This document shows positions 1 to 64,000 of a stretch of 64,000 nt of DNA, in pieces. Position 1 is the stretch's first letter, and the number at the start of each line of letters is the position of its first letter. The notes under the pieces are model-generated. The model was not told the origin of the DNA. It saw nothing but the letters and a program-made list of their open reading frames with translations, and ran no database searches. A program made the position numbers and the translations under genes. The stretch spans positions 80,910,001-80,974,000 of the forward strand of contig OZ241830.1 of the NCBI GenBank assembly GCA_965202585.1, read 5' to 3'. This stretch comes from Thalia democratica (Eukaryota).

Positions 1-560
1 ACCTTCCACCTACGATGCCTTCGTCGCATCCTTGGAATTACATGGCAGCAAAAGATCACCAATGAGGAAGTATTGAGACGTACTGGTCTTACCACTATGT
101 ACTTTACCCTCAGTCAGCGCAGGCTTCGCTGGCTCGGTCATATCCTGAGAATGAATACTGAGCGGATCCCAAAGTTTCTATTGCATGGCGAGTTGGTCGT
201 TGACAAACGTTTAATTACGTTTTAAGAATGTATGCAAGCGCGACCTAAAAAGCTTGAACATTGAAACTGATGATTGGGAGTTGCTTGCAAATGACCGTGC
301 CAAATGGAGATCAACTATACACAAAAGACTGCAAGAAAGAGAAAAGGAATATTTTAGAAAAACGAAGAAGAAGATGAAGAAATAAGAAGCAGAATGAATT
401 TAATTGTTTTTTTGTGTGTTTGTGTTTTGTTTATTGCATCACTGTGTATGTTTTTTTTTTTTAAACATGTAATTTTTTTATTTTTTTTTCTCTGTGCACA
501 ACACGCATAGCCGATCTCGGCTGATAGCGGGCCTTATTACTTATTATTATATATCATTAT
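1..560 (+). mobile_element. 3' end of an RTE-clade non-LTR retrotransposon (C-terminus of ORF2, frameshifted, plus 3' UTR and TAT-rich tail)
   Basis: From base 1 reads TFHLRCLRRILGITWQQKITNEEVLRRTGLTTMYFTLSQRRLRWLGHILRMNTERIPKFLLHGEL, then after a frameshift near 210 LRFKNVCKRDLKSLNIETDDWELLANDRAKWRSTIHKRLQEREKEYFRKTKKKMKK* (stop 383-385). These are the typical post-RT motifs of RTE/BovB-like LINEs (LRRILGI.W, RLRW.GH..RM, WE..A.DR..WR). TTA/TAT-rich tail at about 535-560. Confidence 0.85.
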
Positions 561-1014
561 TTTTTGTGTGTCTAAACTTTGTCTTGGTTGCATCACTATT
601 TGCACATGTTTTATTCTAATTAGCTCTTAAGTTTCTCCTGCTCTGATTTTCCTCTTTATCTAATCCAGACTTGTGTAAAAGAACTGTCAGATGCTATTTT
701 CTTCTTACTTTTTTAGAAGAAATAGGAGATACAAGCTCTTGACTAAAATGAAACCAACAAAACAATACAACAGCTACAATTAGTTAATTTTTATTTTTAA
801 CAAAAAAAATGAATTAAAATAATAAAACTATTTTTGGTAATTATATTTTAATAATGGTTAGAATTTTATTTTATAATCTAGTTTTTACTTTTATTTATAT
901 GAAAAACTTTTGATTAATTTTTGGTTTAATTGTTTAGTTTATTCATTTTGACTATTTTAATTATTATTATATCTTTTTTATTTATTTAATTATCTAATTC
1001 ATTTATTTTGTCTA

Positions 1015-1337
1015 CGGGTAATTCTGACCGGTCCCTGGGCAGGATACAAAATCCGTGCAAAATTAACCCTTCGTGCGAAATTGTCTCTCGTGCAAAATGA
1101 CCCTTCGTGCAAAAGTTTCTGCGTGTAAAATTATCTGCTCGTGCAAATATATCCCATCGTGCAAAAGTGAACCTTCGTGCAGCTTTGTCTACCTGCAACT
1201 TTATCTTTGTGCAATTTTGTGATCTCGTGCAAATTAGTCTTTGTGCAAAAGTATCTTCGTGCAACTTTGTGTTTTCGTACAATTTTGTCCCCTTGTGCAA
1301 TTTTGTACGCTCGCGCAATTTAGACAGCTACCCAGCT
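1015..1337 (+). mobile_element. Half of a non-autonomous element with tandem subterminal (T/C)TCGTGCAAAA-type repeats; same family as 56545-57092
   Basis: Repeated cgtgcaa(a/t) units at about 20-bp spacing, ending in gcaatttagacagctaccc, which resembles the reverse complement of the 56545 terminus (gggtagctttcaaaactgc). No TSD found. Confidence 0.6.
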
Positions 1338-2074
1338 TCATTAGCTATAAAATCCACCTTAATATCGTTTTGATACGTGTGTGTACAACACCAACCGCCC
1401 GCTTTACGGAATTGTGAAAGATTTAATTAATTTGGTATACACTTTTAGCTTTCATTGCGGAAAAGACTACGTAGGTCTCAATATTCTCATTTCAGCATGT
1501 TACTTTTAATGACGACGTTAAGAACAATCATCCATCCATGAACACCTCCTCGATAACCCTAGTTGTGCTGAACTACCTGGATAGTGGATTAGAAATTCTA
1601 TCCAGGACAAGAAACACTTACCATCTCTCAGCTCTAAAATCATTGTTCAATAGTCGGCCGAAAGTTTGCAATAAAAAAAGGCTTGTTTTTATATCGCTTT
1701 TTGTAATTTTTACCTTTTAATCCAGTTTCAGGTATAACTTCTACAGTCTTAAATGTTTTTATTCTACTAATTCAATCTTAAATATAACTTCAAACTATTA
1801 AAGTATAACTTAATCCTAATTCAAATCTTTTCACAGATTTTTACACTTGACTCTTTATGTCATGACTATTTTTAGCTAGATATTTTAAAGTCCTTATACT
1901 TAACTAAAGTTTTTAATATACTTTTGTCAGTTTTTAGCAACAATATTCTGATGATGCGCTAAAATAAATAAATAAAAAATTTCTGTACTTTGAAATTTAG
2001 TGATTTGTATTTAAACTTTCTAGTAGACATCATAAACATGAATAAATTTAAAGAAAGTATCATCCGTTTCTGGG

Positions 2075-4658
2075 GGTTTACTATCATTTCTAACTCGTTA
2101 TCATTTCTAACCCAGCCATTTCTAACCCGATCACTTCTAACCCGATTTAACCAAATCATTTCTAATCCGAATATTTCTAACCCGATCTAACCTGACAATT
2201 ATCAACCCGATCTGTAGTAATATGTTTATTTATTATTGTTTCAAAATAAGGATTTGTTTCAAAAACAAACTAATCTCAACTTAAATTAAATTTAGTTTAT
2301 TTTGTTTATAATAAAACTAAATGTTCAGATAGCTTTTGTTAAAATTTATTTTTTGGTTTAACAATAAGGTTCAAAAATGGATTATAAATTAACTGCAGTT
2401 AATTAGTTTTTAAAAGAATTTGGAAAAGTATAAGTCTTTTGTATTCTAAAGATTAAATATTAAGGTTTGATAGTCGTCAATATAAAAAATATTATGAGTA
2501 TTGCAGCCGTTAATAACTATTCTGTACTTTTTCTTTGAAGAGATTCTACATGGTTGCTGTACATTTTTCAAGTATGGAGACCAGATTAACTAGTTACATT
2601 CAAATTTCAGGCGAATTTATATGAAATACAACTTTGTAAGAATATTGATATCAGTCTGTATGAAACTTGTAATAATACAATTAATAAAATTAATTACTCG
2701 TAATTAAGATGGTAGTTTCATTAAAAATTATTATCATTAAATAAGTTTTCGAAACGAAAGTGTATACTGTTTAATACAAAGTCAAAAGTAGAGGTAGTTT
2801 TTTTTTAATATTTAGAACCTGTAGTTTACTAGAACTTAAATTTAATTTTCTTTCTTTTAGCCAATGGTAAATTATATCTAAAGATTTAATAACAAATTTT
2901 GTACAATAAACTTCACCTAAAAGTTAAGTTTCGAAAACTTATTATTTAGATTTTTTCTTTTTTCTTTTAAAATATGATGTATATAGAGCAAAATAAGTTT
3001 ACATTTTTTATAAAAATTTATTTTTTCAAAATTTAAAATTGCAAAGACAATTTTTCACGATTATTATTAAAAATTTATTTAGTAATTTTCTTTATATCTT
3101 TTAAAAGTTATTATTTCACAAGTTTCCTGAAATACAAAAACCTTAAGATTTCTAGACGATCATTAAATATGAAGTATAAGTATAAGTTATTAGATTAATT
3201 TATATAACTTAAAAACTTATGATGGAATAATAAAAACAGTTAGTATTGTGAAACCTATTATATAGGTTTTAATTTCTAATGAAACAAAATATTATTTATA
3301 TTTCATTTGTTATAAGTTATGATATTTATATAAATTTAGAGATGCAAAAAAATAGACTTCAAGCTGCCTTTACTGTAATAAATAAAATGTAAATATGTTG
3401 CGTATAATAATCATCAGATAAAATAGTTGACTAAAGGAAACAAAAAACTATGAACTTCTGCTCCTAATTATACTTAATTTAACTATAATTAATTTATTAC
3501 TCTATTTCAAAATGTTTTTCATTACTTATTTCGTTTTAGTTACGTTATTTCAACTGTTTATAATGAAGTAAATTTTAAAGAAATGTTTGTCAACTAAAGT
3601 ACTAATTTAAGTCGTAATTGAAACATTTCGTAAATTATATAAATTTAAGTGAAGGTTTTAAAAAAGATTACCTAGGCAAGATTAATTACACTCGGACTTG
3701 TTACACAAATAAACATGTCTATTTACATATTAGTGACTTTTTTTGATCTGGGACTAAGGTAGAATTTATTAATGATGTGAAATAAAAACGATCAATTGTC
3801 GTAACATACTTTTGCTGATCTTTATATGACATAACTGTTTTAATAGCTAGATTATATCTAAAAATCATACTTTTCCACTTCAAAAGTAAAAATATTAAAT
3901 AGTATTTAGTTTTTCCTGATACTTGTTTGAATTTAACCAATAGATTTACATCATACATTTACGTCAAACTTACAATCTAGTCTTTAGACCGTAATGTAAA
4001 TGTTTTTGTATCTGAATATTACAATTCTAAAGGGTTACTATTTAAATTTTGCTTATGTTGAAATTATTTAAGTCACGTGAATTACAATAAGATCCAACTT
4101 AAGTATAGTTATAACTGCTTACTTTAAAATCCTAAAAAGAACAGTTCAAAATATTGTAAAGCAAACGGTTTAGTAAATTGTATTTGAATAAGTAAAAACG
4201 TCTGTTAAAGTGTATTAGGAAAACAAAAAAATATGAAATAATAAAAAAAAATGAAACTATGTGTAGAATGAAAAATCAAAAAAAAATGAGGTAATAGAAA
4301 CAAACTAAAATTATATTAAGTTAGTACTAAAAACATTTTTTACTTAACACATTGAAATCATTATGTTTTAAAGTATTAAAAATTAAAAAAAAAGAAAATT
4401 AATAATCTCATTATAACTAGTTTGTTTTTGCATGAAACCCAGATTTTAAAAAAAATAAACAAGTAAAAATGAGTTAAAAACGATCAGGTTAGAAGTGAAC
4501 GGGTTAGAAGTGATCGGGTTAGAAATGATCTGGTTAGAAGAGATCGGGTTAGAAATGATCAATTAGAAGTGATCGGGTTAGAAGTGATCAGGTTAGAAGT
4601 GATCAGATAAGAAGTGATCGGGTTAGACATGTAAGCTGGTTAGAAATGATCGGCTCCC
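2075..4658. mobile_element. Foldback/Mutator-type non-autonomous DNA transposon (about 2.58 kb) with inverted 15-bp tandem subterminal arrays and a 9-bp TSD
   Basis: Left array of GATCACTTCTAACCC-like units (about 2081-2215) and inverted right array (about 4482-4653). TSD gtttctggg (2066-2074) / gtttctagg (4659-4667). The uninterrupted site with a single gtttctggg is present in the paralogous segment near 8093. No transposase ORF seen inside. Confidence 0.85.
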
Positions 4659-5149
4659 GTTTCTAGGTAGCGCAAAGCACAAATGTAAATCTTCTTTGTA
4701 TCTTTATAAAGTGTTGGCGTGTTGTTATGGCAGTCGGTTTTCTATATTCTTTTTTATTTATCATTTAAAATCTCAGTAAAAGACCACATCTAAACCTACT
4801 AAAATAAAATAAAAAAAAAGTTTTTGGTTAATTAACGGTTTTTATTTTTTCACCTTATTCTAAAGATTTCACAGGCTCCAATAAGCCAGAACTTAACAAG
4901 GTCACAGTTTTCAAATCATTAACAAATTAGTACTTGCTGCTTAGTTCCAGTTACTACACAAAAATTCTGTAGGACTTATTGGACTCACTAATTCGTGTAC
5001 AACTTATATTTTATTTGCAATTTTTATTGTTGTTTGGATTAACTTGCGTAATTATTAAAAATAGCTTTAGAATATTGTTATTAGTATAACAGCATTTGAA
5101 TAACGTTAGAATAAAGAGTAACCTTATTGCAAATATATGATTTACTTTT

Positions 5150-5550
5150 ATTTCTAACCCGCGATTATTTCTTACCCGATTATTTCTTATCCGATCAAAT
5201 CTAACCTGGTCACTTCTAAACTGATCATTTCTAACCTGATCACTTCTAACCCGATCACTTCTAACCTAATCACTTCTAACCCGATTAAATCTAACCTGAT
5301 CATTTCTAACCCGATCACTCTAACCTGAATACTTCTAAACTGATCATTTTGAACCCGATCACTTCTAACCTGATCAAATCTAACCTGATCACTTCTAAAC
5401 CGAACATTTCTAACCCGATCACTTCTAACCTGATCACTTCTAATCTGATCATTTCTAACCCGATCACTTCAAACACGATCATTTCTAACCTGATCACTTC
5501 TAACACAATCATTTCTAATCGCCATCGTTTTTGACCAGATCACTTTTAAA
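5150..5550 (+). repeat. 15-bp minisatellite (GATCACTTCTAACCC consensus, about 25 degenerate units), orphan array of the foldback family
   Basis: Same unit as the arrays at 2081-2215 and 4482-4653. No inverted partner found in the window. Followed by an AGGGTTGCC MITE end at 5556. Confidence 0.85.
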
Positions 5551-7940
5551 CCGAAAGGGTTGCCACTGACTTTTGGCAATTTCTCCATGTTTTCAAAATT
5601 TCTTCTAGGCCTTCAAAAGTAATTTTTACGTTTCAACAGATACTAAAACAAGTTAAAGTTTCTATCTACATCAAGAGAAAAAGTTAAATACATAGATAAA
5701 ATAAATTTAACCGAGAAATCATTTCAAGTTAATAAATCATGTATTGACAACACATATTCAATAATCCATTCGGTAGTGAAACTTAGTAACAGTTTGTAAA
5801 TGTAATATGAATTCATGTAACAATAAACAATTTAAAATGGTTTGGTATGCAGTTATAAAAAAAATAATCTTACAAAGTACAAACTTTTTTGTATAAGCGA
5901 ATACAAAACACTTTTGAAACGTCCTAAATAGAGGTTTTTATCACATAAATTACAAAACTAGTTTAAAAATGTAAGTTGAGCATGTTTAGTACAATAAATG
6001 AACATTTAGGCTAAACTACAAGGAGCATTTAAAACGAGTTTAAAGTAGTTTTAAGCAAACTATTTTATAAATATATGAGTCTGTATCTTATGTTTGTTTT
6101 ATTAATTCATTTTTTGATTTATCACATTTAAACTATGTTTAAATTTTTTGTAGTTTATTAAATAGTTTTATTTTTTAATTTCAGTTTGATTTTACTAGTA
6201 GTAAGTAGCAAGGAAGAAAAGCTAAGTAGATAGTGTTATTAATGTAGAATAATAGTTATTAAAAAGCTAATAAATGCTTAAGTCTTGCAGTCTTGCAGTT
6301 TTATAACAAGTGCTATGGTTTATGTTGCCATATTTACAAAAAATTAATAAAATTAATTTTTAATTAAATTTGTTTTATTTACAATCTTTACTGTTGAAGT
6401 AAACAGTATGTTTTTATTTTGGTTTTATTTGTAATTCTACAAAATAGATTTATAACTAATTAGTTATTACATCATATATTTCTTGAACTTAAATTTAAGA
6501 ATATAATTGCAGTGCAGATATTTATAAAAAAATTCTTAAAGTTATGAAATTTATAATACCAAAATCTGAAATTCTCAAAACAGGTTCGATGGTTAAGGTG
6601 CCGTACTTATTTAAACTGAAATATCGCAACTGCTAGTATCCACATCATTATCAAAGTTTTCTCTGTCAATTAGTGATCTATCTTTATCCAAATCCTTTTT
6701 TAAATTATTATCTTGCCGAAAACGGACAACCTTTTTTCGAATTATCCGGCCGTAATCCGATCCAGATCTTATTTTTTAATTGAGATCCGACCGGATCCGG
6801 ATCCTAATTATTTTATGTAATCTTAGTAGATAAAAAACTTACAAAAATTAATCATAATAATTCTTTTATATAGAAATTATCTTGTAAAATATACTCTAAA
6901 CTTTCAAAAAAGAGCCAATGCTATATTTTAAAAAAAAGTTAAGATTCCCTATGGCCTTAAAAAATAAATATATGGTCATAAGCTTCTAAATTTTTTTTTA
7001 ACTTTTAGGTACTTTTTCTACTAATGCACGAATCAGTTTCTAAAAATTTGAGGTCAATTTATTAAAAATTAAGAAGAAGACAGAATTTTAGTAATTTATT
7101 TTTAAATTTTATTTCACCTATGAAAAATTGTTCTCAATTGATTGTTACCCGTGGAACCTCCTCCATCTTTTTAAAGCGAAATACTTCAAACTATTTTACA
7201 AAGACAAATTTTAATTGTATGAGCAAAAAAAAAATTGTAATTAAGGTCATTATAGGGAGGGGTCAATCAATTTTGTAAAGAAAATTGAATAATATGTGTA
7301 AAATTAAAACTTATGTATTAACTAAAAGTCTATCTGAATAAATACAAAAATTTTAAACTTTGACAGAATAGATTACATATAAAGTTATCTAATTAATCAC
7401 TATCAATATTTAAAGTTTTTAGTTTTTTACAATAAAAAAACTTTTATGGTTTGTACCTATAAGCTTTTAAAAAGGGATGTATACATTAATTAAATATATT
7501 TTATAAATAGTGAGAGCTTAAACTAAACAAATGGACTTAAAATACTATAATATACACATTATAATTAAATTCTTAGATTAAGCTAACATCAATATTATTT
7601 ATTTATGTGCTGTTAACTATGTCATCATTACTACTGTTTATAACTTGAAGTATTGTAAGATTTTATTGGTTCACTCAAAAATTTTTAACATAAGACAATA
7701 TTTTTAACAATTTTAAGTATCTTTAAGTTATATTTTTAAATTTAAATTAAATTCAAATAGACAATTTAAATATTTTTAACAATAAATAATTAAAACATAA
7801 GACTATTAAGCTGTTAGCATCAATTTGAACGGTTGAATGATTCTATCTCATTGAAAAAAGCTATACTTCGTGCTCAGTAGAGCGAAGCCACCCGTAGCTC
7901 ACGGCAATTCTCCTTTATGCCCGAAAACAACATTTTATGC

Positions 7941-8353
7941 TATACTTTTGTCAGTTTTTAGCAATTTTATTCTGATGATGCGCTAGAAGAAATTAATTAG
8001 AAATTTTTCTGAACATTGAAAATGAGTGACTTTGATATTAACTTTCTAATAGACAACCACAACAGAAATAAACTTAAAGCTAGTATCAGCCGTTTCTGGG
8101 TTGAGCAAAGCACAAATGTAAACCTTCTTTGTATTTGTACAAAGTGTTCACATGTTGTTATGGCAGTTGGTTTTCTATATTCTTTTTTATTTGTCATTTA
8201 AAAGCTTGGTAAAAACCACAACTACATCTACTAAAATTAAAAAATAAAGGTTTTGGTTAGTTAACGATTTTTTTCATCTTATTCTAAAGGTTGCACAGGC
8301 TCCAATAAACCAGTCTAACTTAACAAGGTCACAGTTTTCAAATCATTAACAAA
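7941..8353. repeat. Direct duplication of 1917-2074 + 4668-4926 (empty-site copy)
   Basis: Colinear match from tatacttttgtcagtttttagcaa to cacagttttcaaatcattaacaaa in both places; the first copy is split by the 2075-4658 element. Confidence 0.9.
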
Positions 8354-10455
8354 GATTTGTAAAATCTGGTTTAAATAAATTTTAAATGACAAAACAAAAC
8401 ATTTCATAACTAGTTGTACTTCTAATTAAAAGTAAACTGTAAAATAACGTTTAAATATGTTGTAAGTTTGATTAAACTTATGAAAATAAATACATAAAAA
8501 ACTATGTTTCCGATTACTAAATTTATGTTTTGATAAAAATCGATTACATTCAAGTTTTTTTTGTTTATAAATAAAAAGATTAAAGATTGCTTGTCCAATT
8601 TTTTAGTTAAAACGTGCTAAAAACTTTTATGCTAAAAATATAATCTGGTCTAAAGTGTTTTAAGTAAAACTATATAAATAAACTGTTATTTTAGTATAAA
8701 CCGTATACTTGTCTTAAAAATTAAATTATATCGTCGAAGTTTTATAAGCTTTTTCAAGGTTTTGTTTTAGTTAAAGTTTTTAGAAACCATAGATGCCATT
8801 TGGCCGTCATATTATGGTCGAATACTTTTTTTTCTCAAGTCTAGACTGTTGTTAATAAAACATCATTGTATCTTGCAGTTATAAATCTTGTATATTTTTT
8901 AGTTTTAATTGGTCAAACATCAAAACATGATAATACACGTAAGAAACCACTGTATTTACAAAAAGTTTTCAAAAACTTGCGAGTTATGGCAATCGTGCTC
9001 TAATAATATGTAAAAAAATGTGTGACTAAGTATATTATAAATGTAGATGGCAGCTATATAAGTTTAAAAAGTAATAACAAATATTTGGTGCAAAATACTT
9101 TACCAAGGTGATAAGAAGAAAAGTAGCAAAGTCAAAAAAAAAGTTTACTTGTGCAATTAATATTTAAATGATGCGAATGGTAAAATAAGTTTTTACTTTT
9201 TGCTTCTTATATGAACTAGCGTATTTTCACAACGATTGATGCCAGAAATGTTGTATGAATATATATCAGTCGTTATGCTAATATTTTGTCAAAATGGTTA
9301 TGCAAGTCTGAATAGAAACTTTTTAAAATAAAAGTTTAACCAACAGAGAATATAGATTGTGAATAATTTCCGAAAATAAGGGTAGTTCTCATTCTTCAAA
9401 TTATAAACATCTTTAATGCTGGACATCATCTAGACTTCGTTTTGACTATAATCAAACTTGTTTTTGACTCGTTTTTATTTTTATTAAAACAGTTTTATTT
9501 ATTTTTAAAAGATACTATAATTAATAATTACATGTTTTTAACTTTTTTTAACGTCGTAAAATTAAAGGTAGAATGTACGTAACACTTTTTCAACAAGTAC
9601 ACAACGCAATTGTATTAAAAGTTAAATTAAATGAGCCTTATGAAAAATCTTTTTTTTCTTTTAACTATTTTTTTAACATAAATAAAACTTTAAAACTATA
9701 TTTACATTAAAAAATACCGATTTTTAACCCAAGTAAACGACTGATCTGAAAAATTGAGATTTGAAAAGTAATTTTTGTTTTATTTTTATTAATACTATTT
9801 TACCGTGTGTATGCGGAGCTCTGCTACTTGCAACTTGCGAAAAAGTCATTTTGGTGGTTTTTTAGCCTAACTCAGCCACTAGAAGGAATCAAGAGTAATT
9901 ACTGTTGGCGCTCACTTTGTCCATCTAAGAATATATGGTGTGGCCTATTAGTCTATCAAGAAAAATTAGCGCTTTTAATAGCTCTTTTATTCAGTTTTTT
10001 ATTTTAATTATTTTGATATCAAATAGATATTTTATGCAGGATTGGCTTTGAGAAAAGACGTAGTAAAGACTTGTCAGTGGCATAAATTAAAACATAAATT
10101 TAGTTAATCTTATTCTAGAATAGAATTCGTTTTTTAATTAATCGATGTTATATTTTCTATATTTTACTGAGATCATACAAGTGTTGAAAGTTGTTGTGTT
10201 AGCCATTGCATTCAGTAATCAATTTAAAGAGTTTTAAGGAAAATTAACTTTGTTAAATGTTTACCAGACTTAAGTTTAAATTATTATCAGACTGAAGTAG
10301 GTAAGTTTATACTTGTGTATATAATTACTTATTTAGACTGTTTTTTTATTTTAAGTATTGATCTTGCAAAATACTACTTGTAGAACTTTTTTTTTAAACT
10401 TTCCTATATCTTTTTTGTCTATTTAGTATTGTTATCACATTTTATTACTTTAAAG

Positions 10456-10800
10456 CAGGGTTTCCCAAACTTTTTTGCAAATGGCCCCCTTTAAAGAAAT
10501 TGAAAAAACAATGGCCCCCTTCAACAAGATTACTCATAAACTACGATAAAAAATACCGAAGACCTTTTTTTTTGCTCTTCGTCTGCAACTCAAGAATATC
10601 TAGTGTAAGTTTCTAAACTACTATTAAATACACTTAAGACCTTTTTTTTTTGCTCTTCGTCTGCAACTCATGAATATCTAGTGTAAGTTTCAAGTTATGG
10701 CCTCATGCCCCCCCCCCTGTGGCTCCTTTACTGCTCATGGCCCCCTGAGTATCTGTCATGGCCCTCTAGGGGGCCACTTGGCCCACATTGGGAAACCCTG
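10456..10800. mobile_element. hAT-type MITE (345 bp) with internal tandem duplication
   Basis: TIRs cagggtttcccaa / ttgggaaaccctg; perfect 8-bp TSD ctttaaag (10448-10455, 10801-10808); internal repeat of gctcttcgtctgcaactca(a/t)gaatatctagtgtaagttt. Confidence 0.92.
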
Positions 10801-13799
10801 CTTTAAAGTGTAACAACCAAAATTAGCTCGTTTTATTTATTAGTTGTTTAATATTGTTATCTTAATAAACTGTTTGATATATTGAATTTTTGGTTGACTT
10901 GTAAAGTTTAATTATCATTTAATAAACATTTTCTAAACTTAATTTCCAACTTTTATGAAACAACTAAGTTTTTAATATCTATAAATTTTGAATTTGTAGT
11001 AATACGGATACTATAACAACATTACCTTTAAAAGCTTCTCATTATATTAAACATAACTATTTTCAATGTTACTTATTGTTATTTATTTTGGAAAGCATCA
11101 AAATATTTTACCACAGTTTTGTATTCTTCTCAGCAGTAGCGCTATGTAGCTATACAAATGGCGCTAAACTTAAAAGCTGGGATTAATTTAAACTAGTTAT
11201 CTCTCATACATATTATTTATAATGGGTGATTTTTTTAATTTTAAGTACATTTTTTGCTTGCTATTAACATAAAAACTTGCTAAAAATAGTATAGCCAAAT
11301 CCTTGTGTTTGAAAAATATTTATTATTGATAAAAATATTTTTTATAGCTTCAAGCAGCGTTTATTTAAAAAAAAACTCAAATGTTTTATGTTTGTAACAG
11401 CTTATTTATTTCATAAGACTTAAAAAATGTTGAAAGCTAGAAAAAAAGTAAAGTTAATTACTATTTTCTGGTTATTTTGATAAATCCAATTCAATTTCAA
11501 TAAATAGCTTCTATTGAAAAAAGTGTTAAATTTAGATCGTTTTAAATATAAATAAGAAATTTTAAAGCTTTGAAAAAGTTTATTTTGGAGTCGAACCAGT
11601 CATGAAATGTTACTGTTAATTGTTTTTAATTTATAAACTTCTCAAAATTAGCAAAAGTATCAATTACATGTAAACCAGCGTGAAAAACATAAACATGTTG
11701 AAACAATACACAAGTAATTCGATACTTTTGCTCGTTCAACTAATTAAAAAATTCATACAATCAACACAATTTGATACAATTCAACTTTGTTGAGTTGTTT
11801 AGCTCACTAACTTTTTGTCTATTATGTTAGCAAAAGTTTTTTTATACTTAAAGCAAATCATAAAAAAAAAATTACCAAAATTAGCATTTAAAATTTATTT
11901 ATACTTTACAAACTACTCGTACATGAAATTTTAAATTAACTTAAAATTCAAATTTAAAAATTATTTATTTTAACGTTTTTTGAATTATTTAATTTTTTTA
12001 TTTCTGGTAACCCTACTATACATTGCACAATCCAAAAGCGTCCTTTATGTAATAAAATTACTATTTTGACAATAAAATATACTGCTAATAAATTTCTTTA
12101 TAAGTTACTTTATATCTTATAACGTTTTGATTTTTTTCAATGACTTGTTCTAATCGTTAGATAGAATATTTTTTCTCAGTTCTTTGGGCAGATAAAAACT
12201 GTTTGTCAATTATTCTTAAAATCATTTAAAGATGCTTGTCTCTACGCTTTTTTTTTAATTATAACAATCCGTTGATAAAAGTTTATTTTATATATAAAAG
12301 AATTTTTTTAGTTTGAAAGTATAATTTACAAAACTTTTTTTTGTTATACCAAAAGAATACTCATTAATTCAGAAAAATTAACAAATTTAAACATAAAGAA
12401 GTTGTTGACCGAGTCAGTAATAAATGTTGGGTGCTATATCTTTATCTATTTTAGTTCAGAGGTCAATAACATTTTACAAGTAACGGTTCACATTAATCTG
12501 AAAAACTCTTTTGCGGGCCAGACTTGTTAGAAACAAGTCTTCGCAACCTACCTTAGTTCTGAAAATTTATACAAAAAAAATTAAGTTTTTTAAAATCAGA
12601 ATTTTAATGAAATCAATAAAAAAGTATCACGCTAGAACTTACTGAAAACCAAACTTAGTTACAATATAATACCTGTTGATATTTTTTGTAATTTATCTAA
12701 TTTTTTTGTTGCATAAACTGCTTAAAGCCAAAAGTATACTGTGGGTCTACACATGACAGGCAAGATCTTGTCAAAAACAAAAGTTGATATCTAAACAACA
12801 AAATACTAGTAGGGACCACTTTGTAAAATTAAACAAAAATTAAAAATATTACTACACAAGAATAAGCATGTATAGTCTTAGAATATTCTTCACAATAATA
12901 AAAAAAACTCTTTTATTAATATTGCAACAATTCATATCAAAGCAGCAACTTAAATCTTTGTTTTCAAAAATGTCTTGAAACATATTTTCAACCTTCGTCC
13001 CTTAGTTTTTTAGTTAGAATTGTCCCAGAAATCTAGTTTACAATCGCTCAACGTATAAAATCGTTACATTAACTTTTTTTTCATTTTCATGTACAATTAA
13101 AGGTCTTGGTAATATGGTAGAATCAAGTTTTTTTATAACTCACAGTTGAGAATTTATTGAAATTAATAATTCATCGTCACATAGAATATAGTTTCAGCAG
13201 TTGATTAGTTTATTGAACGACTAAAAATGCACTTAAAATATTTGGTCCCAGGACCTGGTGCACGCAAAAACATTTCGGTTATTGACCCGAACACAATTAA
13301 CGTTTTGTAAAGTACCCCTATCGGGATTTGATCCCGGGTCGTTGTATTGCAAGTATACGTTTGCAGAATGGCAGTTTTTACTCAAGTTTATTTTTTAAGA
13401 AGAATTTAGCTAATTCGACTTGTAATAAAAAAGTTTCTTTAAGTTCGTAGTTGTTTAAATAACTTTCAACGGTTGTTAACAGTAGCTTTGTTAGAGATAA
13501 TATTATTCAGTCAACAAACTCATAATAGTTACTAAAAATCAATTAGATGCATTGTATCATGTATGACTTTCAAAAGTAGAATTCTAAACTGACTAAAAAA
13601 ATTTTAAGCCATACAAAACCAAAATGGTTTGAAAACTACTGATTAGCAAAAGTTTTAAAACAACAACAACATTTCTAAACAGAATTGTTTATTTACTTAG
13701 TTTGTTATTTTACAACAACCTTTTCTTTTGTGAAAATAGTAACAACAGTTTAAAAAAGTAACAAATAACTTTACAGAATTTTTTTTACACATTGTCATC

Positions 13800-15210
13800 A
13801 TGGTACAAGTCGAAGTTTGGTATGGTGACCGAAACCTGAGTGTTGATATAGAGCTCATACACGACATCAGGCTTCTAAAGGTGAGATAACTGCATAAATG
13901 ATAGTTGTATAAATGTAGAGTTGTTTAAAATTCAAATTTCAGTGTTTTAAATCCAAAAACTCTTTTGAAGGTCTACTTTTTTATCTAAATTGTTATACCA
14001 TATGTTTATTTTACTTAAAGTTATTATACTACCTGTATGTTAATTAATATTTTTATTACTTGTTACCAACTTATCAATTAATTTAAATTAAAGGTGTTAT
14101 ACTACCTGTAAGTGAATTCATTCTTTTTTTTTTACTTGTTATCAACTTATCAATTAATTTAATTTAAAGGTATTATACTACTTGTATGTGAATTCGTTAT
14201 TTTTTTTACTTGTTACCAACTTATCAATTAATTTAATTTAAAGGTATTATACTACTTGTATGTGAATTCGTTATTTTTTTTTACTTGTTACCAACTTATC
14301 AACTAATTTAACTCGTAGGTGTACCTTCACTTCATACATGGTGTACCCTACCAGGACCTCAAACTGATGTACAAGGAAATGGAACTTGCCAACGGTATCA
14401 TCCTTCAGAGACTGAAAGATGTCTTTTTTCACGGAACAGGAATAAAATTGACCATGGCTACCAACTCTGAACCATTTGTAAGTATTTAAAAGTACATTTA
14501 GTAATATTTTTATTCGACTAATTTTTACATTTTTTTTAGATGTTTAATTTTTGTTTATCAACTATATAAATATTTGTCAGCTGTAGTAGAAATAACAGTT
14601 GTTTTAGATAGATATCATAAATTTTTATACGATGCTTTTAATGGCTTTTAATGAATTTACTTATCATTTTTAAATGTTTACATTTTATAGAAAAATTATT
14701 ATAATTAATTAGAGTAGTTTTCTTGATTATAAACAAAATTATACTATTTTGAATTATTTTAAAAACTGTAAAGTTATCCTATTCTTAATAAATAATTTAT
14801 CTTGTATATCTGTTTTACAGTCTAAACGATGTCAATAAAAAGTTATTAATAAAATCAAAAAGTACCTCCAACAAAAATAATTTGTAACTAACGTTTATAC
14901 CACGCTCAATTAAAATAAAGTAATTAGAGTAATCAAGAAAGCTGTAAATAATTTCCTCAACTGTCAGGTGTTCATTGAGGTCGTTCCATTCACATTGGGG
15001 GATTACCCGGGCAAAAGTATCCGGGGCCTGCTCTTCAGCTCCCTGGCAACCATCGAAGAAGTCAAGGGCGCCGTGGCGGGAAGGCTCGGTTGTTTCCATG
15101 GTAACGTCACCCTGATCTTCAATGGGAGGAGGTTGAGAAACGGGAGGACCCTCCTTAACTGCAACGTCAAGACCCACTCCGTGGTTCATTGCCATCTAAA
15201 CATGCAGTAA
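13800..15210 (+). CDS. Tandem di-ubiquitin-like protein, copy A (160 aa, 3 exons), no C-terminal Gly-Gly
   Basis: Exons 13800-13880 (MVQVEVWYGDRNLSVDIELIHDIRLLK), 14319-14477 (VYLHFIHGVPYQDLKLMYKEMEL...TNSEPF), 14968-15210 (VFIEVVPF...TIEEVKGAVAGRLG...VTLIFNGRRLRNGRTLLNCNVKTHSVVHCHLNMQ*). All introns GT-AG, phase 0. GVPYQDLKLMY and LIFNGRRL..GRTL match ubiquitin-fold patterns (GIPPDQQRLIF, LIFAGKQLEDGRTL). Structure is conserved in copy B. Confidence 0.85.
14015..14318 (+). repeat. About 75-78-bp intronic tandem repeat, 4 units, ending at the exon-2 acceptor of UBL copy A
   Basis: Unit aaggtattatactacttgtatgtgaattcgttatt(t)nacttgttaccaacttatcaattaatttaattt seen 4 times. Confidence 0.9.
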
Positions 15211-15981
15211 TGTTGAGGTGCCAATAATTAATAGTTTCACTCTCAGTAAGATATTGAGGGTGCATAACACTAGGTGGCTTTTAAGTTAGAACTTTAAGTG
15301 TATAATTGTGATTAGTATGCAATCGTTTACAAATAGTAGAGCTTGTTTAAAAATGTTTTGTACTATCAACTTTTTTATTAATATACTTTTTATTTTTTTT
15401 TTCTTGAGCCACCTCTGTTTTTTAATTTTAAATAATTCTGGCTGCATTGAGTTCAGAAGTTGCACTTTCGGGTAGTTCTTATTTTTTCTGAGCAAATGAG
15501 TTTCTTCGGGCTACATCACCCCGATGGTTCATAAAAACTATTAGGATTTTATGTTTGCCTTGAGGAAATTTATTTTGTTAAGTCAAAAAACTCTGCGGTT
15601 TTTATACATATGATAAAATACTTAGTTCGAGTTTTTATTTTTCTTTTAATTGCACTCAAACTGTCTTGACTGGTTTTGTGTTTTTAATGCTATTATTTTG
15701 TGATATTAGTGTTTATCGCAATTTATGTAAAGAATATATTAACTTGAATATAAACAGAAGTGTCTATATTTTATTTAAGTTTTTTTAATTTTAATTAAAG
15801 CTTCTTAAATATAAAGCTACAATATTATTGTATTTAACTATTACTAACATACATTCGTTTTATTTAGTTGAAAATTTTTCATGCCAATAAGTTGAGGACT
15901 AAACTTATGTAATTCTTGAACTTTTTTAAGTTAACTTTCAAATTCGTCTCAAAATTTTATGTATGATAATAGTATCTAAAG

Positions 15982-16185
15982 CAGGGTTTTTCAAACTTTT
16001 TTGCAAATGGCCCCCTTTAAAGAAATTGAAAAAGCAATGGCCCCCTTCAACAAGATTACTCATAAACTACGATAAAAAACACCGAAAACCTTTTTTTTTG
16101 TTCTTCGTCTGCAACTCAAGAATATCTAGTGTAAGTTTCAAGTTATAGCCTCATGACCCCCTAGGGCGCCACTTGGGAAACCCTG
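15982..16185. mobile_element. hAT-type MITE (204 bp), same family as 10456-10800
   Basis: TIRs cagggtttttcaa / ttgggaaaccctg; perfect 8-bp TSD atctaaag (15974-15981, 16186-16193). Confidence 0.92.
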
Positions 16186-16732
16186 ATCTAAAGTTATCTT
16201 AAGTTAAACTCAAAGTATGGCGAGCATAAAGAGACTTTAAATATATTTTTGTTACAAGTTTATTGTCGATGTCTATTGTTGCATCAGGCATCAAAAGCTA
16301 GACCACTTAAACTGAAAGTAAAAAGTTCATTTTGTTTAAAACAAAAGCTTAACTTAATTTAATTTTATAACTTAATAGATTAACATAAAATATTTTTGTA
16401 ACACACAAACTTATACTTATTTACGCTTCGATCCAACGAAAATTTGTCCGCTAGGTATGTAAAGTGGCCGACCCCTGGTATTATCTTACTTCACCAATTA
16501 GGGCTAAAACAATTACATTAAATTTAATATTTTGACCTTTTCAAGCTAGAAACATCTCATGCTCTCGAAGACACATCAAGATACTAACATTAAGAGCAAT
16601 CAATATCAATTGCATAACTTAGTATTTATACAAAGTTACGTCAAAGAAAAATTTGCAATTTTAAACCGACATTTTAATAATCTTTTTCGCTTTGCACCTT
16701 GTGGGATATCACCAAATAAAACTAATCTAGAC

Positions 16733-17579
16733 AAAGGTGTCCCAAAATGGGCATTTTAGAAATTGAGGTAGCGATAAGCTGCAAGGGGGACCCATGAGTA
16801 GTAAAGGAGCTGTTTTTTGTAAATTCCAAGTTTTAAAAAAAAGTTTTTTTTTTCCATATTTGGTATGAAACTAAACTTAAAATAACTGTCGTAGAAACAG
16901 TGTAATAACATTAAAAAGATACTGTAAACCTACTTTAATTGTGTTTTCATTTAACAAAACTTAAACTATTTATTTTTTCTATGGTAGATTTTTTGTGTTT
17001 AATCGAAACTTTCTTTCTTTACATGTCAATATAGTTTAAAATTCCAGGTTTTTATAGCAATCATGAAAGAACTGAGATTATTAAAAGGGCCACGAAACCG
17101 TAATTTTTAAATTACACTTGATATTCAGAAGTTAACGGCAAAAAGGTGCATACAGGGTTGCAAATGTTTTTGAAAAAAATTTTCCAGGTTTTTAAAATTA
17201 TACGTTTTAAGGTCTGCTTTTAGTTTTAAACTAAGTTTAAGGTAAAAAAACTGTGTTAGGTAGTATAACGACATTGAAAGTTTATTTTTAGCTTCTTTTA
17301 CTGTGTTTTTAAATAAATAAAAATTTATATATACGATAAATTTTGTGTCACATCGAAATTTTACTACTTAACATGTAAAATTGTTTAGAATTCCAGGTTT
17401 TTTGGCAACCCTGTGTATACAAAGGTAGTTTTGAAACTTACACTAGATATTCTAAAGTTGATGAAGACCAAAAAATAGGTTTAACATTATTTTTTGAGAG
17501 AGGGGGCTTTTCTTTTTTATGATTTAGCTTTTCTTTATTTCTCTAAAGGGTCTTATGAAAAAAACTTTGAGAAACCCTG
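16733..17579. mobile_element. Older hAT-type MITE of the same family carrying nested CAGGGTTGC(C)-family insertions
   Basis: Degenerate left TIR aaaggtgtcccaaa, right TIR tttgagaaaccctg, flanks atctagac/atttagac. Nested complete element 17153-17413 and a fragment at about 16810-17060. Confidence 0.6.
17153..17413. mobile_element. CAGGGTTGC(C)-TIR MITE
   Basis: cagggttgcaa ... ttggcaaccctg; flanks tgcata/tgtata; internal ttccaggttttt motifs shared with copies at 27510, 29060 and 51562. Confidence 0.8.
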
Positions 17580-18079
17580 ATTTAGACTTTAGTTGTATTT
17601 TTTTTTCGATCTTCTATTTTATTCTCTGTTTTAAGTCTGACGAAATATCACATTAAGGATTTCTCTTAAGTGCGATTTTGGCTATAAGGGGCAATAACAA
17701 GTAAGGTGGCAAAAAAGTAAAATAAACTAGTAATGGTATCTAATTTCATTTAACTTCTTGCCAAGGTGCTTCTCGCAAACAAAAACCATGCTGACTGAAA
17801 TAAAATTGACTACATAGGGTAAGTGGCTCTTGGAGTTTTTATTTATAAAGGTTAGAAAGGATATAAACATAATTATAACAAGTTAGAAATTAAAAACGGA
17901 AGAAATGTGTTTTTGAACATTTATTAGCGAAACAAAATAAATGCGTGTTTACAATAAAAACTACTTTATAAAGAAAACATTCAAAAGCTCGTTCAGTATG
18001 AAAATTTACCTAAACAACCATCACATAAATGTGTAATGAAAAAAAGTTCTACTACTTCGTAACTATTCAGGTGATTTCC

Positions 18080-21000
18080 CTAATAAGGTCCGGACCTTCC
18101 CCTTCCTGAACCTCCTCTCCACTTACCCCCGCCCTGCCTGTCGCCTCCCGATCTGTCGCCTCCTCTGTTGCGGTCGCCTCCGTATCCGCCTCTGCCCCCC
18201 GATCCTGTTCAAGTTGCAATTTGTTAAAAATTTTGCTTAATATGTAAAATAAAGTTTGGTTATTTTGCAAGAAAACTAAATATAAAACTAGTACTATATA
18301 ATAATTATTAACAATTATGACGTCATACTCACCCCTGTCACCGCCGTAACTCCTTCCTCCTCCCTGGTAATCGTCGCCGCCCCTGTCTCCGTACCTTCCC
18401 CCACCGCCCCTGTTGCCACCGCCCCTCCTGTCGAATCCTCCCCTTCCGCCGCCCCTTCCCCCGCGGAAACCTCCACCTCGCGACCCTCCGCGACCCCGGC
18501 CCCCTTTTTCTCCTGTTCGAAGATAGTTTGTTGATTATTGCGTAACTTAGAACGTAAATAAGTTGTAATTATTATTTTATTAAATTTACAGTTTCCAGAC
18601 TTTTCAGGTTTCTTGACAACCCTGTTATCAAAAGGCATGCCCTCACTTTCAAACTCTCTGAAATGCCCTAAATTTCATGATGAGTTGTATTTGTTAACTA
18701 ACCATATATATGCCATCGGTTTTAAAGTTCTCCTGAATACAGCACAGCAAAAACAATTATATATAGTTAAAAGCATGTTTACAAACATGACGTTACAAAA
18801 TCTTGCGATGACAATTTAACTTAACATTACACCTGCCATTGCGACAATTATTATCAATTAGAAAAATAAGTTGATCAAGAGCTTATAGCGTTTTTCGTGT
18901 TTGACTTAGAAAATTGCATTAAAATTATATAACAGAATTATTAAAGTGGAGAAATTAAGAGGTTTGATTAGTTAAGTTACAATGCAATAAACATTGTTTT
19001 GAATCTTTTAAGACTAACTATAAGAAGTTTTTTGATTTAATTATGTTTATATTTTAAAACTTCCTTAAACTTACTATATGTTTTGTATTCAAATTTTACA
19101 CTGTTATGATCTTTATGTTTGTCAAAAACATAATGATAAAAGTATTGATTAAATGAGTTTGATTTTTAACTTGCTGTTAAAAAAGTTTGAAAGGAAAAGG
19201 TTTTTGTTTGTATAAGATATGTTACAATTCAATTGACGCAAATCAAAAGTAAAGATTAAGTAAAAAGCTTTCTTTTGAACTGTCAGCATTTACATTTTTA
19301 ATAACAACAACTTTTCCATCAAAGTTTATTTAGCTTCTTAAATATTTAAGAAATAACTAGTAAAAATATACATGGCATTTTTCCCACAAAAATCTTAAAT
19401 TTATTAAAACTAAATGTCATATACTTAACATTATAAACTGCTTATTATAAATAAAAACTCTTACTAACCAGTCCAAGCTTTTCTTTGTGTGAAACTGACT
19501 GACAATTCGCCTTGTCCGTTAAATGGTTTCTCTGAAAAGAAATAAAAATATTGTGACTTGTCATCTTTGCTTCATTTGAGATCATTTTTAAATGAAAATT
19601 ATTTAAAACACTGATAATCAGTTTCAAGGAGTATTTTCCTAATACAATTTGTTTCAAACTTTAAAATCAAATATTGGAAACAAAAGACACAAACTTAGAA
19701 GAGCGACTAAGTTTAAATTTAATTTTTAAATATTTCCACATGGAGCAGTTAAGTTTAAGTTCAAAAAATAATAATGCGACAAAAACTAACTGTTAAACCA
19801 ATTAATAGCAGCATGGGCGCTCGGTGGGTCGTCATAAGTTACTGTGCACTCGCCTGTAAATAACTATATGATTACAAAATATTATTGGTAATTAAACAAG
19901 TATTTACTTTCAAAGTAGTTACTTGGTTACCAAATAGAATAATCTATTAATCTTAGTACTTATGGTTGAAACTTTACCAGTTCTCAAATTAAAATCTAAG
20001 GAGTTACAACATATGTATTGAAGTACATTAGCTCTTTTGATATATTTTTCATTTATTTTTATTACCTTTAGGCTGGCCAGTTTCCTTGTCATTATACATG
20101 TAAATCTTCAACTCTCCAGTTCGTTTGTCTTTCTGTTACCGATTTATACATACAATCATAATAATTCAAAGCTTATTTCTTAAAACCACAAATAAATTTA
20201 TAATTAAGAAAAAAAGACTTGTTTATATGCTATAAAAAAAATTTTAATCATCAACAACTTTTTATAGTCGTTTTTAAATGTAAATGGTTATTTTAAAACA
20301 ATTCTTGATATGTTAAAATACATGAATCTTGCGTCTTACATACTCACTTTAATCTATAATTACAAATGTATTTTGTAAACCGAACTAGTTTTTAAACTGA
20401 CATCACACAACAAATCAAACCTTGACAATGCCGATTTGTCCGAAGAAGTCACCAATTTGCTGACTGGTCACATTTTTCGGCAGTCCGCTGACGAAAATGG
20501 TGTCGCTGGGTGGCCCACTCTGCACTTCCTGTTGCACCGGTTGCGCCGCTGTTCGTTGTATTTGCAATTTAATTTAAATTTTAACTATTTTTACAAATTA
20601 TCAACATCAGTTAATAGAGGAATCGTTTTTTTTAGAACCTTTTTCATTAAGACATTTGTTCAACCCAATCATTGATAGTTTTTCTGGTAATTAATAAATA
20701 AGTGACTCAATTCTTTGGGGATAGCTCTTAATTCAAATATGATCATGAATGTCAATAAATAAATGCATGGTTGCAGGTTCATTGCTTTCTTTAATGCTTT
20801 CTTAGAGACCCAATATATGTATATAAGATATTAATAACAAAACCATGTATTTCCAAAAACCTAAGAAAATAAGTATATGAAAAACTAACTTTTATTCAAT
20901 TCTTTAAAACTTAATAACCTTCAAATAATAGCACTGAAAGCTTGGACCAATATATTTATATATATTTATGTGTATTTTGAGATTTTTAACAATTTTAGTC

Positions 21001-24000
21001 TTCAAGTTGCCCAGTATTTTCTAAATAAACAATTTGATTTTAGATTACTATTAGAAATATTTTTCACAATACTGGTCTGGATAGCTCAAAAAATTTTGTA
21101 TGTGACCAAATCAATGCTAGTTATCAATACTTTCTTTTTTTTCAAGCTAATAACAAATATTTTTGCATTGTCAGTTATTTTTACCAATGTCAGGTTTTAA
21201 ACAATTTCTACAGGAATAAACATTAATATTGTTACATGACAATTCAAATTCTTAAGACTATATCCCAAAAAGTAGTACAAATTTGAAAAAAAAAATATGT
21301 AGATCTTATTAATATCTAAAAGCCACTTTTTATTTTGCAAAATCTTAAACATTTATAAAGATACTTCAAAATTACAAAAAATAACTATGTTTTTTACTTT
21401 ATTTAAGCCATATCTGAGAATATATTTAATGTTTTGCAAAAAGAAAAAAATGGCTCGTAGATATTATTAGGACCATCATATATATTTTTTTTATTTGAAA
21501 AATATACATTACTTTTTAAGTTGTGGCCCTTTCAATTTTTTTAAGAATTTGGATTGTCCGAATTCGAATAGTCGTGCACACCATTAATATATTAGTTAAT
21601 TTTTTGTTTATTCAAGAATTTTCATTTTTCTACACATTGGCTAGTTGCAACAGCCAATAAATTTGTTTTGCAAAAACTTTGAGCCACTAGTCAGATGAAG
21701 TTTTTGCATTTAAAAAAATTGTAAATAATAAACATAGAAGTTTCATTTTCTTTTTTACTGTCATTTTAAAATTAAAATAAATGTACTAAATTTCCAAGTC
21801 TAGTAGTTGCCAATGAAACTAATTAAGTATAAAAAAGATAAGAAAAAAACATTGCTTAATAAGGAAGGAACAAGATATTTAAACAACTACTGTAACTATA
21901 AGTATGATTTTTTTCTAAATAAGTAAACATTTAAAGACCTATTATTCAGTATGCATGACAAGGCTAAAATATTTGGTCATATATACTGAATTTAACTGCA
22001 GGTTGTATATTTTGCATAATATGTATTTTTTTGCACTCAGATCTTTTTGAAATATAAAACCATTTATTTTTATCATTTATAAAACCAAAGATTGGTTTGA
22101 AGACATTGATTGGTATAGAGTGTTCAACGCATAAATAGAGAAAATAAAATACTATCTGCGGATAAGATTTCAAAGAATTTAAGAAAGATTATTAAAAAAT
22201 AGAACTATTGCACTTTTATCTATTAACAAGTGATAGTAAACTAATATACCGTAAATTACAAGTTTCTCCTGATCAAGTAATACTTAGTAGATTTCTAAAA
22301 TGAGGACATAACTAAACATAACAAGGTTGGGATATACAACTCAAACTTTGGAATATGTAGTTCAAGTAATATAATTCAACTCAAATTTTTGATATAAGGT
22401 ATACAAGAAAACAAATTATGTGTTTAATTAATAAGATTAAGCTATACTTCTAAGATTTTGCAAAATCATAACAAAACCATGGTAGGTTTTCTGAGTAATG
22501 TTAAAATAATATCAATAAATTATCTGTAAATTATGTACAACTCAGTAAAGAAATTGACTTGTTGTTAACAAATAACCAGCATAACACAACTAGGCCATTT
22601 CTGTTAATTATATTTATAGACTGTTCGTTTTTTATTTGAATGCAGCTTTAAGCAAGTATTATTTTAAAATAGTTAGATTTTGATTTCCATGTTTAGTAAT
22701 CAACTATTTAGTAAGGTATTTTCAACTTCGTTTACTACGCGTAGCTTAAACAAAGCTGTCTAAATAAATCTATATTTGTCTTTTTCAATATTTCTTTATA
22801 AACTCCTTTATTCGATCATTTTGTTTATTTTATTTTGAATTTGTACATATGATAAGCATATGTTTAAATAAGACCTCAAGAGATCTAACCAAGATAATCA
22901 ATTCGAAATTTATGAGGGTCTTTGATGGGTACTAAGTTAACTTCCAGGCTGTGATAAAAAACATCTCAAAAGATTAAGTTTTCTTTAAATTATGAAATAC
23001 ATAGCAGTAGCAGTTTTGAAGTGCATTTACTCTAAATTACTCTTTTGGGTACATTATGGCTGTAGTTAATACTTTTAATATCAAATACTATACTAATCGT
23101 ACAGGTAATATAACTTTAATGAATGCTTAAAACATAAAACTTATAAGATTAAACTTTAAAAAAATTGTGTTTTTTTTACCAAGCATAACTACAAAAATAT
23201 ACTAAATAGTTACTCTTTTAAAGTTAAAATCAAACAGTAAAAACACCAATGGTGTGGAAATATTAAAACAACACTTATACTAATGATACTTTTTTTTGTG
23301 AAAATACCTTGTGGCCTGTTGCTCTGATAACCATTTCCATTTGAGTCGTTGCCTCGGTTTCCACTGTAGATATGAATTGTAACTTGTTAATTTACTTGTG
23401 CATATGTGATGCACCAATTTCTAATAAGACAACCGTATACAGGTGTGTTGTGAAATAGTAAAGCTCGCTTTTTTATATATTCTTGCAAAAATACTAGTAA
23501 CTCTATTAGTAAATAATCTATTTAACAATATTTTATTAAAAACTATTAAATTATGAAATACATAGCAGTGGCAATTTTGAACTGCATTTACCTTTAACTT
23601 TTTTATATTTACTCTAATTTATATACCCTCATTTACAACAAAACGTTGTCAATTAATATTCTTAAGTAATAAAACTCAAATACTAAACTATTTTATACAC
23701 CTGACAGAGACCAGCAACAACTTAGTAAAATATAAATGGTGTATCAGGTTTTTTAAATGTAGATTCTTATAATTATTGACAAAAAAGTTGTTTTGAATGA
23801 GTAAAATTTGGTAAAACTGTATACGTTTTTGGTAATTTCAGAAAGGATTAAGTTTAAATTCTCAAACCATGTTTATTTCAAAGCTTTTCTACATAACTTT
23901 TTTATAGTTTTCTAATATACATTAAAATATATTTCCGCCAAACATTACTATTTGGAAATAAAACTAAGTCTTCCTTCAAAAATGATTTTATAATTACGTT

Positions 24001-27000
24001 CGGTTGATAAATAGCTAGAGCTATTTTTAAATATATTAAGACTCTAATTGTGTTCTATAATCTACTTAACAGTTAATTCATACAAAATTTTTAATAATTC
24101 ATTAAATATAATAATTTGTTATCCATTAGCAATCGAAGTCCAGATCTGAAAAACTAAATTGATATACAAAAATACAGCAGTACAACAATATTCTAATACT
24201 ACTAATCTTTACTTTTTTTAATCATTCAAGGTGACCACTTAAACTTGATTCATACAGTAAAAACTTTATTATTTTCATATAAGTGTTTTTTCTTTCCGAA
24301 TAAATTAGACTGTTCAATTTTGGTATTATTTACAAGACTAAAACATTTCATGATAGCTTTCTTCAGCATACAAGCAATTTATGTCAAGCAAAACATTTTT
24401 TGTTTTTTTTTTTTAATTTATTTCTGACTACATATACACCAATTAGTTTAACTTTTACAGTTTACAATGTCTGCAAAAATATACCATTTTTAATAACATT
24501 ACATAATAATACAGGCCTTATGCGAATTTATTCATTTTCATTGTAAACTGTGACAATTATTAAATACTTCTATCATTAGAACAAGATCTGTATATGTGGT
24601 CACCTCGAATATTTCAGATGGTTAGTAATTTAATTAGTTCTCAGTTGATTTTGTTATGCTTGAGTTGATGTTAGTAAAATACTCTAAATAACTTATTTAT
24701 AAAAAATTATATATGTACTACTACTTAAGATTTATTGTATCTAGTTTGATCACAAAGAATAGTCCATGAAAAAAAAGTTATATTTGTATCCATATACCAA
24801 AAAACGCTTTTATGTATGTACACTATAGTAACCCCAATTTGCTTTTTTTTTTTATTCAAATTTAAATTTTTAACTTACCTTCAATAAACAGATGAGCGCT
24901 ACTTTTGCATATAATTTTGGAAATAAGAAAGACTTTAACTCAGATAATAAATTTAAATTTTACCATTTATCCCAGTACTGTTAATTTAATCTTTACAGAT
25001 TAATTTACTTCAACTCTGTTTGTCAAAAATATTTGAAAACTTATGCATTTATTATTATAATTAAGCAACAATCGATTATATTTTTTTCAACTCCCCTTAT
25101 AATTCCCTTCACTAAATTAGCTAAACTCTATTAGAAACATGTTGAAATTTATACACAACAACCAAATTTTCATTTTATCATTTACCCCAATCCCCTTCTA
25201 TTCCCCTTTACACACCAACTTATCCCAACCATACTTATGAGAAACGTACAAGATATTACTCACCGGTTATCGTATCCGCCTTGTCTGTTGTCGTAACCCC
25301 CTCTACTGTCGCCTCTGTTGTCATCTCTCCTGTCGTAACCCCCTTGTCTGTCCATGTCACGACCTGAATAATTTTATATCATGTTATAGTTTAAAAACAT
25401 AATAATAATTTCTTTTGTTAGCTAATTGGCAACAAATTTGTAATTTGAGAAATGAAAACTAATATTTATTGTTTATAAATAATTATTTTTTTTAACCTCT
25501 TCCACTATTGCCACCATATCCTCCTCTGTCATTTCCTCGGCCCCCTCTGTTGTCGTACTGTAAAAAAAATTAAACTAAAATTTTGGAATAAATAGAACCT
25601 GTTAAGTTAGTTTGGCAGAAAAACTTAAACTTTAGTGTTTAAGTGTAGCACAATTGATTACTTCTACTTTATTTAACTTTTAAAATGTTTTAATTATTTA
25701 TATTCTAAAAAACCAACGCCTCCGCGGTCATTTCCACCGTCAAATCTTCCACCACCTCTGTTGGACGGAGGACCATCTCTTCTCTGGTAATCGTCTCTGG
25801 GCTTGTTGTCACCGTACGGTGCCCTTCCGCCCTGGTTACCAGCATCGGGTCTTCCAAAGCCTCCTTGACCACCTTGCTGACCGTAACCCTTGTTTTGCTG
25901 CTGGCCACCATAACCTTGACCCTGCTGCTGTCCATACCCCTTGTTCTGGCCACCCTGCTGCTGTCCATAGCCCTGGCTCTGGTTTCCCTGCTGGCCATAT
26001 CCCTGACCTTGCTGTTGGCCGTACCCTTTGTTCTGGCCCTGTTGGCCGCCGTAGCCTCCTTGCTGCTGACCGTACTGCTGCTGCCCTTGTTGAGGTGGCT
26101 GGCTGGCACCCTGAGATGCTGGCGGCTTTCCGTTGCCACTCTGCTGCCCTTGTTGAGGTTGCTGACCGTACTGCTGTTGGCCGTACTGTCCTTGTTGTCC
26201 ATAACCCTGCGGCTGTCCATACTGAGACTGCTGGGTCTGGGGTTGCTGACCGTATTGGCCCTGTTGCTGTTGGGGTGGCTTCTGCTGACCGTACTGCTGG
26301 GCCCCGTTTCCGGCAGGTTGCTGGCCGTATCCTTGTTGCTGTTGGTAACCTCCGTACTGGCCTGTTTGATTGGTTTTTTAATGAAATTGCTAAAACACAG
26401 TTTTTAAATATGTATAACCAGGTGAGTTTTTGAATAACTTGTATAATAATTTAACAATTTGAAGCTGTTGTGGCTAATTGATATCAAGGTTAAATTAGGG
26501 ACATAAAATTTTATTAAAGGTGAATGTTTAGTAAGCTGGAAATATTTAAGCAAACTGGGAACTTGAATTCAAAGTTTATTAAAAATACAAAGAACATAAA
26601 AGTTCTGATTTCAAAATCAAATTAATCACCTCCTTGCTGTTGCTGACCATAACCCTGGTATCCTCCTGCTTGAGGGGGTTTTGTTTCAGCAGGTTTGCTG
26701 TCACCTGCCGCTTTGTTGTCTGCTGGGGGCACTGGTGCTGGTGGTGGTGCTGCAAATATTTATTTTTTTTTTAACTTTTAAACCTTTATTACTCACATGA
26801 ACCTCTAAACTTAAATTTCACACTTTTTTTTTACTTGACTATATTGCAGCAAAGATACATGGGGCTAAAAACTAATGCTTTGTTTTATAATCAGTACTTC
26901 GTCTTTTTTTATCTATTTTAGTTTGTTAAAAAATACTTCATATTTTTAGTAAAATTTTAAGTTGATTTGACTTGAATGCAACATAATTTGACAAAAACCT

Positions 27001-30000
27001 TGAAAAAATATTAGATAAATTAGTAGTAACAATTGTATTATAAATAAAATTTGAATATTTTTTAATTAAATCAACTTACCTTGGTTGTAACCAGCATAAC
27101 TTCCATAACCTTGTTGGGCTCCATAACCTTGCTGAGGTTGCTGAAATGTAAATTATTATTTTTTTAATATATAAGTTAACTAACAAGTTGGTTTAACACT
27201 TTAAATAAATTGCAAAAACTTAGTTTACCAAATAAGTTCAAAATGTAAAAAGTTGATTTGCCTCCTTCCCCCCTATGGCTTATTGGCTAAATAGAAATTT
27301 ATTAAAGCATTACCAACTTTTTTTGGAAAACTAAAAACCAGAAGTTTTTTTTAATCTATACTTTTAATAATAAACACTGGAAAAGCATATAAAAAGTTTA
27401 TAAGAGAAATTGTAATGGTGTTTTCCAACAAACATTAAAATCAATGGTATTCCTAAGAAAATATATAACTAATCACTTAAGGTCCTTATTGATTTAGGAA
27501 TACTTATAACAGGATTGCCACTGGTTTTTTAGAAGTTTCAACCAGGTTTTTTGAACTTCTTCCAGGTGTTTAGGTACATACTTTTGGGTCATTTCAAGTT
27601 TATAGCTAAGTTAAAGGCTGAAAACTGTTAATAGTATAGCAACATTAAAAAGATACTGTAAAGCTACTTTAAATGTGTTTTTCAATGGTAAAAAACATTT
27701 TTAGTGATGACAACAACTTTTTATCAATAAGAATCATCTTTCCTGTCAAATCAAAATTTTATTTAAAATTCAAGGTTTTTCCTGGTTAACAAATATTAGT
27801 ATTCAAAATTCTAGATTTTTTTCAAAATTTCTCAAATTTTAGATTTTTCCAGGTTTATTGCAACCCTGTAAACATACAAAACATTTATTTCATACCACAA
27901 TTAATAACATAAACAATAGCACATACCTGCTGACCAGGCTTGGCTGGCATTTGGTTGTTGTAATACTGCTGTTGAGCATTAGGGTTCCATTCTGAAAACA
28001 TAATTTATTAAAATTGTTTGTTAATCAGCAAAATAGTTTTTCAAGGGTTGTAATTTATTATTTTTTTATGAACTAGTTGTTTTTGCAAAGATTGTAGAAA
28101 TAAAATTAAAACTTGTTTGTGTATCAAATACTAATTTAGAAATTTGTTTGAAAATTTAAACTTAGACTGGTTTTTATACTAAACTCCCATGCACAAAAAA
28201 ATAAAACAATAGATAAAAGTAGGAAGTAGGTGAAAATTTTGTTGTTTAAAATAAGAATTTTTTTTTCTGAAGTAAAAAAGGACCTTAAGAAATACTAAGC
28301 CAGGGGTCGGCGGGTTAAAAAGGACCAATTTTAATGTGATCAAAAATACAAATTTTTACTAAATTTTTTAAACAATAAATATAGGCAGCATATTATTTTT
28401 TAAAAATAAAACTAATCTTTATTATTTAAACAAAATTACATTAGATAAGGTAAATAAAAATTTCAAATGCGACACATAGGCTGCAGTTTGCCAACCCCTG
28501 TAATAAGTTATGCATTAACTCAAAGATTATAACTTCTTACTATGAACTTAAAAAATGTATAACAAAATTTGTGTGAAATTCTATTGCTATAGAAATAAAA
28601 TCTAAAAATAATAAGAACTACTATTATGTGCTATTAGACGTTTTGTCATGCAGTAATTTCTGAAGTTAGTTTATAAAGTTTGACTAATAGTTTATTCAAC
28701 CAAAGAAAAATTAAAAAATTAAAGTTAGAAATTTAAAAAGTGTAATTTTAAAAGTAGCAAATGTAGTAGTACAAAGATTTTTAAAAATCAAATAATTTAA
28801 ATGTTTTAAATTTCTTAAGGTTTTATATTCAAAAGAACAAAAATGCAGGCTTAAAAGCCTTTACAATTTATAGATAAATAAAATTTTCCTGTGTAACATA
28901 CTCTGATCTTTGGCATTCTTGGATGATGCCATATCTTTTTCTGTTAATTTTTAGACATTTGTTGCTTAAGTATTGAAATTATTTTTGTTTAGTTTTACAG
29001 GTACCCGTATAGAGCAATGTATAAGATTATTTTTTAAATTTAAGTATTTATGGTTTAACAAGGATTGCCAAAGGTTTTTTGTAACTTTTTCCAGCATAAA
29101 ATTAAACTGAAGTTAAATAGTCGTCTGTCTTAAATAGTAAATCAACTTTAAAAAGATAAAGTACTGCTACTTAAAATGAGTTATTTAATGAAAAAAAACA
29201 ATACAACTTTTTTATCTATATGATATATTCCCTGTACCTAATCAAAATTTTATTACAAAAATGTTTATAAATTTCAGTTTTTTAGTGATTTTGTTTGAAA
29301 TTCCAGGTTTTTCTAAATTATAGGATATGTTTTTTGGCAACCCTGTTTAAATTAACTTTCTAATATAGTTATTTTACCTATTTTATGTTGACAATATCTT
29401 AATGGAATGAGATAATGTTTTTTTTAAAACTTGAGAACTTGGTAAAATTACATAAGTTGCTAACAACCTTAATAAAAAAAAATTTGTAAACTGTTTTTTT
29501 GCTAAAACTTAAGTTTACACTAAAAAACATTTCCTTTAATGTAGAGAACTCAAATTGATTATTATAAGTTAATAATTGTGAAATGCCACACAAGGTCTTT
29601 TACTTAGAAAATCTATGTCATCTACAATTTGAAAACAAGGAAAGTTATTTATTATTTAAAGTTGCATAATAACTCTTTTTATTTATATAATAAACAGGGT
29701 TTGTGCGCGAATTTTTTTTCATTTAGCCTGACTGAGACCAATTTAGCCTGACATTTTTCAAAGTAAGGAAAATCCCATATAGAAGTCATTTTAAGTATTT
29801 AGGGGTTTTGATTAGTACTATTGTAGTCTCCAACTTCAACCAGCTTTATCTCAAAAATATTTTGAGCTTTAAAAATCTGCAAAAGCAACTCATAGCTTAG
29901 TTACAATACAACTCAATAAAATAAGACTAAATTGTGAAAAAGGTGATTGACCCCCCTATGCCGTTACCATAACAAATATTTTCAGTGCTAAGTTTTAAAT

Positions 30001-31538
30001 CAAGTGTTATATCTTATCTATTACTAAAATAAAAATGTAATATATATTACAATACACAATTGTTCAATTTAAGTAAGCATTAAGTAAAAACATTATAATC
30101 AGAAAATTTATTTTAAAATGATATGCATTGTTGTGTTTTATTAAAATTTAAAATAAAACGCTTACTTGAGTATTAAAATTTAAACAAACAGCTAAGTTGT
30201 TGAACTAAACTGTAATGTTTAAACTGAACTTTTTTATGAATTTTCATAATTATGATGTATATAATCTACTCAAAACTAAATAATGAAGATTCTTAAATAA
30301 TTTTTAGAGATTCAGCAAAAGGTTTTAAGCATTTATTTTAACAAATACTGACTGATTTTGTCTTAAATAACTAAATAATTATTTAGAAATAAATTCACAT
30401 CTCAATTTGATCTTAAAAAGATTTCTCTTTTTTTAATCCAAAATTTTCAATCATTTAAACTGAGAAAAACTGAGAATCTAAAATTTTTAAATAAAAAAAC
30501 TGATTTAGCCTAATTTAGCCTGACCCGCACGAACCCTGAATAAAATAACTAAATACTTCAACCTAATTTAAATATGCTGCTTAAGTTAAATGTTTTCCGA
30601 TCTAAGTATTTTTATTTTTAGCTAAAAAAAAGGAAATAATAATTTACAAGAACTTCAGAATATTTTAGTATTTTATTTGCTTAATTTTAATTTGGTCCCT
30701 AAACAAAAGAATTAGATCCTGCAGACCTTGGCACATTATATTATTTATTTTTTAAATTGAAAGCATCTTATAATTAAAATTAAAATTTAGGTATATTATA
30801 AAAATATATTGCCACATAAAACATGAACTTGGAAAATTTTAGTTAGAAATTTTGATGCAAAAGTTTTCAAGTTACTTATTCATAAATGACTATTAACAAT
30901 CACATTCAAATTTATATTTGGATATACATTTAACAAATTTTTATTATTGCAGATTTTTTGCACTTATTTTTTCAATTTATGTATTTTGAGACAAATTTTA
31001 TTGATTTGTAAGAAAACTCAAATGCTGATTCGAATGTATTTTCTGAAAATAGTATTTGTGTACTTTAAAAATGAATGAACACTAATTTATAAAATGAAGT
31101 TAAAATATATTTATATTAATCTATAATAGATAAAATGTTAAAAATTGAAATGACATCATCAGTATGAATGGTGTTATAAGGTGAATAAGTATGGATGTGA
31201 AAATAAAAAGTCAAAAACTTTTTTTTTTAATTGTTTATGGTAAAAGTTTGTAGGAATTTGCTTTAATTAGGCTTATTTTGCTTTTAAATTAAGTAAAGTT
31301 TTCAGCTCATGTTTTATTGATAAATTACTACTCACTTATATATTCTAAACAACTGATCACCAATATATATAAAACATTGTAAATCTGTGTTTAATTTAAT
31401 GAAAATAATATTTTCAAAATAATATTACAACACTTAAACGATTTGTACAATAAAAATAAATCTTCATATAAAACTTTGAATTAAAAACAAAAATTTAATT
31501 TAAATGGATACAAGAAACTCACGTTGATTGTAAGACAT
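18080..31538 (-). CDS. FUS/EWSR1/TAF15: FET-family RNA-binding protein (invertebrate FUS/EWSR1/TAF15 / cabeza-like orthologue), about 582 aa, 14 exons
   Basis: Phase-consistent GT-AG exons (minus strand): 31523-31538, 27927-27991, 27080-27140, 26630-26749, 25718-26361, 25497-25557, 25264-25363, 23308-23363, 20421-20548, 20066-20132, 19791-19853, 19469-19531, 18333-18512, 18080-18204 (sum 1749 nt). Encodes [16 protein letters not shown]..., (G/Q)YGQQ repeats, RGG/DNRGG repeats, the FET-type [92 protein letters not shown] with its long KK loop, RGG boxes and a ...RGRSGPY* end. The 16-nt first exon is the least certain. AATAAA at 17920-17925. Confidence 0.95.
27510..27868. mobile_element. CAGGGTTGCC-TIR MITE in a FET intron
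   Basis: caggattgcca ... ttgcaaccctg; internal similarity to 17153, 29060 and 51562 copies; no clear TSD. Confidence 0.75.
28301..28500. mobile_element. hAT-type MITE (200 bp) in a FET intron
   Basis: TIRs caggggtcggc / gccaacccctg; degenerate 8-bp TSD tactaagc/taataagt. Confidence 0.75.
29060..29345. mobile_element. CAGGGTTGCC-TIR MITE in a FET intron
   Basis: aaggattgcca ... tggcaaccctg; flanks tttaac/tttaaa. Confidence 0.7.
29695..30538. mobile_element. Non-autonomous TIR element (844 bp) with repeated subterminal atttagcctga motifs
   Basis: TIRs cagggtttgtgcg / cgcacgaaccctg; aataaa on both flanks; tttagcct(g/a)a repeated twice near each end. Confidence 0.75.
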
Positions 31539-33732
31539 ATTCGATTCCAATATTTCACTTTCTTAATAAACTAAAGTTTTAGATAATAAAATAAAATTCC
31601 AAATTTAATTCATGACTTGAATGTTGTTTGGGAGGGAAAATTTTATGTGAACTGTGGGTAATTTATTTAATTTGGCTTATTTCATGTGCTAGAGCAGGGA
31701 GAAAAAATCTTTACTTGTATCATTTAAACTACTCATCAGTTTTTATATAAAAAATGTCTAAATCCTTTTTTTTTTTTTAATTATGAGGATTTTATATAAA
31801 TATTAAATTTAATAAATCAATTTAAAAGTTTTAGATTTTTGGAAACTACTTATTTTACATAAAAAATAAGTTAGAAAAACATATATTAACTTTTAAGCAA
31901 AGTTAAAACAAACTTTATATACTAATCTTTATATAATAATCGAAAAATTCTTTTAAGGACTTTGAATTACTTTAACATTTCTTAAAATATTTTTACAATT
32001 GAAGAATTTAAACTAAAATATTTTAGTAAACAACCATGAAACTACTTTATTCTAATTTTTCTTGTATAAAACTTACTTTATTCTTTTAGAAGTCCTATTC
32101 TAAGTCAAAAAAAGCAAGCATTATAACAATTTATTTTTGAAGAAATAACTGTGATAAATTTTTATTTTTATTAACTGTTTTTTATTTAGAAAAATTTTAA
32201 AGCAAATTAAAAATAGCATTATTTACAACTTAGTTGCCTTCTTAGCGATGAGTGTGTTGCCTGTAAAACTCAAGCATGAAATATTAAATTATAAATTCAC
32301 ATACCTTATGAGTTATAAATTAAAGTTTTGGGAAACCTGTTTTACATACATAACAAAAATCTAGTAGGTAGTGAACTACTCTCAACACAGAGTTTATATT
32401 TTTGAGAGACACAGTAAGTTAAACTTCAAATAATTTTCTCAAATAACTCAGTAAAAATTTTAAGAAATTAATATTTACTAAAAAAATCTATAGAAAGGCA
32501 AAAAAGATTAACCAATTTGTAGAATTAATATTTTAGCAAAAACATTATTTTGGTTAGATATTTTAAACAAAAATGCCATTTTGACTTAAAAATTTAAACA
32601 ACAATAAAATTTTGAGTTCATGCGTACAGAGGTTTATTAATGTTTAAAGATTAGAATTATTTTTCAATTTAGTTAAAAAACTTTAAAATTTTATTATAAA
32701 TAATAGAATTTTATTTTGAAGCCTTCTGTAAATTGTTAAATCGTTTAGATTTTAAGCTAAGTATGATGTGTAAACTGAAAGGTAGTTAATTATAAACTAA
32801 AAACAATGTCGATATTAGTTTAAATGTTTTAATGTTTAAATAAACTTTGTTATTAACCAATTTGAAAACAGAACTTAATTTTTTCGGACAAGAAGTTAAA
32901 AGGTATCCGACTCGATAACCGAAAGGTTTTTTCGTGCATTAAGTCCAAGGACATAACATTTTTAGCGTCTTTTTTGTCGTTTTATAAAGTATAATTATAG
33001 AAAAAAACACAAACAAAAATAAAAAAGTTAATTTATTCATTGCAAAGTTGTGACAAACATTTCGTTCATAGAAAAAACATTTAAATCATAACATTTTCAC
33101 TACATTTCTAAGTTACAAAAAGAACAATAAAATCTTGAATTTATTATTAAATACTACCAGCAACTTAGACACTATATGCATATAATTAGAAAATAATGTG
33201 GTTACATAAACAGAATCACTTTCTACAGAGCCCACTTGAAAGGTTTTTAAATAATTTGTTGTTAGAAAATAAAAGTTATTATATCATTAGAAAATTCAAA
33301 TTTGAACATATATAAAAACAGCGTGGTTTTTTGACTTAACAAAATAAATTCCCTCAAAGAAAACATAAAAACCCATAAGTTTTTATGAACTCATCGGGGT
33401 GATGTAGCCCGAAGAAACTCATTTGCTTAGAAAAAATAAGAATTACCCGAAAGTTCAACTCCTGAACTCACTGTAGACAGAATTAATTAAAATAAAAAAA
33501 CAGAGGTGGCTCAAAGAACAAAAATAAAAATTGTGCATTAATAAAAAAATTAATAGAGCAAAATATTTTCAAAAAAGCTCTACTATTTGTAAACGATTGC
33601 ATACTAAACACCATTATACACTTAAAGTTCTAATTTAAAAGCCACCTAGTGTTATGCACCCTCATTAAAAAAAATCCTACTAATTAAATACTACTAAATT
33701 ATTAATTAATTATTATTATTGCCATCTCAGCA

Positions 33733-35590
33733 TTATTGCATGTTTAGATGACAATAAACCACTGCCATCTTTTTAACATTGCAACTGAGCAGAGTTCTGA
33801 AGTTTGCCAGCTTCCTTCCGTTGAACATGAGCGTGGCGCGGTCGACGTAACTTGCCGGATAACCGAGTCTCCTGACCACAGCTCCCTTCACTTCTCCGAT
33901 CGTCTCCAGGGAGCTGAAGAGCAGACCCTGGATACTTCTGCCCTCATGGTTCCAATTGGTGAAAATAACTTTGACCTCTTCAAGGAATACCTGACAGATT
34001 AGGATATTATTTATAATTTTATTGATTACTCTATTGTTTTTCAATTGAGCGCTGTATAATATATGTTTATTGAACGAAAAAAAAATACGCTCAAATTTTT
34101 GGTCCAAGGACCTGTTGTATGAAAAAACCTTCGGTTATCGAGTCATACACCAGGATACAGTTTAAAGTCATGTCCAGGACAAGCTACACGTTAGTTGCTT
34201 TGAAATATTTTTGTTGAAGACACTGTTTGATTTTATTAGTAACTATTCAACGACATCATCTTAAAGAGATATTCCAAATAAACTAACAATAGGTTATTTT
34301 TTTTTTTTTGATTCCAGACAGTATAATTAAGTTAATAATCAAGAAAACTACTCTAATTAGATTAACTTCTCTAAACAATGTGAACATTTGAATATACCAA
34401 GTAAAATCATTATTAGCCAATAAAAACACCATTTAGAAGAGAATATTTATTTTAAAAAATTGTTATTTGACAACAGCTGGCAAGTATTTAAGTACTTGTA
34501 TAATAAACAAACAAAAATTAAATATTCAAAAAAAAGATGAAAAAAAAATATTTAGTCAAATAAAATTATTACAAGCACTTACAAATGGGTCAGAGTTGGT
34601 GGTCATAGTCAAAGTCATTGTGACGTCATTGAAATACACGTCTTTCATTCTCTGAAGGATGAGGCAGTCTGCCAACTTTATTCCTTGGTGCATCAGTTTG
34701 AGATTTTGGTAGGGAACACCATGTATTACGTGAAGGTACACCTTTAATTTAAATTAATTGATAAGTTGGTAACAAGTAAAAAAAAAAAATTAATGATTTC
34801 ACATACAGGTAGTATAAAACCTTTAATTTAAATTAATTGATAAGTTGGTAACAAGTAAAAAAAAAAAATTAATGGTTTCACATACAGGTAGTATAAAACC
34901 TTTAATTTAAATTAATTGATAAGTTGGTAACAAGTAAAAAAAAAAAATTAATGATTTCACATACAGGTAGTATAAAACCTTTAATTTAAATTAATTGATA
35001 AGTTGGTAACAAGTAAAAAAAAAAAATTAATGATTTCACATACAAGTAGTATAAAACCTTTAATTTAAATTAATTGATAAGTTGGTAACAAGTAAAAAAA
35101 AAAATTAATGATTTCACATACAGGTAGTATAAAACCTTTAATTTAAATTAATTGATAAGTTGGTAACAAGTAAAAAAAAAAAATTAATGGTTTCACATAC
35201 AGGTAGTATAAAACCTTTAATTTAAATTAATTGATAAGTTGGTAACAAGTAAGAAAAAAATTAATGATTTCACATACAGGTAGTATAAAACCTTTAATTT
35301 AAATTAATTGATAAGTTGGTAACAAGTAAGAAAAAAATTAATGAATACACATACAAGTAGTATAATACCTTTAAGTAAAATAACTAAATGGTATAACAAT
35401 TTAAATAAAAAAGTATATGTCGCGAAGGTAGACCTTCAAAAGAGTTTTTGTATTTAAAACATTGAAATTTTTATTTAAAACAACTCGTACATTTATGCAG
35501 TTATCTAACCTTCAGAAGCATGACGTCATTACTTAGGTCCATGTTCACAGTCAGACTGCGATTACCATACCTAACTTCGACTTGTTCCAT
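33733..35590 (-). CDS. Tandem di-ubiquitin-like protein, copy B (165 aa, 3 exons), no C-terminal Gly-Gly
   Basis: Exons 35510-35590 (MEQVEVRYGNRSLTVNMDLSNDVMLLK), 34583-34741 (VYLHVIHGVPYQNLKLMHQGIKL...TNSDPF), 33733-33990 (VFLEEVK...SIQGLLFSSLETIGEVKGAVVRRLG...TLMFNGRKLANFRTLLSCNVKKMAVVYCHLNMQ*). Same intron positions and phases as copy A. Confidence 0.85.
34742..35372 (-). repeat. 77-79-bp intronic minisatellite, 8 near-identical units, abutting the exon-2 acceptor of UBL copy B
   Basis: Unit starts at 34742, 34821, 34900, 34979, 35058, 35137, 35215 and 35292; homologous to the 4-unit array in copy A. Confidence 0.95.
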
Positions 35591-36732
35591 TACAAATTAT
35601 ATGTATAAAGTTTCTGCGTAATTAAAAAAATGTTACTGCATTGAATTATTATTATTTACATGAAAAATTACTTGCCGTACAATACGATAACTACTTGTAT
35701 CAAAGTGTAGCAAATTTACAGTTTTGTTGCTCAGTATTTAAAAAGATGGTTTTGTTGTTAAACTGTTATAATTAAATTTGAAAGTTTTCAAAACCCTTCT
35801 TTTATTGTCATGCAAGATATCGTGTTGGTTTTTAGTAAATGTAAAAAAAAAAAAAGAATACGACTACTTTTAATAAACAGTTGTGTTTTAAACGGACATT
35901 GACAATTATTTGATAGAAAATAATTGAAATAAAAAACTTTTAAAAACTTATTAAAATTAACTGAATACTTTTTAAACAGAAATAAAACCATGAGTTTTAA
36001 ACCTAAACTAGCTGAAACTGCTGAAAATATATTTTACCTTGCGATCAATAAATAGTTTCAGTAAATCCTAAATTGTGATTTATTACGAACCTATATTCTA
36101 TTATGACAAACAAAATATAAGTATTAATGTATTTACTAATGATGGGAAGTTGTTAAATAAATTTTTGGGGCCAGTTCTGACCCTAAAATTGAACGCAAGA
36201 TGTTTTGATATTTCGACGGTTCGTTATCTCTCTAAATGTTTGATACAAGTTTTTTATTTACTTAAACTAAATGGTCACATAATAAAAGCTGGCTTTTTGT
36301 CAACCAGGCATTAAGTATTTACTGTCCTGCAACTAAAATTAAAAAACAGGAGTTAAAAACTTTATGGTTAACCAGAAATGTCACGTTGTCAAGGCTCTTC
36401 TGATTGGTTGAAAATTTTATGTTTAAGTGGATACTTTTTTTTTGTATTATTTGTTGTATTTTTAGGCTAAGGGTGTTAGGGATAATATTTTTAGTTATGA
36501 TAATTTACTGCTGTATTAATATCTTATCTAACTTGTATAATAAAATGAACGAAAAAAATTAAGATTTTACAACTCCATCCCACAATCTCCTTTTTTTTTG
36601 AACAGATATAAATAAAAGATACAAAATTAAGAAAGACTTACGAATAGTGCTAATAAGTTTACAACAAATGTTCAATTAATTTTATTTTTAGTAAAATTTG
36701 CTTTTAAAAAGCTTAAATAAGCACTTTAGTTT

Positions 36733-36842
36733 TGGACAAGACGTTAAAAAGGTATCCAAGTGGTCTCGATAACCGAAAGATTCTTTGTGCACCAGGTCCT
36801 AAGACCAAATATTTTGAGCGTATTTTTTTGTCGTTCAATAAA
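36733..36842 (+). repeat. Representative of a short (about 100-130 bp) dispersed repeat family with at least 8 copies in the window
   Basis: Consensus ...aaaaggtatcc..g(t)gactcgataaccgaaaggttcttcgtgcaccaggtcctaggaccaaatattttaagcg...gtcgttcaataaa. Copies at about 13208-13305(-), 32885-32985(+), 34064-34180(-), 36733-36842(+), 40495-40570(-), 42760-42862(+), 44225-44325(+), 58950-59045(+), plus a fragment at 40893. Confidence 0.85.
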
Positions 36843-39047
36843 ATATAATAATAATAATGAAGTATATAGCTTTTTAAATAAGTCCGCTTAGACTATTTTG
36901 AACTGTTACTAAAATAAACAGCTTACTATTTATTTCTGTTTTGCTGAAAAGGTTCTTTATCATATTCAAAAAAGTTATTTTTTATTCTCAATTCTTATAC
37001 AAAGGAAAGTTCATACTTAAAAAAACAATATACTTATTCAAAATATTTAAACACAAAAATACATAGAGACTACAATATCTTAATATTGGTTTCATTTTTT
37101 AAGTTTAAACAGTTATCATCGGTTGACAATATTTGGAAATATATTTTATTTATTGATTAAAAAATAAACGCAAAACAAGTCGGGTAAATAAGTTACTAAA
37201 ATATTTTAAAACGGTCTGATTTATCCTAACTTTTATAACTTCATTAAGATTGAATTTTCCATTGGTTATGTGTATTGCTTTTAGCTTTATAAAAATATAT
37301 AATTTTTAGTGGTTTTTATAAAAAACAGCTAATAAAACTTATATTGAAGTCTTTTTTCTTATAACGTTTTAAAAGTTTTTGTTTTCAATGTAAAATACAT
37401 AAAACTGTATTTTATTGTATATATAGTTTAAAGATCAAAATAGTAGTTTTATGTGTCCTACACCAATAAAAAACTTTTTAAAACGTTATAAGATATGAAT
37501 TAACTAATAAAGAAACGTATTAGCAGTGTAACTTAGTTATCAAAATAGTAACTTTATTATTTTATGGACGTTTTTGGATTATGACTTATATATTAAAGTT
37601 GCCAGAAATAAAAAAATATTAAAATTAAATAGACTTTTACTTAAATTAATATTCCAATATATATTTAATTTTTAAGTTGATTTAAAATGTCATATACGAG
37701 TTTTTTAGTGATATAAATTAATTTTGAATGTTATTCACTTAAATTTTCAAATTTTAAATAAATGATATGATTTTTGCAATTGGTTACTTATCCCTGAGTT
37801 AAAAAAAAAATTGTATACAAATTTGAAAAGCATAAGTGAGCTAAGACTCAACAAAGTTGAATTGTATCAAATTGTGTTGATTGTATGATTTTTTTAATTA
37901 GTTCTAACGAGCAAAAGTATCAAGTTACTTGTATATTGTTTCAACATGTTTATGTTTTTACATGTAATTGATACTTTTGCTAATTTTGAGCAGTTTATAA
38001 ATTAAAAACAATTATCAGTAACATTTTATGACTGGTGAAAAAATAGGTCCTTGATAAAAATTAAAAAATTGAGTTATTTACCTTTAAATGTTTAAATTTG
38101 AACGCTCTTGCTTAATAAAAAGATATTAACACCATTTTAATCAACACATATTTACATAATGTGTTTGGATTTACTTAAGTAGTAAAAAAAATAATTAGTT
38201 TTTTGTGCAACACTTTAACAACTTTTTTTAAATAAGACTGCTTTGGGAAACAATATCACAAAAATTTATTTAAAGAATTATTAAGATTTAAACTTATTAG
38301 TTCAACAAATTCAAAATTTTCAAGCTCAAGGAATTGTATTGAAACTTTTAAATCAAAATTCAGTGTTATATATTTGAAACTTAAAATTATAAATGTGACA
38401 AAGTCTAAATTAATCCCAGCTTTTAATTTTAGCGCCATTTTTATAGCTACATAGCGCTACTGCTGATAAGGATGCAAAATTGTGGTAAATATTTTGATGC
38501 TTTTAAAAGTAAATACCAATAAGTAACATTGAAAATACTTATGTTTTATATAGTGAGAAGCTTTTTTAGGTAACATGTCATAAATTTGAAAACTCATTAA
38601 CAAAAAAGCTTTTTAAATTATGTTTGTTTACTAGAAGTTACAATTTATTTTATAAAATAGTAACATTACAGTCTTACCAAAGTTTAATATCCCTTAAATA
38701 ATAAAATAACTCAAATAAGTTTTGCTACATTTATAATATTTTCTTAACAAATAGCTAAAGCCAGCTAATTTTGTTTTTATACTTTACAGTAATAAAAACA
38801 ATAACTGAACAACATAGCCAGAAAAATTATAATCTTTTTTTCAAGAATTTTACAGGTTAAATTAGCTAGAATAATGTTGGTTTTAGATGTTCAAAAATTT
38901 AACCGAACATTAGATAAATATTAAACTGATCTATTAGATTAAAGTTAGTTTAGGTGTGCATGTACTTGTCAACCGGATTTTGTGGGTAAGTATTTATCCA
39001 CAAGTATTTCTTGTCTAAACTACTACTAAAGGAGGTTTTTAAGATTA

Positions 39048-39811
39048 CAGTAACCTCTCGCTTATTTACGCACATTGTGTCAACAGAAAATATGCGTAAA
39101 TATATGAGAGATCGTAAAGATACGAGAGGTACCAAATATACTAACTATAATGGTTTTTTATAACTATTTAGTTTAAAGCAGACCAGGGACTTTCTAACTT
39201 TGAACAATTTGTTTACTTTATTTATAAATATGAAAACAAAAGATAAAACTATACATATATTAAAAAAAAAGATTTAAATTTTTATAAAGTAATAATACTT
39301 GTAGAAAAATTTTACTAGTTTTAATAAAAAGGTATATTTTATCTTTATTTATATGTGACTTAATAGATAATTAACGTTTGTATTCTATTCTACTTAGCAA
39401 ATTCAATTTATAATTAAGCATTTGTTTACAATTAAGAAATGCTGTGGTGTCTACATAAAAATTTGTTTCTTTAGCCTTTTACAATAAATGCATTTAGTGC
39501 TGTATTGTATTATTTCTTTTGAACAAAAATATAAAAACTAATCTTTTATTGTTAACAAAATTTCCGATATACTTAAGTATAACAAAATGTTTATCAAATA
39601 GCAAAGGAACATAAGTTTACAAAGTGTAAAAAGTAGAGAGGTAAGTTAGCATTTAAGAATGTATTTTGAATTAAAAATATACAATAAACCTAATTTGTGC
39701 AATATTAAAAAATGTTAAAGTTTTTATTTTTGAATTTTTTAGAATTCTAAAATGCGTAATTAAACGAGAGTGCGTAACGTCACGAGTGCGTAAAGATTCG
39801 AGAGGTTACTG
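39048..39811. mobile_element. Tc1/mariner (pogo/Tigger-like) non-autonomous element, 764 bp
   Basis: TIRs cagtaacctctcg / cgagaggttactg flanked by TA on both sides; an extra internal TIR-like cgagaggtac near 39125. Confidence 0.8.
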
Positions 39812-40601
39812 TACTATAGAAAAAACAGTATAAATATTTATGGCGAACTAAATACAAGAAAGGAGATAATAAATTAGTTAGAATAAAAGGTTTATACAAT
39901 TAAGTAACAAACAAATTCTTTGCTAAGCTAAACTTAAATGAATACTCTACTTAAACTTATTATAGTTTCACTGAATTTTAAGTGCTGAGTAAAAAAAAAC
40001 CTGTTCATTTGAGAACCGAACAAAAATATCTTGGTAATTTTTTGAGCTTTCAAAAACTATACTATGTATTTAAGAAAGAAAGTTAAAACTTTTTTCCTTA
40101 TTTTAGAAAAAAGAGCGGCAAAAAGTAACTACTCTTTGATGCCTTGTAGTGGTGAGTTAAGCTCAAATCCAAGTCGGCTTTTTCGCATTTGCAGTGAGTT
40201 ATACTAGAATAAAAAACTCAAAAAATTTAAATCTAAACAGCACATATATACTATAAAACCACTGTTTTTCTGACCAGTAGTTTATCGGGATTTAAAACCG
40301 TTTTTTTTTGCTACAAATGCCGCTTAAGTACGCATTTTTTAGGTACACTACCAGTTAAGTACACACTTTTTAGCCGAAAAACGTTGTGTTCAAAATTTTT
40401 TTTTTTCTGCTTGAAAACTAAAAAAACAAACTTTATAAGTAGCATTACAAAAGTATTAAATTTTTAAATATGTATACTGTTTATTCAACTTTAAAACAAA
40501 AAGCTCAAAAATTTTGGTTTAAGGACCTGGTGTACGAAAAAAACTTTCGGTTATCGAGTCGTACAATATATATTATAAATATTTTATTTACTTTTTTCGA
40601 C

Positions 40602-40670
40602 TAGCAGCAAAGTGCGCTTTGCGCGCGGTGTGCGATGCTTCTTAGCTGTTTATTAATAAACAACAACTAG
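40602..40670 (-). mobile_element. Helitron-like 3' end (GC hairpin followed by CTAG|T)
   Basis: Minus strand reads ...gcatcgcacaccgcgcgcaaagcgcactttgctgCTAG|t: GCGC(GC)-AAA-GCGC hairpin 7 nt before CTAG. A second copy of the hairpin without CTAG lies at about 40840-40875. Confidence 0.5.
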
Positions 40671-43600
40671 TCAACAATCCAGTTACAGTAGAGTTTCGTA
40701 AGTCTTAGACTTTTTGCAAGGTTTTCAATAACTTAAAGAATATTTTAGTATTGTTTTGAAATTAGTACAAAATTAAAAAATTTACACTATATTTAGTGGT
40801 TTTGCTTATAATATTTTTATTTACTTTCTTCTGTTAGAACTAAAGTGCGCTTTGCGCGCAATGTGCGATGCTCTTAACTTTTTTTTTATAACTCGGTTAT
40901 CGAGTCGTACAATATATAATGCTGTATTAAGTTTACATAAATTAAAACTAAAAAAATACAGAAAAAAGTTATGAACGTACAAATTGTAAATAAAACAAAT
41001 TTATTACATTCAGTTTATTTACTTAACGAAAATAAAGAACAGTAAAAATTTTTAATCATAGAAATAAAAGGTCATACATAGATTATTTGAAAAAACATTG
41101 CAAATAAATTTTAAATACCCCATGGTTGGAGCATAAATCTGATAATTGTGTATAAAAGCGGTATAAATGAATCAAAGAACATTTAAATTGAAATTTTTAT
41201 ACTCTATGATTGAAAGTTAAATATAGAAAGCGTAAAAAATAAATATTTATGAAAATAAAACATGTAAAAGTGTTAGATTTTTTAAGGAAAGAATTTATTA
41301 TCGTATCAATATGAAAATGCATTCCAAATAGATAAATATTTTAAATTTAATCTCTTTTTAAAAGTTTTGACTTAAGTTATATAGCTGTATTGTTAAAAAA
41401 TAATCGAAATTTATGAGCTAGTCAATAGTTGAATAACTTGATAAATTTTATTAAAATAACAAAATTATACATCTAATAACTCAATCTAGATAGCTTTTAT
41501 TTTACACCTTAATTTTAAAAGTTTTGGTAATAAATTTTAGATATAATTAGATACTCATATTTTTATTTTATTTTATTTTATATTCATTTAAAACTGAGAA
41601 TACTTTTTGAACAGAACATTGAATTAATGAGTATTTTCTGGTTTAAAATAGTACTTATATAACTAAATTTTAAACTTTATCAAAAGACAAAAACTTATCT
41701 AAGAGAGACTTTCCGGGTTGCCGCACGATCTCCAATATTTGATTACGTCAGATTTATCCGAAGTTTAGTAATAAATACCATTTATATTTTGTTAAATTAT
41801 TCCTTAACTAAAGTTTTTGCGAAGGATATTTGCGACATCATCATTCAATAATAGTTTTTTTTGAAAAGTTTTGTTTAGCGATGTTTATTAAATATATTTT
41901 TTAAGTGTTTTCTATTAGCTTGTTTCGGCTTCGTCTGTTAAAGTAATTAAAGGCGACACAAAATCTGAAACTAGTTGAGTAAAAAATCATGATCTTGTGA
42001 AAATAAGCTATGTTGTATATTATTTAGCGTCAATTTAGCTCATACAGAAAGCAACGTAAATTAAGGTAACTTAGCAAAAAAGAAGACTTTATAAACTTGT
42101 TTATTTAATTTTTAAAAGCTCCAACTAAGATGATAAATAAATAACTTTTTTGGAAAGGAAGCCACGACTACCAGTAATAAAAATTTTTATCAACTTTAAC
42201 ATATTATTTTATCTGCAAAAAATTAATCTAATTGTTTTGCACGTAGTATTTATTTACAGAACAAGGCGTGATGCGTGTTTTAATATTTTATATTAATTAT
42301 TTTTTTCTTTAACATTATATTTTTTAATAAGTGCTAGTTGGTTTTGTATTTAATGTAAAATAAAATTTTCATCACTGTAAAACAAATTAAGTTTGTTATT
42401 AATTATCTTTTGCGTTTAAGTAACATTACCAATAAACAAAATAAGTTGTAAGTGGTTGGTTAAACGATTAGGTTAGGGGTGGGCAACGTATCCTGATCCG
42501 GCTCTCAGAGTAAAAATGACCGACATCCAAAAGTTTTTTATCCCAAGCGAGTGAAGTAAATGGCCCGCCAAGGTCAATATTCCTAAATCTGTACAAAATT
42601 TTGTATCAAATTTTTACAAGACAAAACGTAAATGTTAGACTTAATAACATGTTTTTTTTTTCTAATTTATATGTAGTAGTAAAAACATCATTTTGTCCTA
42701 ATACTTTATTTTGTTTGTTAACTTTGTTTACTTAGTCGTAATAATCTGTCGTGAACAACACATTAAAAGGTATCCGTGGTGTGCAACTCAATAATCGAAA
42801 GGTTCTTCGTGCGCCAGGTCCTAGGAACAAATATTTATAGCGTTTTTTATGTTCAATAAACAGTGTTTAATCTCAGTTGGAATATATTTTTGTCAAATTA
42901 CCCGAAGCAAATGTTTTATTTAAATTTGTAACTTTTCATATATATATTTGTCAATCTACCATGTTAATGACTTTCATAAACAATGGACGAGTAAAAAATG
43001 TCTTTTTCTGAACAAATAATGAGTTGTTTATATCTATAGTAAAAAAAGTAATTTTCCTATTACTCCCCAAAAAGTAATTGACAACTATTTTTAGTCAAAC
43101 TGCTCAACTTTAGATTTTAACAAAATTTAGGAAAAGTTTTAAGATGCGTTTGGGACCTAAAATCGCAAGCTCAGCAGTTTTCAAAAATTAAAGAAAAGTA
43201 GTTTAATTAATTTTTTTGTAATTCACATTCTTATTAATTTTTTTCCTTTTATCAATTTTTTATCTAGGAAATGACCAAGGCAAATGATAGTGTAATATAC
43301 ATAATTTTGCTTTAGGGCCAAATCTTAAAAGATATTAATATTATTTATAAAATAAACATTTAAGAGTTTAAATAACATGCAAAATAAGGGAAAATAAAAA
43401 TGAAAAATAAAATATTTATTTTTAGTTCTAAGGCAATAATAATGAAAAAAACAAAAAAAAACTTTATTTTTGGAGGGACCCCATAACATAATTCCAGCCC
43501 CAAACCAAATTTTTTTTTTTTTCAATTAAAGACAAAGGTGCGTTCTCTAAAATAAAATAAAAAATTTTTAGATAGCTTTTAAGATAAGGAAAATAATTGA

Positions 43601-45832
43601 CATTAAAGTTTTATGTTTTTTGAAAAATTAATAAATTTGCTTATAAAATTAACTTTATACTCGTTCAAAGTTTGTCAAAACTTTACCATAAAATCTGAAT
43701 TTAAGTTTAAAGAACCATATTATTTACTTTCGCTAGTACAGCAGTTCAAATCAAATTGTTACCTGATCGGTAAATAAAAACTAAATAACATTCGAGGGCT
43801 ATAAAATAACAGTTTAAAATCTAATAAAAACTTTTAAGGGGCCATTCATATGTGAAAAAAAATTATTGAAATTGAAAAAACACAAAGTTCTATTAAAAGC
43901 CAAAAACAATTCAAGCATGAAAATTATTAAAATAGAAAAAATAACTGCTGAAAAATAAATTTATTATTGCGATATTGTCTGTAAACTATTTTACATTTAT
44001 ATTTAGTAACAAAATTGAAAAGAAAAAACCTTTCTGCTTTTTTGATTTTCTAAAACATTAGCTAAAGTTTGAAGCGAAACAAAAAAAAAAGACGTTGCTT
44101 TGTAGAATCGATTTGAAAAATAAATGATCATAAAAAGAAAAGTATAAATCTGTTAAAAAACTATCATAATTATTGCAAAATATTAAGCTCTTAAATTATC
44201 GTTAGAGATTTATTAGTTATGTCTTAGACAAGATGTAAAAAAAGTGTTTGTGGTGTTTGACTCGATAACCAAAAGGTTCTTAGTTTTGCAGGTCCTAGGA
44301 CCAAATATTTTAAGCGTCGTTTAGTAAACAATATATTAATGGTTTTAGATTTATTTTAACAGAACATATGATATGTACCAAGTTAGGGGAATACCTCAGT
44401 TAGGGGAATGTTTTTAGTTGTGAAAATAATTCTAGAGCTGTAGAAAATCTTAAACAATTAGGTTGTAAATAAAATACAATCTAATCTAATAACAGATACT
44501 AATAAAATTGGACAGTTTTTACATATATAGGTCACAAAAATCTATGACTGGTTGGCACACTTTTATTAACTTATTGAATAGCCAAAATTTCATCTTACTT
44601 AGATAAATATTTCCTTTAATTTTTTATATTAAAAAACCAGTGAAAACTATTGAAATTTTAAAAAACTCTAATAGTTATTTTAGATACAACTTATTACTTT
44701 CAGTCAGATATTGGTTTATTTGAGTTTGCAACAGCTGTTTGTGAGTTCACACTGGTGGCAGTTATCACATGATTGGATTGTTAATGGGTTTTTAATCCTG
44801 AAAGTTTTAGGCATTTATCATAAAAAACACGCAAAACATGCACATTGTGTTGCATGCAGATTTTGATTAATTGGTTTTGGTTGTTATTTTTATCTGTTTC
44901 TCTTATTATATGTATGGTCAATTTTGTTTGTGTCTACTCTGATCATGATTGGCTGGTTTTGGTCTCTTGATGGAGAAATATATTGTGTGGTTGTGCGTGA
45001 TTGATTATTTGCTACTATCCAGTTTTTATTATATTTTTCTTATATTTATTTGTTAGCTGTATATAATAATTATTATTGCATAAATATAAGTTTTTTTCTT
45101 CTTACTCTAATTAGACTAAAATTAATTCTACCAGTATAAGTTTCAGAAACTACATTTTTCTTAATAGTTTTTATTTTATTTTTATTATTTTATTTATTTT
45201 TTATTTTTATTAATTTTTTATTCTAATTTAGCTTAATTTTTGGATTTTTTTTGAGTACCATTTCAGTAAATTAGTTATTTATCAAGCTTTAAGATAGTTA
45301 TTTAATGCTAATGTATTCATTATGTTACTAGTTTTATGCATTTGCCCAACAACTGGTTGTGAGTTCACTATGGTGGTGGTGATTACATGATTGGATTGTT
45401 GGTATGATTTTTTTTGTTATAGCGCAGGTGAACACTTACTTAGGGATTTGAGCTTCATGATTTTCCCACACTTTGTGGTTTTTAATATCCAGATTTTAGC
45501 CTTGTAGTGTTCTCCAAATGACGTGTCACCAAGGGTTTTTTATTTGTTTAAAAGATAGTTTTTTGTTTATTTCATTTTTGGATAGTTAAAGTTAAATAAT
45601 AATGGGGCAGGTAAAATTACATATGATGTAACACACTCACTTTTCCCCAGAAAACGTTTATCGTTGCAAGGGGTAGAGTTTTGGTTTACCTCTCCTATGC
45701 CATTAACATTACTCTAAGTTAATGAGACTTTTAAAAAAAACTAGTATAAAATAACTGTCACATGATTGATAAAATCTAACTTTGATATAATTAATTAAAC
45801 TTAACACACATAAAGATACAAAAAACTATCAT

Positions 45833-46680
45833 TCACGTATCTTTAAAAGACATTAGTTGTACTAATAATTCTATTTGGATATGATCTCTCAGTAAAAAAG
45901 TTATTGGTCTTTCATTAGAAACATTCCATTCCCCATCAATTTTACAATTAAGAACAGATTCTAAATGCAAGTTTTTTAAATCACATTTAAATGGGTATTT
46001 CCACTTTGAACTTCTTCCATCTTGAACTCTCATGAGGTTGTTCATTTTGTAAGGCCCATCATCTTTTTTACCTTCACAGGTAGCAATATACCATGTGTCT
46101 GATGACCCTTCACTATTGTGGCATAACAATGCCCAACCACAAAATCTTAATTTTTTATTTTTGTTTATTGGGACAAGTCTTTCCTCATGGGTATTACCTT
46201 TTACTTAAAAAAGTTCTGGAGTTTTCACTTCAAATTTCTGTAACTCACTAAAGTAAATTGTAAATTAACTCATTACAGACAATAACTTCACTTTGACCAG
46301 GATGAGATTCTAAAATGGAGTGCAGTTCTTCCACAATCACTACAGGCAAACCCTAACTTTTACCTAGTTTGAGACGCTTCTGCATGTATTGATCTCTTTT
46401 CTTCCTTTTTTAATTTTTTTCTTTATCTGTATGAATTTTTTCTTCTGCTACCCACATTTGCTTTATCTCATTCAGAAATTCAACAACTTTATTAAAACTT
46501 TCATTTTTAGTTTGAAAATAATCAGGTATAAGTAATGTACAGTCATTTATTATCCCTTTTGATGCGTTGGTTCCTAAACTTTGCTACTACTGCTCTTTCC
46601 AAATCCAGCAAGGTGCCTTTTAGATTTTAAATTATTGGTTGGTAGTCTTCATTAGTTAATAAGTTGAGCTCAGTAGCACG
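45833..46680 (-). pseudogene. Degenerate protein-coding relic, probably from a DNA transposon
   Basis: Protein-like fragments broken by stops and frameshifts: LPTNNLKSKRHLAGFGK/RAVVAKFRNQ, EFLNEIKQMWVAEEKFIQIKKKLKRKKRDQYMQKRLKLGKS*GLPVVIVEELHSILESHPGQSEVIV, and ORF 45833-46129 (...DTWYIATCEGK...CKIDGEWNVSNERPITFLLRDH...). No splice structure. Family not securely identified. Confidence 0.45.
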
Positions 46681-48340
46681 TGGTGGATTTGATAAATGTA
46701 ACTTTCCAAGTTCTCTATTTGTTTGGAAAACTTGGGCGGCATGGAGACACACCTTGTTAAAAATTTTGTAACTCATATCAAAAGTTAGCTTTAAAAAGTT
46801 GGATGGCTATGTGGATAATGTACCAAAATATTTATCCAAAGTGTTTATTATTCATTGCTAAGATATACAACTAGGAAATAGTTTGAGAAGGTCTAGTTGA
46901 GAGCTAACCTCAATAAAAATAAAGTGTAAAAATGGGAGTGTTACATTGTGAGTAAAGTAAGAAAGTGCTCTAAGTTCAGTGACTAGAAATTTAGAGTCAA
47001 GCAGTAGTTTGGCGACTTACTCATGCTGGTTGCAAAGATGTGTTTCATTTATAAGCATTCAAATAAATTGCAAAACAATTACTTTGCAATTGAAATGACA
47101 TAACATTAGTAATATCTTTCTGGTTGACTAACTCAACACAATTGACATTCAAAATCAAAGAAACTAAAAGTAAAAACAGCAGAAGAGTTTGATTTTTATA
47201 TTAGAAAAAAGTACCATTTTACAGACAAAGTTTGCATGTTTTATGTGATTATGACGTCATAATATATCTAAAGCAGTTGAAATGTCTTTGGTGGTATGCA
47301 TGTAGTTGTAAGCTTTTATTAAATATATACAAACTACAAGTCAAGGACATATATAAGTTATATAATTATTATTATTATTAAAATTATTATAAAAAAGTAA
47401 TTTTTGGGGTGTAAACTTTTTTTTTGAATTTTATATTAACTTTTTTGAAATTATTTTTAATGAAGCCAAAACACATCCAAAACATATGCTTAAAAATGTC
47501 CAGCAAACATCACCCAAGTATTCCCTAAATCTTTAAAATGATAAAATTTAGATTATATAAGAAAAATATATACACAATAAAAAATCCTTAGAAATAACAG
47601 ATTTAAAGTACTATTACAATATATTAGTAGTACTTTTTTATACTATTAAATACATTTTCCTACATTATATTTAATTTGATTGAAAAAATTGAAAAAATTT
47701 GTACTTTTAGTACCTGGAAGAAATTGCTAAAAAATCAGTGGCCACACTGATTAAAATTAATGATTAATTTTCATTGTAAATTTACAATTTTGTGTTTCAA
47801 AGCTGCTAAGTCTTTAAAAACACATTTTTAATATGTATTTTTCCATTATAGTTGTTTTAATTTTAATACTTGAATAGCAATTGAAATTTTTGTATTTTGA
47901 AGTAATACAGTAACATACAGAATTTACATTAAACTGAATTTCTCTAGATTTTGCTGTTTTAATTTTACTTTTTATTAATACTTTTACTATTACTGATTTT
48001 ATGTTTTGAAAATTTTAATTATAGTATTCTAGTTGTATTTCAATAAGATGTTTTGTGAAGCTTTAGGTTACTTTACTTTATAAAACTTGATGGGAAATAT
48101 ATTTTTGATAGTTTATTTTAACTTTAAAAAAAGTTTACTCAAAATAACACTTGTTTATATATAAAAAATTTGTACAGATTTGACACATTTATAATTTTAA
48201 TATTTTTGTCTTATATATAGATAGTAAATAACAAAAGCTTTGATATAATAGTCACTGTTAGTGTTTGTGAGTATAGCTTTAAACTTACTCAAAATTTATA
48301 TTTGATGATATATACATTTCCAGTTAAGTAGTAATTAAAA

Positions 48341-51300
48341 ATGAAAGAGTTAAGCGAAGATTTTCATTTCTGCAAAGAACAGCCACCTCAGTCTTTCTAT
48401 GAAAATTTGCAATTGACCAACAGACTTTCTGAAGAGGTTTTGACATGTTATACATATTAAAATTTAAAATTTATGCAAAAATTAGATTTTATTTTTTTCT
48501 ACATTAAAACTAAGCAAAGTTCTTCTTTAATTTTCTTTCAGCATTTGTATTAAATTAGCTTATATTAATTCAAATGTGTAGAGTTAAATAAACTATAATC
48601 ACATTTTAAAACATATTTTAGAAAAAGTCACAATTTTTTTTGCATAATTATAGCATAGATAAAACTAGCTTTTTCAATCGTTTAAGGGCATGGAGGTGAT
48701 GAAACACTTTTTTCACAATTTGATCTTATTTTATAATGTTTTTACCAAGCTACAAAATGTTTTTTACAAGTTTCAAAAATTCTAAATAATTTTTGAGATA
48801 TAACTGGTCAAAGTCAGATGCAACAATAGGTTCCTTATGGTAGTTGCAAACTAAAACAGCAAATAGTTAGAAATCACTAAAAATTTATCTATCCTACGTT
48901 TTTTGAGATAACTACCTAAAATTTTCAAGAAATGCTCCTTGCAATATTTAGAAAATTCTGTCTGAACAAAATTAAAAAAAAAATTATAACACTATAAAGA
49001 ACACTTCCTGAAATTTTGAGGTAGTTATCTCAAAAAATGCAGGAGAAGATAGATTTTTAATAAAATAGTCTATATTGCCGTTTTTTTTTATTTGCGCTTC
49101 CCATAAGGAACCTATTGTTGCCTCCGAATTTGACCGGCTATATCTCAAAAATTATTTTGAGATTTTTGAACTTGTGAAAAGAATCTTGTAGCTTAGTAAA
49201 AACTGTATTGAATAAGATCAAATTGTGAACAAAAAGTTTCAACCCCCCTTTATGCCTTTAATTTAATCTTAAAACTTTAATAGTACACAAGCTTGAGTCT
49301 ATAGGGGGTTAGGCACTTTTTTATGTTTTGATTAATTAATTAAAGAATATAATTTAATTTTCATATAAGGGCCTATGCCAGTTTTTTTGTAAAAAAATCT
49401 TGGAAGTTTAGGACTACGGCCTTAATTTTGTAAGCGAACATTTTTATGAGGTAAAACAAAATACTAATATATGTATTTATCCAGCAATACCAGCAACTAT
49501 TGGAAACAGTGTTTGGTTTCCTGAGCAAGCCAGTCAGTGCCGATGAGTTTAACAGGAAAGTTGAGGCTTTCACTTCAAAACACAGCATTAAGCTGAATCC
49601 TGTTAAAGAGATGATTAAAACCATACTAATTATCGTAAAAGGTAAGAAAGTTAATTATATAAAGGCTTTTAAAATTGGAGTTCCAATAATTTTGTTCTAT
49701 TTGTATTTTTCTTCTATTTGTACTCAGGAGCCATGGGGGTTGTCTTATTTTTAGATAAAAAACAAAGCTACCAGTTAGTTTTTACAGTTTTTAATAATTC
49801 AAAACAATTTAAAAATCAAAAATTATTTTGAAGCCGCTAATCTTCAGGACAAAAAAGTATTTCATTAAAAACTTGTTTCCTCCTATAGTTTTTGAGCAAC
49901 TGTTTTAAAATTTTCTCAGTCTACTCTTTTTAAACTTTAAACAACCTGTAAAAAACAAGTTTTTTTTTTTAATTATAACTATAAACAATTTTTTTTTTGG
50001 TCAACAATTTTTTGATAATTTCTAAAAATAAATCTGCTACCTATAAGTTGTTTGTTATAATAAAAATAATATTTCCCATAATTTTATAGTAAAATACCTT
50101 AAAAATTAATAAGATAGATTTTTAGTAATATTTTTAAAACGTAGAGAAAACTGCCCATGATTTTTATATCATTGTATCAGAAAGTTAATAGAACAGAACT
50201 GTTAATATCTAAAAAATTAATTAAGTTTTTTTTGTTCTTAGAAAGTATTTTATAGTTGTAGAATTATTGAACTATAGCTCATTTTGTTATATATCAATGT
50301 TTATACTAGATATATGTGTTTATATTTGTACTTCTTAACATTTAAAAATTTCATTACTAACGAAGTACTAAAACCCAAATTGTTTTTCTTCAATAGTATA
50401 TACTTTAAATTAGGCTGTCAAATACGAGCCAATGTTAATTATTGTGTAACAAATATTGGACCCCCACTATTTCCTTATTCTTAAACATTTCAATGACTGT
50501 GAGGTCTTTTTGTACTCTAGGTGCTTAGACCATTTTTTTACAGGATATTCTTGCGTTCCATAAACTTAAATCAGGTTTGCCAAAAAACCTGTAATCCTGG
50601 AAAACTTGGAATTTGAAAAAAAAACTGGAATTTTGAACAAAAAATACCAAAAAGTTCCAAACTTTAAACAACTTTTACATGTTAAGTAGTAAAATTTTGA
50701 TTTGATACAATAAATCTATCATATGGATAGAATTTTTGTCATCATCAATTTATTTTATTTGAAAAACATTTAAATATTTGTAGATGGTACATACTATAAT
50801 TTTTTAGTCTAACTGTACTATGTGTTTAAACTTTCATACGATATATTACATTTTTATATTTTTTTTTACCTTTCATCTTCCTCTAATAAAATTAAATAAA
50901 ACTTCTAAGCAAGAATTTTTAATTTAAACTTTTATACGCAATAAGGTAAACGTATGTTTTTTTTATTTTTATACGCTTTTAAACACAATATATTTCACCA
51001 AAATATTTCAACCAGAAGCCACTAGACGGCGCCTCACACCGGGCCAACTGTTCGGCGACCTGCAAAAACTCCAGCAGGATCCCGGCAAGGCGTCCAAGCT
51101 GACCCGGATGTGGGGAAAGAGTGTGGGTGGCGGGGAAGCACCCGAAGAAGGGAAAGTCCTCGATGCAAGCTTGTTGGCGAAGAGGCTGGTCAACTTGGAG
51201 TGGAAGTTCGCGGTGACGAGTAGCAACAGTGAAATTAACCGAGTTGGAAATTGTTTCATTCAAGTTTGTTTGTTATACTAAATTATATTTCTATTTATAC

Positions 51301-53305
51301 TGAATATTAATCTCTTTTATATTGAAATTTACCAAGTTGGTAGTTGTTTTATTGAAGTTTGTTTTATTTTTACATGTATTTATTAAAAAAAAATATTTTG
51401 GTGTTTACAACCATACTTTTGTTTAGTTTTGCCAGATATTAATTATTCTTATAATTAATTTCTGAGATGGAAATTGTTTCAACCTAATTTGGTTAAAGTT
51501 TTTTGTTATTTGAACTGTGTCTAAGGTAGTTTTTATTTCAATATAATATTTTTGTATTACACACGGTTGCTACTTTACCTGGAATCCTAGAAAAATCTGG
51601 AATTAGACAATTTAGGCAAAAATAACCTGGAAAAACCTGGGAATATTTGGAATGTTAACAATTTTCACATGTTCAGTAGAAAAATTTCGATTTGACTCAA
51701 AAAATCTACCATATAGATAAAAAAAATTTGTCATCATTAAATTTTTTTTTTATTAAAAAGGTATTTAAAGTAGCTTTACAGTATCTTTTCAATGTTTTTA
51801 TATTTTGTAACACTGTTTCTTACCTTAAACTTAAACTAAAAATAGACCCAAAATTGTGTGCTTTAAAAAACCTGGAAGAAATTTAGAAAACCTAGAAAAA
51901 GTTTTTAAAAAACGAGTGGCAACCCTGATTACATATTAAAAATTCACATAGTGTGATATTTCGTTCAAATCGTTTTTTTATGTGTTAATTTAATGTTGTT
52001 GTTTCATTTTGCTTGTTATTTAGTTTTTCCCGACATTAGATATTCAAAATTGAAAATCACCAAGTTAGAAATTTTTCAATGAACTTTTTTTTTGACATAT
52101 GTTTATATGAATTTTTTTTTTGATGACTTTAACCTTATTTTTATTGTTTATATAGATTATTAGTTGTTAAATAGGTTAGTTGTTAAATAAAATTAGTTGT
52201 TAAATAAAGAAGTTTGTTGAATAGGAAATTGTTTCACTCAAGTTTGTTTTTAAGGCCATAGGGGGGGGTCCAACATTTTTTTTTACTAAAATTAACTTTG
52301 GCTTTTATATGAAAGCTTAAAGTACAAACTATAAGCCAGTTTTTATAGAATTCAAAAATATCATTTAACTTTTGAGATATTTAACTTTTTGTAAAAATTT
52401 TCCAGTATAAACGTATGGACCGCAAATTTTTCAGGGTCAATTTTCTCGGAAATTTTAAAATTCACTAAAAACCTATCTCCTCCTTCATTTTTTGACCTAG
52501 AGACTTCAAATTTTCAGGAAATGTTCCTTTTAATATTTTGAAGAATCCTACTGTTGGAATTTTTGAAATTTTAAAAAATAAAAATTTTATCCTCAAAAAA
52601 CTAAAAAAAAGGGTAGTTTTTTGACAATAATTTTTTTTTTACTCAAAATTAAAAAAATTCCTACAATAGATCTCTTTAAAGTTTAATGATACACATTCTG
52701 TAAAAATTTGAGAAAGATTACTCAAAAAATGAAGGAGGAGATAGATTTTTAGTGAAATAGTCTTTTTTCGCATTTTTAGTTTTCGCCTTCCATATAGAAC
52801 CTGTTTAACGCCCTTTCTTTGATCGCTTATATCTCAAAAATTACTTTGAGTTTTTTTAAGCGGTTAAAAGTGTCTGATAGCTCAGATTAAATTCTACAAA
52901 ATAAGATCAAGTTGTAAAAAACATAGTGGACCCCCCCTATGGCCTTAATTAAAACACAATTTGTTAACAATTTTTAGTTAAAAATTATCCTATTAAAAGG
53001 CCTTAATACAGAAAATATTATTTTTTAAATAGCTTAAAAATTTACAATAATAAATTAATGTTTTTTATAGATCAAAATTATCCTATCAAAATATCTAACC
53101 ACATAGAGTATTCTTTTTGAATTGATGTTCAAATTTATAGTATCAAGTATTTATTTGTATTAAATTAATGTTTTTTCAGATCAAAATGATCCTTTCAAAA
53201 GGCCTAACAACAGAGAGTGTTCTTTTCGAAATGACCTTACACCAATTCTACGATTTTATGCATCAAATGGAAAAAGCAAAACTAGAGCTTGATTCCAACG
53301 CTTAG
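48341..53305 (+). CDS. COMMD7: COMM domain-containing protein 7 (208 aa, 4 coding exons)
   Basis: Exons 48341-48436 (MKELSEDFHFCKEQPPQSFYENLQLTNRLSEE), 49485-49641 (QYQQLLETVFGFLSKPVSADEF...KTILIIVK), 51016-51263 (EATRRRLTPGQLFGDL...RLVNLEWKFAVTSSNSEINRVGNCFIQ), 53180-53305 (IKMILSKGLTTESVLFEMTLHQFYDFMHQMEKAKLELDSNA*). COMM motif L...EWKF.VT.S.SE...VG..F.Q...E.TL.QFY.F.H.ME matches the human COMMD7 sequence as recalled. GT-AG, phases consistent. Confidence 0.93.
48686..49257. mobile_element. Kolobok-type non-autonomous element in COMMD7 intron 1
   Basis: TTAA on both flanks; degenerate TIRs gggcatggagg / cctttatgcct; internal blocks shared with 52254-52944 (gatagatttt, ccata.aga/ggaacct, tatatctcaaaaatta). 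Confidence 0.65.
51562..51927. mobile_element. CAGGGTTGCC-TIR MITE in COMMD7 intron 3
   Basis: cacggttgc ... gtggcaaccctg; attaca on both flanks (6 bp). A related left-end fragment starts at 50572. Confidence 0.75.
52254..52944. mobile_element. Kolobok-type non-autonomous element (691 bp) in COMMD7 intron 3
   Basis: TIRs ggccataggggggggtcc / ggaccccccctatggcc flanked by TTAA on both sides; purine-purine termini with TTAA TSD fit Kolobok rather than piggyBac. Confidence 0.85.
52978..53125 (+). pseudogene. Two tandem stop-containing copies of the start of the COMMD7 last exon
   Basis: 52978-53028 (after tttttag) LKIILLKGLNTENIIF*; 53071-53106 (after ttttttatag) IKIILSKYLTT*; compare functional IKMILSKGLTTESVLFE at 53180. 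Confidence 0.8.
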
Positions 53306-55136
53306 TTATTTTTCTGATATAATCTTAACATTTTATTTCTTCCCTTTTGAGAACTATAAAAGTTTTAAATTTTAAACTAAATTATACTAAAGCATCATTT
53401 TTATTGGTCAAATTGAGGATTAAATAGTGGAAAAAAAAGGCCATATTCGGTTCACATTTTGTGCAAATTTGATCTTATTTGTAAATTTTAATCGCAGATA
53501 AACTTTAAAGCTTGGCATAATTAAAACTAGCTTTGAGGTAACAGAACTGTTAAAGAAATTTTCAAAAATATATAAGTTAAACTGTTTAAAAGTTTCTTGA
53601 GCAAGGTTTAAGTAGAGTAATAGAGAAGTAAATATTAAAAATTTCACTTGTAAAACTGCTCTATCTTAAGAATATATTTTTAAATTTGTCGCAAAATTTC
53701 TTACTTTTAAGTCTTTAGTTCTAGATTAGAATTATGTTAAAATACTTAAGAGATATATTCATGTATGTAAAGATTTTTTTTTTGAAAAATAAAAGGGGAA
53801 GATAAAGTTCTTCAAATTATAAAAAATATTTTCACAAAACTAATTTTTTTCAAACATTATTGTTCCTAATTTGTTTATAGTCTATATATACCAACAATTA
53901 CTACTTTAAATTATAATGTCAAAAAAAAATTGGTATCCTCTTTGGCCTTAAAATAATTTTTTTAACATTCTTAACAAAAGAAAGCCGTATTTTTGCATTG
54001 AAAATGTTTTAAATAAAGGACGTAAGCTTTGCAACTAAAGTGTTTTGGTTATTGTTTCATTAGAAAGCTATTTAAGGGCTATTTTTTAGCTTTTTTGTAT
54101 TTTTTTAATGACTTAATAATTTGATTTACTTAAAAACATACTTTAAAATATTTTTCTTTCTTATTTAAAATCTTTTATTTTAATTTATATACTTTTATTC
54201 TTTTAATGTTTTATTTTATTTGCTTCTAAACTTAACAACTAGTTTTTTATTTCATCAATTATTTTATGTATATTTTTTTTTAGCTGACTTTGTTTTTGTG
54301 CAATCATTTTAATTTTTACAAGTTTTTTTTTCCACGTCTTTGTATATTGTTTTTAAGCTACTATTTTCTCTCATAAACTTCGCAAAATTATTTCTTTTTG
54401 ATTTAAAACGTAATTTACTTGAAAAGGTTTAGAACTTTGTAATTTTATGTTGAAACTGACTACACATAATTGGAAGACAAATGATATGATACAATAGTAT
54501 AGTATTTAATTGTTTTGTAAACATTGTTTACGAATATGTTTATTTACTTAATTTTATAAATTTCAATAAGTCAATTTATTATAACATACAAATGAAAAAT
54601 AAATATAGTGATTATTTGATATAAAAGTAGCAATTAAAAAAAAAAATACTGTTTATAAGTTTGTTAATTTTTTAAAAATACAATATTACCAATGAAAATC
54701 GAAAACAGTATAAAGTTTTTAGTATAAAATCTTTATTTAAACAAATTTGTAAACAGAAAATTAAAAACTGTAGATTTAAACCAAATCACTAAGTTTTTCT
54801 ATTTCGGTGTAAGTCTATTGGTATACTTAATATATTATGTAAAACTTAAATGTTAATTTTGAAAAGGTTGATTTAATAACATTAAATGATTTAATGTATT
54901 TTATAGTCTGTTATAAACAAAATTAGTGGAGCAATATTACTATTATATATAGTGTTTATGTTTTATACTTATTTAGGTATACTTGTTGTGTTTTAGAAAA
55001 TGATTTTTGCAAAAATCTTCATATTTCTTACCTTATACCTTGAGGTTGCTAAAAACAATGTAAATTTTCAGCTATCTCAATACTTTAGTCCTCTTATTAC
55101 TTAACTTTTACAAAACTAAGAATTAAATGTTCAAAT

Positions 55137-55372
55137 CAGGGATGCACAAAGTGGGCCATAAGCTGCAAAAGGTTAAGGGGACGCGACTAGTTAAGGGGCC
55201 ACAAAGTCATAATATAAAACTTACACTAGATATTCTTGAGTTGATGATTGAGAACCCAAAATAAATTTAAGGGTTTTTAAAGGTATTTTTTTAAAAATCT
55301 TGTAAAAGGACCACTATTGCTTTTATAATTTTTTTAAATGGGCAGTTATAGAAAAAAGTTCTGGAAACCCTG
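55137..55372. mobile_element. Degenerate hAT-type MITE related to 10456/15982, opposite orientation
   Basis: cagggatgcaca ... ctggaaaccctg; internal aaacttacactagatattcttgagttg is the reverse complement of the family core. Confidence 0.65.
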
Positions 55373-56544
55373 CTCTAAATACACAAAAAGTTAAAAATTA
55401 TTTCTTAAAGCATGACTTAGAACTTGATAAACCTGAAAACAGTAAACTTAAAGCTTAAATATATTTTAACGTTTTTTATAAAGTTATAAATTCGATTTTA
55501 TATGACCCTTCAAGTTAAGGTATTTTTCATTATTTAGCTTATAAAATATATTTTTAAGAATTCGCTATCTTTTACAATTTAAAACGAAATAGCTTTTATT
55601 CTAGGCTAGTGAGAAGTTAAATAAAAATTAAAGTTAATTTTGTTAACTTGTTTTGTTAAACTGTGATGGATTTTAAATATTGCAGCTGAATAAGTTTCTA
55701 GTGCTTGGTTATTTGAATGTGTATAGATAATCACAAAATGTTGAAAGTAAAATGTTCAGATCAAATAAATTATTGAGAATAATTGAAAATAAACTAAATG
55801 TTGGATGTACTTGTGTAGAACTGGGTTCTTTTTTAAAAATTTTTTCTCATCATGTATTTGAAAAGTATTTGTAATGCCAATTTTTCACTTTACAAACTAC
55901 TCCAAATGCACTATAACTAATGTCAAAACTAAGGACGTCAATATAACGATATACTAAACATTTTCAATGTACGAACATTTTTATGTGATATAGTAAAGTT
56001 TCCATTATGAGGTAAAACAAGTTACTTGAAAATTCAAAGTAATTAATTTTTTATAATTTTTTTAACTTATACTTTTTTCTAAAACTCAGGAATGTTTTTG
56101 GTAAACTGAGTTCAGAATAACACCAAGAAAACTAACTGTTTATTGTTTAGGGTGTAGCATATACATTAGAGAGCTAGTAATACATTTTCTGAAAATTGTG
56201 TCTTGTGGGATAAAACAATTTTTTTAAGGTTTTTGTAATCAGTATGTATTTTGAAACTCATTTATTTTTTGAAAAAGTAGAAATTTTTAAGAACAGAAAA
56301 ATGTTATTTTATTTAGTTTTCATTTAATTTTTGATAAACACCAAAACATATTTAAGAAAGTAATAGAATAATAACTTTAAAAAAAGTATCTTAGGTATTT
56401 TGTTTAATTGTTACAAAAATTATTAGCATTTATGATTTTTTTTACATTGAAAAATATTAGAAATTGCTTGCATCTATCTTCTGAAATACTTAAAACAGAA
56501 AAGAAACAAAACCAGATTTGAAAACAAGAAAACCAGTATAGAAC

Positions 56545-57092
56545 GGGTAGCTTTCAAAACTGCACGAGGGAAAAAAATTATAGAAGATTTTTTTGCACAA
56601 GGGGATGAAATTGCACGAAGAAACTTTTGTACGAAGGGTCACTTTTGCGCGAAGACCTTTTTGCACGAGCAGACAGTTTTGCACAGAGACATTTTGGCAC
56701 GGGTTAATTTTTAAGAATTTAAATATTTTTATTAATTAAAAAATTTTTTTTAAGTTTTTTTTTACTATTACTGTTACCCCTAAACCTTATCCTCGGTCGG
56801 TAACTTTTTTTTTTATATTAATTAATTTTTATAATAATTTTATTAGTTATTGTTTTATTTTTACTATCACTGTTACCCCTAACCCTTATCCTCGGTCAGT
56901 AACTTTTTTCATTTTGTTTTTTTATTAATTTATCTTTTGTTTTTTTTTTGTTTTTATTATAGTTTTTCTGTTTATTTTTCACTTTCGTGCAAAATTGTAA
57001 CTCGTGTAAAATTTACCTTTGGTGCAAAATTGTCTTTGTGTAATTTTGTCCCCTCGTGCAATTTCGTCTTCGTGCAATTTTGACTCGTTCCC
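56545..57092. mobile_element. Mutator/foldback-type MITE (548 bp) with inverted subterminal TGCACGA/TCGTGCA arrays and 9-bp TSD
   Basis: GGG...CCC termini; TSD gtatagaac/atatagaac (8/9); internal duplication of ttactgttacccctaa(a/c)ccttatcctcggtc at about 56767 and 56868. A further array fragment lies at about 57260-57360. Confidence 0.8.
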
Positions 57093-60000
57093 ATATAGAA
57101 CACCTTGTTTGACTTTCACCAAAAAAGTCAGCGGCCCCCTTTTTAGCCGTTTATAGTTTTAAATTTGTTGTTTTATATAAGTTTTTATAATCTTTATTTT
57201 TAACTAAAAAAATAAGTTCATTATGATCTACAGGTATTTTTACTAACTTTAATGTCTGCTCGTGTATAAGTGTCTTCGTGCAGTTTTATCCCCTCGTGCA
57301 AAAGTGTCTTCGTGCAAAAGTTTCTTCGTGCAATTTTGTGCCCTCGTGCAATTTAGCCTGTATTAAGTTGTAAACTTTTCACACTAAATTCAGGTTTTCT
57401 ATCTGATTCTTTAATTTATTTATAAGCAATTATTGTTTGTAGTTGTACTCAAATAGAAATGTAAAACTTAAAACTTAATTAAGCCAAGTGTGTACCAAGT
57501 TTATTATTTATAAATTAAAAGTTATGTCAATTGCATCAACTACTCAAATTCCAACTTTAAACTTTATATGACAAAAACTAAATTTAAATGTATTTATAAT
57601 AAACTCACTTAAGTTAGTATTACCGCTATTAGCTTTTGATAAAATTCTACTTTTAGTATAACAATTGGTATTGCAGTTTTACAAAACTTCAAATACATCT
57701 TTGAGAGCTAAAGTTTGAAAAAAAAAACTTCAAATTACGCAAGATTTTAGTAATTATACAACTTCTTTAGTTGTGATATTAAGAATTAAAAAAGTTCATC
57801 TTTAATAAAAAAAAAGTTTTCCAATTTTTTTCTTTGAGCTTTTAATTTCTTGATATAAGGACAAAAGTTTTCTTATGGCTTTTTGTTTGTCAGAAAGTGA
57901 TTCGAAATACTATTATTTTCGAATTTCAATTGTTGATGAATTATTAGTACTTTATTGAAAAAGTATTTAGTTGAATTAGGCTATCTTTATATTTTATAAA
58001 AATCTTCTACTGTACCTAATTGTGGCTAGTTCATACTAATTAAAGCTCTCAAAACACTTTTAAAAAACCTTTCTAGTTGTGATTATTTTTAACTATGAAT
58101 GCTTTTAATAATTTTAAACATTTTTAAACATCCTAGCTTTTTGTCTTAGCTTTTTGTAAACACAAATGATTTTATCATTTAGCATTTATACATAAAAAGA
58201 TTAAAAAAAAAGTAATAAACTAAACTTTATTCCGAAACTTACTAATAGATAAAAAATTTGGAGATATTCAAGAATAAATAATTTTATAAGCATTTAATGA
58301 AAAGCCCTAAACATTAAAACTTGTGTTTACTTTAATAAATTTTAGCTGACAATTTAATTAGAGACGAATAAAATCTTGCTATACCTAATAAATTTTTAAC
58401 AATAATTTTTCTTTAGTAATGATTTACTTATATGTTTTACAGAACAATCTAAAAGACTTGTAGTTTTTCGAATTTTAATTGTTGATGAAGTATTAATACT
58501 TTTTGTGTTAATTACTGTTGTACTTCATTTCTTTTTCAAATACTGTGATAATTTTCTCAGAGCTAAAACTGTAATTCACTTTGTTAAGGTAAAGAAGTTT
58601 TTAGAATTAGTAATTGAACACAAAAATATTGTTTAAGTGTTTAAGCCTGCAGGGTCTCATAGAAAATAAAATTTTATGCGAGTTGTGATAGTGTATGTGA
58701 CATATACCAGATATAAACGTTTTCAATTGTTGTTGATTAAAAATATAGTTCTATTGATTTTATGGTCTGTTGAATATTTATTAAAAAACTTAACTTTTTG
58801 TCGAAAATAACATATTTGCTTTCTTGTTTTTTGCAAAGTGTTTGTATACTATATAACTCAACATAATTTTCTAAGGAACAAACAAAATATACTGAAAAGA
58901 GTTATTTTAAAACTACAACAAAAAAAAAAGTTCTTTGCGGGCAAAAAGTACTTTTGCGGGTACTTTAAAGAAAAAAAATAACCGAAAGGTTCCTTCGTAC
59001 ACCAAACTTTTTGTGAGCTTTTCTTTCATCGTTCAATAAACAATATAAGAGCAAGTGTTTATTGGAATAAACATAAAACAGGCACAACAGTTTAATTAAA
59101 AGCAGAAAAAAGACCAAACTCACTTCTTTTTTAGTTATTATTAAGTTAAAACTTGCTGGCAAGGAATTTTTGTTTATCGGTTTTCCGATTCCATCTTAGT
59201 GATTTTATTATAAGTTATTTAATAGTTTTACATACCTAAACTTTTATTTTATATCTTGTATTTTTGTCTAAGTTTTTAATTTCTGTTGGATTAGCAGTCT
59301 TGAAAATAACTATTGTAATGCAACAGTTAATTTTAAAGTTTGTGGATTTATATTTAATTATTTACAAAAAAAAAACACTTAATTTTTTTAAGAGGTAAAA
59401 AAAAATTGTTTATCAAAGACAATATAACCTAATGTAAGAAAATAGAACAGTTTATGTATTCCAATTGTATTTTTAAAACAAAAGTTTTGTATAATTGGTA
59501 AAACTATTACTTCAAAAAAATATATTTATCAAACTTGTATTAAAGTGTTACTAGAATTATTTACAAAGTTGATTTATACAATTCAATACTGTTTAAAAAG
59601 AATCTTTCAAAGTTTTGCAACGCAAGAGTTCCTATAATTTAGTAACTAAGTGAAAGTTTTAATTATTAATTTATATATTTACTAAATAGAAAAACAGTGA
59701 TTACTTAATAGTTTAAAACAAATACAGAGATTTAAGTTTAATGATATAAAAGTTATAAAAAACTTCACAGAAACTTTTTGTTGTACTTCTTAACATTCGC
59801 AATCAATATCAACAACTTATCTATACACTATACACTAACATTCTTTAGTAACTTGGACTATGTTTATTATACTCTGACAACAAAATTTTTGTACTAAACT
59901 TTATTTTAGTAGCGGGTAAAGATTATTCTATTAGTATAAGCTTTGCAAAAACATTTTAATACTTCTACATCTTAAAGTGTAATGATTTAAAGGAATTACT

Positions 60001-60752
60001 TCAGATAAACTTACTAAAGTTATCTTGAAAAAATTAAATTGAGTTGACATTTGATTGCAGTTTAGACTCCTACTTTATAATTTTGTTAAAAGTTTTTACA
60101 AAAAAAACATAAAAATACTCTATTGATCAAGTTTAAGTGTTATTTGTTTTACTTACTCTTTTAAATTAAACCTTTATAGGTATAACTTGTTTTGATAATT
60201 TTCACTTTAAAAACCTCCAAAAAGCAATTGTTCAAGATGTTTTGTTACTTACATTTGCTAACTTAATAGATATTTTTGAAGCATATTACTTAAGAACTTT
60301 TGTTAAGTTTACAAAGTTTAAAAAATGTAACAAAACTACAGGCTTTGAGTTCAGTTAAAGAAATATTAAAAACAACACTTACTTTAACAAGTTTTTTGTT
60401 TTTTTTTTCTAAAAACAAAAAAAAATATTATTAAAGTTCAGTAATGTGCAAAATTTGTATGAATAAATTTTAAGTATGAAGTATTACAAGTAATTGCACA
60501 GACTTAATAGACTTTATTTATATTTATTTTCAAATAAAAAGTTTTAAGACATTTAAACTTATTTTATAATTAAGGTAACTTAAATTTTTAAAGTTTTCCT
60601 CCTTATGTATAACACATCAACAAACTTTCTCTATATTTTAATTCCAATTTATCAAAAAGAGTAAAACTTTTCTGCAAATCTTTATTAGTTTTATTTTGAT
60701 ATTTTCTTATAAACACAGTAATTCAAATTTTTTTAATTAATATTCCAAACAT

Positions 60753-62080
60753 TTATCTGACAGCAATGACAGGCAACAGAGCGAACAAGCTCGATACCAA
60801 CGAAACCACGAAACTTGCGGATTTACTTTCACCCGAGCTTTTTTGGTTACCTGCAGTCCGGTCTGCGATTTTCGGTCCCTGCGTAATTAGCTTTATAACA
60901 GACTTCTTGGTCGCACTCTTCTTTGTCGCTTGCGATTTTTTGGTGGTGATAGTGGTCTTGATGGTCGTGTTGGTCTCGTTACTAGGTTTCTCAACAGTCT
61001 TATCTGCTGGAGGAGCTAAGTAAGTCTCAGTCGTTGCGTTTTCGGGGATTCCCTTCACGTTACATTCGTTCCCGTTGTCACAGAATATACACTTGGCAAC
61101 TCTGTCAAAAGATAGATTTTGGTTGGTTTTAGCAAGTATAAGTTGAGAAAATGCAAACTGGTGATAACAGAGTTTATGTTGTTTATTGTTAAACCATATT
61201 GATTTTTTGATATTTAGTTTGCCTCTAAAAATAGCTTCAACTTATTTTTGACTTGACCTTTAAGTTAATCTGTTTTAACACTTAGCCAAATACTCTACCT
61301 AAAAATAAACAGTAAACTAGAGATAACTAGTTGAAGCATTTAAAGATATTTGTATCAAACTTAAGCATAAAATATACCTACTTCCTAAGCTAAAACCTTT
61401 TTTTTTGCACTTTCATTAAAAAAATACAACATATATATATGAATTAAAAACTTACTCTATGCGCCGAATTTTGAAGTCTGCAGTGAAAACTTGATTTGAA
61501 TCGTATATCGCAAAAAAGTTCTTGCAACCTGTAGCATTGACGCATTCACCGTAGGAAAATTTGTCGTCTGTTATAAGAATTAAACGTTTTCTAAAGCAAT
61601 TGCTTTAGTAATACTAATCAAACTCAAGTTTTCACAAAGGTTGAAAATAGTCAAGCAAAAGTTTGTTAAATATAACAAACTTTACTTTAAGCTAACAAAA
61701 CTAACTAGCCTAAAGTGTAAGAATTAAAAATTAAATTGAAAAAGTTTATACATAAAAAAAAGAGGTGTTATAATTGTAGAACAGAGTATTAGTAAAACAA
61801 AAAAAGTTATGTTTAACGTTTATCTCCAACTAAACGTTTGAAAAATAAAACGTTGTATTTATCAACAAATAAACTTACATATACTTCCATTTTCAAATTC
61901 AATGTTTTCACCTTCAATTCTTATGCATGTACTGTTTTCATCCTGGCAATCTACAGTGTCGCCTTGGACTGTTTCTGTTCCGTATTGGAAAAAATGTTTG
62001 CATGTTAAACTTTCGCAATTGAAGCTCTTCACCAGTAAGAAAGCAACAAGTGTGATAAGCATCTTTTTATTCATACTCAT
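60753..62080 (-). CDS. Secreted, probably GPI-anchored Ly6/uPAR (three-finger)-like protein with a Thr/Lys-rich stalk, 220 aa, 3 exons
   Basis: Exons 61879-62080, 61456-61567, 60753-61101; both donors GTAAGT, phases 1 and 2 consistent. Signal peptide MSMNKKMLITLVAFLLVKSFNCES, then LTC...C...C...C...C...CIFCDNGNECN (8 Cys ending in CN), N-glycosylation sequons NST/NAT/NET/NTT, stalk, and a hydrophobic tail SFVVSLVSSLFALLPVIAVR* without a cytoplasmic domain. Confidence 0.85.
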
Positions 62081-64000
62081 TCTTTATTTGTTTGATTATT
62101 GAATTTTTCTGTGAAATAAAAATCTTCATTGATTACAAAACTTTAGTTCACTTGTAAAACTTTCATCTACGAATTCAAAAACTTAAAATTGTAATAAAAT
62201 ATTGTAAAGTTTTAAGCTGTATAAACGAATTTATTGACCAATCCTTTTAAAACTTTGGACCAATAAGTTTAAACTTTTAATTTCAAAACTAACTGATAAA
62301 AAAACTATTAAGTCTTTGACACAACATAGAATAAATCTAGCTTGAACTAAAAATTTTTCATAGAAATCTGTCTTGATTAAGCAATAAAATGATTCTATTT
62401 CAAACGACATCATTAAAAAAAAGTTTTAGCAAATGAACACGTATACAGAATTTCCAGTTATATACAGCTGTTTTCATTCAACACAAAATTAACAAAATAA
62501 TTTTCTTCCTAATTAACAAATAGAAAATGACCATAGACTTCCTTATGTTAAAGTTTATTAACATACAACATTTAATACGTAATTATCCATTGGTTGTTAA
62601 AAATAGAAAGCTAATTTGCACATAATTAAAATGTTTAAGTTCATTTGACTAACTCATTAAAATATAAGTTTAAAAACACTTTATTAAAGTACCAAAAAAT
62701 ATTAAATAATGTATGGTGTTTATATTTAGTTGTATAAGTTTGTTAAAACTTTATGCAAACTAAATTAACCTTTCAAAGTTTCGAATAAAAAAGTTTACTA
62801 AAGTTTAGCTTTAAAAAGTTTTCATATAAATTTTTTTATTTAGTTTTGAAATATGTACAACTAATCTTTTAATTCTTACAAAATGTTTAAGCAATTAAAG
62901 TTTTTACTTCTTTTTAATTTATAAATATGCAATAACTTCAAATTAACAGTAAGTTAAAGTCTTTGTAAACTTAAATTATGTTTATTAGACTTGAATTTTT
63001 TTATTTTAAACCTATGAAACTGAATGGAGTTCTTTAATGCAGTTTACAAATTTTTAAATTGGTTTTGAAAATTGTTGTAGTTAGAATGTGGCAATGCTCA
63101 AATTTCAAAACAAAAAAGAAAATAAACCTTTATAAGAACGAGCAAGCTAAATTTAATTGTCATGTTAATAAAAAAATGTATAAAAATTTAAATTAAGCTT
63201 TAATTGCAATAAAAAAAGTAACATATTATTTCAAAGTTATTAAATTCTTTTTTTTTTACTTTTAGAAGTAAAAACTAGGGTTACATGTGAATTTAAATTC
63301 GGTTAATTCGAATTCCGACAATTAAAAAGAAAATGTTTAAAAGGCCACAACTTAAAACATAAAACATACTTAAAAAAACAAGTTATTAATAAAACTTTGA
63401 TAATAAAAAAAAGGTTTGAAAAAAAAAATGCTAAACAATTATTTTAGTTTTTAAAAGTCACTATATTTCAGTATTTCTTTTAGCCATGCCTCAAAAAAAA
63501 ACTTTAAACTTTGCAAAAATGATTCACGTTAGTATAAAAAGTAGTTTAAATTTGTTTTTATAAAGAGACAACTGACAAATATTATAATGTTGTCGAAATT
63601 TGAGTTTTCGAAATTAAACTGTTCGAATTTGAACAGTCGTCCACCCAAAACTTAGTAATTGATGAGCTATATTTACTAACTGACAAAAAATTGTTTAAAG
63701 CATTAGATTGTAACTTTATCACACTTTGTTAAAACCTCGGAACTTTACTACTTTGAAAATTATAAAAAATGTTGTTTTATACTTATAATTTTATAAATTT
63801 AATTATACAATTTTGTTTCCTAATTCTGTTGTTATCATCTATGGTTTTTTTTTAAACTTAGTAAAAAAATTCTAACAACGTTGAGAATTTTAATAAGTTT
63901 TTTTTGTACAATTTCACCATAGCTCGTACTTATTTATACTTCAAATTTTATTCAATTTTTTTACCTTACTTAATTTTAAAAACTAAAAACGATAATGTAA

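Follow-up and report, generated by a model that had tools for sequence, protein, structure and literature searches.

Two paralogous genes, hereafter copies A and B, lie on inverted arms in a 64,000-nucleotide stretch of the Thalia democratica genome (contig OZ241830.1; hereafter, the window, whose own numbering is used throughout unless another locus is named). They are predicted to encode small proteins in which a ubiquitin-family domain follows a second, probably much more diverged one, and both proteins end without Gly-Gly. With moderate confidence, we favor the reading that A and B are anciently duplicated copies of a genuine protein-coding gene, which arose from two ubiquitin units joined head to tail, and that their products most likely act non-covalently, as look-alikes of ubiquitin or di-ubiquitin. 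Each gene would then yield a soluble product of ~160 aa consisting of two beta-grasp domains and nothing else, which would occupy the partners that bind ubiquitin: receptors, shuttle factors, or ubiquitin-chain-handling enzymes.

Gene structure

Read off the sequence, copy A occupies 13800-15210 on the forward strand and has a predicted product of 160 aa, and copy B occupies 35590-33733 on the reverse strand, with a predicted product of 165 aa; each is divided into three exons (Table 1). All introns are GT-AG and in phase 0, their positions are identical between the copies, and the splice junctions are fully retained (4/4 in A and 4/4 in B). The two inward-pointing, three-exon paralogues proposed in the sequence-only reading are thus upheld, with intact gene models. 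Intron 2 falls at the boundary between the two domains (residue 80/81), as at a ubiquitin unit boundary. GC content is 42-54% in the exons and 20-24% in the introns. Both ATGs are preceded by an in-frame stop, 20 codons upstream in A and 3 codons upstream in B, so no hidden N-terminal exon adjoins exon 1 in that frame. These stops, the lack of upstream similarity between A and B, and the absence of a long ORF in the arms led us to reject a C-terminal pair of ubiquitin-like domains (UBLs) of the OASL type. The public runs for this organism number two, both non-RNA and from one sample, and they contain a version of B exon 1 that is 10% divergent with its frame intact. We infer that A and B are transcribed and spliced.

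Intron 1 of both copies contains a tandem repeat whose unit carries a pyrimidine tract, an AG, and the opening bases of exon 2. Downstream of each stop codon is a conserved block that differs between the copies by 1-nt indels and is therefore not coding; it is probably 3' UTR. Searches of Rfam with the whole window and with this block gave no match, and a consensus fold of the block, computed from an alignment of two sequences only, has zero compensatory changes. Within the genome the block is unique to A, B, and an unplaced contig (C725), which carries a third copy 100% identical to A over window positions 12993-16017. Because this identity extends over 3 kb and includes the introns, the contig is most likely a haplotig or assembly duplicate that says nothing about selection, and we rejected it both as a third gene and as evidence of constraint.

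Table 1. Features of the two gene copies, the inverted arms, and the spacer between them (window coordinates).
Feature	Position	Strand	Remarks
Distal patches, left arm	11022..12128		Match 37480-38573 inverted; 11022-11194 90%, 11595-12128 76%
Copy A exon 1	13800..13880	+	27 codons, ATG start; strands 1-2 of predicted N-terminal UBL; GT donor 13881
Tandem repeat in A intron 1	14008..14313	+	74 nt x 4.1
Copy A exon 2	14319..14477	+	53 codons; remainder of predicted N-terminal UBL; AG acceptor 14317-14318, GT donor 14478
Copy A exon 3	14968..15210	+	80 codons + stop; entire C-terminal UBL; CHLNMQ end; PF00240 39.7 bits
Conserved non-coding block 3' of A	15252..15619	+	86-88% identity to B block
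FET-type gene in spacer	17600..26800 (outer limits approximate)	-	G/Q/Y-rich, RRM_1, and RGG exons
FET RGG-repeat exon	~18.3-18.6 kb	-	RGG repeats
FET RRM_1 exon	20418-20567	-	RRM_1
FET G/Q/Y-rich open exon	~25.7-26.4 kb	-	Location of FET first exon approximate
Conserved non-coding block 3' of B	33300..33667	-	Matches A block
Copy B exon 3	33733..33990	-	85 codons + stop; C-terminal UBL; CHLNMQ end; PF00240 27.0 bits
Copy B exon 2	34583..34741	-	62% amino-acid identity to A exon 2
Tandem repeat in B intron 1	34740..35381	-	Matches A repeat; 79 nt x 8.2, 96% matches
Copy B exon 1	35510..35590	-	Read off sequence
Distal patches, right arm	37480..38573		Match left-arm patches

Domain composition and the C-terminal tail

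The C-terminal half of both proteins scores above the curated cut-off of Pfam PF00240 (25.4 bits), with 39.7 bits (E = 4e-10) in A and 27.0 bits (E = 4e-6) in B; against a separate ubiquitin profile, A reaches 39.8 bits and B 30.1 bits. A profile search of the PDB returns ubiquitin as the best match of the C-domain, which is ~37% identical to it, and its 60 top-ranking solved relatives are ubiquitin, polyubiquitin, or engineered variants of ubiquitin. These profile scores place the C-terminal domain of A and B firmly in the ubiquitin family. The N-terminal half probably has a much more diverged ubiquitin (beta-grasp) fold: after splicing, its score against a ubiquitin profile is 11-12 bits, and hhalign aligns it to that profile with a probability of 72% (P = 3e-5) in the register 9-58 = 9-58. 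Exon 2 alone, which covers part of this domain, has no match in Pfam, and used as a query in a protein-atlas feature search it gave chance-level matches only (maximum 0.88). Of the two tandem ubiquitin folds previously proposed for each protein, then, the C-terminal one is confirmed and the N-terminal one is probable. An AlphaFold2 model of the C-domain built from a two-row alignment (pLDDT 70) has its elements in the ubiquitin order (strand, strand, helix, three strands); neither Foldseek (best E 1.4) nor VIA-align (best Z 3.8) recognized ubiquitin in this model, so the sequence profiles alone carry the fold assignment.

Judged from the aligned residues, the C-domain retains part of the Ile44 surface of ubiquitin. 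K27 and G47 are present in both copies, and I44 and H68 are present in A, with Met and Tyr at these positions in B. Ahead of strand 2, in the region of ubiquitin's Leu8 loop, both proteins have a longer segment that cannot be aligned with the ubiquitin profile. Because this segment is not the same in A and B, their partners may differ.

The proteins end in HCHLNMQ and YCHLNMQ, with CHLNMQ common to both, and no Gly occurs in the last 20 residues of either. CHLNMQ maps to residues 69-74 of ubiquitin and is followed by the stop, without G75 or G76, which agrees with the earlier report that Gly-Gly is absent: both proteins stop at the equivalent of ubiquitin position 74. A chain without a C-terminal glycine could not be adenylated by an E1 and hence would not be conjugated, and proteins that are not conjugated would most likely act without covalent attachment.

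Relatives and the genome-wide expansion

A phmmer search with A exon 3 against 1.84 billion representative proteins returned nothing but multi-UBL proteins, polyubiquitins included, with no more than ~40% identity per domain, and the best matches were multi-unit polyubiquitins. Word-based searches with stop-free frames around exon 3 of A and B (proteins of 54-233 aa eligible) had no match, nor did the C-domain and exon-2 profiles among JGI metagenome contigs. In keeping with the view that these are not copies of a named gene, the protein and metagenome searches yielded no orthologue.

Hundreds of ubiquitin-like exons and at least 68 intronless two-UBL ORFs, some of them clustered at C5:19.9-20.2 Mb, are present in the genome itself; many members of this wider expansion carry stops. 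The intronless ORFs resemble A and B in size, in having two UBLs, and in lacking Gly-Gly, and differ from them in that A and B have two introns. The nearest paralogue (C1:43532754-43533281, at 43.53 Mb) is an intronless ORF of 176 aa with two PF00240 stretches. It ends in CELNISQ and has the tail pattern C-x-L-N-x(1,2)-Q in common with A and B, to which it is 23-29% identical, a distance equal to that separating them from ubiquitin; folded alone, it gives a pLDDT of 36. A profile of the A/B C-domain finds just one of the genome's intronless two-UBL ORFs (E = 2e-4), a genome search with the N-domain exon finds nothing besides A and B, and neither A nor B resembles a di-UBL gene located 12.7 Mb upstream on their chromosome. 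From these sequence comparisons, A and B probably form a branch of their own, with introns, within a very large expansion of two-UBL genes that lack Gly-Gly. The absence of Gly-Gly and of a named orthologue fits the earlier proposal of a lineage-specific, non-conjugatable di-UBL family; the number of similar ORFs shows that the pair is not an isolated invention. Tara Oceans plankton metagenome contigs carry orthologues of the C1:43.53 Mb paralogue. These orthologues likewise end without Gly, and their omega is 0.21-0.25, which indicates that selection maintains tail-less di-UBLs in this lineage. The cellulose synthase model PF03552, tried as a tunicate marker, had no match, a result that carries no information.

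Selection and the pattern of divergence

Comparison of A with B gives a dN of 0.24, a dS of 1.06, and an omega of 0.23 (Fisher p = 2.8e-12), clear evidence, at the codon level, of purifying selection on both copies. Unexpectedly, synonymous sites are more diverged between A and B than are the introns and the 3' flank. Intron 2 is alignable over 449 of 490 nt, and neither the 300 nt 5' of each ATG (53%) nor the first ~40 nt past each stop can be aligned between the copies. A mutation bias in GC-rich exons was rejected as a general cause of the high dS, since dS (0.097) matches the divergence of the flanks (~0.10) at the locus of the nearest paralogue. That the introns and 3' flank are closer than synonymous sites suggests either gene conversion from which the exons are spared or constraint on non-coding sequence. 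Introns and 3' block would have stayed better preserved if conversion between the arms were excluded from the diverged exons by selection, or if the non-coding sequence were itself constrained. The latter alternative, in which purifying selection acts on splicing control through the repeated acceptor units or on a regulatory 3' UTR and gene conversion plays no part, is possible, and we hold it only tentatively. The likeness is limited to the predicted transcribed span and a few upstream patches and breaks off in the unaligned sequences just mentioned, and intron-1 repeats with acceptor-like units are present in both copies, as this alternative would have it; yet nearly the whole of intron 2 aligns, which is more than discrete regulatory elements need, and inverted repeats are a classic substrate of gene conversion.

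Comparison with known ubiquitin-like systems

Polyubiquitin, or linear di-ubiquitin, likewise consists of tandem units and is the closest sequence relative of the C-domain (~37%), in which copy A retains K27, I44, G47, and H68. A and B depart from it in that their units lack G75-G76, the N-terminal unit is strongly diverged, and the genes have three exons; by sequence, their products should be neither cleavable into monomers nor conjugatable. FAT10 (UBD) also has two tandem UBLs in ~165 aa, without specific sequence similarity to A and B, and its free C-terminal Gly-Gly is conjugated through UBA6. ISG15 is of similar size (~160 aa) and, like A and B, is made of two tandem UBLs alone, but it ends in LRLRGG and is conjugated through UBA7, whereas A and B end in NMQ. 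A and B are unlike ISG15 in this key step and are not members of the ISG15 family. ISG15 has been reported from vertebrates only (PMC9722776). The 60 top matches of the PDB profile search include neither ISG15 nor FAT10.

The closest functional analogy may be with Hub1/UBL5 and with the paired SUMO-like domains of Rad60/Esc2/NIP45. These have the ubiquitin fold, lack a Gly-Gly tail, and bind non-covalently. Hub1 is a single domain, and in the Rad60 family the SUMO-like domains end a longer protein; A and B correspond to neither arrangement, and unlike Rad60/Esc2/NIP45 they have no extra N-terminal region. The Rad60-SLD models remain below their cut-offs (PF11976, 16.3 bits against 23.8; PF13881, 15.4 bits against 23).

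Alternative explanations and significance

It is improbable that A and B are untranscribed or decaying relics of the ubiquitin expansion, functionless and either open by chance or recently dead. The want of an A/B orthologue in the protein and metagenome searches and the stops in many members of the wider expansion are what such relics would lead one to expect. However, 160 and 165 codons have stayed open in the face of saturated synonymous divergence, under the low omega reported above and with every splice junction retained in both copies, and the divergent form in which B exon 1 occurs in the public runs is still in frame. More improbable still is a covalent role, whether by a non-canonical route or with a Gly tail supplied by an alternative 3' exon. 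The architecture is that of ISG15 and FAT10, and a well-conserved block of 370 nt follows each stop codon; against this, the single-base indels make the block non-coding, a terminal Gly is missing from A, from B, and from the family of the nearest paralogue, and the CHLNMQ end is identical in A and B. We know of no E1 that activates a C-terminal Gln.

Non-covalent mimicry of ubiquitin or di-ubiquitin therefore remains the reading we prefer. A bolder extension of it, which we consider rather unlikely, is that A and B belong to a lineage-specific system of many dozens of genes for non-conjugatable di-ubiquitin mimics, kept diverse by selection as decoys or adaptors. Selection would then keep the exons different despite gene conversion between the arms, and alleles ~10% divergent would persist. 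Targets would be proteins that bind or process ubiquitin, for example in defense against ubiquitin-handling effectors of pathogens, or in self/non-self or gamete recognition. If true, this would amount to a remodelled layer of ubiquitin signaling unknown in other chordates.

In vertebrates, free-standing proteins with two ubiquitin-like domains are known in the form of ISG15 and FAT10, immune modifiers that are conjugated. Here, the same predicted architecture occurs without the conjugation tail, apparently kept by selection, inside a very large expansion in the AT-rich genome of a pelagic marine animal. If expressed, A and B would be natural di-ubiquitin mimics, and their partners could reveal how the readers of ubiquitin chains are regulated or decoyed. 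The inverted pair, with exons more different than introns, may also carry a signature of selection against gene conversion.

The inverted arms and the FET-type gene

BLAST aligns 11022-15619 with 38573-33300 in inverted orientation, the inner ends lying 17.68 kb apart, and so substantiates the inverted arms, about 17.7 kb apart, that were said to bracket the FET gene. The arms are patchy, a mosaic and not a uniform 5-kb duplicate. It had also been suggested that recombination between them could invert the FET gene, and a working switch that flips the gene between two orientations would suit the geometry, in which inverted repeats flank the entire gene. We regard such a switch as extremely improbable. 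The arms are only 69-90% identical, their longest identical run is 43 nt, and the one alternative contig, C725, passes out of arm A and follows the spacer up to window position 17326 with the orientation of the main assembly; moreover, the whole gene would be flipped together with its own flanks, with no obvious change in expression. The inverted layout may be a mere outcome of how the duplication occurred.

The predicted transcribed span (13800-15619) aligns along its length at 69-89% identity. Dispersed repeats were rejected as the source of the likeness of introns and 3' flank there, the span being unique to A, B, and C725. They do account for 13199-13294, a dispersed repeat of ~90 nt, and in part for 11000-12243. 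The distal patches of the arms are a low-copy repeat with other occurrences on the same chromosome, at C6:78.27 Mb and C6:5.47 Mb.

Gene structure and setting of the inverted pair

The genome of 802 Mb is very AT-rich (~25% GC), and the 64-kb window comes from an 81.4-Mb contig, ~0.5 Mb short of its end. Two genes, A and B, face inward from the arms of an inverted repeat whose inner ends are 17.68 kb apart, with a FET-type gene in the spacer. Both have the same structure, in which every intron is GT-AG and in phase 0; intron 1 interrupts the first domain (residue 27/28), and the domain boundary coincides exactly with intron 2 (residue 80/81). In-frame stops are found upstream of both start codons, and the two proteins share 62% identity. 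Taken together, the gene models (read from the sequence), the inverted repeats and the spacer gene therefore confirm, coordinates included, the observation of the sequence-only reading that two three-exon di-ubiquitin-like (di-UBL) genes flank the FET gene in inverted arms.

Features of the locus (window coordinates)
Feature	Position	Strand	Details
A exon 1	13800–13880	+	A encodes 160 aa, read from sequence
A exon 2	14319–14477	+	
A exon 3	14968–15210	+	
B exon 1	35590–35510	-	B encodes 165 aa, read from sequence
B exon 2	34741–34583	-	
B exon 3	33990–33733	-	
Intron-1 tandem repeat, A	14008–14313		74 nt x 4.1
Intron-1 tandem repeat, B	34740–35381		79 nt x 8.2
3' block, A	15252–15619		
3' block, B	33300–33667		
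FET-type gene, RRM_1 exon	20418–20567	-	gene also has a G/Q/Y-rich exon and an RGG exon
Inverted repeat, left	11022–15619		
Inverted repeat, right	33300–38573		
Distal patches	11022–11194, 11595–12128		
Dispersed ~90-nt repeat	13199–13294		copy in B intron 2, 34065–34141
Minisatellite-like array	4470–5554		

Intron 1 of each gene carries a tandem repeat whose units each duplicate the true acceptor of exon 2, from its pyrimidine tract through the AG to the first bases of the exon, and so create four to eight sites that resemble a 3' splice site. A transcript spliced at one of them is predicted to reach a stop codon no more than one repeat unit downstream.

Domain identity and the missing di-glycine

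The C-terminal domain, encoded by exon 3, scores 39.7 bits (A) and 27.0 bits (B) against the Pfam ubiquitin family (PF00240; curated cut-off 25.4 bits). The best solved relatives of a C-domain profile built from A and B are ubiquitin and polyubiquitin; ISG15 and FAT10 are absent from the best 60 solved relatives of this two-sequence profile. In a HMMER scan of 1.84 billion representatives, the only matches were multi-unit polyubiquitin-like proteins, at ~37% identity per unit. Exons 1 and 2 encode a far more diverged N-terminal domain, which scores 11–12 bits against a ubiquitin-domain profile built from the HMMER matches, and hhalign places its positions 9–58 on ubiquitin 9–58, the expected register, with 72% probability; by these alignments it probably adopts a ubiquitin fold. 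The two tandem ubiquitin folds proposed previously are thus supported by sequence for the C-domain, which exceeds the Pfam cut-off, and only probable for the N-domain. A C-domain structure model from the two-row alignment (pLDDT 70) has the secondary-structure order of ubiquitin, and neither Foldseek (best E 1.4) nor VIA-align (best Z 3.8) recognized the ubiquitin fold in that model.

Mapped onto ubiquitin, the C-domains of both proteins have K27 and G47, with Arg in place of K48 and His in place of V70; I44 and H68 are kept in A and are Met and Tyr in B. The N-terminal part of the domain, corresponding to the Leu8 loop site, is longer, falls outside the profile alignment, and varies between the two copies. 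Both chains end C-H-L-N-M-Q at the equivalent of ubiquitin residue 74, with G75-G76 missing, and the first domain closes with N-S-E/D-P-F in place of the R-G-G of ubiquitin; a di-glycine is thus absent from both units. The absence of a C-terminal Gly-Gly, noted earlier, is borne out.

Proposed mode of action

In ubiquitin-like activation chemistry, the E1-E2-E3 route is closed to proteins without a terminal glycine. As A and B consist of two ubiquitin-derived domains alone and have no end glycine, non-covalent action is therefore most likely. The proteins may mimic ubiquitin or linear di-ubiquitin, and would then occupy ubiquitin-binding proteins, as adaptor or decoy. Such a binding mode is compatible with, though not proven by, three features: an Ile44 surface retained in part, a tail that is invariant, and a segment ahead of strand 2 in which A and B differ. 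On balance we favor the view that A and B are real, selected, non-conjugated di-UBL proteins that act by binding, and we are more confident that the genes are real and tail-less than we are of the mode of action.

Selection and divergence between the copies

Between A and B, Nei-Gojobori estimates give dN 0.24, dS 1.06 and omega 0.23, with a synonymous excess (Fisher p 2.8e-12) that is present in both domains (omega 0.27 and 0.19). Every predicted splice junction is retained in both genes, GC content is 42–54% in exons and 20–24% in introns, and GC3 is 0.58–0.61.

The non-coding parts of the two genes are more alike than their synonymous sites. Among identical codons, 23 of the 49 four-fold degenerate sites differ (47%), compared with 193 of 969 positions (20%) in the aligned non-coding gene body (Fisher p 4e-5); non-coding divergence is 11% over the initial 130 nt of intron 1, 28% in intron 2 and 12–14% in the 3' block. 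The 3' block, which covers ~370 nt past each stop, is 86–88% identical while synonymous sites are near saturation. It is non-coding, given the single-base indels between A and B, and shows no Rfam match and no compensatory changes between copies. We rejected a general property of the genome as the cause of the contrast, as a two-UBL paralogue on contig C1 (described below) and its Tara contig counterpart have a dS (0.097) equal to flank divergence (~0.10). Two explanations are left. Arm-to-arm gene conversion may even out the non-coding parts while selection purges tracts that overwrite functionally diverged exons, a pattern similar to that described for the primate red and green opsin genes; alternatively, the introns and the 3' block may themselves be under selection.

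The only public runs that contain this DNA come from one sample, as contigs not recorded as RNA. One contig of ~711 nt, spanning B exon 1 and upstream sequence (35427–35800), differs from the assembly at 36 of 374 positions (~10%), with no reference-type contig over that interval in these runs. Its exon 1 keeps the frame intact, with four synonymous and four replacement changes, three of the latter giving the copy A residue. Either a highly divergent allele or patchy conversion of B by A would explain this contig.

Mosaic arms and the unplaced contig C725

The ~5-kb inverted duplication proposed for this locus holds as far as the inverted arms are concerned, but these are mosaic in make-up and not a uniform 5-kb duplicate. 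They align throughout over the predicted transcribed span and ~400 nt past the stop codon; the alignment does not extend across the 300 nt upstream of either start codon (53% identity). The distal patches also occur at two other sites on the same chromosome (72–77% identity), and the dispersed ~90-nt repeat, for which the genome gives over 1,500 first-look candidates, is probably a small SINE- or MITE-like element. The gene body and 3' block are confined within the genome to A, B and the unplaced contig C725. C725 is 100% identical to A, introns included, over 12993–16017 and colinear into the spacer up to 17326; given this identity, we rejected it as a third gene and regard it as a haplotig or assembly duplicate.

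On C725 the minisatellite-like array of the window is expanded, at two sites, to over 1 kb (C725 18637–19819 and 22653–24078). Past the A arm, C725 is only 78–91% identical to the window, so the haplotypes, if such they are, differ strongly in structure here.

The suggestion that the arms let the FET gene invert is unsupported: they are 69–90% identical with a longest identical run of 43 nt, and C725 is in the reference orientation. The earlier interpretation thus stands in part, for the non-conjugatable di-UBL pair and not for FET inversion.

Relatives and genome-wide expansion

Strong-score matches to the C-domain or exon-2 profile within the genome are limited to A, B and C725. The next match (E 2e-4) is the C1 paralogue, an intronless 176-aa ORF (C1:43532754–43533281; pLDDT 36 when folded alone) with two PF00240 stretches. 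Its first unit still ends L-R-L-R-D-P, and the protein ends C-E-L-N-I-S-Q, a tail pattern common to it and A/B. Relatives 77–94% identical to it occur on Tara Oceans metagenome contigs, where flanks are 90% identical and the orthologues give omega 0.21–0.25; these planktonic matches point to a pelagic marine organism.

The C1 paralogue is one of at least 68 intronless ORFs (~160–190 aa, two UBL domains) that make up a superfamily on contigs C5, C1, C2 and C9 (e.g., loci L054–L063); some 40 lie within a single 260-kb cluster (C5:19.93–20.19 Mb). None of seven extracted ORFs ends in Gly-Gly, and their C-termini vary. Genome-wide, a Pfam ubiquitin census flagged 648 first-look candidates, with 152 matches among the 150 scored. 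A and B are about equally distant from ubiquitin and from the closest member of the superfamily, show no similarity to a di-UBL gene 12.7 Mb upstream on the same chromosome, and yielded no relatives outside this genome in the 1.84-billion-representative scan or in protein and metagenome searches. The pair is an intron-bearing variant among non-conjugatable ubiquitin-like proteins with an ISG15-like layout, genes that are greatly multiplied in this genome.

Dense arrays of ubiquitin-like exons were also observed on C9 (6.57, 6.90, 9.59–9.71 and 44.49 Mb), C5 (69.85 Mb) and C10 (34.33 Mb); their exons match positions 1–34 or 31–72 of the Pfam ubiquitin model, which suggests that an intron near 31–34 interrupts the ubiquitin units. 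A separate ORF, L004 (G000:C7:32055645–32055857), is a ubiquitin-eL40 fusion that ends L-R-L-K-G-G and whose ubiquitin part is heavily substituted relative to the canonical animal sequence. Ubiquitin is almost invariant in animals, which makes these substitutions unusual; a canonical copy may exist alongside L004, which would then be a paralogue.
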